Shown here: positions 1-64,000 of the stretch, in pieces
Numbering within the stretch: position 1 is the stretch's first letter
How the letters are laid out: each line of letters begins with the position of its first letter
NCBI GenBank assembly: GCA_964384125.1
Contig: CAYLKA010000004.1
Coordinates: forward strand, 5,576-69,575
DNA: 64,000 nt
DNA from: an uncultured Gammaproteobacteria bacterium
GTDB lineage: Bacteria; Pseudomonadota; Gammaproteobacteria; Steroidobacterales; Rariloculaceae
Direction of reading: 5' to 3'
The notes under the pieces: generated by a model
Database searches by the model: none
The model's input: only the letters and a program-made list of their open reading frames with translations
What the model was told of the DNA's origin: nothing
Made by a program: the position numbers and the translations under genes

Positions 1-211
1 CGGAATTGTCACCTTGATTGTCGTCGAGGCAGGGCTGATCACACCGCCCGTTGGGCTCAATGTGCTCATCATTAATCACCATGCCCCGAGCGTCCCTATG
101 CGGGATACATTCAGGGGTGTTATGCCGTTTCTGTTCTCGGGAGTTGTGCGCGTGGCTCTCTTGATCTTGGTTCCCTCCATCACGCTCTTCTTGCCGCATC
201 TGTTACTTTAG
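1..211 (+). CDS. TRAP transporter large permease (DctM family), C-terminal fragment; 5' end lies outside the window
   Basis: The frame is open from base 2. The tail GIVTLIVVEAGLITPPVGLNVLII...ITLFLPHLL matches the conserved hydrophobic C-terminus (iTPPvGlnl) of DctM permeases. Stop at 209-211. Confidence 0.6.
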   Translation, partial: GIVTLIVVEAGLITPPVGLNVLIINHHAPSVPMRDTFRGVMPFLFSGVVRVALLILVPSITLFLPHLLL

Positions 212-220
212 GGCCACCGC

Positions 221-1315
221 TTAGCTCAGCAGTCGTCCTTCAAACGAGACGCTCTTGATGAGCGCGAAGATCCGTTGGCCTTCCTCGAGCTCAAGCTCCT
301 CGACCGCCTCGCGAGTCACTCTGGAACGAAGATGTTGTCCTCCGACGTCCAGCAGGATTTCGGCGAACACGGTCTCGTCGACATCGATTCGCAGTATCGT
401 GGTGGACAATACGTTGCGAATGCTGAGGTGCTGCGGGCGTTGAGTGGACAATGCCACTTCTTTGGCTTGTACGCGAAGACGCACGAGTGTCTCCGGTGGC
501 GCATCGATAGCCGGTATCCGCAAGCTTTCACCTTCAACATTCAGGGATGTCATGCCGCTTTTTGTCATGCCTACCTTCGCTTGTAGAACCGCGCCTGCCT
601 CCAAGCGTCCGGTCAGAGACCACAGTTCAACTCGCTCGAGCACCTCCGCTGTCTCGCCCATTGCGGCGATTCGCCCGTCGGCGAGAAGAACCATAGTGCG
701 TGCAAGCCGTGCGACTTCCTCTACGTTGTGGGTCACGTAGAGCACGGGGATGCGAAAGTCCGCTGCCAGCCGTTCGATGTAGGGGATGATCTCCGCTTTG
801 CGCCGCAAGTCCAGAGCGGAAAGTGGCTCATCCAACAGCAGCACCTGAGGGCTGTTCAGGAGAGCTCGCCCCATCGCTACACGCTGTCGTTCTCCGCCGG
901 AGAGGGAGTCGGGGTTGCGTGGTAGCAGTGACTGGAGCTCTAGGGACTCGATAACTTCCCCCATCTCGACCAGATGTGCGGACTTCGACTGCTCACGGGC
1001 ACGCTTGCGAGAGAAGATGAGGTTCTTTTCCACCGAGAGGTGGGAGAAGAGCCGACCGTCCTGAAACACGTACCCGATTCTACGTTCGTAAGGAGGGATA
1101 AATATGCCACGCTCGCTGTCCTGCCAGACCTCATCACCCAGTGCAAGATGGCCGACGGAGCTATCTTCGAGCCCAGCGATTATCCGCAACAACGTCGTTT
1201 TTCCTGCGCCGCTGGGCCCGAATAGCGCCGTAATTCCGTCAAGCTTAAGTGAGTCCGAGACCTGTAATGAAAAGCCCTGGAGTGACAAACTCAGATTGGT
1301 TGTGAGGGCCGTCAC
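221..1315 (-). CDS. modC: Molybdate ABC transporter ATP-binding protein ModC
   Basis: 364 aa with Walker A GPSGAGKT, ABC signature LSGGERQR and Walker B LLLDEP. It also has a C-terminal TOBE-type domain (SIRNVL...IKSVSF) typical of ModC. There is a 3-nt gap to modB. Confidence 0.9.
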   Translation of the reverse strand: MTALTTNLSLSLQGFSLQVSDSLKLDGITALFGPSGAGKTTLLRIIAGLEDSSVGHLALGDEVWQDSERGIFIPPYERRIGYVFQDGRLFSHLSVEKNLIFSRKRAREQSKSAHLVEMGEVIESLELQSLLPRNPDSLSGGERQRVAMGRALLNSPQVLLLDEPLSALDLRRKAEIIPYIERLAADFRIPVLYVTHNVEEVARLARTMVLLADGRIAAMGETAEVLERVELWSLTGRLEAGAVLQAKVGMTKSGMTSLNVEGESLRIPAIDAPPETLVRLRVQAKEVALSTQRPQHLSIRNVLSTTILRIDVDETVFAEILLDVGGQHLRSRVTREAVEELELEEGQRIFALIKSVSFEGRLLS

Positions 1316-1318
1316 GAT

Positions 1319-1996
1319 TCAAACCCTATTGAGCGGGAGGCGGCGATTGAAGGCATAGACGCTGAACAATACAGCGAACGAGAAGATGAGTAGGCCCGCC
1401 GAGAGTACGTGAGCCTGCCCATAGGAAAGGGTTTCAACGTGTTCGTAGATCGCTATCGACACGACTCGGGTAGCGCCTGGAATATTTCCGCCTACCATGA
1501 GGACCACACCGAACTCCCCGAGAGTATGGGCGAAACCCAAAACGATCGCGGTGATGTAGCCTCTGACGGCCATGGGTGAGGCGACACTAAAGAATGAGTC
1601 CAATGGCTTGGCTCCCAGCGTCGCGGCGGCTTCCAACGGCCCGCGACCTACGCTTTCAAATGCGTTTTGTAGCGGTTGCACGGTGAACGGAAAGGAGTAG
1701 ATCACCGAGGCGATAACGAGGCCTGAGAAAGAAAAGGTCAGAGCTGTATCTGTGAGTTGCACCCAGAAACGGCCAATGGCCCCTGCGGGTCCGAGGAGTA
1801 TCAATAGATAGAACCCCAGAACGGTTGGCGGCAGGATCAACGGGAGCGCAACGAGTGCTTCAATGCCAGGTTTGAACCGAGACCGAGTAAAGGCGAGCCA
1901 CCAGGCGAGCGGTGTTCCTATGATCAGCAATACTGCTACCGTCACCGTCGCAAGCTGCAGGCTCAGCCAGACCGGCCCGAATTCAAGTGATGCCAT
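1319..1996 (-). CDS. modB: Molybdate ABC transporter permease ModB
   Basis: The ORF spans 1319-2104. I prefer the ATG at 1994-1996 (MASLEFGPVWLSL...), because the 36 upstream codons are non-membrane-like. It is a multi-TM binding-protein-dependent permease with an EAAATLGA loop, directly upstream of modC. Confidence 0.85.
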   Translation of the reverse strand: MASLEFGPVWLSLQLATVTVAVLLIIGTPLAWWLAFTRSRFKPGIEALVALPLILPPTVLGFYLLILLGPAGAIGRFWVQLTDTALTFSFSGLVIASVIYSFPFTVQPLQNAFESVGRGPLEAAATLGAKPLDSFFSVASPMAVRGYITAIVLGFAHTLGEFGVVLMVGGNIPGATRVVSIAIYEHVETLSYGQAHVLSAGLLIFSFAVLFSVYAFNRRLPLNRV

Positions 1997-2097
1997 TTTT
2001 GGATCAAGCCAGGCACAGGTCGCATTGTCAACGCAGTGACCGCAACGTCCCGTTCCGCCATGGTATTCTGCGGGTACGGCGGAATGGGACCGATAGA

Positions 2098-2685
2098 GTG
2101 ACAAGAAGAATTGTCTTGGCGATTACGGGTGCGGCCGGATCCATCTATGGTGTGCGGTTGCTCGAAGAGTTAAGGAAGGACGACTCGGTGGAAACCCATC
2201 TCGTTGTATCGCGGGCGGGCTTCCTAAATGTGGCAACCGAGCTGGATATGCGTCGGACCGAACTCGAGGCGATGGCGGATGTTGTGCACTCGGATCGAGA
2301 TATTGGCGCAAAGATCGCCAGCGGGTCATTCAGGACGGATGGCATGATTGTTGCGCCATGCTCGATGAAGACTTTAGCGGCTATCGCAACCGGTTTGGCG
2401 GACAATCTCGTTTCACGGGCCGCCGATGTAGTCTTAAAGGAGCGCCGTCGTTTGGTTTTGATGGTCAGAGAGACGCCTCTGAATCTGGTGCACCTCAGGA
2501 ATATGACGACCGTGACGGAAATGGGAGGCGTTATATTCCCACCCGTTCCGTCTTTCTACGCGAAGCTCGAGAATCTAGAGGCTATGGTCAACCAGACCGT
2601 CGGCCGGGTATTGGATCTGTTCGACTTCGACTCGGAGCTCGTGAAACGATGGCAGGGCGTCACCGGTAATGGAGTAGAGCAATAG
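2098..2685 (+). CDS. ubiX: Flavin prenyltransferase UbiX
   Basis: The ORF spans 1987-2685. The homologous region starts at GTG 2098 (VTRRIVLAITGAAGSIYG...). MIVAPCSMKTLAAIA and ERRRLVLMVRETPL are typical UbiX/Pad1 motifs. Confidence 0.85.
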   Translation: MTRRIVLAITGAAGSIYGVRLLEELRKDDSVETHLVVSRAGFLNVATELDMRRTELEAMADVVHSDRDIGAKIASGSFRTDGMIVAPCSMKTLAAIATGLADNLVSRAADVVLKERRRLVLMVRETPLNLVHLRNMTTVTEMGGVIFPPVPSFYAKLENLEAMVNQTVGRVLDLFDFDSELVKRWQGVTGNGVEQ

Positions 2686-2764
2686 CGTTCTAACGTCGGC
2701 GTCAGGGTCGACAGGAGGAAGGCAGGCACTGCCGTCCAAGGTGGTCCAGAATCTCTGGCTATGT

Positions 2765-3349
2765 TTAGCTGATCTGAGTTGAGCGGCCGATAATGTTCAA
2801 GAACTCGGCGCGAGTTCGCGGGTCGGAGCGGAAATCACCAAGTAATTGACTGGTCATCATCGCCACTCCCGACTTGTGGATTCCACGGGTCGTCATGCAG
2901 TGATGCATACCCTCCACCACTACACCCACTCCCTTTGGCTTTAGGACATCGTTAATGCAATTCGCGATCTGAGCCGTCATCGTTTCCTGCACCTGTAGCC
3001 GTTTAGCAAACGTTTCCACGACCCTGGCGAGTTTGCTGATCCCGACGACCTTTCGATCTGGCAGGTAGCCAACTTGAACCTTTCCGAGTATCGGAGCTAT
3101 ATGGTGCTCGCAGTGCGATTCAAAAGTGATATCTCTTAATACGACCATCTCGTCGTAGCCGTCGACTTCGTAGAAGGTTCGTCGCAGGAATTCGACCGGA
3201 TCTTCTTTATAGCCGGCGAACCACTCCTCGTAGGCTTTTGCGACGCGAGATGGTGTCGCTATGAGCCCCTCGCGATCAGGGTTATCTCCAATCCATTTCA
3301 GGAGTGTTCGAACGGCACTTTCGGTTTCTTCTCTGGTCGGGCGGGACAC
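2765..3349 (-). CDS. folE: GTP cyclohydrolase I FolE
   Basis: 194 aa. It carries the zinc-site motifs FESHCEHH and HHCMTTRG and the overall type I FolE pattern. Confidence 0.9.
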
Positions 3350-3463
3350 GCGGGCTCCTCAAACATTGCGCTGCACGGGGTATGAGCGGGGCCTGGCAGT
3401 CTAAGGTGGGCAAACGGCTCACGCAAGGCGTCGCGGGCTTATTGAGGATGCTTTGCGGGCCGG

Positions 3464-4561
3464 ATGTCCCCGTTGTATGGTGAGCCCGTGACATCCGATA
3501 TGAGTGCCCTAGGGCTAATCCAGACATTCGAGACGTGGCGCCGGAGTGGGGAGCGGATGGTTCTTGCTACGGTCTATGAGACCGCTGGTTCGACCTATAC
3601 GAAAGCGGGGCACAGAATTCTCATCTCTGCCAACGCGGACTACCAAGGGTTAGTCAGTGGTGGATGTCTTGAGGGCGATCTGGCGGAGCGCGCACGTGCT
3701 GTCTCGGAGGCAAACGAGCCATCTCCGATAACCTACGACATGCGTGATGAAGCGGATGACCTGTGGGGTCTTGGTGTCGGTTGCAACGGGCTCATTCGTG
3801 TATTCCTGCAGCCGCTCCTGGCGGAGAAAGGGTACGAGCCCTTTCCTGAGATCGCCGAACGTCTCATGGCGTCCACCCCAGTTATCGTCGCCACCGTGAT
3901 TGAGAGCGGCAACGGCAAGATTCCGGCGGGCACGACTTTGCTTTGGGATGGCGATGGTGTTGACTCGCAGACCTTGCAAGGTCTCGTGCCGGGATGTCGC
4001 AGGGCGCATGAAACTGGTCGCGCAAATTTCGAGACCGATATGGATGGTATCTCCGTGCTCTACGCGCCCTTGCAGCCGGTGCGGCGCTTATTGGTGCTGG
4101 GTGGGGGGCTCGACGCTCTACCTGTTGTTAACATGGCGGCCGAGTTAGGTTGGCGCGTCACGATCGCGGACCATCGTCCCGCTTATCTCGAAAAAGGGGT
4201 ATTCTCTGCGGCTGAGCAAGCTTTGCTCATCGATCCCGCGAGAATGAGCTGCGAGCTTGATCCGAGCGCCTTTGATGCCATCATCGTGATGAGCCACCAT
4301 TTATTGACTGATCAGACTTATCTCGCACAGCTCGCCGACACCGAGGTGAGTTATATCGGTGTGCTTGGACCGCGCGCTCGCAGAGACCGTCTACTTGGGG
4401 CGCTTGGGTCCGCGGGTGATGCGTTGCGCGAACGGTTACGAGGCCCCGTGGGTATTGACATCGGTGCTGATGCGCCCGAGTCGATTGCACTTTCACTGCT
4501 TGCAGAAATTCACGCGACGCTCGCTGGCAGATCAGGGGAGGGTTTGACGAACAAGCCCTAA
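3464..4561 (+). CDS. XdhC/CoxI family molybdoenzyme maturation protein
   Basis: 365 aa. The N-terminal XdhC_CoxI pattern is ATVYETAGSTYTKAGHRILI...GLVSGGCLEGDL, and a C-terminal Rossmann-like part follows (LLVLGGGLDALPV). An alternative start is ATG 3500. Confidence 0.8.
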   Translation: MSPLYGEPVTSDMSALGLIQTFETWRRSGERMVLATVYETAGSTYTKAGHRILISANADYQGLVSGGCLEGDLAERARAVSEANEPSPITYDMRDEADDLWGLGVGCNGLIRVFLQPLLAEKGYEPFPEIAERLMASTPVIVATVIESGNGKIPAGTTLLWDGDGVDSQTLQGLVPGCRRAHETGRANFETDMDGISVLYAPLQPVRRLLVLGGGLDALPVVNMAAELGWRVTIADHRPAYLEKGVFSAAEQALLIDPARMSCELDPSAFDAIIVMSHHLLTDQTYLAQLADTEVSYIGVLGPRARRDRLLGALGSAGDALRERLRGPVGIDIGADAPESIALSLLAEIHATLAGRSGEGLTNKP

Positions 4562-4611
4562 TTCACGTTTGGAAGGTGATATTTAATTTAACCGCATGAA
4601 AGGGATTTCTT

Positions 4612-5325
4612 TTGACTAAATTCTATAAGTCTGCCTGTGCAGTTTTTCTGATACTGGCTGTTCCGGTTACTCATGCTCAAGATGAAGAGGGTTTTTCCGG
4701 TCGTGCTGGGTTGGGATTTCTCTCGACCGGCGGAAATTCCGAGACTCAAAGCCTCAACGGTCACTTTGATGCGTGGTTGAATTTCGATACCTGGCGCCAT
4801 GCTCTAAACGCACAAGCTATAAGATCTACAACTTCTGGTTCCACAACTGCTGATTCTCTTGGGGCCTCATGGCAAAGTAATTACGCCATAAATGAAACCG
4901 ACTATGTCTATGGTGTCGTAGATATGGATGAGGATAAGTTCAGTACTTATGATCGGCAGGTCCGTCAAGCCATCGGTTATGGCAGACGGTATCTTGATAG
5001 CGAAACGCATGTCTTGAACATTGAGCTTGGGGCTGGCTCAAGACAAGCTGATCTTAGGAATAACACAACCCGGAACGAAGGAATATTGCGTTGGAGCGGC
5101 GATTACCGATGGGTACTGAGTGACAGGTCTGAGTTTAATCAGATTCTTACAGTAGAAGGCGGCACAGAGAATATTTTTCTAGAATCTTCTTCTTCCTTTA
5201 GTACATATGTCCGTGAAAACCTTGCGCTAGTCACCTCCTTTTCACTTAAAAGCAATACAGATGTGCTCCCAGGTTCTAAAAAAACAGACACATTTACCGC
5301 GATCTCTCTGGAGTACACTTTCTAA
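4612..5325 (+). CDS. DUF481-type outer-membrane beta-barrel protein (YdiY-like)
   Basis: TTG start with signal peptide ...AVPVTHAQ. Alternating beta-strand pattern GLGFLSTGGNSETQSLNG... ending in ...SLEYTF (aromatic C-terminus typical of outer-membrane proteins). Confidence 0.7.
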   Translation: MTKFYKSACAVFLILAVPVTHAQDEEGFSGRAGLGFLSTGGNSETQSLNGHFDAWLNFDTWRHALNAQAIRSTTSGSTTADSLGASWQSNYAINETDYVYGVVDMDEDKFSTYDRQVRQAIGYGRRYLDSETHVLNIELGAGSRQADLRNNTTRNEGILRWSGDYRWVLSDRSEFNQILTVEGGTENIFLESSSSFSTYVRENLALVTSFSLKSNTDVLPGSKKTDTFTAISLEYTF

Positions 5326-5348
5326 GGCGAAGAGTATAGGGTCTCCCA

Positions 5349-6695
5349 ATGACCGCACACCCGTCATTGTTCCCTGCCATAGGCGATAAAAACGCGCCTC
5401 TTGCCCATCGCATGCGTCCCCAAAAGTTAGACGCTTTTCTTGGTCAGGAACAGCTGCTCGGAGAGGGCAAGCCACTTCGGGAAGCTATAGAACGAGGCGT
5501 AGTGGGGAGCATGGTGTTTTGGGGGCCTCCGGGCTCCGGAAAAACAACCTTGGCTCAATTGATTGCTCACTACACTGACCGGACATTCGTGTCTTTTAGC
5601 GCTGTAACCGAAGGCGTTCCTCGCGTACGAGAGATCATAAAAGAGGCTCAACAGTGTCTAGCCAGTGAAGGTCGCAGCACAATCCTTTTCTGCGATGAGA
5701 TTCATCGGTTTAATAAGGCCCAGCAGGATGCCTTTTTGCCCTGGGTTGAAGAAGGTGTCATTACGCTTATTGGCGCCACAACTGAAAACCCATCTTTCGA
5801 GTTAAATGCCGCATTACTGTCACGACTTCGAGTCTTTGTCCTTGAGCCGCTGGAGTCGGAGCAGATTACATTTATCATTCAGGGCGCGATCAGATATCTA
5901 GCAGATGACTTACCCAGAGGTAAACGCCCAATCGCGGTGACAGAAAAAGCGGTTGCGCTTCTCGCGCGCTATGCAGATGGTGATGCTCGTCGCGCACTCA
6001 ATTCGATTGAGGCAGTATGGAAGCATGCGATTACACTGGACTCTACACCAGAAAGCTTGTCAGCCGACTTCGTCGAGTCGGTGCTAGAACGAAGGCTCGC
6101 AAGGTATGACAAATCAGGTGAAGAGCATTACAACTTAATCTCAGCGTTGCATAAAGCCGTGCGAGGTAGTGATGTTGAAGGCGCGCTTTACTGGCTAGCA
6201 CGTATGATCGAGGGTGGTGAGGATCGAATGTATCTCGCCCGTCGCCTAGTCCGAATAGCATCGGAGGATGTCGGTCTAGCTGATCCTCGGGCACTTCAAG
6301 TAACACTACAAGCAAAAGACGCCTATCATTTCCTCGGTACACCAGAGGGCGAATTAGCATTAGCCGAGGCCGTGATCTATCTCGCTACGGCTCCAAAATC
6401 AAATCGTGTCTACGAGGCTTGGACCCGAGCTCAAAAGGCGGCACGAGAATACCCTGCCGAACTAGTTCCAAAGCACATTAGAAATGCGCCTACTACTCTA
6501 ATGAAAGATCTAGGTTACGGTGAAGATTATCGTTATGACCACGCCGAAGGCGGTCATGCCGTTGGCCAGGAATACCTTCCAGGTCCTCTAAGAGGTGCAG
6601 ATTGGTATGAGCCAACGAATAGCGGTTTTGAGAAGACAATAGCCGAACGATTGGCGTGGTGGTCTGACAAAAAGAAGAGTGCGAGGTTAGCTTAG
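5349..6695 (+). CDS. rarA: Replication-associated recombination protein A (RarA/MgsA)
   Basis: 448 aa with Walker [10 protein letters not shown] and [19 protein letters not shown]. The C-terminal MgsA motifs are [16 protein letters not shown] and [15 protein letters not shown]. Confidence 0.92.
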
Positions 6696-6702
6696 CCACG
6701 GC

Positions 6703-7464
6703 ATGTTTGGACATCACTACAAAATGAGAAGCTCAATTGCCGCACTGTTGTTATCGAGTCTGCTGAGCTTAAGTGCAGCTATGGCTCAAGATGGAGAGGG
6801 TTCTGAGGCTACGGCTCCTGGATATTATGCGCTGACTTTGCCGGATGCCGGGCGTCGCTACACGTTGGTCATTCCTGATGGGTATACGGGTCAGGAAGCC
6901 GCACCGCTGATTATATCGCTTCATTATGGAGGGGGGGTCACCCCGTTTTATGGTCGCGGCCTGCTTGAGTCACTGATTGAACCCGCTCTTCGTGACCTGG
7001 GCGCGATCCTAGTAGCCCCTGACAGTGCGGCTGGCGACTGGGCCAATTCACTCGCCCAGCAGCACGTGTTGGAGCTTATGGACCATGTTGAGGCGCGGTA
7101 CAACATCGATTCTGAGAGGACGCTGTTAACTGGCTACAGCATGGGTGGGAGGGGCGCCTGGTACCTAGCGGCCCGTCACCCGGATCGATTCAAGGCGGCG
7201 CTACCGATTGCTGGCCAGCCCCAGCCCGATTCGGCGACCGTAGATTGGGCTATTCCACTGTACGTTATTCACAGCGCGGCTGATCAGGTGCTCCCGCTGG
7301 AACCCAACCTCGCGATCGTAGAGCAACTAGGGGCCGAGGGCGTAGACATTGAGTTCACCGTGGTGAGTGACCTCGGTCATTATGAGATTCCGCGGTATCG
7401 GCCCTATGTGGAGGGCGCAATACCATGGATTCGTGGGGTTTGGGAGAGTGGGCGCGACGAGTGA
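6703..7464 (+). CDS. Secreted alpha/beta-hydrolase (esterase-type)
   Basis: Signal peptide (likely start ATG 6724, MRSSIAALLL...AMAQ). It has the nucleophile elbow GYSMGG and downstream D and H (HSAADQ, LGHYE). Confidence 0.75.
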   Translation: MFGHHYKMRSSIAALLLSSLLSLSAAMAQDGEGSEATAPGYYALTLPDAGRRYTLVIPDGYTGQEAAPLIISLHYGGGVTPFYGRGLLESLIEPALRDLGAILVAPDSAAGDWANSLAQQHVLELMDHVEARYNIDSERTLLTGYSMGGRGAWYLAARHPDRFKAALPIAGQPQPDSATVDWAIPLYVIHSAADQVLPLEPNLAIVEQLGAEGVDIEFTVVSDLGHYEIPRYRPYVEGAIPWIRGVWESGRDE

Positions 7465-7600
7465 CTCGTTAATCGTCAAGCTCCGCCAACGTAGCCTGGA
7501 AGACGCTCATTTGGGCCCTTAACTTATTGATTTTTATATAAGGGTGGTTCTCGGGACGCGTAAAGGGATGGAGGGAGGTAGAATCGGTCATCAATAACTA

Positions 7601-8485
7601 ATGGATCCTCCATCCTTGAAAAAAACAATCTTCTTTTTCGTGCGCCAGTTAACCTCTCGCACATCCCTGGCCGTGCTGTTATGCGCTCTGGTGGGCGGCC
7701 CGCTCGGCGCTCAGGATGTGCCACCCACAAGCGAATTTGCAGATGATCCTGAGGCAATCCGTATAGGGATGGGTGTTTATCGTCTGCGGTGCGCGGATTG
7801 TCACGGGACGGATGCTCGAGGAGTTCGCGCACCGGGTCTTACCCAGCTTTGGGCTTCTGGGCGAACTGATGAGGGGATTTTCAGGACGATAACTCAGGGC
7901 GTTCCTGGCACGATCATGCGGCCTATCGATCGCATCCGGACGCGTGATTCAGAGATTTGGCAGGTGATCGCCTATCTGCGCTCGATATCTACCCCGACAA
8001 CCACTCACCCCATGGGTGATGCTGGGCGTGGTGAGCAGATTTTTCAAGCGTCTTGCTCCGTCTGTCACCAGGTCAACTCGGCTGGTGGTCGATTAGGACC
8101 AGATTTGTCTCGTATAGGAGCGGCTAGGTCCGTAGACGCACTTGTCGATCGAATACGCGGTGAGCGTGAAATGCGGATTATGGCAACCCGAGCAACGGTC
8201 GGGGGCGCTATGGTTATAGACAAAAATTTTGCACAAACTTCCTTAACGGCAGTGTCAGGAGAAAGCATGCAAGGCGTCAAGAATAACGAAGACTTGTTCT
8301 CCATCCAGGTCATGGACATGGCTGGACGGATTCAGGGGTTCGATAAGGAGGCTTTGCAGATGCTGGAGGTTTCAACCGAATCTTTAATGCCCGCGTTCGG
8401 ACCAGAGACACTTAGTGACGCTGCTCTTGAAGACTTGGTTAGCTATCTTGTGACGCTGCGCGGGCATGACGCTGCGGTGCAATGA
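7601..8485 (+). CDS. Periplasmic c-type cytochrome with two CXXCH sites
   Basis: 294 aa with an N-terminal hydrophobic signal region. The haem-binding motifs are CADCH and CSVCH. It lies directly upstream of the PQQ dehydrogenase gene. Confidence 0.8.
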   Translation: MDPPSLKKTIFFFVRQLTSRTSLAVLLCALVGGPLGAQDVPPTSEFADDPEAIRIGMGVYRLRCADCHGTDARGVRAPGLTQLWASGRTDEGIFRTITQGVPGTIMRPIDRIRTRDSEIWQVIAYLRSISTPTTTHPMGDAGRGEQIFQASCSVCHQVNSAGGRLGPDLSRIGAARSVDALVDRIRGEREMRIMATRATVGGAMVIDKNFAQTSLTAVSGESMQGVKNNEDLFSIQVMDMAGRIQGFDKEALQMLEVSTESLMPAFGPETLSDAALEDLVSYLVTLRGHDAAVQ

Positions 8486-8495
8486 GGAGACACTG

Positions 8496-10136
8496 ATGCG
8501 CTTATTGAAACGCTCTATTTATTTGTCGTTCTTATTGGCAGTTATAGCGGTGCCATCCGTTGCACAGCATTCACCTGATGGTCGACTAGTGACACCGGAT
8601 GAGATTCGAGAGGGACTTACTCCTGATGGTTCCCGTTGGGTAACTTTTGGGGGCGATTACAATAATCACAGACACAGCCCGCTCACACAGATTACTCCGG
8701 AAAATGTTCACGAACTTGTGCCGCAGTGGACATTTCAGACAAACGTTCTTGAGAAGTTTGAAACAACGACGTTATATCGGGATAACGTTCTGTATGTTAC
8801 AGGCCCTCTGAACACCGCTTGGGCATTGGATGCCCGAAGCGGCAGGCCATTTTGGGAATATCGGAGGGAGTTACCGGAATTTTTAACGGCCTGTTGCGGA
8901 TTAGTTAACCGTGGTTTTGCGATGATGGGCGACAAGCTCTACATGGTTACCTTGGATGCACATCTGCTGGCTTTCGATAGCGCCACTGGACGGATTGTTT
9001 GGGATGCCACTATGGCGGACTACACCCAAGGTTATGCGGCAACAATTGCTCCGCTGGCCGTTAATGACAAAATCATTGTCGGTGTGGCAGGCGGAGAGTA
9101 TGGCATCCGAGGATATATCGACGCCTATGATGCAGAGACGGGAGAGCTTGCATGGCGTTTTTACACAATTCCTGGTCCTGGCGAACCGGGAAATGAGACG
9201 TGGGCCGGGGAGTCTTGGAGAACGGGTGGCGCGAGTGTTTGGGTGACTGGTGCGTATGATCCAGAGCTCAACCTGCTTTATTACGGCATAGGAAATCCGG
9301 GTCCGGACTATCATAGCGAGAGCCGGCTAGGTGACAATCTTTATAGCGACTCAGTAGTCGCGCTTGATGCTGATACAGGCGAACTGCGCTGGCACTATCA
9401 GTTTACTCCGCATGATCTTCATGATTGGGATGCTACAGAGGTGCCAATTCTTGCTGATATAGAGATTGATGCAGAGTTGCGTCAGGTTCTAATGTTTGCC
9501 AACCGTAATGGGTTTTATTACACGCTAGATAGGGCAACTGGAGAACTGCTTGTAGCAGAACCTTTTGTTAGAACAACATGGGCTACAGAGATAGGGTTAG
9601 ATGGTCGTCCAGTTCTTCTTCCAGGTCACGTACCAAATGAAGAAGGCGAAATTACTTGTCCGGATCTTAGGGGCGGGACTAATTTCTGGCCACCTAGCTT
9701 TGATCCGCAGACGGGAATGTTTTTCGTGAATGCTCGTGAAGGGTGCATGACTTATTTCTCTTGGGTGCAGGAATACATTCCCGGACAGCGTTTCACAGGG
9801 GGGTCCGGTCAGTACATCACAGATGATCCTGACATGCCTCACTACGGAGCGCTTCGCGCCTTAGATCCAACTAACGGTGAGCGTCTTTGGGAGTTTCGCT
9901 ATCCAACGCCTTCAGGCGCTGGTCTTCTCACAACCGCAACCGGGGTTATTTTTAGTGGCGATAATGATGGTAATTTGTTGGCCCTGAATTCTAATACCGG
10001 TGAACTGTTATGGAATTATCAGATGGGCGCGACGATGTGGGGCACTTCTCCTATAACGTACATGCTAGACGATCGCCAATATGTACTCGTACCTGCCGGT
10101 ACTACTCTGACGGCGTGGGCATTATGGGAAGAGTAG
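8496..10136 (+). CDS. PQQ-dependent dehydrogenase (quinoprotein alcohol/methanol dehydrogenase family), periplasmic
   Basis: The ORF spans 8466-10136. I prefer ATG 8496, which follows an AGGAGA Shine-Dalgarno and gives signal peptide MRLLKRSIYLSFLLAVIAVPSVAQ. It has the vicinal Cys-Cys (TACCGLVNRG, 8892-8897), VAGGEYGIRGY, TPHDLHDWDATE and repeated W-containing propeller motifs. Confidence 0.88.
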   Translation: MRLLKRSIYLSFLLAVIAVPSVAQHSPDGRLVTPDEIREGLTPDGSRWVTFGGDYNNHRHSPLTQITPENVHELVPQWTFQTNVLEKFETTTLYRDNVLYVTGPLNTAWALDARSGRPFWEYRRELPEFLTACCGLVNRGFAMMGDKLYMVTLDAHLLAFDSATGRIVWDATMADYTQGYAATIAPLAVNDKIIVGVAGGEYGIRGYIDAYDAETGELAWRFYTIPGPGEPGNETWAGESWRTGGASVWVTGAYDPELNLLYYGIGNPGPDYHSESRLGDNLYSDSVVALDADTGELRWHYQFTPHDLHDWDATEVPILADIEIDAELRQVLMFANRNGFYYTLDRATGELLVAEPFVRTTWATEIGLDGRPVLLPGHVPNEEGEITCPDLRGGTNFWPPSFDPQTGMFFVNAREGCMTYFSWVQEYIPGQRFTGGSGQYITDDPDMPHYGALRALDPTNGERLWEFRYPTPSGAGLLTTATGVIFSGDNDGNLLALNSNTGELLWNYQMGATMWGTSPITYMLDDRQYVLVPAGTTLTAWALWEE

Positions 10137-10175
10137 ACCTGTAAACTGGAAGGAAGCAGTAACGGAGAAGCCCTC

Positions 10176-10553
10176 GTGTTAAGAGCAATAGCTGTTGCCG
10201 TTTTCTCAGTGTCTGTATTAGGTAGTACGTTTGTATTCGCCCATCACGGTGGAAGCATGTATCCCAACCGCGACGACGAGTCGATACTAGAAGATGCGGT
10301 CGTCGGGGAGTTTTTATTCGTTAATCCGCATGCTCGGTTGTTGTTCAGTTGGACGGATGCTGACGGTACCGCTTCTGAATGGGAAGGAGAGCTCAGTGGC
10401 TCGACCGAGCTGGTAAGATCAGGTATCTATGCCAATCTACTTGGAACTGGTGACCGTATTACGGTTAAGGGATATCCGCACAGCTCCATTCCACGAAACT
10501 TGCGCCTGAGTTCAGTCGTTTTACCAGATGGTCGTGAGGTGCCACTGCCTTGA
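10176..10553 (+). CDS. Secreted His-His N-domain protein; stand-alone N-terminal half of the paralogue family (copy 1a)
   Basis: GTG start after a GGAG. Signal peptide ...STFVFA, then HHGGSMY. It contains VGEFLFVNPH...EWEGEL...GDRITVKGYP...VVLPDGREV, which aligns with the N-terminal ~100 aa of ORFs 25070, 30665, 34707 and 57679. From memory it resembles Pfam DUF6152; I have not verified this. Confidence 0.8.
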   Translation: MLRAIAVAVFSVSVLGSTFVFAHHGGSMYPNRDDESILEDAVVGEFLFVNPHARLLFSWTDADGTASEWEGELSGSTELVRSGIYANLLGTGDRITVKGYPHSSIPRNLRLSSVVLPDGREVPLP

Positions 10554-11281
10554 AATCTGGGTCTGATATCTTCAGAGGGCTTGCTCGGTGGGGATGCATG
10601 GTCATCGCCGCAACGGTGATAACGAGCGTCAATGCACAAGAGGGGGCTCTATCAGGGGGATGGGTGATGGATGTCCGCGGGGCTTGGGATGAGCTGGTTG
10701 CGGCTAATTCTGTACAGGAGGTGCTCGCTGAATTCGACCGCGCTGTCGATGATCCAAGCATGCGGTGCGTTCCACCGGGCCTCATTCGATCAGCCGAAAG
10801 TAGAGCTCAGATAGAGATCATTGAGCAGGATCATCAGATTCTGATTCTTTATGAGGCTTTTGGTGTGATTCGTCGAGTACACCTGAATGGCCCTCAAGCA
10901 CCAGAATGGATGCCTCCCTCTCCCGTTGGGTATTCGGTTGGTGTTTGGCAAGGCGATGAGCTTGTGGTCGAGACGACGCACTTGACCCCTCACCTATTAA
11001 ATGACGACGGTTTCCCGTTTGCCGGTCACCCGGACGCTCGAATTATCGAACGGTATCGACCTTCTGGAGATCGTTTGGAGCTCGAGTTTCGCGTGGAGGA
11101 TCCGGTCAATCTTCGTGGGCCAGCCACACGGACCCATACTTTTGATAGGGTGCCCGATTCGATGCTCCTTCATTACCATTGCGATCCGCTTGAAGCGACT
11201 GGCTGGCGTTTACCCGCTACCGGAGACTCGCTTAGGGATCTCCTCCAATGGCTCGAGCTGCGCCCCCCGATACCTGAATAA
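10550..11281 (+). CDS. Secreted C-domain protein; stand-alone C-terminal half of the paralogue family (copy 1b)
   Basis: The TTG start overlaps the upstream stop (TTGA at 10550-10553). It has its own signal peptide (...VITSVNAQ). DPSMRCVPPG, GYSVGVWQGDELVVETTH, IIERY, VEDPV and HYHCDP align with the C-terminal halves of the four fused paralogues. Confidence 0.75.
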   Translation: MKSGSDIFRGLARWGCMVIAATVITSVNAQEGALSGGWVMDVRGAWDELVAANSVQEVLAEFDRAVDDPSMRCVPPGLIRSAESRAQIEIIEQDHQILILYEAFGVIRRVHLNGPQAPEWMPPSPVGYSVGVWQGDELVVETTHLTPHLLNDDGFPFAGHPDARIIERYRPSGDRLELEFRVEDPVNLRGPATRTHTFDRVPDSMLLHYHCDPLEATGWRLPATGDSLRDLLQWLELRPPIPE

Positions 11282-11351
11282 AAACGGATGGTGATGGCTG
11301 CCGTTGGTTTGATCGAGAGAAAATCAGTCCGAGCAGAAGAGAAGATAAAAC

Positions 11352-11594
11352 GTGACGAACTCAAGAACTCGGTTTGACGACACCTGTGAGATCGTGGGTG
11401 TGAAGAACGAGATTGCCGTTACCGGAGAGATTCTCCAGTTTCGCGAACACGACATCATTATTGCGACGATCCATCGTTCGGCTAAGGTCACGTTGCATTG
11501 GCAGGAAAATGTTGATCAGTACGTCGGGTCGATGGGTGGAGTCGAGTTCAAGTCAGAGGGCCCGAAGTCACATACCTATCGAACTACTAGATGA
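11352..11594 (+). CDS. Hypothetical small protein (80 aa)
   Basis: This is only an ORF with a GTG start in a 343-bp gap. I recognise no motif. A competing ORF lies at 11413-11616. Confidence 0.3.
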   Translation: MTNSRTRFDDTCEIVGVKNEIAVTGEILQFREHDIIIATIHRSAKVTLHWQENVDQYVGSMGGVEFKSEGPKSHTYRTTR

Positions 11595-11624
11595 TTGCGT
11601 GCCCTGCCGGTTCTGATTGCCCGG

Positions 11625-12821
11625 CTACCAGCGAAACAGTCGCGTCGCCATGCCTTGTGGGAAAACTTCTTGACCCCGGGGTAGTTCGATAAAGCCATCG
11701 GTACCGGCCAGTGACACGAAGTCGCCGGAGGTATTGGTTGGGTTGGGCTCTGCCACCGCCAAACCGGTGTCATCCGAGTTAAGTTTGACAGGAAGGAAAT
11801 AGACTAGGTCGGCGGAAAACACGACTTCTGTGGCGAGCCGTACTGTCTCGGGGGACTCTGCGTCGAGTCCCATGGCCTGTCTCAGGGCCGGCAAGACATA
11901 ACGCGTGAGGCAGACAAGCGTTGAGACAGGATTGCCTGGTAGCGCAAAGATGGGTTTCGATGCCTTGCTGACACCGAACCACATCGGTCGCCCCGGCCGC
12001 TGTTCGATGCGATGGAAGACCAATTCGACGCCGAGTGTGTCGAGTACCTGAGGGACAAAGTCGTATTGGCCCATGGATACACCGCCACTCAGAATCAACG
12101 TATCGTTTGCGTCGTGCAGTCTCGCGATGGTTTCGAACATAGTTTCCGGATCGTCTTTTAGATTTACTCGGGTCACCCGAGCCTGGGTGTGGCGCAGCAG
12201 GCTCGCTTCGATTGCGCGATCGTTAGAGGATCGGATCTGATAGGGCTGGATCGGCGCTCCTACCTCAACGAGCTCATCGCCCGTGGAAAGGACCGCGATT
12301 TTCGGTGACTTTGTCACCTGGATGTGCGGAAGGCCCGCGCTTGCCAAGATGGCCATCTCTGTCGGGCCGATGGCCAGACCAGACGAGAGTAGCCGGGTGC
12401 CGGCGATCCGATCCGATCCTCGAGGATGGACGAACTGCCTATCCGAGACCTTGGCCGAATCCTCGATTAGCGCGATTGACTGATCCCGTGTAAGGCGTTC
12501 TACAGGTATCACGGTGTCGGCTCCGTCGGGCAGCATGGCACCAGTCATAATCTCGACGCACTCACCGGCATGAATCAGCAGAGGTGGTGCGCCGGCCCCT
12601 TGTGTTCCGATGACACGATAGCGCCGCAATCCTTGATCCCAATCCGAGAACTTGATTGCAATGCCGTCCATCGTTACACGATCGAAGGGCGGTTGGTCGC
12701 GTTCGGCCTCGACGTTTTCTCGCAGTACGGCGCCGGCGGTGTCGCCGAGCAGACGCTCCTCGGACGGCAGAGCCTGCATGCACCCGAGGATCAGGGCCTC
12801 GGCTTCGGCAACGTCTGTCAT
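11625..12821 (-). CDS. moeA: Molybdopterin molybdotransferase MoeA
   Basis: 398 aa. The MoeA pattern includes PPFDRVTMDGIA, TGDELV, QIRSSN, LILSGGVSMGQYDF and ALPGNPVS. Confidence 0.9.
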   Translation of the reverse strand: MTDVAEAEALILGCMQALPSEERLLGDTAGAVLRENVEAERDQPPFDRVTMDGIAIKFSDWDQGLRRYRVIGTQGAGAPPLLIHAGECVEIMTGAMLPDGADTVIPVERLTRDQSIALIEDSAKVSDRQFVHPRGSDRIAGTRLLSSGLAIGPTEMAILASAGLPHIQVTKSPKIAVLSTGDELVEVGAPIQPYQIRSSNDRAIEASLLRHTQARVTRVNLKDDPETMFETIARLHDANDTLILSGGVSMGQYDFVPQVLDTLGVELVFHRIEQRPGRPMWFGVSKASKPIFALPGNPVSTLVCLTRYVLPALRQAMGLDAESPETVRLATEVVFSADLVYFLPVKLNSDDTGLAVAEPNPTNTSGDFVSLAGTDGFIELPRGQEVFPQGMATRLFRW

Positions 12822-13241
12822 CTAGCGCAACCTCTGTGAACCAAAATACGTCGTGAACATCCCAATGACCAACAGTGTTCTTTGTTTCTAACTTATTGAT
12901 TTAAATGATTAGATTCAATCCACGGTCCCGCTGGGCGCCTCACCCCATGGTGCTATACTAAACGAATCAAGGAGACACCAGATGGACTGCATCGTTCTGT
13001 TCGGTCTACCTTGCTGTTTAACCTCGAGCCCGCTCCGGGGTCAGGTTGCTGATAATCGTGCCACTTGTCATCGGTCATGCTCGATGTTCTGCCAGTATAA
13101 GGACCGGTCCAATGCACAGAACGGTAGCAATCGACTCACTTGCTGAAGTTTCATCTATCGATTGGAGGAGATCTGTTAGTTCGGCTCCAACCCGGTGGTT
13201 GGGCCGGGTTGCCAAGAACGCCCGCGCCCCTCTGAGCTGAC

Positions 13242-14660
13242 ATGCCGCCAGCAGATCCTTCACCCCCAAGACTGACCACCGGCCCCGTGGGGGTTCACTT
13301 GAGAGCGCTTGCGGTGCCAATGGCGCTGGGTTTCGTGGCATTAAATTCCTACAGCATCGCCGATACTTTTTTCGTCGCTCAGCTCGGAACACTTCCGCTA
13401 GCTGCGATGAGTTTCACTTTCCCGGTCGCGTTCGCGATGATTTCCATCGGTCTGGGTGTGGGTATCGGTACGTCGAGCGTTGTCGCTCGTCTTCTTGGGA
13501 CCGGTGATCGGGCGACAGTGCAACGCATTACCACGCATGCTCTGATGCTCGGTGCGGTTGCCGGGTTTCTTCTCCTAGTTATCGGTCTCGCGACGATAGA
13601 GCCTGTGTTTCGCGCCCTGGGGGCCGACGAACGAACGCTTCCGCTCATCGCCGAGTACATGCAGATTTACTATCTGGGGAGCATGTTCTTCATCCTGCCC
13701 ATGGTAGGTAATCATGCGATTCGCGCGACAGGGGATGCGATGGTGCCAGCCGTGATTCTCTCCCTATCCGCGCTGATCAATATTGTCCTTGATCCGCTGC
13801 TGATTTTCGGCTTGTTCGGTTTTCCGCGCATGGAGCTAAGAGGTGCGGCCATCGCGACGGTTATCGCCAACGCGGTCACGGTTCTGGCTTCGATCACCGT
13901 GCTCTATCGACGTGAGCGGCTGATTATGCCCCGCTTCCTGAGTACTGCCGGGCTGTGGGATTCTTGGCAACGACTTTTTCATGTGTGTGTTCCAGCTACG
14001 GTGGCAAACTTGCTCATACCCATCACGATGGCGGCTATCACCGCACTGGTTGCGGGTTTCGGGCCGGAAGCGGTAGCCGGTTTTGGCGTAGCTTCTAGGG
14101 TGGAGTCCGTCGTGCTCATCGTTATTTTTGCATTACAGGCGTCAGTGGGTCCGTTCGTCGGCCAGAACTATGGTGCAGGGCAATTGGATAGGGTTAGACG
14201 TGCCGTTCGTTCCTCGGTCAACTACCTGATGATCTATGGATTCGCGATGGCTACGGTGCTTTTTATCATCTCTCGCCCAACGGTTGCGTTTTTCGACACG
14301 AACCCGGTTGTTGTGGATGTTGCGTCGGCCTACCTTAGGATTGTGCCGTTCACTTACGGCGCGTTCGGGGTGATGATGATTGCTGTCGGATGCTTCAACT
14401 CTCTGGGCCGCCCGTTGCCGGCAGCGATTCTGACATTTGTTAAATTTTTCATCGTCTATCTGCCGCTCGCGTGGGGACTTTCAAGATTGATGGGTCTCAA
14501 TGGAATCTTCTGGGCAAACGCGGTATCTCATCTCGCATTTGGTATAGCCGCCTTCTTTTGGCTGAAGATATTCCTGAGAAAGCTGGCAAGCGGTCTGCTG
14601 CCAAGCGAGGCAAAGACTTCAGGGGTAGAAGAGACAGTTCCGATCGGGCCTATTCAATGA
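13242..14660 (+). CDS. MATE family efflux transporter
   Basis: 472 aa with about 12 predicted TM segments. The MATE N-terminal pattern is LRALAVPMALGFVALNSYSIADTFFVAQLG. Its 3' end overlaps the convergent gene by 11 nt. Confidence 0.85.
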   Translation: MPPADPSPPRLTTGPVGVHLRALAVPMALGFVALNSYSIADTFFVAQLGTLPLAAMSFTFPVAFAMISIGLGVGIGTSSVVARLLGTGDRATVQRITTHALMLGAVAGFLLLVIGLATIEPVFRALGADERTLPLIAEYMQIYYLGSMFFILPMVGNHAIRATGDAMVPAVILSLSALINIVLDPLLIFGLFGFPRMELRGAAIATVIANAVTVLASITVLYRRERLIMPRFLSTAGLWDSWQRLFHVCVPATVANLLIPITMAAITALVAGFGPEAVAGFGVASRVESVVLIVIFALQASVGPFVGQNYGAGQLDRVRRAVRSSVNYLMIYGFAMATVLFIISRPTVAFFDTNPVVVDVASAYLRIVPFTYGAFGVMMIAVGCFNSLGRPLPAAILTFVKFFIVYLPLAWGLSRLMGLNGIFWANAVSHLAFGIAAFFWLKIFLRKLASGLLPSEAKTSGVEETVPIGPIQ

Positions 14661-16185
14661 CGACTTGCGCGGATTCGAATTCGACCTGATAGGCATTGCT
14701 ATTGGTGAATGGGCCGAGGCCGGAAGCCAGCCGTAAAGCGTCACCCGAGGCGAGGGTTCGATCCACCACTCGAACCGTCTGACGTGTCGAGCCGAAGCTG
14801 TCGACATACCGGATGATTATCCTTAAGTCCCTAACAGAGAGAAGCGTCGGATTCGCTACCTCGACTAACAATTGACCCTGTGAGTCAAGCAGCGCTCTGA
14901 GCTGTAGGTAGTTGCCCGGATTCCTCGGAAGATCAAGACGAACGATGGCGCCTTGGGCCGCTTGTCCTGTGGGACTATTGGCGGTTGCTGCGATACGGTA
15001 ATGCTCGAGAGCCGTGTCTAAATCCCCCTCAGTCTCGGCCAGCGTACCGAGCCCGTAGTGCGCCTCTGCGGTCGGGAACAGTTCAATGCTGGTCTGCAAG
15101 TGCGATTCCGCAGCATCCCGTTGATCGAGCGCTCCGTGCGCGCGACCCTTCTGCAGGTGGAAGTAGAAGTACTCGGCGTATTGGCCAATCGCCCGATCGT
15201 AATGTTCGATCGCTGCCGGAAAACGTTCGCGTGCCAAGTCGATATCGCCTGCCAATGCATGAAACTGGGCCTCACCTGGCACGAGGCTTATTGCTTCGAC
15301 CGCCAGTCCGTCGGCCTCATCTAGACGAGTTTCAGCCAACGCAGCCCGGCCGCGATCGTATAGGTTATACGCGGGCTGAGTTTCACGAATGCGGCGTATG
15401 GCCGCTTGATATCGATCGAGACCGATTTCACCACTGGCGGGTAGAGAGGCTGCGGTCTCACGGTTTCTTTCTACCCGTTCCGAAGAAGGTGGGTGGCTGG
15501 CGAACAGACCGGATAGCCAATCCTGTGACCGGCCCTCCGAGAGTCTCACGAAAGTCTCCTGAAGCGCGACCGCTGCCTGAGGGTCATAACCCGCGTTCGC
15601 CAGGTAGTTAATACCATAGAGATCCGCCTCGAGTTCGGCGCCTCGGCCGTACCGCTGATTGATTAGCTGTGCCCCCAAGCTTGCCGCGCCGATTGCCAGG
15701 TCGGAGTAGTCGCCGCGTGCCGCGACGGTCGTTGCTAGTAACGCGCCTTGAAGGATCATGCTGCGCTGCATCGCCTGCGCCCCGTGGCGCGCGGCCGCAT
15801 GCACGATTTCGTGTCCTAGAACGGCCGCGAGTTCTGCTTCAGAGCCCAGCTCTAGCAGAAGCCCCCGATTGACCGCTATTTTTCCGCCGGGTAGTGCCCA
15901 TGCGTTGGGCACCGAGCTATTCAGGACCACGAATTCGTATGGGAGAGCTCGGTCGCTGACACTTGCAAGGCGGTAGCCCACCTCTGCGATGTAGGCGTTC
16001 AATTCCGGATCGAGGACGTAATCACCTCCCTGCATCTGGCGGGAGGGGAGGTACTGTGCGTCACCGATCGCGATCTCCTCCGCCGTGGAGACCAAGTCGA
16101 GCTCTAGATTGCCGGTGACGGGATTGGTGGCGCAGCTCGCTAGGATTAAGGGTGTAATGAACCCGAAAATGCTTCTAAAAGTCAT
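14650..16185 (-). CDS. M48 family zinc metallopeptidase with C-terminal TPR repeats, lipoprotein
   Basis: The ORF extends to 16263. I prefer ATG 16185 (MTFRSIFGFITPLILASC, a lipobox). It has the HExxH site LGHEIVHAAARH and a downstream E (GAELEAD), followed by TPR-like repeats. Confidence 0.85.
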   Translation of the reverse strand: MTFRSIFGFITPLILASCATNPVTGNLELDLVSTAEEIAIGDAQYLPSRQMQGGDYVLDPELNAYIAEVGYRLASVSDRALPYEFVVLNSSVPNAWALPGGKIAVNRGLLLELGSEAELAAVLGHEIVHAAARHGAQAMQRSMILQGALLATTVAARGDYSDLAIGAASLGAQLINQRYGRGAELEADLYGINYLANAGYDPQAAVALQETFVRLSEGRSQDWLSGLFASHPPSSERVERNRETAASLPASGEIGLDRYQAAIRRIRETQPAYNLYDRGRAALAETRLDEADGLAVEAISLVPGEAQFHALAGDIDLARERFPAAIEHYDRAIGQYAEYFYFHLQKGRAHGALDQRDAAESHLQTSIELFPTAEAHYGLGTLAETEGDLDTALEHYRIAATANSPTGQAAQGAIVRLDLPRNPGNYLQLRALLDSQGQLLVEVANPTLLSVRDLRIIIRYVDSFGSTRQTVRVVDRTLASGDALRLASGLGPFTNSNAYQVEFESAQVVIE

Positions 16186-16263
16186 GAAATAGCATCTAAA
16201 AATCACGAACGTGCTGCTATCGTCTGGAATCTGTGATCGGCGGTGAGGCGCCTGTACGTGCAC

Positions 16264-17370
16264 TCAAGCGCCGTCTCGGGCCCCTGTAATGGCGCCCTCC
16301 GTGATTCGGAGCCAGGCCCCAATCTCCATGGCAAACGCCTTGTAGGATTCGTAGACCTTGCGGCTCATCGGATCTTCTGCCGCTAGTTCCTCCATAACCT
16401 CGAGGCTGAACCCACGCAGGACCTCGAGCACATCGTCGGGGAATCTACGCAATTGCACCCCATGTTCCTCGACCAGAGTTTTCAATGACTGTTGATTTCG
16501 CGTATTGAACTCAGCCAACAGATAATCGTTCTCGGCGGTGCAGGCGGTCCTGAGGATCTGCTTCAATTCATCTGAAAGGGACGCGTAGGCATCCATGGAA
16601 ACGAAGCATTCGATAGAGCCCGAAGGCTCGTGCCAGCCAGGATAATAGTAGTACTCGGCGGCCTGGTGCAGACCGAAGGCCAGGTCGTTGTAGGGCCCCA
16701 CCCATTCCGTCGCGTCGATCGCACCTGTCTGCAGTGCCGTGAAAATCTCCGAGGCCGGAAGATTGACGGGCAACGCTCCTGCCCGCTGTATTACCTCGCC
16801 GCCCAGCCCAGGCATTCGAATTTTCAGCCCGTTGAAATCATCCACCGAGTTGATCTCCCGATTGAACCAGCCTCCCATCTGCGTGCCTGTGTTGCCTGCT
16901 GGGAATGGGATAACGTTGTGAGGGGCGTAAGCCTCCTGCCAGAGCTCAAGGCCGCCGCCGAAGTAAAGCCAAGCGTTAAACTCGTTTGGCAGCATGCCGA
17001 ATGGGACGCTACCGAAAAGTTGTGCGGCGGGTACTTTCCCCCGCCAGTAGATCGGAGCGGAGTGGCCGAGTTGGATAGTGCCGCGCGAGACTGCGTCGAG
17101 CACCTCGAACGCCGGCACGAGCTCGCCGGCTGCGAATACCTCCACTTCCAGTCGACCCCCGGAAAGCGCTCCGAGCCGCTCGGCAAGGCGGTTAGCTGAG
17201 GTGCCATGCCCGGGAAAATTAGGCGGCCAAGAAGTCACCATGCGCCATCGATGTCGCTCTGCTGATCCCGTCGATTCGCCAGGTTCCTCGATTTGTGTGC
17301 AGGCGGCGAGAGCTCCTAGGCCGCCATATATAAAGGTGCGTCGGTGCATGGCGCTCATTCTGCCACTCAT
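16264..17370 (-). CDS. TRAP transporter substrate-binding protein (DctP family), orphan
   Basis: 368 aa. A Tat/lipoprotein-like leader is present (MHRRTFIYGGLGALAAC; possible start 17349). The DctP-type pattern is WRMVTSWPPNFPG...GLKIRMPG. There are no adjacent DctQM genes. Confidence 0.8.
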   Translation of the reverse strand: MSGRMSAMHRRTFIYGGLGALAACTQIEEPGESTGSAERHRWRMVTSWPPNFPGHGTSANRLAERLGALSGGRLEVEVFAAGELVPAFEVLDAVSRGTIQLGHSAPIYWRGKVPAAQLFGSVPFGMLPNEFNAWLYFGGGLELWQEAYAPHNVIPFPAGNTGTQMGGWFNREINSVDDFNGLKIRMPGLGGEVIQRAGALPVNLPASEIFTALQTGAIDATEWVGPYNDLAFGLHQAAEYYYYPGWHEPSGSIECFVSMDAYASLSDELKQILRTACTAENDYLLAEFNTRNQQSLKTLVEEHGVQLRRFPDDVLEVLRGFSLEVMEELAAEDPMSRKVYESYKAFAMEIGAWLRITEGAITGARDGA

Positions 17371-17535
17371 CGGCTGTCGTCGAAAGGCGGCGGATAGTGC
17401 ATTGCTTTTGGAATATTGAGTTGGTCAGCATCGACGATAGATTTAGGAGTCGACGTGATCGGTAGGGCCCACATTGGTCGTCCGCTCTCTGATTCAATTG
17501 TGAAAAGGGGTGTCCATGACCGACAATTGCACGTT

Positions 17536-19239
17536 ATGGATATGGTGGAAAAACCCGGTAGGGACTTCATCCGGCAGATCGTCGCGGGAGACGTTACCGC
17601 AGGCAAAGATGACGCTCGTGTGCAGACACGGTTTCCGCCGGAACCAAACGGCTATTTGCATATCGGACATGCAAAAGCGATATGTCTCGATTTTGGCATA
17701 GCCGATGAATTCGGTGGCGAATGCTATCTGCGATTCGACGACACAAACCCGGAGAAAGAGGACGTCGAATATGTAGAGGCGATCCAGGAGGATGTTCGTT
17801 GGCTTGGCTACGACTGGGGAGACCGGCTCGCTCACGCATCAGACTATTTTCCAAAGCTTCACGACTTTGCGATCGATCTCATCCAGGCTGGGAAAGCATA
17901 TGTGGATAGCCTTAGTGCGGAGGAGATTCGCTCATTTCGCGGCACTCTCAAAGAGCCGGGCACGAACAGCCCCCATCGGAACCGTCCTATAGAAGAGAGC
18001 CTGGAGTTATTTGCAGCCATGGGCCGAGGTGATTTCGAAGAAGGTGAACATGTGCTGCGCGCCAAAATTGATATGGCTTCGCCCAATCTCAACTTGCGTG
18101 ACCCAACTTTGTACCGTATCCGAAAAGTCCCCCACCAGCGCACTGGGGACAGGTGGTGCATTTATCCGATGTACGATTTCGCCCACACGCTGTCTGACGC
18201 GTTGGAAGGAACCACTCACTCGCTTTGCACGCTTGAGTTCGAAGATCATCGCCCGCTTTATAATTGGTTTCTCGAGAACCTGCCGGTTCCGCATCGTCCG
18301 CGCCAGATCGAGTTTTCCCGCCTGAACCTTATGTTCACTATTTTGAGTAAGCGCAAGCTCTCTCAGTTGGTCGATGAAGGTCATGTGGAGGGGTGGGACG
18401 ATCCCCGGATGCCGACACTCTCCGGGATCAGGAGGCGTGGCTATACACCTGCATCGATTCGAGACTTCGTGGGACGTATCGGTATCACCAAGAAGGAGAA
18501 CGTCATTGAGCTCGGGGCACTGGAGAACTGTGTCCGCGAAGAACTAAACGAGACGGCTCCCAGGCGGTTTGCGGTTCTTCAGCCTTTGAAGGTTGTCATC
18601 GATAATTACCCGGAGGAGGGCGAGGAGTGGCTTGAGGCGTCGAACCATCCAAATCGGCCGGAACTCGGTTCACGACAGGTTCCGTTCAGTCGGGAGATTT
18701 TTATCGAGCGTGACGATTTCAGGGAGGATCCGCCAGGAAAGTTCCGTCGTCTCAGTCCCGGTATTGAGGTGCGGTTGCGTTATGCGTACATCGTGAAGTG
18801 CGAGAGCGTGGTCAAAGATGAGAGCGGCGAGATCGTCGAGTTAAGGTGCAGTTACGACCCGGAGACCCGAAGCGGCACAGACCAGGCGCAGCGCAAGGTG
18901 AAGGGAACGATTCATTGGGTATCCGCCAGGCATGCGACACGCCGCGAGGTTCGGTTGTACGACCGCCTATTCCTATCGCCAAATCCGGATCAGGGTGATG
19001 GTGATTTCAAGCAGCACCTCAACCCGGAGTCGCTTCAGATTCTGCCAGATGCCGCGCTAGAACCAGCCTTGGCGGAGGCTGGGCCCGGGGAGCGTTTCCA
19101 GTTCGAGCGACAAGGATACTTCATGATTGATCCCGGCCTCGAAGACCGGGTGGTATTCAGCCGCACCGTAACTCTGCGGGACTCATGGGCGAAGATCGAG
19201 CGACAAGCGGTGCGGGAGCAGAGTAGTCGTGGCCAATAA
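17536..19239 (+). CDS. glnS: Glutamine--tRNA ligase GlnS
   Basis: The ORF spans 17416-19239. The homologous start is ATG 17536 ([16 protein letters not shown]...). It has the class I motifs HIGH ([13 protein letters not shown]) and KMSKS-like (FTILSKRKL). Confidence 0.93.
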
Positions 19240-19374
19240 GTTGCGGAAGAGCATTGAAGGGTGTGTCGGGTGGTTATAGGCTGATCCACTATCCTAAAGA
19301 GGGCATCTCCACGATGTCCTTACCGTAACTGCGAGGGTCTGGATTTTTTAAATGCGCCAGCAGTTCAACTACGA

Positions 19375-20526
<1,152 letters not shown>

Positions 20527-20582
20527 TTACTGACTATACGAGTGCGTTTAAGACCTACTGTGGTGCGCCGTCAGTTCCAATG

Positions 20583-21356
20583 TCAGCGCTCCACCGTACC
20601 CTGTGTCGCGAATAAGCGGTCGGTAGTCGGCTGAGGAACATCCCAGCCCCTTGCCCAGTAGATGAATGGCGTATCGAAAGCCGCGATGAACACCTTGAAG
20701 AAGTATTTCGCCAGAGCGAGTCGAAAAGCCGTTTCTAGATCGAATATCCCCCACCAGACAATGACGGCATAGAGTACGGTGTCTAGTGCCTGGGACGTGA
20801 TCGTAGACAGATTGTTGCGTATCCACAGGTGCTTTCCCTGAGTCCACTCCTTTACCTTGTGGAAGAGCCAAACGTCGAAGCTCTGACTGATCAGATAGGC
20901 CAACAGCGAACCGAACACGAACCTTGGGGTGAAGTCGAGAATTCTGGAGAAGGCCTGATGAATCTCGCCCGAGAATACGATCGACTCTGGGCGCGAAGAA
21001 GGCAAGTAAAGCAGGCTCATGCTCATCATCACTACGATGATGACGCTCACGCCAAAACCGAGAAGAACGGCTTGATTGGCGACGGCGCGGCCGTACTTCT
21101 CGCCCAGTAGGTCGGTCGCGAAGAAAATACTGGAGTAGAAGATTACACCCAGGCTGGTCTCCATGCCCAAGATCACCGTCAGTTTCGGACCCTGCAAGTT
21201 GGCTAACAGGATCGCGAGCACGATCGCTGCGGTCAGTCCCAGCCGGCCAAACAGACGGTAAAGGAGAAGCGTCATGGACAGATCGAGCGCGAGCGTGATC
21301 AGCCACAGTAAATCCTGGTTCTGGTGAAAGAATGAGACTACCGAATCAGGAATCAT
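20583..21356 (-). CDS. yhhQ: Queuosine-precursor transporter (YhhQ/DUF165, VUT family)
   Basis: The ORF extends to 21413. I prefer ATG 21356. It is a multi-TM protein with the YhhQ pattern SQSFDVWLFHKVK...HLWIRNNLSTITSQALDTVLY. Confidence 0.75.
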   Translation of the reverse strand: MIPDSVVSFFHQNQDLLWLITLALDLSMTLLLYRLFGRLGLTAAIVLAILLANLQGPKLTVILGMETSLGVIFYSSIFFATDLLGEKYGRAVANQAVLLGFGVSVIIVVMMSMSLLYLPSSRPESIVFSGEIHQAFSRILDFTPRFVFGSLLAYLISQSFDVWLFHKVKEWTQGKHLWIRNNLSTITSQALDTVLYAVIVWWGIFDLETAFRLALAKYFFKVFIAAFDTPFIYWARGWDVPQPTTDRLFATQGTVER

Positions 21357-21468
21357 GAAACCTTGTGTCCAGATGAGAATCCAAGGGATCAAGCGGGTTT
21401 CCGGAGGTCTCAAACCTGGATCAGTGAAGGTTTCGGACCCACTCGTCGGATCGGTTAGTATATTCGAG

Positions 21469-22518
21469 ATGAGTAGCCGCGTAACTCAATTGACGAACAC
21501 CGGCGACGTGAAGGACGTTTGGGGCCGTTTATTGCGTGATTTGCGGATCTCTGTCATTGATCGGTGTAATTATCGATGTCCCTATTGCATGCCCGCCGAA
21601 GTCTACGGCGAAGGGTATGAATTTCTCCCAAGGCGCCATTGGCTGACGCCCGGAGAGATCAAACGAATCGCCGGGTTGTTTATGCAGCTCGGTGTCACGA
21701 AGTTGCGGGTAACCGGGGGCGAGCCCCTCCTCCGTCGCGATATTGTCGAGATCGTGAGTGCACTGAAAGAATTGCACGGGCTCGACCTGGCTCTTACCAC
21801 TAACGGGACCCTGCTTGCTGAGCGTGCGGAGGAGCTTAAGGCGGCCGGCTTGAACCGAATAACCATCAGCCTTGACAGCTTAGACGAGGTTGTTTTTAAG
21901 GAGATGAGCGGCGACAAGGGTGATGTCTCAAGCGTGCTCGAGGGGATCGAGGTGGCCCGCGATGTTGGGTTGTCACCGATCAAGCTCAACGTGGTCGTAC
22001 AGAAGGGCAAGAACGATCACACCGTCTTGGATCTGGTAGATCATTTTCGTGGCTCTGGTGCCATCGTACGATTCATCGAATATATGGATGTGGGTACTTT
22101 GAATGGCTGGCGTATGGATGAGGTCGTCGCGTCGCGTACGCTCATGCAGCAGATCTCGGATCGCTGGCCGTTAAAGCCAGTTGAGCCAAACTATCGCGGC
22201 GAGGTGGCGCGGCGCTACGTATTCGAGGATGGGCAGGGCGAGGTTGGATTTATCTCGTCGGTGAGCGAGCCCTTTTGCGGTGATTGTCACCGGGCACGAC
22301 TGTCTGCAGACGGCACTATCTACACCTGCTTGTTCGCTAGGCATGGTATCTGCGTGCGTGAACACATCCGCGGGGGTGCCAGTGACGCAGATCTTATCGG
22401 CCTTTTACAGAATCTATGGCGGCATCGTACCGACCGCTACAGCGAGGAGCGCGGTAAGGACGGGGGGGAGGAAAAGACGCCCAAGCCGCGAATCGAGATG
22501 TACAGGATGGGCGGTTGA
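21469..22518 (+). CDS. moaA: GTP 3',8-cyclase MoaA (radical SAM)
   Basis: The ORF starts at 21355. I prefer ATG 21469. It has the radical-SAM cluster CNYRCPYC, the C-terminal cluster CGDCHRARLSADGTIYTC and a terminal GG. Confidence 0.92.
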   Translation: MSSRVTQLTNTGDVKDVWGRLLRDLRISVIDRCNYRCPYCMPAEVYGEGYEFLPRRHWLTPGEIKRIAGLFMQLGVTKLRVTGGEPLLRRDIVEIVSALKELHGLDLALTTNGTLLAERAEELKAAGLNRITISLDSLDEVVFKEMSGDKGDVSSVLEGIEVARDVGLSPIKLNVVVQKGKNDHTVLDLVDHFRGSGAIVRFIEYMDVGTLNGWRMDEVVASRTLMQQISDRWPLKPVEPNYRGEVARRYVFEDGQGEVGFISSVSEPFCGDCHRARLSADGTIYTCLFARHGICVREHIRGGASDADLIGLLQNLWRHRTDRYSEERGKDGGEEKTPKPRIEMYRMGG

Positions 22519-22992
22519 ATGCTAACCCATGTCGATGAGGCGAACCGCCCTACTATGGTTGACGTCGGTGATAAGGTCGTGACGCGGCGAACTGCAAGCG
22601 CCCGTGCCGTGGTGGTGTTTCCTGAGGAAACCTTGAAGAGTCAAGGGGATGTGCTGCAAACCAAGAAGGGTCCGGTGATCGACACTGCGATCGTTGCCGG
22701 TGTAATGGCCGCAAAACGGACGCACGAGCTGATTCCGTTCTGTCATCCCATCCCGCTCGAAGATTGTGCGATCACGATTGACTGGAACGCCGAGCGGGAG
22801 TTAGTCATTCAGTGTTCCGTGCGCGCAACCCATAAGACAGGGGTCGAAATGGAGGCGCTCACCGGTGCGTCCGCAGCCGCATTGACGGTCTATGATATGT
22901 GCAAGGCACTGTCCCACGGCATTCGGATTCGTGAATTGTCGCTGGTGTCCAAGACCGGTGGTAAGGCTGACTACGCCGAAGCGTTGAAGTAA
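22519..22992 (+). CDS. moaC: Cyclic pyranopterin monophosphate synthase MoaC
   Basis: 157 aa; the ATG immediately follows the moaA stop. The MoaC pattern is LTHVD...MVDVGDK, LIPFCHP and [24 protein letters not shown]. Confidence 0.93.
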
Positions 22993-22996
22993 AGCG

Positions 22997-23239
22997 ATGA
23001 TCGGTGTGACGGCAAAGTACTTCGCAGTTTTCCGGGAGCAGGCCGGGCAAGACACCGAACCGCTGTCCACTTATGCGACCACTGCGGGGGAGCTCTTTGT
23101 CGAGATCGCTACCCGTCACGGTTTCGCTGATCCGATGGCGCGTTGCAAGGTCGCGATCAATGACGAGCTTGCGGGTTGGGAAGAGAAGATCTCCGAGGGG
23201 GATGTCGTTTTGTTCTTCCCGCCGGTTGCCGGAGGCTGA
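22997..23239 (+). CDS. moaD: Molybdopterin synthase sulfur carrier subunit MoaD
   Basis: 80 aa with a ubiquitin-like fold pattern (YFAVFREQAG). The C-terminus ends in GG. Confidence 0.85.
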   Translation: MIGVTAKYFAVFREQAGQDTEPLSTYATTAGELFVEIATRHGFADPMARCKVAINDELAGWEEKISEGDVVLFFPPVAGG

Positions 23240-23245
23240 TCGGCT

Positions 23246-23698
23246 TTGAATCGATCGACGTTTGAAATCACCGACCGAGCGATTGACACCACCGAGCTGA
23301 CCGAGCGGCTGCGGAGCGATTCTGCGGGCGCGTACGCATCTTTCGAAGGTTGGGTTCGGAACTTGAACGAGGGTCAGGACGTGACTGCTCTAGAGTATGA
23401 GGCCCACGGCCCTGTTGCTGTCAGCGAGGGCGAAAAAATTCTGGCCGAGGCGCGAGAGCGTTTTGGTTTATTGGCAGCCTCGAGTTTTCATCGAGTGGGT
23501 CGACTAGAGATCGGCGACTGTGCGGTGTGGGTGGGAGTGAGCGCGGCCCATCGAGGCGTAGCCTTCGATGGGTGTCGTTACATTATTGATGAGCTCAAGC
23601 AGCGTCTACCAATATGGAAGAAGGAGCATTACAGGGACGGACACTCGGACTGGATTAACTGTCTGACCAGCCAGAGCGGGAAGCAGGGCAGTGCATAG
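23246..23698 (+). CDS. moaE: Molybdopterin synthase catalytic subunit MoaE
   Basis: 150 aa with a TTG start. The MoaE pattern is GAYASFEGWVRN...LEYEAH...VSAAHRGVAF...LPIWKKEHY. Confidence 0.88.
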   Translation: MNRSTFEITDRAIDTTELTERLRSDSAGAYASFEGWVRNLNEGQDVTALEYEAHGPVAVSEGEKILAEARERFGLLAASSFHRVGRLEIGDCAVWVGVSAAHRGVAFDGCRYIIDELKQRLPIWKKEHYRDGHSDWINCLTSQSGKQGSA

Positions 23699-23701
23699 CC
23701 A

Positions 23702-24325
23702 TTAGCGGCGAAAATCCCGATCATACAGCCGCGCTCTATCCCTGACCGTATCAACATCGAATGCCGCTTCTGGCATCGGCACGATGCCCAAGACACCGAC
23801 CTCCTCGCGCAAAAAGCGCCGCGCGCCGACATCTCCGGTTAGCTGGCTTGCCTTTGGCCAAAGCCTGCGCGGCAACACCACAGGCACGCCTACTTGTCCG
23901 GTGTACTGAGCGGCTGCGGCTTGCCCCGGATGGTTTTGCCAGACATGCACTAGACGGCGTAGGGAGTTGGCGCCAACCCCAGGCTGGTCACAGACGAGCA
24001 AAAGCGCTGCGTCTGCCCGCGCGGGTAACGTTGACAGCCCGATGCCGAGCGAGCCCGCCATACCTTCGGACCAATCTGCGTTGGTGATCGTATATACGTT
24101 GGGATGATAACGTCTCAGCAATAGCCGAAGCTTCAGGGCGTGGGCGCCCAAGACGACCAGCACTTGGCCGGGCGTTACAGCCTCGGCGGCAACAATCGCG
24201 TGACTGAGCAACGATCGAGAACGAAACCGCAGAAGTTGCTTAGGCATTCCCAATCGGCTGGACCCCCCCGCCGCCAGAATCAGGCTCCATAGGCCAGTCG
24301 GTTCATTGCGGCCTGAATCTCTCAT
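23702..24325 (-). CDS. MobA-like NTP transferase (molybdenum cofactor cytidylyl/guanylyl-transferase, MocA-like)
   Basis: The ORF extends to 24715, but homology begins near ATG 24325 (alternative 24367). The nucleotide-binding motif is LILAAGGSSRLGMPKQLL. It also has LLLVCDQPGV. It converges on moaE with a 3-nt gap. Confidence 0.7.
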   Translation of the reverse strand: MRDSGRNEPTGLWSLILAAGGSSRLGMPKQLLRFRSRSLLSHAIVAAEAVTPGQVLVVLGAHALKLRLLLRRYHPNVYTITNADWSEGMAGSLGIGLSTLPARADAALLLVCDQPGVGANSLRRLVHVWQNHPGQAAAAQYTGQVGVPVVLPRRLWPKASQLTGDVGARRFLREEVGVLGIVPMPEAAFDVDTVRDRARLYDRDFRR

Positions 24326-24506
24326 CCGGAGACTATAACGCAGGTCCCAAAGCCAGGAACGTTGCATAACTTGAATCCCTGCCGTGTAACTATAAAAGTT
24401 TCCGTAGGATGCCTGCTGCCATCGCGTCTCGGTTGTGGAATCGGTTAGTCTATGCGGGCGTTCCGAATGTCCTACTAATAAGATAGAAGCGCGAACACGG
24501 GAATCA

Positions 24507-24986
24507 ATGAGTATTCGTTTGGGCCTAGCGCGACGGCGCAATGTGACGGCTATTGCAGCGATGTCTCGCGGGTTGATTGAGCACGGACTTCCTGAGATGT
24601 GGAACGAGCGTCGAATCTCGAAGTGCATTTCCAATCCTGATTGTGTGGTCCTCGTGGCGCGAGATCGGCGCCGACTGGCCGGCTTCGCAGTGGCGGAGTT
24701 CTGGGACGACCGCATTCACATCAATCTCTTCTGTGTGGCGCCGTCGTATCAGCGCCAAGGGGTTGGGCGCAGCCTGCTGGAGTGGCTGGAATCCTCCGCA
24801 AAAACGGCTGGGACGTTTCTGATGCACTTGGAGGTGCGAGAGTCTAATGCTGGTGCTCGGGACTTTTATAAGAAGCAGGGCTTCGTCGAAACCGGGCTCC
24901 GGAGGGGTTATTACGCTGGGCAGGAGGACGCCGTGCGACTGGCTCGTGATCTTAGGGTTACCTCAGCCTCCTCCCCATCATTCTGA
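24507..24986 (+). CDS. GNAT family N-acetyltransferase
   Basis: The ORF starts at 24435; I prefer ATG 24507. The acetyl-CoA motif is VAPSYQRQGVGRSLL, followed by NAGARDFYKKQGF. Confidence 0.8.
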   Translation: MSIRLGLARRRNVTAIAAMSRGLIEHGLPEMWNERRISKCISNPDCVVLVARDRRRLAGFAVAEFWDDRIHINLFCVAPSYQRQGVGRSLLEWLESSAKTAGTFLMHLEVRESNAGARDFYKKQGFVETGLRRGYYAGQEDAVRLARDLRVTSASSPSF

Positions 24987-25069
24987 GGAACGCGTTCCGT
25001 GCTCCAACGCCAGACTATCAAGTACACTGAAAGGCCGATTTTTCTCGGAAGCATCGAGGAGAGAATCCT

Positions 25070-26197
25070 ATGGCTGTAAAACAGTGGAGTGGCCTCTTGC
25101 TCGTTGGAATGTGTCTTGCGAGCGTGACTTCGTCCGCGCACCACGGCGGGTCCGTATACGATACGTCGGGGCCGGTCACACTTCGCGGTCAGGTGCCGCA
25201 GTTCGGGTTTGTGTTTCCACACGTGTGGGTCTACTTCGCCGTGCAGGGGGGAGAGGGGCCCACCGTGGAGTGGTCGGGTGAGCTGACCACGCCGCTTCGG
25301 CTGGCGCGTGGCGTTGGTGGTGGTGGGGCTTCGAATGATGTTCGCTGGACGACCGAGACGCTTCAGCCCGGTGACTTGTTGGAGGTCACGGGTGACCCAG
25401 CTCGAAACGGGGCTCCCTCGATGCGCATTCGCAGGATCGTCGACGCGACCGGTCAGGCGCTCCTTGGCGGTAACGAAGGAGATGTGCGCACCGCGACCTC
25501 GGTTGAATCGGCTGCTCCCGAGTCGGTATCCGGTGTGGACCTAAGCGGTGTCTGGATGCGCCGCTACAACGCCTCATACCAGAACTATGCTTTTACCGAA
25601 GACCCGCCGTCCATGACGGCTTGGGCGAGGGAGCGGTTCGAGGCGACGAAGCCGACGTTCGGCCCACGCGGCGTCGCGGTCGTCGAGACCAATGATCCGG
25701 CGTACCAGTGCCTACCGCCCGGGACTCCGCGCATTTATGCTCATCCCGCCCCGTTCGAGATCGTCCATACGCCTGACCGAGTAATACTCGCTTACGAATA
25801 CCAAAACCGGGTGCGACACGTTTTCACCGATGGCCGAGAGCATCGCGAAGGCCGGCCACCCACGTGGATGGGAGAATCGATAGGACGCTGGGAAGGTGAG
25901 ACCCTCATCGTCGACACACGGAACTTCAATGATCAGACTTGGCTCGATCGTCGGGGGTTGCCGCACAGTGACCAGTTGCGCGTGCTAGAGCGTATCAGCC
26001 GAAGCGGCGAGAATGGGTTGACTATCGAGATTACGGTCGAGGACCCTGTGGCGTTTCCAAATCCCTGGACTGCACGGCGAGTCTTCGAGAGAGTCGACTG
26101 GCGGCTCGAGGAGAGCGTCTGCCTCGATAACGCTTCGTTCTCGGAATACGAGCGATCCTTGCTCGATTACAGCGGGGATTCCGCCTCGAGCCAATAA
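25070..26197 (+). CDS. Secreted two-domain His-His protein, paralogue 2 (function unknown)
   Basis: GAGGAG Shine-Dalgarno. Signal peptide ...SVTSSA, then HHGGSVYD. The N-domain has FVFPHVWVYF...VEWSGEL...GDLLEVTG. The C-domain has DPAYQCLPPGTPRI, GESIGRWEGETLIVDTRNF, GLPHSD, LERI, VEDPV and ESVCLD. Confidence 0.85.
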   Translation: MAVKQWSGLLLVGMCLASVTSSAHHGGSVYDTSGPVTLRGQVPQFGFVFPHVWVYFAVQGGEGPTVEWSGELTTPLRLARGVGGGGASNDVRWTTETLQPGDLLEVTGDPARNGAPSMRIRRIVDATGQALLGGNEGDVRTATSVESAAPESVSGVDLSGVWMRRYNASYQNYAFTEDPPSMTAWARERFEATKPTFGPRGVAVVETNDPAYQCLPPGTPRIYAHPAPFEIVHTPDRVILAYEYQNRVRHVFTDGREHREGRPPTWMGESIGRWEGETLIVDTRNFNDQTWLDRRGLPHSDQLRVLERISRSGENGLTIEITVEDPVAFPNPWTARRVFERVDWRLEESVCLDNASFSEYERSLLDYSGDSASSQ

Positions 26198-26224
26198 GAC
26201 CGATCACCTTTATCCGGAGGCCTC

Positions 26225-28558
26225 ATGCCATTTCACAAAAAACTCGTCCGAATAACACTAATAATCATGGTAGCGGTCGTTAGCGGCTGCACCGGATCCG
26301 TCTCGTCCGAATCGCTCGAGGCGCTTGCGAATGCTTCGCTGGCCCAGATCGATGGAGAGTTGCAGGTTCCGGGCCTGAGGGAGCCTGTCGAAGTAATTCG
26401 CGACGAATGGGGTGTCCCGCACATCTATGCCCGAAATGACGATGACCTCTTTTTCGCCCAGGGGTACGTCATGGCTCAAGACCGGCTTTGGCAAATGGAG
26501 ATGTGGCGGCGATGGCGCGAAGGTCGTCTCGCGGAGATCTTTGGGCCAGCAGCGCTTGATTATGATCGTCGTGTCCGCTTGATGATGTTTCGTGGCCCTT
26601 TTGACGTGACTGAATGGACCAGTTATCACCCTGATGCCGAACGTTTATTCACGGCACATGCTAACGGGGTCAATGCATATATTGAGAGCAATAGGGATAA
26701 CCTCCCAGTCGAATTTCAGCTGACGGGCATTGTTCCAGAACCGTGGACGGCAGAGACCATCGTTTTGCGCTGGGCATCGCTTGCAGTTCCAAGTGTTCGT
26801 GGACACGCCATACATGAAATGCAGCTTGCATTAAATGTTGCGCGCTTGGGTGTAGAAGAAGCTAATAGGCTTGCAGCGCCTGATCCATGGGATGATTTGG
26901 TCGTTCCTGAAGGTCTGGATCTGAGCATTCTTACCGAAGAACTGCTGGAGGCTATGCGTGCAGGGGATGATGACCCATTTGTAGCTGGCAGACTTCCGCC
27001 GCTTGAGATTCTTGAGCCTTATCGTGGCTTGGTGGCATCTGACGGCGTGCGGGTGGCCCAAGTTTCTCCATTACCGATTGCGACCGAGGGTAGTAACAAC
27101 TGGGTTGTGAGCCCAAACCGCTCGCCGACAGGCGTACCAATTCTAGCCAATGACCCTCACCGGCGTATTGAGATGCCGGCCCTCCGGTACTTTGTGCATC
27201 TCGTTGCCCCAGGTTGGAATGTAATTGGTGGTGGAGAGCCGCCGTTCGCTGGCGTGGACGCGGGAAATAATGAACACATCGCGTGGGGATTTACCTTTGC
27301 TGGCACCGACATGGTGGATGTGTTCGTTGAAGAGATGCATCCTGAGGACCCGAACCTCGTGCGTTGGCAGGATGGCTGGGAACCTCTCCGTATCATCGAA
27401 GAAGAGATTCCGGTCAAAGGACAGGAGCCGGAATCTGTTGTCTTGAAATTTAGTCGTCATGGGCCTGTTTTTTACGAAGATCTGAATAATCGTCGCGCCT
27501 ACGCTGCTCGATCAGTCGTTCAGGAGCCAGGAACCGCCGCTTATAAAGGCAGTTTTCAGTTAGCTCAGGCTGAGAGTTGCGGAGATTTTTTTGAGCGAGC
27601 AATGCATTGGTTGGTTCCAAGTCACAGCCTGATCTGTGGAGATGTTGATGGCAATATTGCTCTGCAAGTGACCGGGTTTACCCCAGATCGTAATGGCTGG
27701 AATGGGCGCTTACCGGTGCCTGGGACGGGGAAGTACGAGTGGCTTGGTTCCCGAGTAGATCTTCCTAGGGAGTACAACCCGGAACGAGGCTATATCGCTA
27801 CCGCCAACAATAACGTTCACCCGCCTGGGTACGAAGGCAGACCAGTTTTTTACCACTCTTCAGTGGGTGTTGAGACGTCGCGGATAACCCGGCTTCATCA
27901 GGTTTTAGGCTCTACCGAGGTGCCTACTCTTGATGAACATATTCAGATCCAACAAGACGCTTACTTGCTTGCAGCCGAAAGGGATATTCCGTTATTCAGC
28001 GGGTGGGTTTCAGAAGACCCCGATGTCGAGTGGGCGCGAGATTTGATAGAAGGATGGGACGGGACGCTCTCCAGAGAGAGTACGGCAGGTGCACTTTATG
28101 TGCGATGGAGCGAAGAAGTTGATGAAAGAATAAGACGCTCTGATACGTTATCGTCACAACGCCGCGTATTTGCAGAGGCAGGTCTCAGGTCGGCCCTAGA
28201 TCGTTTAACAGCAGAGTTTGGAGCTGACCGTGATCAGTGGCGACATGGGCGGGTGCATGCGAGTCCACTTCAGCATATGTTTGTCCCCGACTTTGATTTA
28301 CCTGCGGTTGAGCGGCCAGGTGGTTTTGGCTCGCTGAATGCTACCGGGGCTAACTTCCGACGGATAATTGACTTAGCCGATTTGGATCGCTCTGTTGCTA
28401 CTAATGCCCCAGGGCAATCGGCGCAGCCGGGGAGCCCCTATTACGGTAATCTCTCGGAGACCTTAGGAAACGGAGATTATTTTCCACTTTTATATACGCG
28501 CGAAGCTATCGAGGATCGAGCAGCTCATCATTTGACGCTGCATCCAACCGGTCGTTGA
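26225..28558 (+). CDS. Penicillin acylase family Ntn-hydrolase (AHL-acylase/PvdQ-like)
   Basis: 777 aa with a lipoprotein-like leader (VVSGC). It has FFAQGYVMAQDRLWQME. The beta-subunit N-terminal nucleophile context is TEGSNNWVVSP...ILANDPH. Confidence 0.88.
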   Translation: MPFHKKLVRITLIIMVAVVSGCTGSVSSESLEALANASLAQIDGELQVPGLREPVEVIRDEWGVPHIYARNDDDLFFAQGYVMAQDRLWQMEMWRRWREGRLAEIFGPAALDYDRRVRLMMFRGPFDVTEWTSYHPDAERLFTAHANGVNAYIESNRDNLPVEFQLTGIVPEPWTAETIVLRWASLAVPSVRGHAIHEMQLALNVARLGVEEANRLAAPDPWDDLVVPEGLDLSILTEELLEAMRAGDDDPFVAGRLPPLEILEPYRGLVASDGVRVAQVSPLPIATEGSNNWVVSPNRSPTGVPILANDPHRRIEMPALRYFVHLVAPGWNVIGGGEPPFAGVDAGNNEHIAWGFTFAGTDMVDVFVEEMHPEDPNLVRWQDGWEPLRIIEEEIPVKGQEPESVVLKFSRHGPVFYEDLNNRRAYAARSVVQEPGTAAYKGSFQLAQAESCGDFFERAMHWLVPSHSLICGDVDGNIALQVTGFTPDRNGWNGRLPVPGTGKYEWLGSRVDLPREYNPERGYIATANNNVHPPGYEGRPVFYHSSVGVETSRITRLHQVLGSTEVPTLDEHIQIQQDAYLLAAERDIPLFSGWVSEDPDVEWARDLIEGWDGTLSRESTAGALYVRWSEEVDERIRRSDTLSSQRRVFAEAGLRSALDRLTAEFGADRDQWRHGRVHASPLQHMFVPDFDLPAVERPGGFGSLNATGANFRRIIDLADLDRSVATNAPGQSAQPGSPYYGNLSETLGNGDYFPLLYTREAIEDRAAHHLTLHPTGR

Positions 28559-28577
28559 AGCAACCGACCAAGGAAAA

Positions 28578-29549
28578 ATGATGAATCTAAATGGGTTAAT
28601 AAACTTACGGTGGGTCTTGCTAGCCTCAATTATCATGGCGTCCGCTGTTCTAGCACAGGAACAGGATAGCTCTGAGCCATGGAACTGGTCGGATGATTAT
28701 GTGCACTCTATTGTTAATCAGGTCCGAGCTGGTCGTGATCTCAATCCGTCAAGCTGGCCCGGCTCTGCGAGAGTCGCCGTTCTTTTTTCATTTGATGTTG
28801 ATAATGAAACGGTTAAGGGGTTACGCACAGGTGATCCTAGTGTCGGCACCCTTTCTGCGGGACAGTACGGTTCTCGGGTTGCGCTTCCCCGAGTGCTTAG
28901 TCTCCTGGAAGCAGAATCTGTGCCATCAACATTTTTCTTCCCCGCTTGGAGTTTGAAAATAGCTCCGGAACAGGCGGAAATGATTCTAGCGCCTGGCATG
29001 CATGAAATTGGTGTGCATGGTTGGATTCATGAGACCAATACTGCACTAGATGCTGAGACGGAAGCACGTCTTCTCCGGCAGGCTACTGACGCTATTGAGG
29101 ATATCACCGGGTCTCGCCCGGTTGGTTATCGAGCCCCGTCATGGAATCACAGTCCTAACACGTTAAATATTATTCGCGAGATGGAGTTCTTGTACGAAAG
29201 TTCCTTGTTTGCTGATGATCGTCCATACGAGCTTATGCAGAATGGCGAACCAACAGGATTTGTTGAGTTACCAGTCGATTGGATTCTAGACGATGCGCCG
29301 TTTTTCAACCCTTTAGGTAATCGGTATATGAATCCCCGAGATATTCTACAAGTCTGGATTGACGAGTTCGATCGCGCCTGGGAAGAGCGGACCATGTTTC
29401 TTCTGACCCTGCATCCTCACGTCATAGGGCATCGATCCAACATTGTGGCTCTTGAAGGGTTAATTCAACACATAAAGACAAAGGAAGGAGTCTGGTTTGG
29501 GACTCTGGAGGATGCGGCCATTTGGGTGCGTGAGCAGGCCGGTCTGTGA
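28578..29549 (+). CDS. Polysaccharide deacetylase (NodB/CE4-like) family protein, exported
   Basis: 323 aa with a signal peptide. NodB-type motifs are FSFDVDNET, HGWIHE and YRAPSWN. Confidence 0.8.
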   Translation: MMNLNGLINLRWVLLASIIMASAVLAQEQDSSEPWNWSDDYVHSIVNQVRAGRDLNPSSWPGSARVAVLFSFDVDNETVKGLRTGDPSVGTLSAGQYGSRVALPRVLSLLEAESVPSTFFFPAWSLKIAPEQAEMILAPGMHEIGVHGWIHETNTALDAETEARLLRQATDAIEDITGSRPVGYRAPSWNHSPNTLNIIREMEFLYESSLFADDRPYELMQNGEPTGFVELPVDWILDDAPFFNPLGNRYMNPRDILQVWIDEFDRAWEERTMFLLTLHPHVIGHRSNIVALEGLIQHIKTKEGVWFGTLEDAAIWVREQAGL

Positions 29550-29576
29550 TTCTATTGATTAATCACACTTGAAATT

Positions 29577-30665
29577 ATGGTTGAAGGTAGCGTGAGAAAA
29601 ATAACAATCGGTCTAATCGCAACGCTTCTATTCAGTTCATTGGTTTTTGGCCAAGCACCCCAACTGCGTCGCTCAGTTGTTGGAGAAGAGCCCGTCTGGA
29701 CCATAACCCACATTAATGGGGGGGTGTACAGGGCCTCCACAAACAATCATGGCACTGTATTTTTGGTAACCCAGGACGGAATAGTTTTGGCGGATCCGTT
29801 GAGTCTTGAGTTTTCGGTATGGCTTAAAGGGGAGTTTGAGACACGATTTGAAGTTCCTGTTAAGTATGTGGTCTACAGCCACTACCATTGGGATCATGCT
29901 TCGGGGGGAGAGGTTTTTGCAGACACTGCTCGGTTTGTTGGTCATGCCAATATGCTGTCCTATCTGGAGATGCCCCCATCCTCAACTACCTTGCAACAGG
30001 TTATTGGTCAGTATCAGCCTGTAGCCGCTTTGGATGCCAACGGTAATGGTGTTATTGATCAGAGCGAAGTTCCGGATGATTTTCAGCGTTTCCCAGGGTC
30101 AGCCCAGAGCCAGTTCGAAGGTTTCGATGAAGACGAGGACGGTGTTTTGAGTGGTGCTGAGGTGGTTCGTGGGCCTCTGCGTTTCGTCCACCCCCCCGAC
30201 ATCCGTTATTCAGACGAATTCCAGATCAGCCTGGGCGGTAAGCGGGTGAGGTTGACTTGGGTTGGAGACATGAATCATTCCAGTGATACGAGCCTGATTA
30301 CCTTTCCGGATGACGACGTGATGCTAATTGTCGACTATGTGTCGCAACGGCTTCCGAATAGGGAGATGGATTACGAGCTTGGAAAATTTCCGGAATGGAT
30401 GTCCGCGATTCGACTAACGGAGGAGATGGCCAAAGAGTTTCAGTTCGTTGCGACAGGACACGGACCCGTGGGTGACTGGGAGGACGTTAGCGCGTGGCGC
30501 GAGTACCTTGAAAAGCTTCGGGACGCGGTTGCCACAGGGATTGCTACCGGCCAGACATTGGAGGATATGCAGCGCGATATCACGATGGACGAATACAGTG
30601 ACTGGGAAGGTTTCGATTGGGTTGATGAGAACGTCCTCGGGATGTACCACTTCCTGACCGACTGA
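29577..30665 (+). CDS. Exported MBL-fold metallo-hydrolase with an inserted pair of EF-hand-like loops
   Basis: 362 aa with a signal peptide. The MBL motif is SHYHWDHASGG, with later H/D ligands. Two canonical 12-residue EF loops are DANGNGVIDQSE (30033-30068) and DEDEDGVLSGAE (30126-30161). Confidence 0.82.
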   Translation: MVEGSVRKITIGLIATLLFSSLVFGQAPQLRRSVVGEEPVWTITHINGGVYRASTNNHGTVFLVTQDGIVLADPLSLEFSVWLKGEFETRFEVPVKYVVYSHYHWDHASGGEVFADTARFVGHANMLSYLEMPPSSTTLQQVIGQYQPVAALDANGNGVIDQSEVPDDFQRFPGSAQSQFEGFDEDEDGVLSGAEVVRGPLRFVHPPDIRYSDEFQISLGGKRVRLTWVGDMNHSSDTSLITFPDDDVMLIVDYVSQRLPNREMDYELGKFPEWMSAIRLTEEMAKEFQFVATGHGPVGDWEDVSAWREYLEKLRDAVATGIATGQTLEDMQRDITMDEYSDWEGFDWVDENVLGMYHFLTD

Positions 30666-31714
30666 TGGGGAAGGGCATGCTATTGAAAACTTTAGCTATC
30701 ACCGTCGTGGCTTTCGTATTCACCTCGCTTGCTCACGGTCACCACAGCGATGCGGGTCTCGACATGGAGTCCCCTGTCACCCTTGAGGGGACCGTTACCG
30801 AGTTCAACTGGAGAAATCCCCACGTCTACTTTGGTGTAGAAACCACCGACGGGACGGAGTGGGAGGTACAGATGGGCTCGACCATCGTCCTTTCTCGTAT
30901 GGGCTGGACGCGCGAGTCTTTGGACATCGGTGACCAGGTGACCGTTGCGGTGTACGCAGCGCGCAATGGGCGCCCCTACGGCTTGATCAACGGTGTGGAG
31001 AAGGAAGGCGGTCTCGCTTTACCTGGGTCGTTCGACAGTGCGACTGCTGAGCCCCTTTTAAACGCACCCGCTCCGACCGGAAGCACATCGACTCTCGACG
31101 GTATCTGGTTGTCGGATGTCTCCGAACTCGTCAGTTACCCGGGTGGACTCGACGGGCTCTTTAACGCGTTGTTGAATGTCACCGAGAAGGGGCGTGCTGC
31201 GCAGGCTGCTTATTCTGAGATCTCAGAACAAAACCCCGGTGCAAATTGCATCGGCTTCCCGACCCCGACCATTATCATCCTTACGAACCTCTATCCGCTT
31301 CAGATCCAGATAAACGCGGACGAGGAAACGGTTTCGATACGAAGTGAGTTCTATGATGAGGAGCGAACGGTCTATATGGACGGCCGGACGCATCCCGGCG
31401 TGGGTGAGCGTACACATTCCGGGCATTCGATCGGTTGGTGGGAGGGCGACACTCTGGTGGTGGACACTACGAACTTTGCTGATCATCGTTCGCCTTACCA
31501 GATCGGTCTCCCTTCTGGAGTCCAAAAACATGTCGTTGAACGCTACACGCTGACCGATGACGGCACTCGTATTATCGTTGAGTTTATGCTTGAGGATCCG
31601 GAGTACATCTCAGTGCCGATGACGCACAGGCGGGAACTGATCTACTCTCCGCAGATGGAGTTGTCCGCCTTCGACTGTGATCCAGAGGCGACACGACGTT
31701 TCCTGCCACGATAA
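30665..31714 (+). CDS. Secreted two-domain His-His protein, paralogue 3 (function unknown)
   Basis: The ATG overlaps the upstream stop (TGATG). Signal peptide ...FTSLA, then HGHHSDAG. The N-domain has GTVTEFNWRNPHVYF...EWEVQ...GDQVTVAVYA. The C-domain has NPGANCIGFPTP, GHSIGWWEGDTLVVDTTNF, GLPSG, VERY, LEDPE and AFDCDP. Confidence 0.87.
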   Translation: MGKGMLLKTLAITVVAFVFTSLAHGHHSDAGLDMESPVTLEGTVTEFNWRNPHVYFGVETTDGTEWEVQMGSTIVLSRMGWTRESLDIGDQVTVAVYAARNGRPYGLINGVEKEGGLALPGSFDSATAEPLLNAPAPTGSTSTLDGIWLSDVSELVSYPGGLDGLFNALLNVTEKGRAAQAAYSEISEQNPGANCIGFPTPTIIILTNLYPLQIQINADEETVSIRSEFYDEERTVYMDGRTHPGVGERTHSGHSIGWWEGDTLVVDTTNFADHRSPYQIGLPSGVQKHVVERYTLTDDGTRIIVEFMLEDPEYISVPMTHRRELIYSPQMELSAFDCDPEATRRFLPR

Positions 31715-31796
31715 CCCCTGAAGACCCCTGCTTGGCGCAGGTTGAATCCGTCTTGGTATAGTTGGCGCTGCAAGCGTTAGGAAAGGCGTTCGAGAA

Positions 31797-32891
31797 ATGA
31801 ATAGGGATGGATGCATGAAGCGATACGTTTCAATGATGATTCTGGGAATAGTTGGGATTGCCGTCGCGGGTGGTATGGCCAATGCGCAGACGGATCAGTT
31901 GAACGACCCGGATTGGCCCGACTGGGCATACGGATTTCTGACTCCTCTCGAGGAGGGCGATCGCGTCGCTCCCCCATGTCCACCGTCAACTTCGAATCCG
32001 CGCGATTGCAGAAACCAGACCCCTTCGGAGCCGGACGATGGCATCAAACACGAATTGCCAGGCACGGATAAAACCTTTACCCGTGCCGAGGCGAATTACG
32101 GCTATGGTCCTGCGGACTGGTTTCCGGAGTTCCATCCTGAGATGCCGGACATTGTTGCCCACGGTAAGGAGAGTGCCGGCATCCGTGCTTGTTCTCTATG
32201 CCACTACCCTAACGGCCAGGGGAAGATGGAAAACGCGCACGTCGCCGGGTTGCCCGCGGAGTACATCCTTCAGCAACTCGATGCGTTCGAGCGAGGTGAC
32301 CGTCGCAATTCCGATGTGCGTAAGGAGAACACTAACGAGATGTCGATCATGCCCAAGGGGCTCACCGACGAGGAGAAGCAACAGATAGCCGATTACTTCT
32401 CCTCAATACCTTTCCGTCAGTGGGTCCGGGTGGTGGAAGCTGAGGAGGTGCCCCAGGTACGTCTCACCAACGGCGGATTGATGGTGCCGATTCCCGGTGT
32501 CCCGATGATGCCACTGGGTAACCGCATCATCGAGGTGCCGGAGCATCCGGAACGCACCGAAATCATGCGCGATCCTAGGGCTGGATTCCTGACTTACGTG
32601 CCGGTGGGTAGCCTTGCGAAAGGTGAGGCGCTTGTGAGCACGGGGGGTGGCAAGACAATTCAGTGCGGGATCTGTCACGGCCCGGATCAGCGCGGCGTGG
32701 CGGCGATCCCCCCGATCGCTGGAAGAACCGCGAGCTACACGATGAGACAGCTTTGGGATTTCAAGCAAGGCACGAGGATGAGCCCGCTCATGGCACCTGT
32801 GGTGGCGAACCTCACGGCTGAGGACATGATGCATATCGTCGCCTATTTAGCTTCCTTGCCGCCTTCAGAAGAATCGTTCCCTGGCCCTTAG
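31797..32891 (+). CDS. Periplasmic dihaem c-type cytochrome
   Basis: 364 aa (likely start ATG 31815, MKRYVSMMILGIVGIAVAGGMANAQ). It has two CXXCH motifs, CSLCH and CGICH. Confidence 0.82.
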   Translation: MNRDGCMKRYVSMMILGIVGIAVAGGMANAQTDQLNDPDWPDWAYGFLTPLEEGDRVAPPCPPSTSNPRDCRNQTPSEPDDGIKHELPGTDKTFTRAEANYGYGPADWFPEFHPEMPDIVAHGKESAGIRACSLCHYPNGQGKMENAHVAGLPAEYILQQLDAFERGDRRNSDVRKENTNEMSIMPKGLTDEEKQQIADYFSSIPFRQWVRVVEAEEVPQVRLTNGGLMVPIPGVPMMPLGNRIIEVPEHPERTEIMRDPRAGFLTYVPVGSLAKGEALVSTGGGKTIQCGICHGPDQRGVAAIPPIAGRTASYTMRQLWDFKQGTRMSPLMAPVVANLTAEDMMHIVAYLASLPPSEESFPGP

Positions 32892-32898
32892 GATGCCC

Positions 32899-32935
32899 TG
32901 ACCGGCGGCGGTGTTTGTCCGCCGGTCATTTCCTC
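32899..32935 (+). terminator. Hairpin, probable intrinsic terminator after the cytochrome gene
   Basis: A perfect 10-bp inverted repeat TGACCGGCGG / CCGCCGGTCA (32899-32908 and 32919-32928) with a 10-nt loop, followed by TTTCCTC. The T-tract is short, so confidence is moderate. Confidence 0.5.
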
Positions 32936-33075
32936 GCGAATCGAGCGGCCGGTTTTGATCGGACGCCGCCGTTTGTTCAAAAGATGATCTGGCTTTATCT
33001 GGGTGTTTCTAATTCCTGGGATAGTCACTCTTGTTGCACGATAAGCTTTCAACAAGTGTTTTTCTATTGTGACCG

Positions 33076-33555
33076 TTGATGCAAGCCATAAAAGGGGTAG
33101 TTATGAATGGGATTCTCGATATTAAGCCGACGATCGGAGGGGCTCCGACGAACATGCAGATTGGATATTTCTTCATGCGAATCATGCTGGGAATGAATCT
33201 GTTTTTTCATGGTTTCATGAGAATCGTGACTGGTGTGAGCGCATGGGAGATTCCCATGGCGGCGACATTCGAGGACACGTTCCTCCCGATGACGCTGGTG
33301 CACACTTTTCTTTACATGATCCCCTATATAGAGGTTGTGCTTGGTACGTTGACGCTCCTTGGGCTGCAGATGCGTTGGGCGTTGCTTGGGGGCATCTCTT
33401 TTTACGTGATCCTGATGTTTGGGCACACCGTGAGACAGAATTGGGCGGGGGTCCATATCGTTATGCACTACGGGCTGTACTACTGGATCCTGCTCGTGCT
33501 ACAAGGTCAGAATTGGCTGGCTTTGGATAACAGAAGAAAACGAGACCAGGGGTAG
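33076..33555 (+). CDS. DoxX-like integral membrane protein
   Basis: About 150-159 aa (TTG 33076, ATG 33079 or ATG 33103) with four hydrophobic segments. The DoxX-type pattern is FFMRIMLGMNLFFHGFMRI. Confidence 0.6.
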   Translation: MMQAIKGVVMNGILDIKPTIGGAPTNMQIGYFFMRIMLGMNLFFHGFMRIVTGVSAWEIPMAATFEDTFLPMTLVHTFLYMIPYIEVVLGTLTLLGLQMRWALLGGISFYVILMFGHTVRQNWAGVHIVMHYGLYYWILLVLQGQNWLALDNRRKRDQG

Positions 33556-33636
33556 TCGGTGATTTGATTCGTGCTGATCCCGGCGGGTGTTCGGCCCGAC
33601 AGGGTGTACACCGGCGAGCTGTGCAAGGAGTCCTCA

Positions 33637-34041
33637 ATGGAAATCGAACGTATCAACCCGGAAGGCATATACAAACATCCTAACTTTACGAGAATCGTTA
33701 CCGTCAAGGGGCCGATGAAGCTCATATTTATCGCCGGGCAGACGCCCTCCGATGAGAACTACGAACCGGTTGCCTGTGGAGATTACCGCGGCCAATACCT
33801 AAATGTGATGGAGAATCTTGAGATTCAGCTTGAGGCGGCGGGAGCTGGTTGGCAGGATATCGTTTTTCGGAGGATCTTTGTGCTCGACGTCGAAGAGTTC
33901 AAGCTCAGGACCCGCGGGGAAGACGCGCCGCAGTTTGGCGATCCTGACAACCCGCCGCCGACTACACTGATCGGCGTCACCCAGTTAGCTCATCCCGATT
34001 TTCTGATTGAGATTGATCTGTTAGCCATCACCGACGCCTGA
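33637..34041 (+). CDS. RidA/YjgF/TdcF family protein (no signal peptide)
   Basis: The ORF starts at 33571; I prefer ATG 33637, which follows AAGGAG. The family pattern is LIFIAGQTPSD...NLEIQLEAAGAGWQDIV...IEIDLLA. Confidence 0.75.
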   Translation: MEIERINPEGIYKHPNFTRIVTVKGPMKLIFIAGQTPSDENYEPVACGDYRGQYLNVMENLEIQLEAAGAGWQDIVFRRIFVLDVEEFKLRTRGEDAPQFGDPDNPPPTTLIGVTQLAHPDFLIEIDLLAITDA

Positions 34042-34088
34042 CTGTCGTCGTCATTAGCCTCACTCCCAGAAACTAGAGGAGAACTTAA

Positions 34089-34580
34089 ATGAGTCACTTT
34101 ATGATAAAGAAAACTTACACTATTGTTTCAGGCATCACACTCGTCATGTTTCTTACAGCCTGCAGCTCCTTGCCCTCACTACCACTCGGTGGAAACTCTG
34201 AGCGTACCGTCATCAGTCCCGAGAACTACCCGTATTTCGGATTTCCTTACAGTCCAGGAATCTTGGTCGGGGACACGTTGTACATATCAGGGCATCTCGG
34301 GCGTGATCCGGAGACGACCGAGCTAGTTGACGGCGGTATCCAAGCCGAAACGCGCCAGATAATGGCCAACATTCAAGGGGTGTTGAGCGCCGCAGGAATG
34401 ACGCTTCAGGATGTCGTCACGGTCACTGCCTTCATTACCGACATCAACGCTTTCCCGCAGTTCAATGAAGTCTATCGGGAATTTTTTCCTGAAGATCCGC
34501 CCGCTCGGGCTACGGTGCAAGTCGCGGCGTTGAATGTTGGTGCTGAAGTAGAGTTGCAGATGATTGCCGTTAGACCGTAA
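34089..34580 (+). CDS. RidA/YjgF family protein with lipoprotein signal (exported)
   Basis: 163 aa with a lipobox FLTAC. The canonical RidA core is LYISGHLGRDPET...AETRQIMANIQGVLSAAGMTLQDVV...PARATVQVAAL...VELQMIAV. Confidence 0.82.
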   Translation: MSHFMIKKTYTIVSGITLVMFLTACSSLPSLPLGGNSERTVISPENYPYFGFPYSPGILVGDTLYISGHLGRDPETTELVDGGIQAETRQIMANIQGVLSAAGMTLQDVVTVTAFITDINAFPQFNEVYREFFPEDPPARATVQVAALNVGAEVELQMIAVRP

Positions 34581-34706
34581 TCGGTGGTGACTCCGAGGTA
34601 CCGGGGTGATCCCGATCGGAGCAAGTCCCGTAACGGGTAGAAAAGGGGCGGTACCATCTTGGTGAAATCCGTCTAACAACGACTATAGAAGTGGAGGGTC
34701 CTCGCT

Positions 34707-35756
34707 GTGAGATACGCTAGGTTTCTGCTCGTCGGGCTGGTCCTTTCAACTGGCGTGCTAGCACACCATTCCCCCAATCTACACTTCGATAGGGACGACA
34801 TTGCGGAAGTCACTGGTGATATCACCGATGTGGCTTGGCGTAATCCTCACACCGAGATCACGGTCATCGTAGTGGGTGAGAATGGAGAGGAGATTGAGTG
34901 GCTGGTGGACACTCGGGGTGCGACCCAGTTTTTGCGCGCTGGCCTTGATCAGGAAGCGTTCAAGGTAGGAGATTCTATTCAAGTCGCTGGTTTTCGTGGC
35001 CGACGCAATCGAAACGCCATCTTCTCCACGAATATTCTGCTCAGTGACGGACGGGAACTGGTTGCCGATAACTTCGCTGAGCCCCGTTGGGCCCCGTCTC
35101 GTGCGGTAAATCTGGTATTACGCGATCAGACGTTGCCGTCCGCCGCGGACCTGCCGAGCGAGGTGGAAGGCATCTTCCGTGTGTGGGGCCGTGCTCGCTC
35201 GAGCTATGGGATACAAGGCACAGGTCGATCCCTGTGGAAGGACAGCTACCCACTGACGGAGCGCGCCCGGGTCACTCAGGCGGCTTGGGATCGTGTCGTG
35301 GACAACCCTTACATCAGCTGCGGTACTGGCATGCCGGCTATCATGGATCTCACCACGCCTATGGAATTCATTCAGGAAGGCGGGGACATCGTGTTGTACC
35401 TGGAGGAGCAGGACTCTGTCCGCCGGATCCACATGACAGATACGGAGGCTCCCCGCCAGGCTGCTGCAACTCCCATGGGTTATTCCACTGGTCGTTGGGA
35501 CGGTGAGACGTTGGTAGTGACCACAACGCATGTCGGTTGGCCGTGGTTTGATCAGAGCGGCGTGCCTCAAACAGAAGCGGTGGAGTTTGTAGAACGCTTT
35601 GCACCCAGCGCGGACGGCCGGATTCTGACCTATGAGATCATCGTGACTGATCCAGAGACCTTCACGGAGCCGGTTTTATTGGAGAGGCATTGGGTCTGGG
35701 AGCCGACTCTGCAGAGGAGACCATACAACTGCGTGTGGGAACGGAACGACCTATAG
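34707..35756 (+). CDS. Secreted two-domain His-His protein, paralogue 4 (function unknown)
   Basis: GTG start after GGAGGG. Signal peptide ...STGVLA, then HHSPNLHF. The N-domain has GDITDVAWRNPHTEI...EWLVD...GDSIQVAGFR...LLSDGRELV. The C-domain has NPYISCGTGMPA, GYSTGRWDGETLVVTTTH, GVPQTE, VERF, VTDPE and PYNCVW. Confidence 0.87.
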   Translation: MRYARFLLVGLVLSTGVLAHHSPNLHFDRDDIAEVTGDITDVAWRNPHTEITVIVVGENGEEIEWLVDTRGATQFLRAGLDQEAFKVGDSIQVAGFRGRRNRNAIFSTNILLSDGRELVADNFAEPRWAPSRAVNLVLRDQTLPSAADLPSEVEGIFRVWGRARSSYGIQGTGRSLWKDSYPLTERARVTQAAWDRVVDNPYISCGTGMPAIMDLTTPMEFIQEGGDIVLYLEEQDSVRRIHMTDTEAPRQAAATPMGYSTGRWDGETLVVTTTHVGWPWFDQSGVPQTEAVEFVERFAPSADGRILTYEIIVTDPETFTEPVLLERHWVWEPTLQRRPYNCVWERNDL

Positions 35757-35794
35757 CGTGACTACTGCGCGTTCCTGCAAGAGACATCAACAAT

Positions 35795-36772
35795 GTGCCG
35801 GGAGACTCAGTTATGAACGTTAACCGCGACATCGCCGGGAGGTTCGTTGGGTTGCTCGCGGGCATCGGTATTCTGGCCAGCGGGTGGGCGCAGGCGCCTG
35901 ACCCTGCTGTTCCTGCACCGATGATTGAAAGGAACGAAGCACAAAAGGTATCCGACCACGTTTATGTGATTCTTGATAAGAACCGCAGTTTCGTTCCTAA
36001 CATCGGCATCATTGTGGGCGATCGTGCTACTTTGGTGATCGATACCGGGCTTGGATTACCCAACGGCGAGATCGTGCTCGAAGAAGCGAAGAAGCTCAGC
36101 ACGAATGAGGAACTCTACGTCGTCTCCACACATTATCACTCGGAGCACGACCTTGGAGCAGGCGCGTTCCCGGCGACTGCTACGATGATTCGCAGTCGTG
36201 ATCAGCAGCAGGACCTCGATGAGTTCCGTCTCTCGCACGCCGAGCGTTTCTCGAGCATGTCGGCAACGATGGCAGGGCTCCTCGTAGGAGCAGATTACAG
36301 GCAAGCTGACGTTTACTTCGAAGATGAGTACAGCTTGGATCTCGGTGGTGTGACCGTGCAGATGTACGCCGTGGGGCCAGCCCATACGCGCGGCGACACG
36401 GTGTTTTTAGTTGAGCAAGACAGCGTGCTGTTTGCAGGAGACGTAGCGATGCGCCGCTATCCTCGACTTGCGAGCCCAACCTCCGGTGTACGGGTGTGGC
36501 TTGAGGCCCTGCAGGTTATTGCGTCGCTGCCTGTGGAGTTGGTCGTGCCGAGCCATGGCCCGATGGGAGACGCTAGCGTGATAGAAAAGAACGCTGAGTT
36601 TTTCTCTCTGCTGCAGTCACGGGCCGCGGAGCTTAAGGCGCGGGGGCGCTCTGAGGATGAGGTCGCGGAGTTGCTTGCGACCGAGCTTGCTCCTTCATTC
36701 TCCGACTGGGATAGCGAGGGCATCGGTAGAATAAATCCTGCGGCCAGAGTGGCTTTTGCCGAGGCCCGTTAG
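35795..36772 (+). CDS. Exported MBL-fold metallo-hydrolase
   Basis: 325 aa (likely start ATG 35813, with a signal peptide ending WAQA). The MBL motif is STHYHSEHDLG, with later HTRGD and PSHG. Confidence 0.8.
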   Translation: MPGDSVMNVNRDIAGRFVGLLAGIGILASGWAQAPDPAVPAPMIERNEAQKVSDHVYVILDKNRSFVPNIGIIVGDRATLVIDTGLGLPNGEIVLEEAKKLSTNEELYVVSTHYHSEHDLGAGAFPATATMIRSRDQQQDLDEFRLSHAERFSSMSATMAGLLVGADYRQADVYFEDEYSLDLGGVTVQMYAVGPAHTRGDTVFLVEQDSVLFAGDVAMRRYPRLASPTSGVRVWLEALQVIASLPVELVVPSHGPMGDASVIEKNAEFFSLLQSRAAELKARGRSEDEVAELLATELAPSFSDWDSEGIGRINPAARVAFAEAR

Positions 36773-36841
36773 TGCTCCGAGCCGTGGCGAATTAATGGGA
36801 ACTTGAATCTGGAGTGTTTGCCTGATCAGCAGTGCGTTGAG

Positions 36842-38503
36842 TCATTCTGATAGTTTCCCAGTTAGCCAGTAGCGCCTTCTTTTCGGTGCGCCTCGGGTAA
36901 CGAAATGACTCACCTTGGGCGGGCTATCGCCACAGTGGTACGCGTCGGCGACCCGTTTGAATTCCAAATCTTCGACGGTAATCCGCTCGGCACGGCGGAG
37001 ATGATCTAACCAGGTCAGGTCAATGAAGCTTTCCATATAGCTAAGCTCATCGTCTGTATTCCGGTATAGGCCCCAGGCGCTTGCACCATTCTTGAGACGC
37101 ATTCGTCGCACATCGCGCATGGCCGATTCGAAGCCGGATCTATCTTCCGGCTTTATGGAATACTCAATGTTCACCATGACCGGTCCCTCCTGAGCCCGGT
37201 CGGGTGTCAAGCTCGGTTCGGTGGAAGGCTGGGCGATGGAATGATCCACATTGGAATGGGCCGCTAGACGCCAGCGTGAAGCTATCCAGCCGGCCAGGAG
37301 GCAGAATCCGGCGGCTGTGGTGAGGGCGGTGGTGGTGCTCGTAGCCGAGGCGAGTCGGCCCCAACTCGCACTGCCCACTGCCATGCTGCCCATGAAGGTC
37401 GCAATGTAGATTGCCAGACCTCGCGCACGGACCCAGGCGGGTAGGGACAGCTGGGCCGATACCTGCAGTGTCGAGACAACACTGATCCAGGCAGCACCCG
37501 CTAGAAACATGATGACGGCTAGCAGTGCCGGTGAGCGAATATTCGCAAGGCCCAAAAGGATGACTGTCGCTATCAGTGTGCCGGCGCCCAGCACTGCATC
37601 GTTAGAGAATCGGCTTCTTATGCGTGCCAGCAGGAGCCCCGTGATGACGGCGCCGGCGCCCATGCTGGTGAGCAGCCAGCCGTATGTTTGGGGGCCCGCA
37701 CCCATCTCCTCACGCACTATAAGCGGCAGGAACGCGAACATGCCGCTCATTGCGGTAAAAAAAGCGAAGCCTCGAATCATTACCGTCTGCAATGCCGGGG
37801 ACTGGCGTGCGAAGTTGAACCCTGACCGCAAGGCCCCGATAAACCGTTCGGAAGGTAGTGTCCCTCGTGGTTGCATGCTGCGGTACCGAAGGATGACAAT
37901 AAAAATTCCTACGAAGCTCAGCGCATTTAAGAGGAAGACGGGTCCGGGCCCGCTTGCCGCGATGAGCGCTCCTGCGATAGCAGGGCCGATTGCGCGCGTT
38001 AGGTTCATGGCGATGCTGTTCGCGGTGACCGCTGCAACGAGATCCTTTCTTGGAACGAGATCTGGTACTAGTGCAGAGAAAGCGGGCCACATCATCGCCA
38101 TGCCAACGCCTAGGCCGAACGTGAACGCGATCAGGAGCCACGGCGTGATTTGTCCCGTAACCGTCAGTACGCCGAGGAGCCCCGCCATGGCCGCCATCCA
38201 CAAGATTGCGAACAGCATGTAGGAGCGCCGATCGACGATATCCGCTAGCGCGCCTGCTGGAAGGGTCAGTAGAAATGCGGGAAGAACCCACGATACCTGG
38301 ACGAGAGAAACCATGAATGGATCGGGTACGAGCGTTGCCATCAGCCAGCCCGCACTCACATCCTGCATCCAGGTGCCGAGGTTGGATACGAGATTGGCCA
38401 GCCAGAGGTTCCTGAAGATCTTTATTCTGAGAGGGCTCAACGCGGACGTCGAGGGCCCAGTAGGCGGAAGCCCTGCTGCTGGTTCCTTCTCGACACTGGC
38501 CAT
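36842..38503 (-). CDS. MFS transporter with a ~111-aa C-terminal soluble extension
   Basis: 553 aa with about 12 TM segments. The N-terminal pattern is IFRNLWLANLVSNLGTWMQDV. The last 111 aa (36842-37177) are hydrophilic. Confidence 0.82.
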   Translation of the reverse strand: MASVEKEPAAGLPPTGPSTSALSPLRIKIFRNLWLANLVSNLGTWMQDVSAGWLMATLVPDPFMVSLVQVSWVLPAFLLTLPAGALADIVDRRSYMLFAILWMAAMAGLLGVLTVTGQITPWLLIAFTFGLGVGMAMMWPAFSALVPDLVPRKDLVAAVTANSIAMNLTRAIGPAIAGALIAASGPGPVFLLNALSFVGIFIVILRYRSMQPRGTLPSERFIGALRSGFNFARQSPALQTVMIRGFAFFTAMSGMFAFLPLIVREEMGAGPQTYGWLLTSMGAGAVITGLLLARIRSRFSNDAVLGAGTLIATVILLGLANIRSPALLAVIMFLAGAAWISVVSTLQVSAQLSLPAWVRARGLAIYIATFMGSMAVGSASWGRLASATSTTTALTTAAGFCLLAGWIASRWRLAAHSNVDHSIAQPSTEPSLTPDRAQEGPVMVNIEYSIKPEDRSGFESAMRDVRRMRLKNGASAWGLYRNTDDELSYMESFIDLTWLDHLRRAERITVEDLEFKRVADAYHCGDSPPKVSHFVTRGAPKRRRYWLTGKLSE

Positions 38504-38582
38504 AAATGGATGATCGCACAGTGCTCATCCGCGCGGCCATGCGCTTGCGGGGTGAGTAGAATCCTGCGATGGTAGAAACGGC

Positions 38583-39113
38583 ATGTCGGAGAATGCGAAA
38601 AGGAAATTCATTCCGCTCAGCATCGCGATACTTACTGTGTCCGATACTCGAGATGAGCAAACAGACCGATCAGGTGCGCTGCTCGCGCAGCGATTGATCG
38701 ATGCGGGGCACTGTTTGCACGAGAAAGCTATTGTAAAAGACGACCTCTCTGCGATCAGTGGGCAAGTCTCGCGATGGATCGCCGATGAGGCAGTCGAGGT
38801 TGTCATCTCTACGGGTGGCACGGGCGTGACCGGGCGAGATGGGACCCCGGAGGCCGTCGAACCGCTGCTTGAGAAGAGAATCGACGGTTTCGGAGAGCTT
38901 TTCCGAACGATATCCTACGAGGAGATCGGTACGTCCAGTCTGCAATCTCGATGCTTGGCCGGCGTTGCTAATGGCACGTACGTGTTTTGTCTTCCCGGAT
39001 CGACGAATGCGTGCGCAACGGGATGGGACAGAATCATTGCATTTCAGCTCGATTACCGCACGAGACCCTGCAACTTGGCGGAGCTCTTGCCTCGGCTGAA
39101 AGAGAAGAGTTAA
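38583..39113 (+). CDS. moaB: Molybdenum cofactor biosynthesis protein B (MoaB)
   Basis: 176 aa, colinear with E. coli MoaB. Motifs: FIPLSIAILTVSDTR, ISTGGTGVTGRD, EEIGTSSLQSR, LPGSTNAC and RTRPCNL. Confidence 0.88.
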   Translation: MSENAKRKFIPLSIAILTVSDTRDEQTDRSGALLAQRLIDAGHCLHEKAIVKDDLSAISGQVSRWIADEAVEVVISTGGTGVTGRDGTPEAVEPLLEKRIDGFGELFRTISYEEIGTSSLQSRCLAGVANGTYVFCLPGSTNACATGWDRIIAFQLDYRTRPCNLAELLPRLKEKS

Positions 39114-39127
39114 ATATTGCCTCCAGC

Positions 39128-39281
39128 GACCGAGGGGTGGTCGGAAACGGCCTGAGAGGCTGACCAGACGAGTCAGCTAACCCTTAGAACCTGATCCGGT
39201 TAGTACCGGCGAAGGGACGGAACTTTTCGAAGAATTCCCCACTCGCGATACGACCGGATCTCTTCACGGAGGAGATCCGCT
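39128..39281 (+). promoter_or_regulatory. TPP (THI-box) riboswitch with a Shine-Dalgarno-sequestering hairpin
   Basis: The aptamer lies at about 39128-39222: GAGGGGTGG...CCTGAGAGGCTGAC-loop-GTCAGCTAACCCTTAGAACCTGATCCGGTTAGTACCGGCGAAGGGACGG. This matches the conserved GGGGUG / CUGAGA / ACCC / ACCUGAUC-GG-UAnUnCC-GCG-AGGGA blocks. Downstream, the hairpin CGGATCTC (39255-39262) / GAGATCCG (39272-39279) occludes the GGAGGA Shine-Dalgarno just before ATG 39282. Confidence 0.85.
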
Positions 39282-41441
39282 ATGACGACAGTTACTTTCG
39301 CTCGCCTACCGAGAACGTTCGTTCTGGCGGTGCCTTTCATTTGCACTTGTATGGTTATGGCGTCGGGCGAGGCGCAAGAAGAGGCTACGGCCACGGCCTT
39401 AGAGGAGATCGTGGTTACGGCGGGCTTCCGGGAAGATGACCTCATGACGAGCCCCGGAAGCGTCACGGTCATAGATCAGGCGATTATCGACGATCGTGCG
39501 GCACAGCACCTGGAATCGGTACTGAACACGTCACCGAATATCAGCTACTCGAGTGGCGCCTCTCGCGCCCGGTTCGTACAGATTCGCGGTGTCGGCGATC
39601 TGGAGCAGTTCGCTGATCCCAAACACTTTCCGGCTGTCGGGATAGTGGTCGATGACATAAATTTGGGTGGAACGGCCAACGCGGGCATGTTGTTCGATGT
39701 CGAGCAAGTTGAGATCTCACGGGGTCCTCAGGGCACACGGTTTGGAACAAGTGCTTTGGCTGGCATGGTGAACATCCGTGGAAATCGTCCGACCGAATCG
39801 TTCGAGGGATACGGCCAGGTCGGTGCGGGGGCCTATGGTGGTTTGCAGGTTGGCGGAGTCGTCAGCGGACCAATAGCCGATACGGTATCGGCGCGTTTGG
39901 CTGTGCATCAAAACAAAAGCGATGGGTATATCGATAATGTCTTTCTCGGCAAGAATGATACCAACGGCTACGATGAGACATCGCTGCGTGGGAGTATGGA
40001 GATAGCGCCGAGTGAGAGCTCCACCTACGAATTCACTGCCCTGTACTTTGATGGCCAGAATGGTTACGACGCGTACTCCCTAGACAATTCTAGAAACACA
40101 TTGTCGGACCAACCCGGCCGGGACAACCAAGAGACTTTCGCATTGTCCGCACGGGGTAACTGGCAGCTGCGTGAAGCAATGACTCTGCAAATGGTCGCTA
40201 CCTGGCTTAATAGTGATCTTGAGTATGGGTTCGATGAAGATTGGACGTTTGTGGGAATCTGTGACGGAACTCTGTGCGACCCGGTCTTCGATTTCTACTC
40301 GAATACGGATAACTATCTCAGGGATCGCACGGAGGCGTCACTCGACGTCCGTCTGCTTGGCGATCTCCAGCTCGGTCCGATGGGCAACACCGAGTACGTG
40401 TTGGGGGCGTATGCACAACAGCGGGACGAGGATCTACATAGACAGTTCTACGGAGATTTTTTCAGCTTTTATGACACAGACCGGCTCGCCGTCTACGGTC
40501 AGCTGGACGCAGCTGTAACCGACCGTCTGGGTTTTACGTTCGGACTGCGTTACGAGGATTTCGGTGACAGCTATCGGGATACGCTGGATTTTCAGTCTTT
40601 CAGCGATGACTCTTTGCAGAGCGGTGAATTGACGTTCACGTATTCGGCGAATGAAAACTCTTTGGTGTACGCAACCGTATCGCGCGGCGCCAAAGCCGGG
40701 GGTGTTAATACTGAGGCCAGCGCGAATCTGCCCTTTATGCAACCCGTGTTCCAATCTTTCATTGGGCCCAGGCTGAGCGTAGAGAGCGAGACATTGCTGA
40801 ACAGAGAAGTAGGTGTGAAAGGGTCGTATCTTGACGGCCGACTCGCGCTGCGCGCTGCGATATTTCATATGCGCAGGGACAATGCTCAACTCGAGTCCTG
40901 GATGTGGGACGGTGTGAACTACCTCTGGATCGGCTTCCTAGACAACGTTGATGGGACAAACTGGGGATCGGAGGTTGAGGGTACGTACCAGCTTTCAGAT
41001 CGCGTTCAGTTATTCAGCTCTTTCGGTCGGCTGGAGGCGAATGTGGATAGCATTACTACCTACGATTTGGACGCGGCCGATTTCATCGTCAGGGAGAACA
41101 TCAGCCAGGCTAAGTCACCCCAGTGGCAGTACTATGTCGGAGCTGACCTAACGCTGACACCACTGTTGAGCGCTCGCCTCGGATTGGAAGGGCGGGATGT
41201 AAGCCGCTTCGGCTACCACCATGAGCAGAATCTCGGCGGCTACGATCTTTTGAACGCGAGTTTGCGTTACCGAACCGGGCGGACAGAGATTCAGCTTTGG
41301 GGGCGTAATTTGACCGACAAAGACTATGCGGTGCACGGCCTGTACTTCGGTAATGATCCGCGTAAGGGTTGGGTCAACGAGACTTACTATCAGTATGGGG
41401 AACCCCGCGTCGTGGGCGTGACCGTAAAATACTCATTTTAA
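39282..41441 (+). CDS. TonB-dependent outer-membrane receptor (thiamine-regulon)
   Basis: 719 aa with a signal peptide. TonB-box/plug region: LEEIVVTAGF...PGSVTVI...RGPQGTRFGTSALAGMVNI. The C-terminal beta-barrel ends in ...VTVKYSF. Confidence 0.9.
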   Translation: MTTVTFARLPRTFVLAVPFICTCMVMASGEAQEEATATALEEIVVTAGFREDDLMTSPGSVTVIDQAIIDDRAAQHLESVLNTSPNISYSSGASRARFVQIRGVGDLEQFADPKHFPAVGIVVDDINLGGTANAGMLFDVEQVEISRGPQGTRFGTSALAGMVNIRGNRPTESFEGYGQVGAGAYGGLQVGGVVSGPIADTVSARLAVHQNKSDGYIDNVFLGKNDTNGYDETSLRGSMEIAPSESSTYEFTALYFDGQNGYDAYSLDNSRNTLSDQPGRDNQETFALSARGNWQLREAMTLQMVATWLNSDLEYGFDEDWTFVGICDGTLCDPVFDFYSNTDNYLRDRTEASLDVRLLGDLQLGPMGNTEYVLGAYAQQRDEDLHRQFYGDFFSFYDTDRLAVYGQLDAAVTDRLGFTFGLRYEDFGDSYRDTLDFQSFSDDSLQSGELTFTYSANENSLVYATVSRGAKAGGVNTEASANLPFMQPVFQSFIGPRLSVESETLLNREVGVKGSYLDGRLALRAAIFHMRRDNAQLESWMWDGVNYLWIGFLDNVDGTNWGSEVEGTYQLSDRVQLFSSFGRLEANVDSITTYDLDAADFIVRENISQAKSPQWQYYVGADLTLTPLLSARLGLEGRDVSRFGYHHEQNLGGYDLLNASLRYRTGRTEIQLWGRNLTDKDYAVHGLYFGNDPRKGWVNETYYQYGEPRVVGVTVKYSF

Positions 41442-41467
41442 AGGGAAAAGAGGATTCCGGAGTACCA

Positions 41468-41746
41468 ATGCGCATAACAGCCGAGATCAGTCTATATCCG
41501 TTGCGAGAGGAGTTTTTGTCGCCGATTCAGTCGTTTATTCGAGATCTCCAGGAGTCCTCAGCGTTAGAGATCACGGTGAATCAGATGAGCACGCAACTGG
41601 TGGGTGAACTACACGATGTGAGCCTAGCGCTGGAGAAGGCGCTCGAGATGTCGTTCCGAACCGGTGGCTCCCAGGTTTTGGTGGCTAAATTCCTGAATGC
41701 CGATCTACCACTCGATGTAGCTCCTGATCTTGGTTCCGGCGTGTGA
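41468..41746 (+). CDS. MTH1187/YkoF-family small thiamine-binding-type protein
   Basis: 93 aa starting at ATG 41468. MRITAEISLYPLREEFLSPIQSFIRDL...STQLVGELHDV fits the family pattern (aeisv.P.g...s.yv...i). Confidence 0.65.
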   Translation: MRITAEISLYPLREEFLSPIQSFIRDLQESSALEITVNQMSTQLVGELHDVSLALEKALEMSFRTGGSQVLVAKFLNADLPLDVAPDLGSGV

Positions 41747-41752
41747 GCCTCG

Positions 41753-42343
41753 GTGATCGATGATCTTTCCACCGCGCTTGCGGAACTCTCAATCGCGGAG
41801 ATCGCAGCCGTCATTCTAGCGCTAGCCTATTTAGTCCTAGCAGTTCGCCAAAATATCCTCTGCTGGTTTGCGGCACTGTTCAGTTCCTGTGTCTACATAG
41901 GAGTGTTCTTCACGGCCCAGTTGTACATGGAATCGGTTCTGCAGATTTTCTACGCGGCAATGGCGATTTACGGTTGGTATGAGTGGCGCTACGGAGGTTC
42001 CGAACAGGACGGCGTATCCATCAACGTCTGGAGTGTTCGCCAACATGTCATCGCCCTCGGGGGCATTGCGGTCCTATCGTTATTGTTTGGTTGGGGCATG
42101 TCGCACACGGAAGCTGCTTTTCCCTACGCGGATTCATTCACGACGGTTGCGGCGATCGTGGCCACATTCATGGTAGCCCGGAAGGTGCTGGAGAATTGGG
42201 TTTATTGGTTCGTCATTGACAGTATTTCTGTGTATCTCTACCTGTCTCGTGAGCTGTATCTCACGGCACTCCTGTTTCTTCTGTATCTCGTCTTGATCGT
42301 TGTCGGGTTCAGAACCTGGTGGCGGGAATACCAGCATGTATGA
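41753..42343 (+). CDS. PnuC-family transporter (PnuT-type, thiamine context)
   Basis: 196 aa with about 7 TM segments. PnuC motifs are QNILCWFAALFSS, QIFYAAMAIYGWYEW and NWVYWFVID. Confidence 0.82.
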   Translation: MIDDLSTALAELSIAEIAAVILALAYLVLAVRQNILCWFAALFSSCVYIGVFFTAQLYMESVLQIFYAAMAIYGWYEWRYGGSEQDGVSINVWSVRQHVIALGGIAVLSLLFGWGMSHTEAAFPYADSFTTVAAIVATFMVARKVLENWVYWFVIDSISVYLYLSRELYLTALLFLLYLVLIVVGFRTWWREYQHV

Positions 42344-43232
42344 GGCGATCGTTGCACAAGAAGATCTGAGTCATTTGTCTCGTTTGCTGAAGGTGAACGC
42401 CAGTGATTTGCTGGTCGAACCGCTCCCCGGTGGACTCAGCAATCGGAGTTTTCATTTCAGTTATGGCGAAAAGCAATGGGCTGTTCGTCTGCCGAAAAAC
42501 ATCGAAGCGAACCGATTCCAAACACTGGACATTGAATGCGAACAACAGTTGCTCGCGGTGGTTGCTCAGACCGGCCTCACTCCAAAGGTTGTCCTTTATG
42601 ACCCAGACACTGGAGCACTGATTACGGAATTTCTGAGGAACGCCGTGCCCTGGACGCCGGAGATAGCGAGACTTCCTGAGAACATTGAACGAATCGCCAC
42701 AACACTCCGTTCGCTTCATGGGATCAGAGTGAGCCCGGACCTTCTGAGCCCGTTTTATCCGGTCCAACTGGCGGAGAGGTATCTCAATATGGCCTATCGT
42801 TCGCAGCGAAGTGAGGACCGCAATCTCGCTGTTGAGGAGAAGCATTGGGAAGAAGAGCTCCGTCGACTGGCAGGCTTGTATGAGGCCCGCTTTCCCCCGA
42901 ACGCAGTCTGTCACCATGACCTTGTCGCGGCCAATATCCTCGAGGATGATCAGCTTTGGCTCTTGGATTTCGAGTATGCGATGTGGGCAGATCCGGTGCT
43001 AGATCTCGCGAGTCTGTCGGCCATGAATGGTTACGATGCGACTCAGCGCAATCTCTTGAGCCAAAAGTACTTCGATGCCGAGCCGATTCCTTTTGCTACC
43101 GAGCATTTGGATGACGTCATACGGCTCGAGCTTTTGCTGAGCTACTTTTGGGCGGTATCACGACAAAGCGCAGTCGAAGAGGCGGACGACATGATTCGTT
43201 TTGCTGACTCCATGGCGGCGATGCTAAGGTAG
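42336..43232 (+). CDS. Choline/thiamine-kinase-like phosphotransferase (probable thiamine kinase)
   Basis: ATG 42336 overlaps the PnuC stop by 8 nt. The kinase motifs are CHHDLVAANIL and LLDFEYA, with GGLSNRSF near the N-terminus. It is the last gene of the riboswitch-controlled operon. Confidence 0.7.
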   Translation: MYEAIVAQEDLSHLSRLLKVNASDLLVEPLPGGLSNRSFHFSYGEKQWAVRLPKNIEANRFQTLDIECEQQLLAVVAQTGLTPKVVLYDPDTGALITEFLRNAVPWTPEIARLPENIERIATTLRSLHGIRVSPDLLSPFYPVQLAERYLNMAYRSQRSEDRNLAVEEKHWEEELRRLAGLYEARFPPNAVCHHDLVAANILEDDQLWLLDFEYAMWADPVLDLASLSAMNGYDATQRNLLSQKYFDAEPIPFATEHLDDVIRLELLLSYFWAVSRQSAVEEADDMIRFADSMAAMLR

Positions 43233-43274
43233 CGCCGAACTGATCGCAGGACCCACCAGGGCCCGGAGCATCCC

Positions 43275-44153
43275 TTGATTGAAAAAGTCGCATTTCTCGG
43301 TCTTGGTGTCATGGGGTTTCCCATGGCAGGGTGGCTACAGCGTGCCGGGTTGGAAGTTACCGTCTTTAATCGAACAGCGGAGAAGGCTGAGCGCTGGTGT
43401 GAAGAATACGGTGGGACCAATGCCGATAGCCCGGCGGCTGCGGCGACGGGAGCCGAGGCCGTCTTCAGCTGCCTTGGGGATGACCCGGATCTGCGAGCGG
43501 TGATCCTTGAGCAGGGTGTGATCGACGCCATGTCACCGGGCTCCCTATTCGTGGATCACACGACAGCATCGGCGGATATGGCTAGAGAAATCGCTGCAGC
43601 CGGCGCTACGCGCGGGGTTCATTGTCTGGATTCGCCAGTGTCCGGAGGGCAGGCGGGTGCCGAGGGCGGCAAGCTGACGGTGATGGTGGGCGGTGAGGCA
43701 GAGCCTTTCCAGCGGGTCGAGCCACTGATCCGCGCGTACGCCAAAACCGTCCGGCTGGTTGGGCCTTGTGGTAGTGGGCAGTTGACGAAGATGGTGAATC
43801 AGATCGCTATCGCGGGTCTCGTGCAGGGCCTGGCCGAAGCATTGAATTTCGCCGCGCGAGCGGAACTCGATCCCGAGGTCGTTGTGGACGTGATCTGCGG
43901 GGGGGCTGCGCAGTCCTGGCAGATGGACAATCGATGGCAAACCATGGTGGCTGGTGATTTCGATTTCGGATTTGCCGTTGAATGGATGCGAAAGGATCTC
44001 CGCATCTGTCTGGAGGAAGCTCGCCGCAATGGTGCAGAGCTGCCGGTAGCAGCGCTGGTGGATCAGTTCTATGCGGACGTTGTTCGCATGGGTGGTAAGC
44101 GTTGGGACACCTCCAGTCTCATTGCTCGGTTGAATCGTCACGACAAGAGCTAA
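43275..44153 (+). CDS. NAD(P)-dependent oxidoreductase, 3-hydroxyisobutyrate dehydrogenase family
   Basis: 292 aa with a TTG start. It has the Rossmann motif VAFLGLGVMGFPMA and GSGQLTKMVNQ. Confidence 0.82.
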   Translation: MIEKVAFLGLGVMGFPMAGWLQRAGLEVTVFNRTAEKAERWCEEYGGTNADSPAAAATGAEAVFSCLGDDPDLRAVILEQGVIDAMSPGSLFVDHTTASADMAREIAAAGATRGVHCLDSPVSGGQAGAEGGKLTVMVGGEAEPFQRVEPLIRAYAKTVRLVGPCGSGQLTKMVNQIAIAGLVQGLAEALNFAARAELDPEVVVDVICGGAAQSWQMDNRWQTMVAGDFDFGFAVEWMRKDLRICLEEARRNGAELPVAALVDQFYADVVRMGGKRWDTSSLIARLNRHDKS

Positions 44154-45022
44154 TGGAACCTGTTCTCGCCGATCTCCTGAAGCTCCTTGAGCTGGAACGG
44201 ATAGAGGAAAACTATTTTCGTGGCGAGAGTCGGGACATTGGCAGTCGTCGTGTGTTCGGTGGTCAGGTTCTGGGCCAGGCCCTAACCGCAGCGAACTACA
44301 CGGTAGAGGATCGTGAAGTTCACTCGTTGCATGCTTACTTTCTCCGCGCCGGGGACTCCAAAGCACCTATCCTGTACGAGGTTGACCGAGCCAGAGATGG
44401 CAAGAGCTTCAGCAACCGTCGTGTGGTTGCGGTCCAACACGGACGCCCCATGTTCAACATGGCGGCCTCGTTCCAGGCGCCGGAAGAGGGTGTGCAGCAC
44501 CAGGCCGAGATCCCGGACGTCTCGGGCCCCGAGGGTTTAGCGGATGTGAGTGACGTTCCGGGGGACATTCTTGAGACCTTGCCTCTGGAAATGCGTCGTT
44601 TCCTGACACGCTCGAGACCTGTCGAAATGCGTCCCGTAGATCCGATCGATCTCACAAAGCGTGCACCGAGGGATCCCGTGCGTCGAGTCTGGATCCGCAC
44701 TGTGGATGAGCTGCCTGATGATCCGGATCTGCACCGGAATCTGTTGGCTTATATTTCGGACTATCAGCTGGTTGGAACGGCAACGCTGCCGCATGGCATC
44801 CGGTGGGAGGAGGGGAACGTGCAGATGGCGAGCCTTGATCACGCGATGTGGTTCCATCGCCCGTTTCGGGCCGACGAATGGCTTTTGTACGCGATAGAAA
44901 GCCCCAACGCGTCCGGGGCGCGAGGATTGGCCACGGGCCGATTCTTCAAGCCGGACGGCACCCTCGTAGCTTCAGTAGCTCAGGAAGGCTTGATTCGTAT
45001 TTGGCCAGAGGACGGCGGTTAG
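44153..45022 (+). CDS. tesB: Acyl-CoA thioesterase II
   Basis: ATG 44153 overlaps the upstream TAA (TAATG). The TesB pattern is LLELERIEENYFRGES...VFGGQVLGQAL...HSLHAYFLR...DHAMWFHRPFRADEWLLY. Confidence 0.88.
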   Translation: MEPVLADLLKLLELERIEENYFRGESRDIGSRRVFGGQVLGQALTAANYTVEDREVHSLHAYFLRAGDSKAPILYEVDRARDGKSFSNRRVVAVQHGRPMFNMAASFQAPEEGVQHQAEIPDVSGPEGLADVSDVPGDILETLPLEMRRFLTRSRPVEMRPVDPIDLTKRAPRDPVRRVWIRTVDELPDDPDLHRNLLAYISDYQLVGTATLPHGIRWEEGNVQMASLDHAMWFHRPFRADEWLLYAIESPNASGARGLATGRFFKPDGTLVASVAQEGLIRIWPEDGG

Positions 45023-45034
45023 CCCCACTCAAGG

Positions 45035-45556
45035 TTAGCGAGGAGTGAGCTCCTCTCGGTAACGCTGGCTACGCATCACATAGTGGTCCACCGTCCACTT
45101 CATGAGTTCGATTTCTTCTTCGGTGACTTCGCGGATGCGTCGGGCTGGGGAGCCAATAATCAGCGAGCGGTCCGGAAATTCTTTGCCCTCGGTTACCAGC
45201 GCCTGGGCACCGACGATACAGTATTTCCCGATCACGACATGATTGAGAAGCGTTGCACCCATTCCGATTAGGGATCCGGCGCCGATGTGGCAACCGTGTG
45301 CCGTTACTGAGTGACCAATGCTGACATCCTTTTCCAGAACGAGTGGTATACCAGTGTCCACATGGAACACAGAGGCGTCCTGGATATTGCAGCGGTCGCC
45401 GATGGTAATTGTGTCGTTGTCGCCGCGAAGTACCGTGTTGAACCACACGCTTGCGTCTTTCCCGAGAATCACTCGGCCAATGACTGCGGCGTTCGGAGCT
45501 ACGAAATAGTCATTACCGACGGTCTGGACGCAATCGTCGCCAAGGTCGTATAGCAT
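45035..45556 (-). CDS. Gamma-class carbonic anhydrase-like / hexapeptide-repeat protein
   Basis: 173 aa with left-handed beta-helix hexapeptide repeats. Motifs are WFNTVLRGD and GHSVTAHGCHIG. Confidence 0.82.
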   Translation of the reverse strand: MLYDLGDDCVQTVGNDYFVAPNAAVIGRVILGKDASVWFNTVLRGDNDTITIGDRCNIQDASVFHVDTGIPLVLEKDVSIGHSVTAHGCHIGAGSLIGMGATLLNHVVIGKYCIVGAQALVTEGKEFPDRSLIIGSPARRIREVTEEEIELMKWTVDHYVMRSQRYREELTPR

Positions 45557-45688
45557 GAGTCAGTCCGCCTCCCGGTCACGATTGATGCTTGTGGTGTAGT
45601 GTAATGTGTTCAGGCGAGGGCGAAACCGGACGCACTGTCTAAGGAGCCCCAGCATCTAGCCCGCCTCTTGCGATCCGCCCCAAGCGAC

Positions 45689-46453
45689 TCATCCGGATGC
45701 TTGATCCGCAATGGCTTTAGCAGCGGCAGCGATGGCTTCGGTATCCCCGAGATATTCCGCCCGCAAAGGTCGTAGGTTGGCATCCAGTTCATAGATCCGG
45801 GGAACACCCGTGGGGATGTTGAATTCGGTGATCTCTTCCTCGGAGATGTTTTCAAGCATCATCGCGAGGGCTCGCAAGCTATTGCCATGAGCCGCAATGA
45901 GGACGTTTCGCCCCGCTTTCAGCTGTGGCTCAATTCGTTCTTGCCAGCAGGGTCGAATCCTTTCTAGAGTGGTTTTCAACGACTCCGTTGCCGGTAGTTC
46001 GGCCTCCGCGAGCCCCTGGTACCGGAGGTCGTTTCCGGGGTGGCGATCGTCATCCGTTTCTAGCGGTGGGGGTGGAATGTCAAAGCTGCGGCGCCAGATC
46101 TTTGTCTGGTCTGCGCCATGTTGAGCGGTTGTTTCAGCCTTATTCAACCCTTGCAGTGCCCCGTAGTGCCGCTCGTTCAAGCGCCAGTCTCGTTCCACCG
46201 GGATCCACATGAGATTCATCTCATCGAGAATTAGCCACAGTGTGCGGATCGCGCGGGTGAGCACAGATGTGTAGGCGAGATCGAAGGTGAGCCCCTCGCT
46301 ACTTAGGAGTCGACCGGCGGCAACCGCCTCCTGGGTGCCTTGTTTCGTTAAGTCCACATCCGCCCATCCGGTGAATAGGTTCTTGAGGTTCCACTCGCTT
46401 TGGCCATGCCGAATCAGCACAAGCGTAGCTGTCTTTAGAGCATCGTTGTTCAT
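45689..46453 (-). CDS. gpmA: 2,3-bisphosphoglycerate-dependent phosphoglycerate mutase
   Basis: 254 aa with [22 protein letters not shown] and [10 protein letters not shown]. Confidence 0.93.
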
Positions 46454-46539
46454 GGTGGCCGTATTGTTGGGACATCGGTGCCGTAGATCAACAGGCTAGC
46501 ACGCAAAATTGTTTCGGAGTGTCTCACGTGTCAGCACCT

Positions 46540-47637
46540 CTATGGAATGTGCGGTGAGGCTAGGTAGTCGTGGCTCTGCATTTCCTCCAAGCGACTCCTC
46601 GTACGCTGAAATTCCAGCTTGAGCCTCTCGCCGGTATAGAGCGACGATAAGGCGGTGGCCGCAGACAAGATTAGCTTTACACGCCGATCATAGAACTCGT
46701 CCACTAGTGCGACGAACCTCCGTGTTTGATCTTCCAGTTCCTTTGTGAGTTTCGGCACATTCGATATAACTACTGTCTGATAGCACCGCGACAGCTCGAT
46801 GTAATCATTTTGGCTACGAGGACCATCGCATATCTGGGGAAAGTCGAACCAGACCACACCGTCAGCGGCGCGGCGAGCCTCGATCTTTCGGCCGAGGATC
46901 TCGATATGCAGGTTCCTTTCACCCTCGTCGGGTGCGATGGCCTCGAAACATTCCGACAGTTTTTGATCTGCTATAGCCCCAGTGGGTTCCAGATACACGT
47001 CCGCCCGTTCTAGAACTCGGAGCCGATAGTCGAGTGGGCCGCAGAGCTCCACGACGCGAGTGTGCTTTTTGATAAGAGAGATGGCGCTCAAAAACCGTTG
47101 TCGTTGTAGCCCCCCCCTATAAAGATCGTCTGGTCTGGTATTCGATGTGGCAACGAGAGTCATCCCGCGATCGAACAGTGCATCGAATAGATTACTGAGA
47201 ATCATCGCGTCGGCGATATCCGATACGAAGAACTCGTCAAAGCAAATAATCCGCGTCTGGCCAGCGATTCTGTCGGCCGTGAGCTCGAGCGGGTTAGGTC
47301 GAGCCCGAAATTCCCCTAGGGTGTCGTGAACGCCGCCCATGAAGCGGTGGAAATGTTCGCGGACTTTGTCTTCGAAGGGCAGGCAGTCATAGAAGAGATC
47401 CATGAGGAACGTTTTGCCGCGGCCGACGCCACCCCAAAGATACACGCCGCGTGTCGGGGTGAACGTGTTGCCAGACAGCCTAGCCAGATAGCGCCGCCAG
47501 CCCCGGTGGCGAGGGCCTTCATTAACCAGTGCGGCATAGACGTCCTGAAGTGCTTCGATCGCCGGCATCTGATGTGGGTCTGCGGAAATCTTTCCACTGT
47601 CCACACGGTGCCGATAGCGGGTGAGAGGCGAGGTCAT
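46540..47637 (-). CDS. zapE: Cell division protein ZapE (AFG1-like ATPase)
   Basis: 365 aa with Walker A GGVGRGKTFLMD and Walker B ICFDEFFVSDI. Its start overlaps the upstream gene's stop by 4 nt. Confidence 0.85.
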   Translation of the reverse strand: MTSPLTRYRHRVDSGKISADPHQMPAIEALQDVYAALVNEGPRHRGWRRYLARLSGNTFTPTRGVYLWGGVGRGKTFLMDLFYDCLPFEDKVREHFHRFMGGVHDTLGEFRARPNPLELTADRIAGQTRIICFDEFFVSDIADAMILSNLFDALFDRGMTLVATSNTRPDDLYRGGLQRQRFLSAISLIKKHTRVVELCGPLDYRLRVLERADVYLEPTGAIADQKLSECFEAIAPDEGERNLHIEILGRKIEARRAADGVVWFDFPQICDGPRSQNDYIELSRCYQTVVISNVPKLTKELEDQTRRFVALVDEFYDRRVKLILSAATALSSLYTGERLKLEFQRTRSRLEEMQSHDYLASPHIP

Positions 47638-49574
47638 TCGGCGAGCTCTGCTCGGTTCTTGAAGTGCTCCAGCGCTTCTGGATTGGCCAGCGCATCCGTG
47701 TTGGTAACGTCACGGCCGTGAACGATGTCTCGTACCGCGATCTCCACAATCTTTCCGCTTCGAGTTCTGGGTATTTCGGCTACTTGCAGGATCTTCTCGG
47801 GCACGTCCCGCGGGCTAGCACCCTCCCTAATGGGCTTTCGTAGTCGTTCCCTTTGCGCATCATTTAGTTGATGGCCGGTCTGTATGCTTAGAAATAACAC
47901 GACTCTTACGTCCCCGTCCCACTCCTGACCTACCGCTATGCCTTCGGTAACCTCCTCGAACTGTTCCACGATGCGATAAATTTCTGAAGTTCCGATTCGC
48001 ACGCCTCCAGGGTTGAGTACCGTATCCGAGCGGCCGTAGATGATGACCCCATCGTGCTCGGTAAGCTCCGCGTAGTCGCCGTGACACCAGACATTTGGGA
48101 AGCGCTCGAAATAAGCTGCCCGGTATTTTGCACCGCCAGTGTCGTTCCAGAACGAGACCGGCATTGATGGGAACGGCGCTGTACACACCAGCTCCCCTTT
48201 TTGTTCTCGAACAGGCTCACCCTGATCGTTGAAGATCTCCATTTTCATTCCTAGTCCGCGACATTGAAGCTCGCCGCGATAGACGGGCAATGTTGGGTTG
48301 CCCACGGCGAAGCACGCAATGATATCCGTGCCGCCGGCGACCGAGGAAAGTTGCAGATCCTGCTTGACGTTTTTGTAGACGAAATCGTAACTCGATGGCG
48401 CCAGAGGCGAACCGGTGGACAGCACGCTCGAAAGTTTTTCGAGTTCAACGTTGCGATTGGGCCTGTAGCCTGTCTTCTCAAGCGCGCTGAGATATTTGGC
48501 ACTTGTTCCAAAAACCCGGAGGCGCTCGCGTTCGGCCATTCTCCACAACACCCCGGGGTCTGGATAGAAGGGCGAGCCGTCGAATAGTACGAGTGTTGCC
48601 CCGCTCGCCAACGCTGACACCAACCAGTTCCACATCATCCAACCCGTTGTCGTGAAATAGAATACCGGGTCACCTGGCTTGATGTCGCAATGGAGCAGAT
48701 GTTCTTTTTGGTGTTGGATCAGAGTCCCACCGGCGCCATGTACGATGCACTTCGGAATTCCGGTGGTACCGGATGAATACATGATGTACAGGGGGTGTGC
48801 GAACGGGAGGTATTCGTAGCGAGGCTCTGCAGCTTCCACGAGCAGATCCGTGTAGAGCTTCGCGCCCGGCAGTCGAGAAAGATCGGGGGATTCGTTTTGA
48901 TAGGGGACAACAATGAGCGCCTCTAGCGTGTCGAGTCGTTTGGACACCTCAGCTGCGACTGGCAAACAATCAATCGCTTTGCCGTTGTAGAAATAGCCGT
49001 CGATCACGAACATGGCTTTGGCCCCAATTTGGCCAAAGCGATCGAGTACGCCATTCGGACCGAAGTCAGGAGAGCATGAGGACCACACTGCGCCTAGACT
49101 CGCTGTCGCGAGCATCGCAACCACGGCTTCCGGACGGTTAGGGAGGAGGCCTACAACCCGGTCCCCAGGGCCGACACCAAAATACGCCAGTGCTTGTGAG
49201 ACGCTTGCTACCTGCTGGCGCAACTGTTCCCAGCTGAGTTCGACTCTATCTCCCCGCTCTCCGTAAAAGACAATCGCCGTACCGGTGTAATCGGGGCGCA
49301 TTAGGTTGTCGGCATAGTTGAGGCAAGCGCCTTCGAACCAGCGGGTGCCGAGCATCTCCTCGGCTGGTGTTAGAACGCTCTCGTAAGGTTGCGTCGCGCG
49401 GATCCCGCAAAAGTCCCAGCAAGCTTCCCAGAAGGCTTCGGGCTCGCTGATGCTCCACTCATAGAGCCCTGAGTAGTTCCGTGACGCCAGTTGCTCTGCG
49501 TGGGCATTCAGGAACTGTTGTAGGTTGCTCTCCGCGATACGCTGAGCCGACGGTCGCCAGATAGGATCTGTCAT
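47634..49574 (-). CDS. Acetoacetate--CoA ligase (acetoacetyl-CoA synthetase)
   Basis: 646 aa. The AMP-binding motif is [14 protein letters not shown], and [10 protein letters not shown] is near the C-terminus. The N-terminal pattern is WRPS...IAESNL... Confidence 0.85.
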
Positions 49575-49696
49575 CAGAAATCGGAGTCGTACATGGGAAC
49601 GCTGGGGAATGGTACTGTTTTTTGGGGCTGCCTGTTTGGGCGAGGGGGATCCTATGTGACGACGTGCAAAGGAACGCGCTGGAGCGGTCGGAGAAG

Positions 49697-50491
49697 TCAG
49701 GGACTACCGTCAGGCTGCAGTGGCTCGCTCCTGAGCCTTTCGGCTACTGGCTCCTCCTCGAGTGGGGCGAGGTCGGGTTCACCCAACCATTCGAGCATGG
49801 CTCCTCGGGTGGCTTGCACTAACGCTAGGGCTGAATTGTGCGCCATCGGGTCGATAGACGGGCATATTCGAACCGATAACGAGCCTGGCGAGCAGAACCA
49901 GGAAGCGGAGGGGAGTTTGGCCCTGGAGCCTAGGATGACAATGGGTACGACAGGGAGCTTCGTCCACGAGGCGGAACTGAACGCGCCTAGCTGAAACGGC
50001 CTCAGGCCAGGGGTGGCGTCGAACGTTCCCTCCGGGAAGAACGCGAGCGAGTCACCGCGCGCGGCAGCTTTTAAAAGGCGTCGCGCAGCCCTATTTCTGT
50101 GTGAGCTCTTCTCCCGGTCCACGAATTCCGAACCGATGCGCTTCAGTAGGAAACCAGCTAACGGGAGCCTTGCCATCTCGTGCTTGATTAGGAATGTGAA
50201 GTTCGGTGGTAGAGCTGCCGTTAGAATCATCCCGTCCAAGTAACTGGCATGATTCGCCACCACGATGCAAGGGGAGCGGGGCAGTTGGTCGGCACCCTCC
50301 AACCTTACTGGGCTGCCGATCAGTGAGAAGAAGATTTTGCCCCCCCAGCGTGCCACCTGTCGTCGGCCGCGCCGTGCCGGCGTGAATATCAGAAGGACCA
50401 GGATTGGAATTACGCACCCCGTCAACACAATCCAGGCATAAACCCCGTATGTAATACGCGTAAACTGGCTGATAATTCCGGTAATACTCAC
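49697..50491 (-). CDS. Lysophospholipid (1-acyl-sn-glycerol-3-phosphate) acyltransferase family protein
   Basis: 264 aa with an N-terminal TM segment. It has the acyltransferase H(X)4D motif NHASYLDG and FPEGT. Confidence 0.82.
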   Translation of the reverse strand: MSITGIISQFTRITYGVYAWIVLTGCVIPILVLLIFTPARRGRRQVARWGGKIFFSLIGSPVRLEGADQLPRSPCIVVANHASYLDGMILTAALPPNFTFLIKHEMARLPLAGFLLKRIGSEFVDREKSSHRNRAARRLLKAAARGDSLAFFPEGTFDATPGLRPFQLGAFSSASWTKLPVVPIVILGSRAKLPSASWFCSPGSLSVRICPSIDPMAHNSALALVQATRGAMLEWLGEPDLAPLEEEPVAERLRSEPLQPDGSP

Positions 50492-50722
50492 GATTGTGTT
50501 GAGGCGGTGGTTTTCCCGTTGCCCGAAACGGGCTCTAAGGGGGTGTTTCCCGTGATTGACGTCTCTTTATGTTAATGTTTTTAATTGATTGTGAAGCTGC
50601 TCACGAGGATTCCCGGCTGACTCAAGCATGCTCGGCTGGTCTGTGGTGATAAGGCAGGTATCCAGCGAACATACCATTAATCACGCGTTGCTGAGCCGCC
50701 GGAGAGAAAGTACTACAGCAGG

Positions 50723-51667
50723 ATGATCCATAATCTCTTGCACGAGACGTCCGCCGATTCCGGGGCGCGCCTATCGAAGGATTCGAAGGTGGTCGTGGAT
50801 CGCTTTCTCGACGCGATCTGGGCCGAACGCGGTCTGTCCGAGAACACCCTCAAGGCGTATCGCGCGGATCTGCTTGCCCTTAACCAGCGTCTGGAGGGTC
50901 GTAAGGTTGATCTGGTGTGCGTGACGCGGGCTGATCTCCTCGAATACATCTCTTGGCGCGTGGACGGTGGCGCGAAGCCCCGGTCCACAGCGCGCCAGCT
51001 ATCCAGCTTCCGGCGTTTTTTCCGCTATCTTCTGCGTGAAGGTGTGATTGCTGAGGATCCGACTACACAGATCGCCATGCCGAAGATCGGCCGGACGCTT
51101 CCTCAGTCATTGACTGAGGAAGAGGTTGAAGCCTTGCTCGCCGCCCCTGTGGTCTCGGATCCCCTGGGGCACAGAGATCGGGCTATGCTCGAACTCCTCT
51201 ATGCCACGGGGGTACGGGTGTCGGAGCTCATCAACCTTAAGCTGTCCCAGGTCAACCTGAACCAGGGTGTGCTTCGTATCATCGGAAAGGGTGATCGGGA
51301 AAGGCTCATTCCGCTCGGCGACGAGGCTCAGGACTGGGTCAAGAAATTCATCGACGGTCCGCGCGTCAATATTTTGCTCAAACGCCAGACCGAGTACCTG
51401 TTCCCCACCGGGCGAGGCGATCGTATGTCGCGCCAGGCTTTCTGGCACATTATCAAGCGCTACGCTATGAAAGCGTGTATTGGCAAAATACTTTCACCCC
51501 ACACGGTCAGACACGCTTTCGCTACTCACTTACTCAACAACGGCGCCGATCTGCGGGTCGTGCAGCTCTTGCTGGGACACAGTGACGTTTCCACGACCCA
51601 GATTTACACTCACGTTGCCCGGGAGCGCATGAAAGAGCTGCACTCCAGGCATCATCCCCGGGGCTAG
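50723..51667 (+). CDS. xerD: Site-specific tyrosine recombinase XerD
   Basis: 314 aa with FLDAIWAERGLSENTLKAYRADL. The catalytic residues lie in ...ATGVRVSEL..., HTVRHAFATHLL, LLGHSDVSTTQIYTHV. It is followed by dsbC, as in enterobacteria. Confidence 0.9.
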   Translation: MIHNLLHETSADSGARLSKDSKVVVDRFLDAIWAERGLSENTLKAYRADLLALNQRLEGRKVDLVCVTRADLLEYISWRVDGGAKPRSTARQLSSFRRFFRYLLREGVIAEDPTTQIAMPKIGRTLPQSLTEEEVEALLAAPVVSDPLGHRDRAMLELLYATGVRVSELINLKLSQVNLNQGVLRIIGKGDRERLIPLGDEAQDWVKKFIDGPRVNILLKRQTEYLFPTGRGDRMSRQAFWHIIKRYAMKACIGKILSPHTVRHAFATHLLNNGADLRVVQLLLGHSDVSTTQIYTHVARERMKELHSRHHPRG

Positions 51668-51706
51668 ATACTCCAGGCATCATCCCCGGGGCTAGATACT
51701 CCAGGC
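51643..51706 (+). repeat. 28-bp tandem direct duplication spanning the xerD stop codon (2 full copies plus 8 nt)
   Basis: CTCCAGGCATCATCCCCGGGGCTAGATA occurs at 51643-51670 and identically at 51671-51698. CTCCAGGC follows at 51699-51706 before the sequence diverges. Confidence 0.95.
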
Positions 51707-51779
51707 GTGATGCTGGATCTGTTAGGATTAGTCAAAGCTCTCTGAGGGTTTCTCGAGAGTCGAGGGTCCGGACATCCGA

Positions 51780-52529
51780 ATGCTTCAGTCTCTTAGGGAG
51801 ATTACAGTGCAAGCCAAATGGTTATTAACTCTCCTCGCTATGATGGCTACCGCTTCGTCGGGCCAGGAGAACGAGGCTCTCAGCAAAGAAGAGCTTGCTG
51901 CGACGTTGCCAGGCGTTGAGGTCCAGGACATCAACGACACACCCATCCCCGGTATGTATGAGGTGGCTGTCGGTCCCCAGGTGGCGTATGTGTCTGATGA
52001 TGGTCGTTACTTCATCCAGGGCGATCTCTATGACCTGGATTCGAATCAGAACTTGACCGAGCAGCGACGCGCCCGAGCGCGCGTGGACGTCCTCGCTGAA
52101 ATCGACCCGTCGACTATGATCGTTTTTAGCCCGGCTCCAGAGGATGTGAAGCACACTGTTACGGTGTTCACCGACATCGACTGCGGTTATTGCAGACAGC
52201 TGCACCGCGAGATGGACCAGGTCAATGCCCTCGGAGTCGCTGTCCAGTACGTTGCTTACCCGAGAACTGGGCCCGATACGGACTCCTGGGATAAGGCTGA
52301 TCGAGTCTGGTGTGCTCCCGATCGCAACACAGCGTTCACCGAGGCTACTCTGGCCGGCAAGCTACCGGAGGAGAGCTGTGACGCAACGCCAGTTGCAGGC
52401 CATTACGATTTCGGCCATCTCGTCGGTGTTCGTGGCACCCCGACCGTGCTCACAAACGAGGGGGTTCATTTAGGTGGTTACCTGGCGCCACAAGATTTGT
52501 TTGCCCAACTTGAAGCGCTAGCCGACTGA
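51780..52529 (+). CDS. dsbC: Thiol:disulfide interchange protein DsbC
   Basis: 249 aa with a signal peptide. It has the thioredoxin active site DIDCGYCRQLH and the second Cys pair (WCAP...ESCD). Confidence 0.88.
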   Translation: MLQSLREITVQAKWLLTLLAMMATASSGQENEALSKEELAATLPGVEVQDINDTPIPGMYEVAVGPQVAYVSDDGRYFIQGDLYDLDSNQNLTEQRRARARVDVLAEIDPSTMIVFSPAPEDVKHTVTVFTDIDCGYCRQLHREMDQVNALGVAVQYVAYPRTGPDTDSWDKADRVWCAPDRNTAFTEATLAGKLPEESCDATPVAGHYDFGHLVGVRGTPTVLTNEGVHLGGYLAPQDLFAQLEALAD

Positions 52530-52555
52530 CCCGAGTAACGCAAACCTCCCGATCT

Positions 52556-54388
52556 ATGCCGCGGGCACCCGCCCGCCGCCTGCAGGGGTTCCAGATGGAC
52601 CGAACACCACGTGCGGGCGCGATCGTCACATTCATCGCTCTAGGTCTTGGCATTGGATCGACCGGGAGTTCCCAGGAGTCGGCCGATCCCGACGTCATCG
52701 TCGTCGGTGCGGGTATTTCTGGCCTGGCCGCCAGCCTGGAGGCAGCGCAAGAGGGAGTGCGCGTACAAATCGTCGACATGTGGTCCGTATTCGGAGGCCA
52801 TGCGGTCATGTCCGGCGGTGGCGTAGCCATCGTTGGCTCGGATCTGCAGCTCGAGATGGGAATTGTGGATTCTCCTGAGATTGCCACTCAGGATTTCTTC
52901 GAGTGGGGTGAAGATCCCGACCCCTACTGGGTGGACTATTACGCTCAACACTCCAGGATCGAGTTGGGGCAGTGGCTAGAGTCCCTTGGTGTCCGATGGA
53001 CCGGCGTCAATCCGCAATTCGGCAATAGTGTGCCTCGCTTCCATCGTACTAACGGTCGTGGTCTGGGGCTGGTCACGCCGATCTACCGACAAGTGTTGCG
53101 CTACCCGAATGTGAACTTTCGCTGGAATTTCAAGATCAGCGGATTGCTGGTGGAGGAAGGTCGCGTTGTCGGCGTTCGGGGAGAGGACTTGAGAACTGGA
53201 GAAAGCGCCGAACTGCGCGCCGGCCATGTTTTGTTGGCGACTGGTGGATTTCAGAGCAACATGGAGATGGTGCGGCGTTTTTGGCCCGCCGACCTCGCTG
53301 AGCCGAGCGATCTTCTCGTTGGCTCGGGCCTCAACTCCGAGGGCTCAGGTCACGAGCTGGCGCAGGCAGTGGGTGCCGCCTTTCATCGTATGGATCATCA
53401 GTGGAATTACCCCTGGGGTCTGCCTCACCCGCATTATCCTGGAGAGGGTCGTGCACTCGCCTCCAGAAATTCCGTATCAATTTGGATAAATGCTGACGGC
53501 GAGCGTTTCGTTAACGAGCTCGATGACACGAAGTCGACCCTCGCCGCCGTCGTGGCACAGGCGCCGTCCACCTACTGGGCTATCTTCGATGATGACGACA
53601 ACGAGAATTTCTACGTCTCCGGAAGCGGCTGGGATGACTATCAGCGAATTCGCAAGGAGATCCTCGACAACCCCGAGCTGACCACGCAGGCTGCATCGCT
53701 AGCTGAGCTTGGCAGAGCGATCGACCAGGATCCCGTGAAGCTCGAAGCGACGGTCGCCAGGTTTAACGCGATGATCGACAGCGGTGTCGATGAGGATTTT
53801 GGTCGTTTCGGCGCCGAAGACGAACTTTCGCCGTTGGCCAGTATTGATCAGCCACCGTTTTACGCTATCCAGTTTTTCCCAATGACTCGCAAGAGCATGG
53901 GAGGCGTGGCGGTGGATGGCGAAACTAGGGTCATTCGTGAGGACGGCAGCGTGATTCCGGGGCTCTATGCTTCGGGCGAATTGACAGGGTTCGCGGGAGT
54001 CAACGGTTCCGCTGGTCTTGAAGGCACGTTCCTCGGGCCGGCTATTCTCACCGGTCGCGTAGCGGGACGAACGTTGGTTCGAGACGTCGGTGACAATCGG
54101 GAACTCGAAGCTCCGATCCCCGGTCTCCTCGCACAGGACTTTCCGTCACAGGAGTTCTCATCGCTCGATGTCGGGACCTGTAATGCTTGTCACAACTTGT
54201 CCGAGGCCGTAAGCGAACCGCGATCCGGATACGGGCACTTTGAGCGTGTGCACAGTATCGTTCTGGATGAACAACAGAATTGTGGAGACTGCCACGCTGG
54301 GCTTGCCCCCTACAGTCCACTAAACCATGAGATCGATAGCGTCGCTCAGACGGCCAGCTGCGTCCATTGTCACTTGGTGGTCGAATAA
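52556..54388 (+). CDS. Exported FAD-dependent oxidoreductase (fumarate reductase/KstD-like FAD_binding_2 type) with a C-terminal three-CXXCH domain
   Basis: 610 aa (alternative start ATG 52595). The FAD dinucleotide motif is DVIVVGAGISGLAASLEAA, followed by LYASGELTGF. The last ~70 aa carry CNACH, CGDCH and CVHCH (54179-54385), plus extra His residues. Confidence 0.8.
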   Translation: MPRAPARRLQGFQMDRTPRAGAIVTFIALGLGIGSTGSSQESADPDVIVVGAGISGLAASLEAAQEGVRVQIVDMWSVFGGHAVMSGGGVAIVGSDLQLEMGIVDSPEIATQDFFEWGEDPDPYWVDYYAQHSRIELGQWLESLGVRWTGVNPQFGNSVPRFHRTNGRGLGLVTPIYRQVLRYPNVNFRWNFKISGLLVEEGRVVGVRGEDLRTGESAELRAGHVLLATGGFQSNMEMVRRFWPADLAEPSDLLVGSGLNSEGSGHELAQAVGAAFHRMDHQWNYPWGLPHPHYPGEGRALASRNSVSIWINADGERFVNELDDTKSTLAAVVAQAPSTYWAIFDDDDNENFYVSGSGWDDYQRIRKEILDNPELTTQAASLAELGRAIDQDPVKLEATVARFNAMIDSGVDEDFGRFGAEDELSPLASIDQPPFYAIQFFPMTRKSMGGVAVDGETRVIREDGSVIPGLYASGELTGFAGVNGSAGLEGTFLGPAILTGRVAGRTLVRDVGDNRELEAPIPGLLAQDFPSQEFSSLDVGTCNACHNLSEAVSEPRSGYGHFERVHSIVLDEQQNCGDCHAGLAPYSPLNHEIDSVAQTASCVHCHLVVE

Positions 54389-54407
54389 GCGCGCGTTGCG
54401 TTCAACC

Positions 54408-56132
54408 TCAAGGTGCGCTCGGCGGGGGGATGCGAGCTCGTGTCGCTTGCTCGAAGGCATAGGCGAGCGCGATCAAACGGGGCTCGCTGCACGCGAGTCC
54501 CGTAAACGAGACGCCGAACGGAGCCGGCTCCGGCTCAAAACCCTCGGGAAACGGGGGTTCTGCGCGTGTCGCGATGCGTCCGATGGGGACGATCACGGAT
54601 GGATACCCTGGCCTGGCAGCGACGTTGGAGCCTCGATTCATCGGAAAAAGTAGCGCGTCCAGGTTGTGTTCTGTGATGGCGGCGTCAATACCGTGCGCGC
54701 CCGTCAGCTCAATGTCCTTCGCGCGGTCCGCTTGATAGCGTGCGCGGTCCCTGTCGAGATCGATCTCGTCGGAAATATCGAGCAATGCCTGCTCGTACTT
54801 GATGGTACCGAGGCGTACGTTTTCCCGGTTCCATTGTCGAAGCTCGGTGAGTGAGCGTACCGGTGAGGTGTTGCCTAGCGTTTCCAGCCAAGCGTTGAAA
54901 TCCCGCTTCATGCCGTACTTGAAGACGATGGAGCAGTGCTCATCATTTCCGCGTGTAGTGTTTTCCCCTGCGCAGATTCCCCATCGAAATAGATTACGAG
55001 CGGGATCTGGATCGAGCACCGTGGGTAGGTTCGCTGGGTCGACGATGGTCGCACCTTGTGCTTCTAGAGCTTCTACGGCCTCTTCGAATAACTCGAGTTG
55101 AGCGGCGTCGAGTCCCCCGCGTGGGTTCGCCGCGCCTGGCACTGCGTTGGGTTCCACGAAACCCGCTCGCGGGATCCCGATGCGCGCACCACTCAGGCTG
55201 TCGGCGTCCAGAGACGCGGTGTAGTCGCTGTCGGGCGGGGCCTCACATCGACTGGTGGCCGGATCGTTTGGGTCCGGCTCGGCACTCTCTAGCACTCCGA
55301 GGAGAATGGCGGCGTCGGTAACGCTTCTCGCCATCGGTCCCGCCGTGTCCTGATCCGCGGTGATCGGAATAATCCCGTAGCGGCTGATGCGCCCCAGGGT
55401 TGGTTTGATGCCGACCAACATGTTTTGGTTCGAGGGCCAAAGGATGGACCCGGATGTTTCTGTGCCCACGTTGGCTGCCCACAAGTTCGCACTGGTGCCG
55501 ATGCCTGAGCTTGAGCCGCCCGGCGATAGCACCGGCATGCCGTCACCGATACCGGGACGTGGGTCGCGGCGAGGGTCGTACGGATTGAACCCATAGCCGC
55601 CGAGGGAACTGTAGTTGTCAGGCATATCGAACGGCGCTCCAGCGACCCAGTTTGCCAACTCGGTCAGCACGGTCTTAGCGATGATGATGGCGCCGGCTTC
55701 CCGTAGCCTGATGGTCAACGTCGCATCGTACGGGGGGGTCAGTCCCTCGAAGGCCAGAGAACCGCCCGTGGTGGGCATGTTCGTCGTATGAATATTGTCT
55801 TTCAATGCGATGGGTATGCCGTGGAGCGGGCCACGCACACGACCCTGCGCGCGCTCTCGGTCTAGGAGTTCGGCTTCCGCCATTGCGTTAGGATTTACGC
55901 TGATGGTGGCATTTAGTTGGTTTTCGTAGAGTGCGATGCGCGTCAAGTACCGCTGCACGAGATCTTGCGCCGACAGGCGCCCCTCGTTCATCGCGTTCTG
56001 CATGTCCGGGATGCTTGCTTCTACGATGGAGAAGGGCTCGTCGACCTCTGGCTCAATGGAGGTGTCCATGTCGCAGCCAGCGATCACCAAGAGGATCGCG
56101 GTCATCACATAAGAGGGGCGCGCTGTGGCCAT
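54408..56132 (-). CDS. Amidase-signature family amidase, lipoprotein
   Basis: 574 aa with a lipobox LLVIAGC. The AS motif is GGSSSGIGTSANLW...GTETSGSI, preceded by GIPIALKDNI. Confidence 0.87.
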   Translation of the reverse strand: MATARPSYVMTAILLVIAGCDMDTSIEPEVDEPFSIVEASIPDMQNAMNEGRLSAQDLVQRYLTRIALYENQLNATISVNPNAMAEAELLDRERAQGRVRGPLHGIPIALKDNIHTTNMPTTGGSLAFEGLTPPYDATLTIRLREAGAIIIAKTVLTELANWVAGAPFDMPDNYSSLGGYGFNPYDPRRDPRPGIGDGMPVLSPGGSSSGIGTSANLWAANVGTETSGSILWPSNQNMLVGIKPTLGRISRYGIIPITADQDTAGPMARSVTDAAILLGVLESAEPDPNDPATSRCEAPPDSDYTASLDADSLSGARIGIPRAGFVEPNAVPGAANPRGGLDAAQLELFEEAVEALEAQGATIVDPANLPTVLDPDPARNLFRWGICAGENTTRGNDEHCSIVFKYGMKRDFNAWLETLGNTSPVRSLTELRQWNRENVRLGTIKYEQALLDISDEIDLDRDRARYQADRAKDIELTGAHGIDAAITEHNLDALLFPMNRGSNVAARPGYPSVIVPIGRIATRAEPPFPEGFEPEPAPFGVSFTGLACSEPRLIALAYAFEQATRARIPPPSAP

Positions 56133-56150
56133 CGTTTCCTCCCCGTTAGC

Positions 56151-56930
56151 TCAGTGTGTCATGGAGTAAATGACGTAGTTAACACCGAATCGATATGCGA
56201 GTGCCGTCAGGGGTTCCGGATAATAGGCATCGTCCGCATGCTCCCACGCGTCGCCGAGATCCATATTGAAGTTGATGGCGACTAGCAGCCTACCGTCGTC
56301 ATCGTAAACTCCACGCCAGTGTGCCGGCACGCCTTGCGGGTGCTCCCAGGTCACACCACGCCAGATAGCTTGCTGTCCCGGAATCTGCACGCGCTGATCC
56401 ACGTCGTAGAGCACGTGGAAAATCTCGTCGTGCTCCGGAATGTCGACGATGGGTCGATCCCAGAAGACCTTCTTCAAGGACTCGGCAAACTGCGTCCATT
56501 CGCGCGGACCGTGGAAGTCGTCGACGATCAGAAAACCGCCTCGCAGGAGGTATTCTCTTAGTCGTGCGGCCTCGTCGTCGCTCAGCCGCCAGAAACCAAC
56601 TTTAACTGCGTAGATCGCCGGGTAATCGAAGAGCCGATCATCGATTAGAGATACCTGACGGTTGTCGGTAGCGGCGTCTATTCGGGTGAGTCTTCGCACG
56701 CCATCTATGAAATGCACCTCCGCTTCCGGCCAATCCCGCAGCCAAGGTTCGCCACGCCCTGTGCCGAAACGTTCGCCGTGATAGCCAAAAGCAACACGAG
56801 CGAAATGAAATTCGGAGTCCATTAACTCCAGTGCGGTGCGATCCTGCGCCGCCCCCGAGCTGGCGAGCAGGAGAGTCCAGCCGAAGAAGAAAAAAGCACG
56901 TTTACCGTTCACTATCATTCGAAATGTCAC
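56151..56930 (-). CDS. DUF4159-like exported protein
   Basis: 259 aa with a signal peptide. The pattern EFHFARVAF...W..DWPEAE...RLFDYPAIYAV...LSDDEAARLREYLLRGGFLIVDDFHG matches my memory of DUF4159; I have not verified this. Confidence 0.6.
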   Translation of the reverse strand: MTFRMIVNGKRAFFFFGWTLLLASSGAAQDRTALELMDSEFHFARVAFGYHGERFGTGRGEPWLRDWPEAEVHFIDGVRRLTRIDAATDNRQVSLIDDRLFDYPAIYAVKVGFWRLSDDEAARLREYLLRGGFLIVDDFHGPREWTQFAESLKKVFWDRPIVDIPEHDEIFHVLYDVDQRVQIPGQQAIWRGVTWEHPQGVPAHWRGVYDDDGRLLVAINFNMDLGDAWEHADDAYYPEPLTALAYRFGVNYVIYSMTH

Positions 56931-57040
56931 TCTTGAAGGCTTTCACGACCGTGCGCTGATGGCCTTCCCGACAGACGAAATGCCCGGTGGCTAGTCATAG
57001 CTATGATAGCCTCTGAACGGGATCCCTGTGGAGAGTAGTC

Positions 57041-57553
57041 ATGCTGTATAGAAAAAAAATGATCATTTCGAGGTGGTTTTTAGGACCACTAATTTGCCTG
57101 CTTATTTCTGCGCTTTTGCCGATGATCTCCTCAGCTGCCGATCCGCTGGTTCGGGAGCACCTGATCGATGAACGCGGTGAATTGCGGGCTTTTTCGCGTG
57201 CAGTGACTACCGAGGGGGGGAGAATAGTCTGGTTGGCAGGTCAAACGGCCACCATCGACTCTGGTGGCAACTTGTTGGCTGGCGATTTCGAGGCCCAGAC
57301 TCGTGAAATTTTCCGTATTCTCGACGAGCGGCTGCGGCAGTTCGATGGGACGTTGTCGGATATCGTTACTATGACCGTCTATATCAACGATGTTCGCAAC
57401 GGTGACGTTTTCGTCGATATCCGGAAGGAGCATTTCGAGGCCGGACGTTACCCGTCGAGTGCGTTGATTACCGTGGTGGGATTCGCTCGCCCGGAGATTA
57501 TGATCGAGATCAAGGCGACTGCCGTGGTTGGTGAGGAGGCGGGGATAGAGTGA
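57041..57553 (+). CDS. RidA/YjgF family protein with Sec signal peptide (exported)
   Basis: 170 aa. Signal peptide ...LLPMISSAADP. The RidA core is RIVWLAGQTA...AQTREIFRILDERL...LSDIVTMTVYI...PSSALITVVGFARPEIMIEIKATA. Confidence 0.8.
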   Translation: MLYRKKMIISRWFLGPLICLLISALLPMISSAADPLVREHLIDERGELRAFSRAVTTEGGRIVWLAGQTATIDSGGNLLAGDFEAQTREIFRILDERLRQFDGTLSDIVTMTVYINDVRNGDVFVDIRKEHFEAGRYPSSALITVVGFARPEIMIEIKATAVVGEEAGIE

Positions 57554-57678
57554 GGGGGAGCGCCGGCGACTTGATTTCTGCGTCCGAAGTCCGGAACCTG
57601 AAACCCTGAGCCGTTCTGGGCGGGAAGTGTGCGACTCTGTCGCTGCGATAAGGCGTCCGGGCATCGGGAGGGGGAGAT

Positions 57679-58701
57679 ATGAAAAGACTGATTGGAAAAC
57701 GGCTAGGATTCATCTTCGGTCTGCTCGGGTTCGCTCTGCCGCTTCCAGGTCAGACTCACCATGCGTTTTCAGGTGTCTTTGACATGGACAATCTCACTGA
57801 GCTTGAAGGTGAGATCACGCGTCTGATGTGGCGTAACCCTCACGTGCAGTTCACGATGCGAGATGCTAACGGTGAGTTGTGGGATATCGAAACCAACTCT
57901 GTAAGTATCCTCAGCCGTATGGACGTGAGCGCGGAGCTCCTCGCAGAGGGTGATCGGATCACGGTCGCCGGATACGCTGCTCGGAGTGGCGCCAACGCAA
58001 TGTGGATCAACCATGTTCTTCTCTCAGACGGGCGAGAGCTTGTCACGCGCCCCGGCGTTGAACCCCATTGGGCGAGCGAGCATCTAGGCGTGTCGGAGAC
58101 CTGGTTAGCCGGCGGTTTCGAAGGCGGGGCGGAGCAGGGGATCTTCCGCGTCTGGAGCACGCGTTTCAACGGCCCCGGTCGTTACATGGGTCTACCCGAG
58201 TATCCGCTGACCGCCTCTGCGTCAGCCGCCCAGTCGGCGTTCGATCCGCTTGCAGACGATCCCATCGGCGACTGCACGCCAAAAGGCATACCGTGGATTA
58301 TGCAGCAACCCTATCCCGTCGCCTTTTCTCGGAGTGATGAAGACATACTGTTCCACATTGAGGAGTACGACCTCGTTCGTACCATCCACATGGACCCGTA
58401 TGCCGTGGATGAAGATGCCCCCCCAAGTCTTCTGGGGTACTCCGTGGGTCGGTGGGACGGAGACGATCTAGTGGTGTATACACACTCGGTCGATTGGTAT
58501 CACTTTAACTCGAGCGGAATTCCTCAGAGTGCCGAGGCGCAGTTCGAAGAACGGTTCTCCTTGAGCGACGGCGGGGCTAATCTTGATTACACGGTGATCG
58601 TCACCGATCCGCAGACGTTCACAGAGCCAGTGACCATGAGAAAACAATGGGTCTGGCGGCCGGGCGAAACAGTCAAGCCCTACGAGTGTACAAACTATTG
58701 A
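57679..58701 (+). CDS. Secreted two-domain His-His protein, paralogue 5 (function unknown)
   Basis: GGGAGGGGGA Shine-Dalgarno. Signal peptide ...ALPLPGQT, then HHAFSGVFD. The N-domain has GEITRLMWRNPHVQF...LWDIE...GDRITVAGYA...LLSDGRELV. The C-domain has DPIGDCTPKGIP, GYSVGRWDGDDLVVYTHS, GIPQSA, EERF, VTDPQ and PYECTN. Confidence 0.87.
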   Translation: MKRLIGKRLGFIFGLLGFALPLPGQTHHAFSGVFDMDNLTELEGEITRLMWRNPHVQFTMRDANGELWDIETNSVSILSRMDVSAELLAEGDRITVAGYAARSGANAMWINHVLLSDGRELVTRPGVEPHWASEHLGVSETWLAGGFEGGAEQGIFRVWSTRFNGPGRYMGLPEYPLTASASAAQSAFDPLADDPIGDCTPKGIPWIMQQPYPVAFSRSDEDILFHIEEYDLVRTIHMDPYAVDEDAPPSLLGYSVGRWDGDDLVVYTHSVDWYHFNSSGIPQSAEAQFEERFSLSDGGANLDYTVIVTDPQTFTEPVTMRKQWVWRPGETVKPYECTNY

Positions 58702-58950
58702 CGGATGATTTTCTCGTGACGATCCGCACCCCAAACTTTGTAGTGCCGCGAAACAACTATTCCTCTGACAACCCGTTCAAACTGTAATATCTGGATTTGT
58801 GCTCAGTGGTCTAGCCGTTGCTGCCGCACGATCGGCACGATACTCAACCTGGTTGATAGCCTCAGAGATTGGCGGACACTGTTCGTCGCAAACCTTGGGT
58901 GGCTAGTTAGTTTGCATCGGGAGGCGGGTAAAAGAATGCTGCACTTGGTG

Positions 58951-59883
58951 CTAAAACGCGACCTGATCGGCACCCTTGAGGCTCAGGATCTCACGGGCCT
59001 CGTCGGGGGTGGCAATCTCGAGCCCCAACTCCTCGAGGATTCCGCGGACGATCGTCACTTGTTGAGCGTTCGACTCCGCGAGCTTCCCGGGTCCGGCCCA
59101 TAGCGAGTCCTCCAGGCCTACCCGAACGTTCGATCCTAGGCTGACGCCCTGGCGCGCGATATCCATTTGATTGCGCCCGGCACCGAGGACAGACCATTGG
59201 TAGGCGTCGCCGAGCAGTCGATTGGCCGTGCGCCGCATGTGCTCTAGGTCATCAGGGTGCGCGCCGATACCTCCGAGTATGCCCATAACGCTTTGTACGA
59301 ACAGTGGCGGTTGGACCAAACCACGATCGAGAAAGTGTGCGAGGTTATAAACGTGGGAAATGTCGTAGCATTCGAACTCAAAACGAGTGCCGTTCTCTCG
59401 GCACGAGTTCAATATGTACTCGATGTCTGCGAAGGTATTCTTGAAGACCAGGTCTCGAGAGTTCTCGAGGTGAGATTGCTCCCACTCGTACTTGAACTCC
59501 TTGAAGCGGTTCAACATAGGGTAAAGACCGAAGTTCATCGAACCCATGTTTAGCGATGCAACCTCGGGTTTTAGCTGCAGAGCCGGTTGCAGCCTCTCCT
59601 CGATCGTCATGCTCGGGGCACCGCCACTGGTGAGGTTGATGACAGCATCGGCGTTGTTCTTGATGGTCGGGAGAAATTGGCGAAACACATCTGGGTCCTG
59701 AGTGGGGCGGCCATCCTCGGGATCCCTGGCATGAAGGTGCAAGATAGCCGCGCCGGCCGCGGCCGCCGCGATGCCTGCGGCGGCGATCTCATCAGGTGTT
59801 ACCGGTAGGTATTGGGACATTGATGGTGTGTGGATCGAGCCCGTGGGCGCACAGGTGATGATGACTTTTCGCTGGGCTGACAT
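58951..59883 (-). CDS. BKACE family enzyme (3-keto-5-aminohexanoate cleavage-like, DUF849)
   Basis: The ORF extends to 59982. I prefer ATG 59883, which follows AAGGA. MSAQRKVIITCAPTGSIHTPS...LHLHARDPEDG...NLTSGG is the family pattern. Confidence 0.78.
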   Translation of the reverse strand: MSAQRKVIITCAPTGSIHTPSMSQYLPVTPDEIAAAGIAAAAAGAAILHLHARDPEDGRPTQDPDVFRQFLPTIKNNADAVINLTSGGAPSMTIEERLQPALQLKPEVASLNMGSMNFGLYPMLNRFKEFKYEWEQSHLENSRDLVFKNTFADIEYILNSCRENGTRFEFECYDISHVYNLAHFLDRGLVQPPLFVQSVMGILGGIGAHPDDLEHMRRTANRLLGDAYQWSVLGAGRNQMDIARQGVSLGSNVRVGLEDSLWAGPGKLAESNAQQVTIVRGILEELGLEIATPDEAREILSLKGADQVAF

Positions 59884-59893
59884 ATCGGTTCCT

Positions 59894-60808
59894 TTATCCT
59901 GAAAATCTGGGCTCTGGGATACCGTGAATTCCAAGGCCGGTAACGCGAAACAATGATCCCGCGCCGAACTGAGGTTTTGCATCGACGCGAAAGCGATCGT
60001 GAACAGCGGGATGCTTCACCCTTGCCATCGATGTCACGTAGATCTCGTCGAGATTATCGCCGCCGAACATGACTGAGGTGATGTTGGATACAGGCATACT
60101 GATTTTGCGTTCCACGGTTCCTTCTGGGTCGTAGCGCACGAGGTCGCCTGAGATGAGCTCCGCGTTCCAGAGACATCCCTCAGCATCGACAGTGGAGCCG
60201 TCGGGAACTCCGGAAACATCCTTTGTGCTAGCGAACACGCGCTTGTTAGATACCTTACCCGTCTCTATATCGTAATCGTAAGCCCAGAACTCATCGACGA
60301 AGGTGTCTGCTACGAAGAAGGTCTTGTCATCCGGACTCCAGCACGGTCCATTCGTGCAGATGATGCCGTCCTCGATGCGGGTTACGTTGAAGTTGGGATC
60401 AAGCTGCCAGAGTCCGCAGATCGCGAGTTCTTCCTTGTCATCCATGCCGCCAGCAACGAACCGTCCACGCCGGTCTACCTTACCGTCATTCAGGCGTGAT
60501 CGCGGCTGATCTGACTCGATCAAGGTGATGAGTTCGAGGTCCTCGCTATCAGGGTTGAAAAGATAAAAGCCGTCGCTAAGCGCGAGAACTAGTTTCCCGT
60601 TTTTTCGAACGGCAAGCGCCCCGACGTCATGGTCTAGAGACCAGTTAGATACACTATTCGTCTTGGGGTTGAGGCGCCAGATGGAGGGGTTGCCGACTCG
60701 GCGGCCGGTGCCGTCTAACCACCAGAGAACGCCGGTGTCCACATCCCAGACGGGACCCTCGCCTAGATGGTTTTCGCATTGGAGGACACATTCGATGCGA
60801 TATCCCAT
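59894..60808 (-). CDS. SMP-30/gluconolactonase/LRE family protein
   Basis: 304 aa with no signal peptide. It has a six-blade propeller pattern: GEGPVWD, RLNDGKVDRRGRF, TNGPCWSPD, PDGSTVDAEG and NITSVMFGG. Confidence 0.82.
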   Translation of the reverse strand: MGYRIECVLQCENHLGEGPVWDVDTGVLWWLDGTGRRVGNPSIWRLNPKTNSVSNWSLDHDVGALAVRKNGKLVLALSDGFYLFNPDSEDLELITLIESDQPRSRLNDGKVDRRGRFVAGGMDDKEELAICGLWQLDPNFNVTRIEDGIICTNGPCWSPDDKTFFVADTFVDEFWAYDYDIETGKVSNKRVFASTKDVSGVPDGSTVDAEGCLWNAELISGDLVRYDPEGTVERKISMPVSNITSVMFGGDNLDEIYVTSMARVKHPAVHDRFRVDAKPQFGAGSLFRVTGLGIHGIPEPRFSG

Positions 60809-60834
60809 TCGCTGTCCTTGTTATCGTTGAAGGA

Positions 60835-62346
60835 ATGCCGCGGTTTTCGCGTCGACATTATGCGTCACCAATTCATGTAGAATCCAACGCCTTCGCTAAA
60901 GTACGGAGGTGCGCTGGAGTGCGTAGACTGTTCGCAGCGCTATGGATCTTTTTCGTCGCTGTAGGCGCAGTTCACGCGCAAGATGATGAGCGGCTAGACG
61001 TCCTCTTCATTGCCATTGACGACCTTAACGACTGGGTAGGTGTTCTCGGCGGACACCCACAGGCGAAGACGCCCAATATCGACGCACTTGCCGAGCGCGG
61101 AATTTCGTTCACGAATGCGCACTCGGTGGCTGCGTTGTGTAACCCTTCTCGCACTGCCCTGATGCTCGGGTTGCGCCCATCCACTACGGGCATCTACGGC
61201 AATGACCCCAGTTGGATGGATGTGGAGGGCCTCGCAGAGCTCCCGACTCTACCCAGATTTCTCCGAGAGCGCGGCTACCGGACCTACGGTGCGGGGAAGA
61301 TTTTCCATGCCGCCACTTTCCGTGAGCCTCTTTTTTCTGGGTACAACGATCCGGCAGCTTGGGACGCGTTTTATCCGTCCCTGGGACGCCAACTCCCTGA
61401 TGAGGTGGGTCCGCCGGAACGACCGGCCAATGGCAATCCGATTGATTACCGTTTTGACTGGGGCCCCGTGGTGGTTGATGACCGAGCCATGGGGGACGGG
61501 CAGGTTGTCGCGGCTGCGGAGCGGCGGATTTTGGCTGGTGGCAATGGGCCTCGATTCGTCGCCGTCGGAATCTATCGGCCCCACCTACCATGGTACGTCC
61601 CGCAGAAGTATCTCGATATGCATCCGTTGGATCAGATCGAGCTTCCCACTGTGCTCGAGAGTGACCTCGACGACGTTCCTTTGATAGGGCAGCAGTTCCA
61701 ACAAAACTCCTTTTTGCCGCCTATGGACCTGCACCGTTGGGTCGTCGCCGCGGATACTTGGCGAGACGGAGTACAGGCCTATCTTGCGAGTGTTAGTTTC
61801 GCGGATGCCATGGTGGGACGGGTACTCGATGCCCTAGAGCAAAGTGGGCGGGCGGACCGGACCATCATCATCCTCTGGTCGGATCATGGTTGGCACCTAG
61901 GTGAGAAGCTCCGTTGGCGTAAAACGACTCTCTGGGAGGAATCCACACGAGTCCCTCTCATCGTTGTTGCTCCGGACGTGACGACGCCCGGTAGCCGAAG
62001 CGCCCGGACGGTGTCCTTAATCGACCTCTTCCCGACACTCACCGAGTTGCTTGGAATCGAGGCGCCGAGTTACCTGGAAGGTGCGAGCTTGGTCCCGTTA
62101 CTGGAAGATCCAGATGCACCCTGGAATTACCCGGCCATCTCAACTTTCGGGTTTGGGAATCACGCGGTGAGGACCGAGCAATTTCGCTACATTCGCTATT
62201 CCGACGGCAGCGAGGAGCTTTACGACCACGAGACGGACCCCAACGAGTGGACCAATCTCGCGGCTGATCCGACCTATGCGGGCGTCAAGGCCGAACTCGG
62301 TGAGTTATTGCCTAGAGAGAACGCACCAGACGCTTACTACCGATGA
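60835..62346 (+). CDS. Exported sulfatase (formylglycine-dependent type)
   Basis: 503-aa ORF. The likely start is GTG 60919 (MRRLFAALWIFFVAVGAVHAQ). It has the sulfatase signature AALCNPSRTALMLG and the metal-site DD (FIAIDDLND). Confidence 0.87.
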   Translation: MPRFSRRHYASPIHVESNAFAKVRRCAGVRRLFAALWIFFVAVGAVHAQDDERLDVLFIAIDDLNDWVGVLGGHPQAKTPNIDALAERGISFTNAHSVAALCNPSRTALMLGLRPSTTGIYGNDPSWMDVEGLAELPTLPRFLRERGYRTYGAGKIFHAATFREPLFSGYNDPAAWDAFYPSLGRQLPDEVGPPERPANGNPIDYRFDWGPVVVDDRAMGDGQVVAAAERRILAGGNGPRFVAVGIYRPHLPWYVPQKYLDMHPLDQIELPTVLESDLDDVPLIGQQFQQNSFLPPMDLHRWVVAADTWRDGVQAYLASVSFADAMVGRVLDALEQSGRADRTIIILWSDHGWHLGEKLRWRKTTLWEESTRVPLIVVAPDVTTPGSRSARTVSLIDLFPTLTELLGIEAPSYLEGASLVPLLEDPDAPWNYPAISTFGFGNHAVRTEQFRYIRYSDGSEELYDHETDPNEWTNLAADPTYAGVKAELGELLPRENAPDAYYR

Positions 62347-62350
62347 TCCT

Positions 62351-63439
62351 TTACAGGCTGATCACGATTTTGCCCATGTGGGCACCGCTCTCCATATAGG
62401 CGTAAGCTGCCGGCGCTTCCTCGAACGGGAACACTCGATCGATGACGGGCCGCAACTGATGCTCGGTTAGAAACGCGTTCATGGCCTGAAAATCTTCCCG
62501 GGTGCCCACATTGATATTCGTCACTGAGGAACCCCTGGGTAGGCGTCCGAGCGGCAGTGTATCTGCATCCCCTGAGAGGCTGCCGATGATGGCGATGTGG
62601 CCATCGAATGCGAGTGCTTCGATGGCTCGATGCAGCGTCTCTTGTCCGACGACGTCCAACACGTGATCCACGCCACTACCACCGGTCAGTTCGAGCACTT
62701 CCTGTTGCCACTCGGGGTTGGTTCGGTAGTTCACCGTGCCCACGGCGCCCAGGGATCGTGCCTGCTCTAGTTTCGCGTCACTTGAGCTCGTGATGATGGG
62801 GTTTGCACCGGCCGCTGCGGCCAGTTGTAGGCCGAAGATCGACACGCCGCCCGTTCCTTCCAAGAGCACCGTTTCACCGGTTTGCAGTCCGCCTTCGACA
62901 AACAACGACCGCCAGGCGGTCAAGGCTGCACAGGGCAGCGTCGCCGCTTCCTCGAAGCTCAGGTAGTCGGGAATGGCAACGAGCCCGACCTCGGCGCTCA
63001 CGATCATTTCCGCAAGCATGCCGTCGACGCTGCCGCCCCCGCGGGCGCTCGCAATGGCTTCCGCGGTTCGTCGTCCGCCCGAGAAATCTTTGAAGAACGT
63101 GCCTGCGACCCGATCCCCGACGTTGAATTGCGTGACGTTGGAACCAATTGCAATGACTTCGCCGGCGCCATCTGAGGTCGGTACGAGTCCCCTCGATGTG
63201 TCTCTGCCCTTAACGTAGACGTCTCTGCGATTGAGTGAAACCGCACGCACCCTCACCAGAACTTCATTCGCACCCGGGGTAGGTTGAGCGACTTCTCGGA
63301 CCGTGAGTTCGAGACCGTTCGCGCCGGGCTCGAGCTGGTACTGGTTCATGGTTTGGGCGTCCGCTTTTGGAACGGCCGTCATGGCTCCCACCAGCAGGCT
63401 TGCGACTACCAGTGTTCGCGTCAGATAGAGTTCTTGCAT
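62351..63439 (-). CDS. Medium-chain (zinc-type/quinone oxidoreductase-like) dehydrogenase with an apparent N-terminal signal/anchor sequence
   Basis: 362 aa with GANEVLVRVRAVSLNRRD and the nucleotide-binding motif LLEGTGGVSIFGLQLA. ATG 63439 is preceded by GGAG and encodes a hydrophobic leader, TRTLVVASLLVGAMTAVPKADAQ. The alternative start is ATG 63349. Confidence 0.8.
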   Translation of the reverse strand: MQELYLTRTLVVASLLVGAMTAVPKADAQTMNQYQLEPGANGLELTVREVAQPTPGANEVLVRVRAVSLNRRDVYVKGRDTSRGLVPTSDGAGEVIAIGSNVTQFNVGDRVAGTFFKDFSGGRRTAEAIASARGGGSVDGMLAEMIVSAEVGLVAIPDYLSFEEAATLPCAALTAWRSLFVEGGLQTGETVLLEGTGGVSIFGLQLAAAAGANPIITSSSDAKLEQARSLGAVGTVNYRTNPEWQQEVLELTGGSGVDHVLDVVGQETLHRAIEALAFDGHIAIIGSLSGDADTLPLGRLPRGSSVTNINVGTREDFQAMNAFLTEHQLRPVIDRVFPFEEAPAAYAYMESGAHMGKIVISL

Positions 63440-63729
63440 GCTTAAAGCTCCGCGATGGGGTGGGTCTGGTTCGATGTTATCACGCGTCGGGCCGGAGGGG
63501 TTTTTCGGAAGACTAGGGAGATTTATTGAACGGGATCAAGGTAAAAGGAAGGTTTGTGGGTGACTATGCGATCTCGACTGAGAGCATATTCGATAGATGA
63601 AAGAATCCTGGAAACCTGTCGTTCCGAACCGGGATTCCCATCCAAAAATAAAGGGTCGAGCCCCAAACGCCTAGTTTTTTCCCCGCCCGTTGGTGGGCAA
63701 TGTTGGCGCACTGCGATTTTGCGAGATGA

Positions 63730-64000
63730 TCAGCGGCTGAACAGGTAGACCGCGCCTGTATCGAAGCCGGAATTATCAGCCTGGCCGCCCCCGACACCTA
63801 TGGCCATACTGTCTTCGTAATGAGCTCCGATTGCGATGAGAGACCCATCCCGGTTCAGGCTGAGGGAGCTGCCGAACTCGTCAAAGGCCTCGGTATTCGA
63901 TCCTTTCATGTAAGCGGTCTGAGCCCACGTGTCCCCAGACCGGGCAAACAAATAAACCGCGCCCGCCTCGGTTGCGCTATCGTCGCCTTGCTCGCCGTCG
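63730..64000 (-). CDS. FG-GAP/integrin-like repeat protein, C-terminal fragment; 5' end lies outside the window
   Basis: The reverse frame stays open to the window edge. The repeat unit GAVYLFARSGDTW...FDEFGSSLSLNRDGSLIAIGAHYEDS...GAVYLFSR is typical of FG-GAP-like beta-propeller repeats. Confidence 0.6.
   Translation of the reverse strand, partial: DGEQGDDSATEAGAVYLFARSGDTWAQTAYMKGSNTEAFDEFGSSLSLNRDGSLIAIGAHYEDSMAIGVGGGQADNSGFDTGAVYLFSR

Follow-up and report, generated by a model that had tools for sequence, protein, structure and literature searches.

Five paralogues of an exported protein joining a DUF6152 module to an unassigned barrel-like domain in a Rariloculaceae contig

The window (the whole stretch of DNA analysed, 64,000 nucleotides) encodes a Sec-exported two-domain protein in five paralogous copies. 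They belong to a large family in which both modules keep near-invariant residues, are recurrently coupled to each other and have no conserved neighbours. As an explanation for these proteins we tentatively favour a stand-alone periplasmic protein of two modules, a metal-binding head with an N-terminal histidine and a small-molecule-binding barrel, diversified by paralogy.

The six plus-strand ORFs listed for the five copies in the first-pass annotation are all present, copy A consisting of two of them (Table 1). The copies align over both domains, as had been read by eye: pairwise BLASTP was significant for both (B-C 3e-30, C-E 7e-34, D-E 2e-72, B-E 3e-22), and the two products of copy A matched the other copies with E values of 7e-12 to 7e-8 for the N-module and 4e-20 to 4e-14 for the C-module. 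Window paralogues share 26-40% identity, the closest to E being copy D (40%), and the motifs noted earlier are kept in the five-way alignment and in family-wide residue counts. When every copy was used as a tblastn query, no sixth copy was found in the whole window. Signal peptides were judged by simple features (small residues at -3 and -1, a basic n-region and a hydrophobic stretch whose Kyte-Doolittle hydropathy over 10 residues is 2.4-2.9), and on these the proposal of an exported two-domain protein in five paralogues is supported. The N-module protein of copy A is identical in sequence to NCBI MED5535381.1, named 'DUF6152 family protein', and the start of copy C overlaps the stop of the metallo-beta-lactamase-fold (MBL) gene upstream.

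Table 1. Positions in the window of the five copies and of their conserved histidine and cysteine codons
Feature	Coordinates	Strand	Product	Histidine landmarks	Cys codon starts
Copy A, N-module gene	10176..10553	+	125 aa; signal peptide aa 1-22; ORF, DUF6152 E 2.9e-13	mature His-His 10242-10247; N-P-H His 10329-10331	
Copy A, C-module gene	10550..11281	+	243 aa; own signal peptide		10766, 11180
Copy B	25070..26197	+	375 aa, fused N+C; C-domain ~25472-26176	His-His 25139-25144; N-P-H-type His 25220-25222	25709, 26120
Copy C	30665..31714	+	349 aa, fused N+C; DUF6152 E 4e-22	His-His 30740-30745; His53 30821-30823	31247, 31676
Copy D	34707..35756	+	349 aa, fused N+C	His-His 34764-34769; His 34848-34850	35319, 35730
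Copy E	57679..58701	+	340 aa, fused N+C	His-His 57757-57762; His 57841-57843	58273, 58687

The DUF6152 match (PF19649) that had been predicted for the N-domain was found in all five copies (E 3e-13 to 4e-22), at 50-79 bits (A 50.2, B 56.2, C 78.6, D 57.4, E 53.6) against a curated gathering cut-off of 27 bits. This Pfam model, catalogued with no assigned function, spans only the ~100-aa N-module, whereas the ~200-aa C-module lies outside it. The N-profile had no meaningful match among PDB sequences. In 346 distinct N-domains the overall identity is only 20-35%, yet the mature His-His is present in 335 of the 335 complete sequences (the 11 exceptions are all 5'-truncated gene calls), the N-P-H histidine in 343/344, the Trp in 316 and the Gly of G-D in 342. 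The His-His pair follows exactly an A-x-A-type cleavage site, inferred from the -3/-1 rule, in 122 of the 131 N-domains encoded in the loci (residue -1: A 91, G 21, S 6; residue -3: A 72, V 22, S 10), and its spacing to N-P-H is fixed at 25-26 residues. The N-domain is N-terminal throughout, with 91/91 fusions running N then C; apparent internal or C-then-N fused N-domains were rejected as over-extended ORF calls, in which HH comes directly after a signal peptide lying inside the ORF.

In sequence, the histidine brace is defined by an N-terminal His together with a second His (PMC10952591), and an N-terminal His exposed by signal-peptide cleavage has served to predict metal binding in DUF4198, DUF6702 and Ang-1/2 (PMC12537917). 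Both features, a His as mature residue 1 (with cleavage placed by the -3/-1 rule) and a second conserved His, are found in DUF6152. Most likely, judging from sequence, the His-His pair and the N-P-H histidine would form an N-terminal-histidine metal-ion site, either histidine-brace-like or X-His-like, although at this level one cannot tell whether the putative site would take Cu, Ni or Zn. The known N-terminal-His metalloproteins (LPMO, CopC and YcnI; DUF4198, DUF6702 and the anglerases) also have a signal peptide followed by His1, and a second invariant His elsewhere (PMC10952591, PMC12537917), but they are Ig-like or beta-sandwich proteins, while an OB-like barrel with two consecutive N-terminal histidines is predicted here. 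The DUF6152/C-barrel family is absent from the signal-strapping study and its supplements (PMC12537917). In the AF2 model of fused copy C (pLDDT 83.8, pTM 0.80) the N-barrel spans aa 32-113 and the C-barrel aa 146-327; the N-terminus is of low confidence in the model, which includes the signal peptide. The periplasmic Cu(I)/Ag(I) chaperone CusF is likewise a small periplasmic five-strand OB-type barrel. Aligned to it by hhalign, the N-profile gave a topologically plausible match over 86 columns with the invariant Trp on CusF Trp44, but with a probability of only 9.9%; membership was rejected on this value and on the lack of conserved Met ligands in the N-domain alignment. The putative His ligands of DUF6152 also differ from those of CusF in being N-terminal.

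For the C-domain there is no counterpart to the DUF6152 match. Pfam (E<=1) and NCBIfam gave nothing for the window C-domains except a sub-threshold Pab87_oct hit in copy C (E 0.14), 80 diverse C-domain proteins had no Pfam match for this domain at E<=0.01, and PDB sequence searches with a single sequence and with the C-profile returned no meaningful match. Literature searches for 'DUF6152' and for the family motif strings found nothing, and neither there nor in Pfam did we find the C-module, the fusion, the processed His-His or the N/C gene pairing; the earlier statement that this architecture has no assigned function was thus borne out. Residues were counted in 502 distinct C-domains. The first Cys is present in 485/487 and the second in 461/462, the mature window proteins have exactly two Cys each, at equivalent positions, and a DsbC gene lies within the window. 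A Cys pair kept in more than 99% of C-domains is consistent with the periplasmic disulfide suggested from the sequence. The G-x-W motif of the first strand (W 383/385, G 357/371) is accompanied by an Arg (486/494), the first Gly of G-x-S-x-G (499/499), the Glu of E-R (490/498) and the Asp of D-P (491/497), and several polar residues of the C-barrel (R, S, T, E-R, D) hardly vary over more than 500 domains.

AF2 models of the C-domain (pLDDT 78-84) predict one strand, helices and then 8 antiparallel strands. With the isolated domain as query, every top Foldseek PDB match was a FABP, a CRBP or another iLBP (E 3e-5 to 1e-3), at a target-normalised TM of ~0.6 but with an rmsd of 6-7 A and ~12% identity, and hhalign of the C-profile against human FABP4 gave a probability of 0.9%. 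The C-domain, as modelled, resembles FABP-type calycin barrels at the level of fold only, and sequence membership of the iLBP/FABP/Lipocalin family (PF00061) was rejected on the hhalign value and the absence of a Pfam match. It shares the G-x-W of the first strand with the iLBPs (FABP, CRBP, CRABP) and, if the model is right, would also resemble them in a helical insert and 8 antiparallel strands; it differs from them in having no sequence relationship, in being ~60 residues larger, exported and predicted to be stapled by a disulfide, and in its own invariant residues (R, G-x-S-x-G-x-W, E-R, D-P). ZinT/YodA, a periplasmic protein with a calycin-like barrel, is rich in His at its mature N-terminus (HGHHSH in E. 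coli), and the terminus of copy C reads A-H-G-H-H-S. However, ZinT has a three-His site in its barrel, whereas the C-domain here has no conserved His and the His-His pair sits on a separate OB-like domain; without a Pfam or NCBIfam match either, ZinT membership was rejected.

Copy A, described at first as split, is a genuine two-gene version. The TTG start of its C-module gene overlaps the stop of the N-module gene by 4 nt (TTGA), with GAGG 10 nt upstream, and the product, modelled at pLDDT 78, has its own predicted signal peptide; its orthologue group consists of stand-alone proteins of 236-245 aa. This N|C pairing of genes is kept in three other loci (L001, L010 and L083). Because the pair is conserved, both products carry signal peptides and the TTG has a ribosome-binding site ahead of it, the reading of copy A as a frameshifted pseudogene was ruled out.

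Carriers of the C-domain form more than 15,000 50%-identity clusters; DUF6152 proteins, mostly N-only and of ~138 aa, make up over 6,600 90%-identity clusters. Besides fused N-C proteins, the family includes N-only and C-only genes lying next to each other, C-C tandems, and arrays that reach 10 copies. The two modules were seen coupled in 91 fusions and in adjacent gene pairs, 13 of them N-then-C and 10 C-then-N; in the 80 loci 22 of 36 N-only genes adjoin a C-domain gene, and 3/3 independently sampled N-only genes have a C-only neighbour. An unrelated module, X, is found paired with the N-module as well; it was rejected as a divergent C-domain at an hhalign probability of 0.1%. The first-pass annotation had proposed a lineage-specific expansion. 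This does not hold, since each copy has an orthologue in another MAG with which it shares 71-76% identity (in locus L018, 71% for copy B and 73% for copy D), far more than the window paralogues share among themselves; clusters of several copies were also seen in Gammaproteobacteria, Acidobacteriota and Rhodospirillaceae. On these identities the window paralogues are old, and the family appears to have diversified by paralogy.

Conservation of the neighbours was analysed by all-vs-all clustering of 1,243 ORFs from the 80 loci, by a Pfam scan of 102 operonic neighbours and by phmmer with each window neighbour. The operonic neighbours span 111 Pfam families, of which the commonest, MBL, occurs 5 times. 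By phmmer the most frequent neighbour was MBL (11/80 loci), followed by PQQ dehydrogenase (8/80) and RidA (2/80), while cytochrome c and penicillin amidase were found in 0/80 each; among the operonic neighbours metal-homeostasis genes (transporters, regulators) were neither enriched nor recurrent. An association with TonB-dependent receptors (TBDR), suggested by L083, was rejected because they occur in only 6/80 loci. The sole recurrent partners of the modules are the N- and C-domains themselves. The paralogues had also been put forward as a candidate for an undescribed system, with RidA, MBL and cytochrome c as possible partners, and an operon-level periplasmic pathway of this kind could be read from the same-strand cluster at 25070-36772, in which copies B, C and D lie with exported hydrolases, RidA and cytochrome c, and from L018, where MBL, RidA and the orthologues of B, C and D are syntenic. 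This synteny, however, was seen only in that close relative, which lacks penicillin amidase, deacetylase, cytochrome c and DoxX, and since no partner is conserved across the 80 loci, an outcome that the first-pass annotation had itself named as refuting, the system proposal is unsupported and the pathway very improbable.

In the reading that we favour, each copy would be a Sec-exported periplasmic protein whose two modules work together. Module 1 (DUF6152), a small OB-like beta-barrel, would begin with His-His after signal-peptidase cleavage and hold a metal ion with the help of the N-P-H histidine. Module 2, a calycin/FABP-like barrel with a helical insert after its first strand, would be stapled by a disulfide from this insert to the C-terminal tail and most likely hold a small organic ligand. 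The protein as a whole may serve in the periplasm as a binder or carrier, or may handle the ligand with the help of the metal, its specificity diversified via old paralogy with no fixed operon. Against this, C-only and C-C proteins are abundant without the N-module, so a His-His head is no strict requirement for the barrel; the near-invariant polar residues fit a common chemistry (an enzyme or cofactor site) better than carriers of varied ligands; the likeness to FABPs is one of fold only; and no metal-homeostasis genes are enriched nearby. The first of these points, together with arrays of 10 C-only paralogues lacking the N-module, the FABP-only Foldseek matches and the varied exported catabolic enzymes that adjoin the diversified paralogues, would suit a purely organic-ligand carrier, in which the calycin barrel would move hydrophobic or amphipathic compounds through the periplasm, like FABPs, lipocalins or VtrC, and DUF6152 serves for docking or oligomerisation, its histidines being structural or pH-sensing. 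We consider this unlikely: three near-invariant histidines, two of them at a processed N-terminus, are hard to explain by docking alone, and the pairing of the N-module with module X argues for an autonomous function.

The N-terminal His signature would also be expected of a periplasmic metallochaperone or metal scavenger, ZinT-like or CopC-like, loading exported metallo-hydrolases (MBL, deacetylase, peptidases, sulfatases) or supplying a scarce metal. ZinT itself joins an N-terminal His-rich stretch to a calycin-like domain, many neighbours are metalloenzymes, and MBL genes directly adjoin copies C and D and are kept in L018; but the MBL association holds in only ~14% of loci, the barrel has neither a ZinT Pfam match nor a conserved His cluster, and metal transporters or regulators do not recur nearby, which leaves this role rather unlikely. 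A redox enzyme, in which a histidine-brace copper centre in the N-module oxidises a small substrate held in the barrel (as oxygenase or peroxygenase) with electrons from periplasmic cytochromes c or PQQ dehydrogenases, is quite improbable in our view. It would account for the sequence hallmark of the brace (PMC10952591) and for near-invariant polar barrel residues that suggest a shared chemistry; it is also favoured by PQQ dehydrogenase genes in 8/80 loci and, in the window, by a gene pair for cytochrome c and PQQ dehydrogenase ahead of copy A and a dihaem cytochrome c after copy C. Cytochrome c neighbours, however, are not conserved (0/80 loci), the barrel works without the N-module in many genomes, Foldseek finds no likeness in structure to the folds of LPMO or CopC, and other N-terminal-His DUFs were assayed without oxidase or peroxidase activity (PMC12537917). 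Somewhat wider, and improbable too, is the idea that DUF6152 is a new periplasmic N-terminal-histidine centre built on an OB-like barrel, docked onto or fused with interchangeable partners (the C-barrel, module X), for metal-dependent small-molecule processing, for example as a copper oxygenase/peroxygenase or a metallophore handler.

Wholly uncharacterised and very large, this family is present in multiple copies in uncultured bacteria that abound in the sea and in soil. Its invariant, processed His-His and third His provide a concrete and cheap hypothesis of metal binding, and the C-barrel, a large domain family matching no Pfam or NCBIfam model, could receive one. If the new class of metal centre is real, marine and soil Gammaproteobacteria and Acidobacteriota would carry it in great abundance. 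Should the favoured metal-plus-ligand reading prove wrong, the family would remain a major periplasmic component of these lineages that lacks an explanation; if it is true, these proteins would add a new fold and a two-module logic to the few N-terminal-His metalloproteins.

All the ORFs that the first-pass annotation had assigned to a family of five secreted two-domain paralogues were found in the window on the + strand (see table; copy A consists of two genes, A_N and A_C). Pairwise BLASTP alignments were significant in both halves, with E-values of 3e-30 for B-C, 7e-34 for C-E and 2e-72 for D-E, and the halves of copy A matched the corresponding halves of the other copies at 7e-12 to 7e-8 for the N-half and 4e-20 to 4e-14 for the C-half. 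A five-way alignment of the copies reproduced the motifs previously described and revealed exactly two cysteines per mature protein, at equivalent positions. No sixth copy was detected when each copy was compared with the whole window by tblastn. All the copies start with a basic n-region and a hydrophobic stretch, followed by small residues at -3/-1 and then by His-His, suggesting that they are exported. NCBI already lists the exact A_N sequence, under the name 'DUF6152 family protein', for a marine Pseudomonadota MAG; the members of its cluster come from Tara mesopelagic samples.

Coordinates of the five window copies and of the members of module X, a second secreted module found in related loci (L numbers)
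Feature	Coordinates	Strand	Kind
A_N	10176-10553	+	ORF
A_C	10550-11281	+	ORF
B	25070-26197	+	ORF
C	30665-31714	+	ORF
D	34707-35756	+	ORF
E	57679-58701	+	ORF
Module X	L003:15503-16453	-	
Module X	L020:6872-7615	-	
Module X	L079:7928-8683	-	
Module X	L002:7684-8454		
Module X	L008:6408-7070		
Module X	L083:8748-9413		

Copy A is a member of a natural two-gene form. The A_C gene starts with a TTG that overlaps the A_N stop codon, with a GAGG 10 nt upstream, and encodes a signal peptide of its own. This arrangement is kept in the related loci L001 (with the same 4-nt overlap), L010 and L083, and A_C has a group of stand-alone orthologues with 59-95% identity.

As anticipated, the N-half of all five copies is a DUF6152 domain (PF19649), with Pfam scores of 50-79 bits against a cut-off of 27 bits. 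The AlphaFold2 models of full-length copy C (pLDDT 83.8, pTM 0.80) and of stand-alone A_C (pLDDT 78) were reasonably confident; in the former, residues 32-113 are predicted to form a five-strand barrel plus one helix, which Foldseek matched in the PDB to the OB domain of lysyl-tRNA synthetases. Conservation was analysed in 346 distinct N-domains, which share no more than 20-35% identity overall. His-His are the first two residues past the predicted cleavage site in 335 of them, and the remaining 11 are all 5'-truncated gene calls. The preceding site is of the A-x-A type in 122 of 131 N-domains encoded in the loci (-1: A 91, G 21, S 6; -3: A 72, V 22, S 10), and a constant spacing of 25-26 residues separates His-His from the N-P-H turn, whose His is present in 343/344 and whose Pro in 344/344 distinct domains. 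A Trp (316 of the 346) and the Gly of G-D (342) are also conserved. Apparent internal N-domains were rejected, as they belonged to over-extended ORFs in which a Met, a signal peptide and HH lie internally.

In sequence, the histidine brace is recognised by a His that invariably becomes the first residue after processing, combined with another invariant His (PMC10952591); this signature recently also led to the identification of DUF4198, DUF6702 and the 'anglerases' as metalloproteins (PMC12537917). DUF6152 is not mentioned in the latter paper or its supplements, nor did we find it in the literature searched. Its likeness to histidine-brace proteins lies in the sequence signature only, and at the sequence level the copies belong neither to CusF nor to ZinT.

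The C-half gave no significant match in Pfam/NCBIfam scans of the window copies (only a sub-threshold Pab87_oct hit in copy C, E 0.14), in Pfam scans of 80 diverse relatives, or in phmmer and profile comparisons with the PDB sequences. It is predicted to form a barrel in which a single strand and a number of short helices precede eight antiparallel strands. The only Foldseek matches of this part in the PDB were FABP, CRBP and CRABP (target-normalised TM about 0.6, E 3e-5 to 1e-3, rmsd 6-7 A, about 12% identity). Since the matches are at the fold level, the calycin G-x-W of the first strand is kept (W in 383/385 C-domains) and hhalign of the C-profile with FABP4 gave no sequence signal, we refer to a calycin/FABP-like fold and not to a member of the FABP/lipocalin family. 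In a set of 502 distinct C-domains, the first Cys is present in 485/487 and the second in 461/462; also conserved are the R of R-x-[VI] (486/494), the first G (499/499) and the S (474/499) of G-x-S-x-G-x-W, the E of E-R (490/498) and the D of D-P (491/497). The two Cys, which would link the helical insert to the C-terminal tail, fit the periplasmic disulfide suggested in the first-pass annotation.

The family is large. More than 2,273 relatives of the fused protein are present in a 90%-clustered database. The C-domain profile retrieved 15,249 50%-identity clusters at E<=1e-3 (8,950 at E<=1e-10), with lengths of about 220-290 aa for C-only proteins, about 340-375 aa for N+C fusions and 450-530 aa for tandem C-C proteins, and the N-domain profile retrieved more than 6,600 90%-identity clusters, in which N-only proteins of about 138 aa predominate. 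We also analysed 80 loci of GTDB species genomes from uncultured Gammaproteobacteria (including Ca. Rariloculaceae, Woeseiaceae, Steroidobacteraceae and Arenicellaceae), Acidobacteriota (Vicinamibacterales) and Rhodospirillaceae. Together with the window these made 81 sources, six without a called member, with 184 proteins matching either profile: 91 N+C, 53 C-only and 40 N-only. The order is N then C in 91/91 fusions, at least two copies occur in 44/81 sources (nine in 20 kb in one of them), and adjacent gene pairs are N-then-C in 13 cases and C-then-N in 10. A C-domain-containing gene adjoins 22 of 36 N-only genes, and a C-only neighbour was found for each of three N-only genes drawn independently from other metagenomes. 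Fusion combined with recurrent adjacency is the classical mark of modules that work together.

Module X, an uncharacterised secreted module of about 200 aa, is fused after the DUF6152 N-domain in L003 and occurs beside N-only genes (L008, L020 and L079) or behind an N/C gene pair (L083); DUF6152 thus resembles a modular head whose partners can be exchanged. The L003 member, scanned separately, had no Pfam match, a relationship of module X to the C-domain was rejected (hhalign probability 0.1%), and the module was not found in the window. In two unrelated metagenome contigs, an N+C gene is directly preceded and overlapped by the gene of a conserved small secreted protein of 131-151 aa with the motif QEGHPLKGSW-x-GTW (L084:3430-3825 and L096:3396-3851); this protein has no Pfam match and no counterpart in the window. 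A forest-soil contig (L081:6120-16858) carries ten consecutive secreted C-only paralogues of 272-316 aa, interrupted by two small membrane-protein genes (about 170 aa each); the array is directly preceded by a Czc-type RND efflux operon (CzcB-like MFP, ACR_tran, OEP).

In the window the copies do lie among exported hydrolases and redox proteins, as first described. One same-strand run comprises, in this order, B, penicillin amidase, polysaccharide deacetylase, metallo-beta-lactamase-fold protein (MBL), C, dihaem cytochrome c, DoxX, RidA, RidA, D and MBL, and a RidA gene precedes E. The idea that RidA, MBL and cytochrome c are conserved neighbours did not survive, however, as this context does not generalise over the 80 loci. 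Their 102 operonic neighbours represent 111 Pfam families, the commonest being MBL with 5. With the window neighbours as phmmer queries, 11/80 loci proved to contain MBL genes, 8/80 PQQ dehydrogenase genes and 2/80 RidA genes, while cytochrome c and penicillin amidase gave 0/80; TonB-dependent receptor (TBDR) genes occur in 6/80. Synteny is limited to the close relative XB_MAG81 (L018), with the order MoaE, MobA, B, MBL, C, RidA, RidA, D, MBL, MogA, TBDR; even this locus lacks the amidase, deacetylase, cytochrome c and DoxX, and it has extra family copies. Every window copy is matched by an L018 orthologue at 71-76% identity, compared with 26-40% among the window paralogues, which indicates that the duplications are old. 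Expansion is thus a family-wide trait and not the lineage-specific event originally suggested.

Other features of the window deserve mention. Directly upstream of copy A, the genes for a dihaem cytochrome c and a PQQ-dependent dehydrogenase overlap by 20 nt (7601-10136, +). The exported MBL-fold protein at 29577-30665 (+), whose stop overlaps the copy C start, contains an insert in which two canonical EF-hand-type calcium loops, DANGNGVIDQSE and DEDEDGVLSGAE, can be read from the translation; Pfam gives only Lactamase_B. Molybdenum-related genes are abundant (221-2104, 3464-4561, 11625-12821, 21355-24715, 38583-39113): a molybdate-type ABC transporter (ABC_tran+TOBE, permease), XdhC, MoeA, MoaA, MoaC, MoaE, a MobA-like NTP transferase and a MogA/MoaB-like protein, with no molybdoenzyme gene identified among the window ORFs scanned. 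The MobA-like ORF (23702-24715, -, 337 aa) is probably over-extended at its 5' end, since it overlaps an opposite-strand GNAT acetyltransferase ORF (24435-24986, +) by about 280 nt and its MobA domain begins only at residue 145. The region 50723-54388 (+) encodes a XerC/D-type tyrosine recombinase, the disulfide isomerase DsbC (51780-52529) and a flavocytochrome (FAD_binding_2 plus a C-terminal cytochrome c7-like domain). Identical or near-identical NCBI copies of RarA/MgsA (5349-6692, +) are labelled as SAR202, Gemmatimonadota and Pseudomonadota MAGs, suggesting one population inconsistently binned in public data.

The family members are two-module proteins with export signals and a Cys pair, their modules coupled by fusion or adjacency, and have no fixed partners; a strictly conserved processed His-His and a third His sit on a predicted OB-like barrel, and the second barrel is predicted to be calycin-like. 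We tentatively propose, as a joint reading somewhat short of probable, that the N-module carries a putative N-terminal-His metal site, that the C-module may bind a small molecule, and that the whole protein, diversified by paralogy, would work on its own in the periplasm, either binding or carrying a ligand or handling it with the help of the metal. Against it stand the many C-only proteins without an N-module, and the near-invariant polar residues of the barrel, which would suit a shared chemistry (an enzyme or cofactor site) better than carriers of varied ligands.

Among the rival readings, we consider a pure organic-ligand carrier unlikely. Less likely still is a metallochaperone for neighbouring exported metalloenzymes, of which MBL is the most frequent. 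A histidine-brace-type redox enzyme, which the signature of the N-domain would suit, seems more doubtful again. The operon-level system first proposed, which drew on the surroundings in the window, is refuted as a system by the lack of fixed partners across the 80 loci, and we hold it to be very improbable.

DUF6152 genes are already catalogued and hence are not undiscovered. Neither Pfam, NCBIfam nor the literature searched yielded any record of the C-domain family, of the N/C module logic, of the invariant His-His after processing or of module X as an alternative partner. In kind, the proposed binder would unite periplasmic N-terminal-His proteins with calycin-type binders. The family is abundant, and the function that we infer for it is a hypothesis that can be tested directly.

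What the first reader, a model, noticed from the sequence alone, without database searches (positions are those of the whole stretch)
52556..54388. Flavoprotein with a C-terminal triple-CXXCH module: an atypically arranged flavocytochrome c
The N-terminal ~530 aa are a FAD_binding_2-type oxidoreductase (GAGISGLAAS ... LYASGELTGF). The final ~70 aa contain CNACH, CGDCH and CVHCH (from 54179), plus additional His residues (GHFERVH, NHEID) that could provide bis-His ligation. The well-known Shewanella-type flavocytochrome c3 places its tetrahaem domain at the N-terminus. A short C-terminal trihaem tail is not an arrangement I recognise. The N-terminus has an RR-containing leader (PARRLQGF...IVTFIALGLGIG), yet covalent haem attachment normally needs Sec export plus Ccm. 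This makes the export route an open question.
Basis: partly seen in the sequence, partly recalled or inferred. Interest (0 to 1): 0.6.

Follow-up and report, generated by a model that had tools for sequence, protein, structure and literature searches.

The report
Flavoenzyme with C-terminal three-haem tail
This gene encodes an exported flavin enzyme whose last 70 residues carry three haem-binding sites; it belongs to a widespread but unstudied bacterial family that resembles the well-known Shewanella flavocytochrome c3 with the haem module at the opposite end and a different active site.

Summary
ORF 52556-54388 (+) encodes a FAD_binding_2 flavoprotein (Pfam 2e-61). Its only six cysteines form CNACH, CGDCH and CVHCH in the last 70 residues.

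The tail is not chance and not a frameshift. Of the 120 best homologues (47-98% identity), 119 carry three CXXCH motifs at the same positions. In a 44-sequence alignment, the three motifs and three further histidines (H561, H566, H591) are invariant. That gives three bis-His haems.

The tail is distantly c7-like and occurs almost only on this flavoprotein family. The family is found in Gammaproteobacteria, Acidobacteriota, Planctomycetota, Verrucomicrobiota, Myxococcota and Gemmatimonadota.

The "RR leader" is an artefact. Orthologues have stop codons upstream of the M14 equivalent, so the real start is ATG 52595, followed by an ordinary Sec-type signal peptide. Sec plus haem maturation therefore poses no export conflict.

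The enzyme is not a fumarate reductase, because the Fcc3 substrate and catalytic residues are replaced. An invariant His82 aligns with the covalent-FAD histidine of SdhA.

Best reading: a self-contained periplasmic trihaem flavocytochrome, more likely a dehydrogenase feeding the respiratory chain, with an unknown and probably anionic substrate. It is a new variant of a known kind, of moderate interest.

The parts
52595..54388 (+). Coding sequence from the probable true start (Met14 of the long ORF) to the stop codon; 597-aa precursor
   Evidence: ORF. Orthologues start at the M14 equivalent, with upstream in-frame stops. P0002 (89% identity) is called from this Met.
52556..52594 (+). Upstream in-frame extension (MPRAPARRLQGFQ) holding the RR pair; probably not translated
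   Evidence: No Shine-Dalgarno-like sequence lies before ATG 52556. Residues 1-13 are not conserved, and the frame is closed by stops in L006 and L086.
52584..52588 (+). AGGGG, a Shine-Dalgarno-like sequence 6 nt upstream of ATG 52595
   Evidence: Read directly from the sequence.
52595..52690 (+). Sec-type signal peptide region (MDRTPRAGAIVTFIALGLGIGSTGSSQESADP): positive n-region, 15-residue hydrophobic core, polar c-region; exact cleavage site not determined
   Evidence: Read directly from the sequence. Its 32-residue length equals the median leader of homologues, and 105 of 110 homologue leaders have a hydrophobic core. AlphaFold pLDDT is below 50 for residues 1-41.
52691..54034 (+). FAD_binding_2 flavin and substrate (clamp) domains, residues 46-493, starting with the GAGISG dinucleotide-binding motif
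   Evidence: Pfam PF00890, E 2.3e-61. PDB sequence hit to the Fcc3 flavin domain, 1e-48. Foldseek hits to Fcc3, UrdA and KstD.
52799..52801 (+). Codon of His82 (GGHAVMSGGG), invariant in the family; aligns with the covalent 8-alpha-N3-histidyl-FAD site His45 of E. coli SdhA
   Evidence: Invariant in A1. Ungapped alignment to SdhA H45. Fcc3 has Asn at this position.
54035..54160 (+). Last helix of the flavin domain (residues 493-512) and a poorly conserved linker (about 513-535)
   Evidence: Secondary structure and pLDDT; variable columns in A1 and A2.
54161..54385 (+). C-terminal trihaem cytochrome c module, residues 536-610
   Evidence: Pfam Cytochrome_C7 at 23.7 bits, just under the 24.8 cutoff. 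The tail profile hits the c7-type domains of Geobacter GSU1996, 3ov0, at 1.3e-11. Conserved in 119 of 120 homologues.
54179..54193 (+). Haem-binding motif 1, CNACH (C542, C545, H546)
   Evidence: Invariant. Lost in the dihaem sister subfamily.
54236..54253 (+). H561 and H566 (GYGHFERVH), invariant; inferred distal ligands of haems 2 and 3
   Evidence: Invariant. Retained in the dihaem variants.
54281..54295 (+). Haem-binding motif 2, CGDCH (C576, C579, H580)
   Evidence: Invariant.
54326..54328 (+). H591, invariant; inferred distal ligand of haem 1
   Evidence: Invariant in trihaem members. Absent in 9 of 11 full-length dihaem variants, which also lack CXXCH 1.
54359..54373 (+). Haem-binding motif 3, CVHCH (C602, C605, H606); the middle His604 is not conserved
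   Evidence: C, C and H are invariant. The middle residue varies among homologues.

Best explanation
The gene encodes a self-contained periplasmic flavocytochrome c with an unusual layout. Translation starts at ATG 52595. A Sec-type signal peptide takes the unfolded chain across the inner membrane. The haem maturation system then attaches three c-type haems to CNACH, CGDCH and CVHCH, and each haem is completed by a conserved distal histidine: H591 for haem 1, and H561 and H566 for haems 2 and 3. FAD is bound in the periplasm, probably covalently through His82. The flavin domain carries out a two-electron oxidation or reduction of a small, probably anionic, organic substrate. Its chemistry is probably of the C-C/C=C type typical of this superfamily, but in an active site rebuilt around Y285, R445, K446, R299, R161, H163 and E489 instead of the fumarate-binding His/Arg residues of Fcc3. 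The three haems act as a short wire between FAD and a periplasmic redox partner. I think the oxidative direction is the more likely one: substrate to FAD to haems to a c-type cytochrome and the respiratory chain. Shown here: the architecture, conservation, start codon, loss of the fumarate site, and the alignment of His82. Inferred: haem and FAD occupancy, ligand assignment, direction, substrate class and partner.
For: Architecture and conservation:
- establish the ORF, the domains and the conserved motifs.
- The protein has six Cys, all in CXXCH motifs.
- The tail is c7-like by profile (3ov0, 1.3e-11) and by Pfam (23.7 bits).
- Of 1.84 billion representative proteins, only 201 match the tail. 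Nearly all matches are at the C-terminus of 580-620 aa flavoproteins or fragments of them.
- AlphaFold gives one compact model with pTM 0.86 and tail pLDDT 75-87.

Export route:
- The start codon and Sec leader rest.

Not a fumarate reductase:
- Fcc3 H365 is replaced by Y285, R402 by T325, H504/H505 by R445/K446, and the Arg of HGANRLG by G487 (alignment, invariants).
- Every NCBIfam model scores below its cutoff.

Possible covalent FAD:
- His82 is invariant and aligns with SdhA His45.

Ligand assignment:
- CXXCH 1 and H591 are lost together in dihaem relatives.

Oxidative direction:
- The locus is found in seawater metagenomes.
- The carriers are mostly aerobic heterotroph lineages.
- The same window holds a PQQ dehydrogenase next to a dihaem cytochrome c.
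- In Planctomycetota the gene sits next to a Tat-exported FMN-dependent 2-hydroxy-acid dehydrogenase. This holds across homologues only 59-74% identical to one another, and in one locus only 48-50% identical to them, where the two genes are co-directional and 4 nt apart.
- From my own knowledge, periplasmic flavocytochrome c dehydrogenases such as PCMH and FCSD carry covalent FAD, whereas Fcc3-type reductases do not.

Expression:
- Marine metatranscriptome contigs cover parts of the gene, including the tail.
Against: - No haem, FAD or activity has been measured.
- Bis-His c7-type haems are usually low-potential, which suits reductases.
- The closest characterised relatives (Fcc3, UrdA) are reductases.
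- From my own knowledge, covalent flavinylation in SdhA/FrdA depends on active-site residues that are replaced here, so His82 may not form the bond.
- No neighbouring gene is conserved across phyla that would point to a substrate or partner.
- The tail-only model found no structural match in the PDB.
Confidence: 0.6

Rival explanations
1. The architecture is the same, but the enzyme runs in the reductive direction. It would be a periplasmic terminal reductase for an unsaturated organic acid other than fumarate (acrylate, crotonate, urocanate-like or similar). Electrons would come from a quinol-oxidising multihaem cytochrome, pass through the three haems to FAD, and support anaerobic or micro-oxic respiration as Fcc3, UrdA and ArdA do.
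For: The closest sequence and structure relatives are reductases: Fcc3 at 1e-48 and UrdA at 3e-40, with matching Foldseek hits. The best NCBIfam hit is TIGR01813 flavocytochrome c. Three bis-His haems in a c7-like module are typical of low-potential electron delivery. A few carriers are labelled as anaerobe-related lineages, such as Thermoanaerobaculia and Thermodesulfobacteriota.
Against: The proton-donating Arg402 and the carboxylate-binding His/Arg residues of the reductases are not conserved. An invariant His sits at the covalent-FAD position, which known soluble reductases lack. The habitat is oxic seawater and the carrier phyla are mostly aerobic. No NapC/CymA-type gene lies next to the gene in 78 loci. 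The conserved Planctomycete neighbour is a dehydrogenase.
Confidence: 0.3
2. It is an ordinary Fcc3-type soluble fumarate reductase that merely has its haem domain at the other end.
For: The flavin fold and 28-29% identity to Fcc3. JGI names several homologues 'flavocytochrome c'.
Against: All four fumarate-binding or catalytic positions are replaced, and the replacements are themselves invariant (Y285, R445, K446, G487/E489). TIGR01813 scores 224 bits against a cutoff of 285. The haem module is a three-haem c7-like unit rather than the four-haem Fcc3 domain.
Confidence: 0.03
3. The protein starts at ATG 52556 and is exported folded by Tat using the RR pair, which would require an unusual route for haem attachment.
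For: ATG 52556 is in frame and the 98%-identical P0001 was called with the same long start. RR is present at residues 7-8.
Against: RR lies 12 residues before the hydrophobic core and does not fit the S/T-R-R-x-F-L-K consensus. Orthologues L086 (89% identity) and L006 (75% identity) have in-frame stops upstream of the M14 equivalent. Only ATG 52595 has a Shine-Dalgarno-like sequence before it. At most 6 of 110 homologue leaders match even a loose Tat pattern. In the same Planctomycete loci the neighbouring FMN enzyme has a clear RRFFS Tat motif while the flavocytochrome does not.
Confidence: 0.03
4. The tail is an artefact (a frameshifted or fused separate gene), or a Cys/His metal site that does not bind haem.
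For: Pfam does not score the tail above its cutoff. Foldseek finds no structural match for the tail alone. One low-coverage contig (L089) has the tail without the flavin domain.
Against: The ORF is continuous in two independent near-identical assemblies and in 119 of 120 homologues from many phyla. Three CXXCH plus three more His are invariant with fixed spacing. The protein carries an export signal. The profile relates the tail to c7-type haem domains.
Confidence: 0.01

Closest known systems
Shewanella flavocytochrome c3 (Fcc3/FccA, Ifc3) soluble fumarate reductase (PDB 1qjd, 1d4c, 1qo8; TIGR01813)
   Same: Both are periplasmic single-chain fusions of a FAD_binding_2 flavin domain (28-29% identity, E 1e-48) with a small multihaem bis-His cytochrome c module that wires FAD to periplasmic partners. 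From my own knowledge, Fcc3 also uses Sec export with haem attached in the periplasm.
   Different: The haem module here is C-terminal, not N-terminal, and has three haems in about 70 residues rather than four in about 100. It is related to c7-type domains, not to the Fcc3 haem domain. The fumarate-binding and catalytic residues are replaced. There is a His at the covalent-FAD position where Fcc3 has Asn. The protein scores below the TIGR01813 cutoff.
Cytochrome c7 (PpcA family) and the c7-type domains of Geobacter GSU1996 (PDB 3ov0, 3oue, 1rwj; Pfam PF14522)
   Same: Both have three CXXCH haems in about 70 residues with six conserved His in total. Profile similarity is 1.3e-11 to 3ov0, and Pfam PF14522 scores 23.7 bits.
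   Different: The ligand order differs. Here it is CXXCH, then H-x4-H, then CXXCH, then H, then CXXCH; from memory, PpcA places its two distal His before the first CXXCH. The tail is fused to an enzyme rather than free-standing or polymerised. It falls below the Pfam cutoff, and no Foldseek match was found for the apo model.
Urocanate reductase UrdA and related periplasmic ene-reductases (PDB 6t85/6t86)
   Same: The flavin domain fold is shared (TM-score normalised by target length up to 0.82; E 3e-40). Both are periplasmic enzymes acting next to a carboxylate.
   Different: From my own knowledge, UrdA takes electrons through an FMN-binding domain with covalently attached FMN, not through haems. 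The active-site residues differ.
Periplasmic flavoprotein dehydrogenase with trihaem cytochrome c complexes (FAD glucose, fructose and gluconate dehydrogenases; see PMC6719666)
   Same: This is an analogy of working principle. A periplasm-facing FAD dehydrogenase hands electrons to a three-haem cytochrome c and then to the aerobic respiratory chain.
   Different: In those complexes the flavoprotein has an unrelated GMC fold, the cytochrome is a separate subunit with class I haems, and (per that paper) export uses Tat with a hitchhiker subunit and there is an Fe-S cluster. None of this is homologous to the protein here.
SdhA/FrdA flavoprotein subunits of complex II
   Same: They belong to the same FAD_binding_2 superfamily, and the invariant His82 aligns with the covalent-FAD His45 of E. 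coli SdhA.
   Different: Identity is only about 23% and partial. There are no Fe-S or membrane subunits, and the dicarboxylate site is not conserved. SdhA/FrdA are cytoplasm-facing, whereas this protein is exported.

Membership tests
Flavocytochrome c3 / soluble fumarate reductase (TIGR01813 flavo_cyto_c) | FAD_binding_2 flavin and clamp domain fold | tested here: met
   Pfam PF00890, E 2.3e-61. Foldseek to 1qjd and others, E 1e-37, probability 1.00.
Flavocytochrome c3 / soluble fumarate reductase (TIGR01813 flavo_cyto_c) | Score at or above the curated NCBIfam cutoff | tested here: not met
   224.2 bits against a cutoff of 285.45. No other NCBIfam model reaches its cutoff either.
Flavocytochrome c3 / soluble fumarate reductase (TIGR01813 flavo_cyto_c) | N-terminal tetrahaem cytochrome domain | tested here: not met
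   There is no CXXCH before residue 542. Three motifs lie at the C-terminus.
Flavocytochrome c3 / soluble fumarate reductase (TIGR01813 flavo_cyto_c) | Fumarate-binding and catalytic residues His365, Arg402, His504/505 and the Arg of HGANRLG | tested here: not met
   They are replaced by Y285, T325, R445/K446 and G487 in the HMMER alignment. The replacements are invariant or nearly so in the family.
Cytochrome c7 (Pfam PF14522) | Three CXXCH motifs within about 70 residues | tested here: met
   Residues 542-606, invariant in 44 homologues.
Cytochrome c7 (Pfam PF14522) | Three further conserved His to give bis-His ligation | tested here: met
   H561, H566 and H591 are invariant. Actual ligation cannot be tested with these tools.
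Cytochrome c7 (Pfam PF14522) | Score at or above the Pfam gathering cutoff, and a c7 fold | tested here: inconclusive
   23.7 bits against 24.8. Precomputed hits to PF14522 are listed for 19 of the 120 homologues. The profile hits GSU1996 c7-type domains at 1.3e-11. Foldseek of the apo tail model finds nothing.
Covalently flavinylated SdhA/FrdA-type flavoproteins | His at the 8-alpha-N3-histidyl-FAD position | tested here: met
   H82 aligns without gaps to E. coli SdhA H45 and is invariant in the family.
Covalently flavinylated SdhA/FrdA-type flavoproteins | An actual covalent FAD-protein bond | not testable with these tools
   This needs in-gel flavin fluorescence or mass spectrometry of the expressed protein and of an H82A mutant.
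Tat-exported redox enzymes | S/T-R-R-x-F-L-K motif directly before the hydrophobic core, conserved in orthologues | tested here: not met
   RR lies in a non-conserved extension that is closed by stop codons in orthologues. At most 6 of 110 homologue leaders match even a loose pattern.
Sec-exported c-type cytochromes | N-terminal signal peptide with a positive n-region, a hydrophobic core and a polar c-region | tested here: met
   MDRTPRAGAIVTFIALGLGIGSTGSSQES from M14. Of 110 homologue leaders, 105 have a hydrophobic core, and the median leader is 32 residues. No dedicated predictor such as SignalP was available.

The most novel reading that the evidence does not exclude
This is the founding example of an independently evolved class of flavocytochrome c. 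A c7-like trihaem wire was grafted onto the C-terminus of a FAD_binding_2 enzyme that holds its FAD covalently through a SdhA-like histidine. The result would be a one-polypeptide periplasmic dehydrogenase that lets aerobic marine and soil bacteria of at least six phyla respire on a still unidentified, probably anionic, organic compound outside the cytoplasm.
Probability: 0.4. Interest if true: 0.6.

Novelty: new variant of a known kind. Interest (0 to 1): 0.45.

Why it matters
Flavocytochromes c are textbook models for electron transfer between haem and flavin, and nearly all of that knowledge comes from the N-terminal tetrahaem Fcc3 type. This family shows the same solution reached a second time with a different haem module at the other terminus. 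A recent survey of multihaem cytochrome fusions discusses only the N-terminal case (bioRxiv 10.1101/2025.05.29.656830).

The family is widespread. Relatives were confirmed in 205 candidate stretches of the species-representative genome collection, and the 80 loci examined, all MAGs, span six phyla. Yet it has no curated model. NCBI names members 'FAD-dependent oxidoreductase', and Pfam hits to the haem tail are on record for about one member in six, so the haems are usually invisible in annotation.

If it is a dehydrogenase with covalent FAD, it would add an unrecognised periplasmic route for feeding organic electrons into respiration in abundant, mostly uncultured heterotrophs. At about 560 residues when mature, it would also be a compact scaffold for direct-electron-transfer bioelectrocatalysis.

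If it turns out to be one more ene-reductase, it is a modest extension of a known theme.

Tried and rejected
1. Foldseek of a tail-only AlphaFold model (pLDDT 79.7) against the PDB gave only meaningless hits with E above 2. Apo models of small multihaem domains are poor queries, so this says nothing either way.

2. BLASTP against E. coli SdhA did not align the N-terminus. The His82/His45 correspondence was obtained with MAFFT --add and a local alignment instead.

3. I looked for a conserved operon partner by calling and clustering ORFs in 78 loci. None is shared across phyla. The upstream xerD-dsbC pair is lineage synteny within the gammaproteobacterial group.

4. The promoter and terminator scan around the gene was uninformative: no sigma-70-like site, and terminator-like sites at chance level.

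5. Five literature searches found no paper on a C-terminal multihaem FAD_binding_2 protein.

6. Model coordinates are not exposed, so the FAD-to-haem distance and the identity of the haem nearest FAD could not be measured.

7. Fumarate reductase, 3-ketosteroid dehydrogenase and L-aspartate oxidase assignments were considered and rejected, on missing catalytic residues or much weaker similarity.

8. Short hits to the tail profile looked like free-standing cytochromes. Most are contig-end fragments that still carry flavin-domain motifs. One, L089, looks like a real or assembly-made deletion of the flavin domain.

Full report
**1. The observation**

The ORF 52556-54388 on the + strand is present and encodes 610 residues. 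Pfam places FAD_binding_2 on residues 46-493 (E 2.3e-61). It gives a sub-threshold Cytochrome_C7 hit on residues 539-606 (23.7 bits against a cutoff of 24.8).

The protein has exactly six cysteines, and all six lie in these motifs. G+C content is typical of the window.

**2. The tail is real and conserved**

A search of 5.8 billion proteins gave more than 2,600 hits. The best 120 are 47-98% identical, mostly 525-655 residues long (one 408-residue fragment), and most cover over 90% of the query. Of these, 119 have three CXXCH motifs at matching C-terminal positions.

In a 44-sequence alignment (A1) the invariant columns include:
- C542, C545, H546;
- H561, H566;
- C576, C579, H580;
- H591;
- C602, C605, H606.

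That is three haem-attachment motifs plus three further histidines, exactly what three bis-His haems need. No methionine is conserved in the tail.

Two near-identical independent assemblies carry the same continuous ORF. A frameshift or gene-fusion artefact is therefore excluded.

**3. What the tail is related to**

A profile of the tail alone (A2, 83 positions) finds the c7-type trihaem domains of the Geobacter dodecahaem cytochrome GSU1996 in the PDB (3ov0, 1.3e-11; 3oue, 2e-06; 1rwj, 0.0023).

Against 1.84 billion representative proteins the profile finds only 201 proteins at E up to 0.001. Of the 150 best that were listed, about ten are large c7-polymer multihaem cytochromes. Nearly all the rest are either 575-622 residue flavoproteins with the match at the C-terminus, or contig-end fragments that still carry flavin-domain motifs. 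So the module is distantly c7-like, but in this form it is essentially private to this flavoprotein family.

The ligand order is CXXCH, x14, H, x4, H, x9, CXXCH, x10, H, x10, CXXCH. From memory, this differs from PpcA, where two distal histidines come before the first CXXCH.

A sister subfamily has only two CXXCH motifs. In 9 of 11 full-length representatives the loss of motif 1 goes together with loss of the H591 equivalent, while H561 and H566 are kept. This is evolutionary evidence that H591 is the distal ligand of haem 1 and that H561 and H566 serve haems 2 and 3. It also shows that haem 1 can be dispensed with. That would fit haem 1 being the outermost of the chain, but this is inference.

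**4. Start codon and export**

It lies in residues 1-13, which are not conserved.
- In the 89%-identical orthologue (L086) the frame upstream of the M14 equivalent reads LRR*QRHFCKGLE-MDRTPRAG.
- In the 75%-identical orthologue (L006) it reads ...S*K*KHTSRGD-MDRIPHTS.

Both are closed by stop codons. In the window, ATG 52595 (M14) is preceded by AGGGG with a 6-nt spacer, whereas ATG 52556 has nothing comparable.

From M14 the leader is MDRTPRAGAIVTFIALGLGIGSTGSSQESADP. It has a positive n-region, a 15-residue hydrophobic core and a polar c-region, and the Rossmann strand DVIVVGAG follows directly. Its 32 residues equal the median leader length of homologues. Of 110 homologue leaders, 105 have a hydrophobic core, and at most six match even a loose Tat pattern, some of them spuriously. 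Some homologues appear to have lipoprotein-type leaders (read by eye).

The export route is therefore the ordinary one for c-type cytochromes: Sec, then periplasmic haem attachment. From my own knowledge, this is also the route of Shewanella Fcc3, whose FAD is supplied in the periplasm. What remains open is how FAD is supplied here.

**5. The flavin domain**

The best solved relatives by sequence are:

| Relative | E-value |
|---|---|
| Fcc3 flavin domain (residues 127-563) | 1e-48 |
| Urocanate reductase UrdA | 3e-40 |
| Yeast Osm1 | 1e-20 |
| 3-ketosteroid dehydrogenases | 1e-17 to 1e-18 |

The AlphaFold model built on A1 is confident (mean pLDDT 86.3, pTM 0.86; tail blocks 75-87). Foldseek returns the same families plus cyclohexanone dehydrogenase.

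The residues that define fumarate reduction in Fcc3 are the subjects of the mutant structures listed: His365, Arg402, His505, Arg381 and Glu378. They are not kept here. In the HMMER alignment:
- H365 aligns with Y285.
- R402 aligns with T325.
- H504/H505 align with R445/K446.
- The Arg of HGANRLG aligns with G487.

Y285, R445 and K446 are invariant, and G487 is nearly so. Also invariant are R161, H163, D280, W283, R299, R317, E321, E475 and E489. No NCBIfam model reaches its cutoff; the best is TIGR01813 at 224 bits against 285.

So this is a distinct subfamily with its own active site. That site is rich in basic residues, which suggests an anionic substrate. The superfamily's usual chemistry is reduction or desaturation of a C-C bond next to a carboxyl or carbonyl group. 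The substrate cannot be named from sequence.

**6. A possible covalent FAD**

The invariant His82 (GGHAVMSGGG) aligns without gaps from the dinucleotide-binding motif onto His45 of E. coli SdhA. From established knowledge, His45 is the site of the 8-alpha-N3-histidyl-FAD bond. Fcc3 has Asn at this position.

From my own knowledge:
- Covalent attachment raises the flavin potential, and in complex II it is needed for oxidising succinate rather than for reducing fumarate.
- Periplasmic flavocytochrome c dehydrogenases (p-cresol methylhydroxylase, flavocytochrome c sulfide dehydrogenase) hold FAD covalently.
- Covalent flavinylation in SdhA/FrdA depends on active-site residues that are replaced here.

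The bond is therefore an inference that needs testing.

**7. Distribution and context**

A scan of one genome per species confirmed a relative in 205 of 240 candidate stretches. The 80 loci returned are all MAGs. They are labelled as:
- Gammaproteobacteria (closest at 77% identity; Candidatus Rariloculaceae at 67-71%);
- Acidobacteriota;
- Planctomycetota;
- Verrucomicrobiota;
- Myxococcota;
- Gemmatimonadales;
- with isolated other labels (Rhodospirillaceae, Streptomycetaceae).

The window's locus is present in many seawater metagenomes. Short marine metatranscriptome contigs match parts of the gene at 95-99% identity, including 54210-54360 in the tail. This is weak evidence of transcription.

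Clustering the neighbours of 78 loci showed no partner conserved across phyla. In the window and its gammaproteobacterial relatives the gene follows xerD-dsbC and is convergent with an amidase. I read this as lineage synteny.

Two local associations are suggestive:
- In Planctomycetota, eight loci place the gene next to an FMN-dependent 2-hydroxy-acid dehydrogenase (PF01070, 1e-127) that has a clear Tat signal (for example MDRRFFSQLL). This holds although the flavocytochromes are only 59-74% identical to one another. In a further locus, only 48-50% identical to the planctomycete ones, the two genes are co-directional and 4 nt apart.
- Three loci have a neighbouring enolase-superfamily enzyme; the one I read (L046) has a Tat signal.

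The window itself also holds a PQQ dehydrogenase next to a dihaem cytochrome c. These contexts, the oxic habitat and His82 make me favour the oxidative direction. The low-potential character usual for bis-His haems and the reductase nature of the closest relatives argue the other way.

**8. Comparison with what is known**

In working principle the protein is like Fcc3: one exported chain in which a small multihaem module wires a FAD site to periplasmic partners. By the tests applied here it is not a member of the Fcc3/TIGR01813 family. The cutoff, the N-terminal tetrahaem domain and the catalytic residues all fail.

The tail works like a cytochrome c7 but is at best a divergent relative. If the enzyme is a dehydrogenase, the nearest functional analogy is the unrelated set of periplasmic FAD dehydrogenase and trihaem cytochrome complexes (PMC6719666).

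A 2025 survey of multihaem cytochrome fusions describes only the N-terminal graft in FccA (bioRxiv 10.1101/2025.05.29.656830). Five full-text searches found no description of this C-terminal architecture. Databases call the proteins 'FAD-dependent oxidoreductase' or, through TIGR01813, 'flavocytochrome c'.

**9. Verdict**

The interpretation as an atypically arranged flavocytochrome c is supported. The export puzzle disappears once the start codon is corrected.

This is a new variant of a known kind: a conserved, widespread and uncharacterised trihaem flavocytochrome family with a rebuilt active site and a possible covalent FAD. Substrate and direction are unknown. I give about 0.55-0.6 to a dehydrogenase and about 0.3 to a reductase. 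Interest is moderate (0.45).

Noticed in passing
window 57679-58701 (+) and 30665-31714 (+); also L007, L008, L010, L024 and others: Two DUF6152 paralogues carry signal peptides, and their predicted mature N-termini begin HH (…GQT-HHAFSG and …AHG-HHSDAG). The copy at 30665-31714 is followed directly by a dihaem cytochrome c (31797-32891). DUF6152 genes recur within a few genes of the flavocytochrome in 9 gammaproteobacterial-type loci (including the window), sometimes on both sides. This may be an uncharacterised periplasmic metal or redox protein family linked to c-type cytochromes.
   Followed up: partly
window 7601-8485 (+) and 8466-10136 (+): A dihaem class I cytochrome c (Cytochrome_CBB3 plus Cytochrom_C) overlaps the start of a PQQ-dependent dehydrogenase. 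This is a classic periplasmic dehydrogenase and cytochrome pair, and it suggests an aerobic lifestyle for this organism.
   Followed up: no
proteins P0212, P0216, P0223, P0229, P0232, P0233, P0235, P0244, P0246, P0260, P0262: A sister subfamily of full-length flavoproteins has a dihaem tail. The first CXXCH is lost, and in 9 of 11 the H591 equivalent is lost with it. Most also lack the DHQWNY active-site signature, so they may act on a different substrate.
   Followed up: partly
L089 197-511 (+): In a low-coverage metagenome contig, the TPR gene that normally precedes the flavocytochrome in some Acidobacteriota is followed by a 104-residue ORF. That ORF consists only of a signal peptide joined to the trihaem tail, with the whole flavin domain missing. 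It is either a natural deletion that creates a free trihaem cytochrome or an assembly artefact.
   Followed up: partly
L042, L043, L055, L058, L063, L071, L075, L080 (FMN_dh); L046, L054, L074 (MR_MLE): In Planctomycetota the flavocytochrome gene sits beside an FMN-dependent 2-hydroxy-acid dehydrogenase with a clear Tat signal, and in three loci beside an enolase-superfamily enzyme (a Tat signal was read in L046). This hints at a periplasmic hydroxy-acid or sugar-acid oxidation module.
   Followed up: partly
L002, L003, L004, 5131-8001 (+): In three large contigs carrying the identical protein P0073 (lineage not determined; 49% identity to the window protein), the flavocytochrome start overlaps the stop of a 956-residue GH3 plus beta-lactamase-fold fusion. 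The cluster also holds YdjC, amidohydrolase, NamZ and aminotransferase genes, which suggests amino-sugar or peptidoglycan-fragment processing.
   Followed up: no
window 54408-56132 (-): A convergent amidase-family gene ends 19 nt from the flavocytochrome stop codon. It has a lipoprotein-type leader (…LLVIAGC). The amidase is the convergent downstream neighbour in the window, the two near-identical assemblies (L087, L088), L005 and L006, and lies upstream in L066.
   Followed up: no
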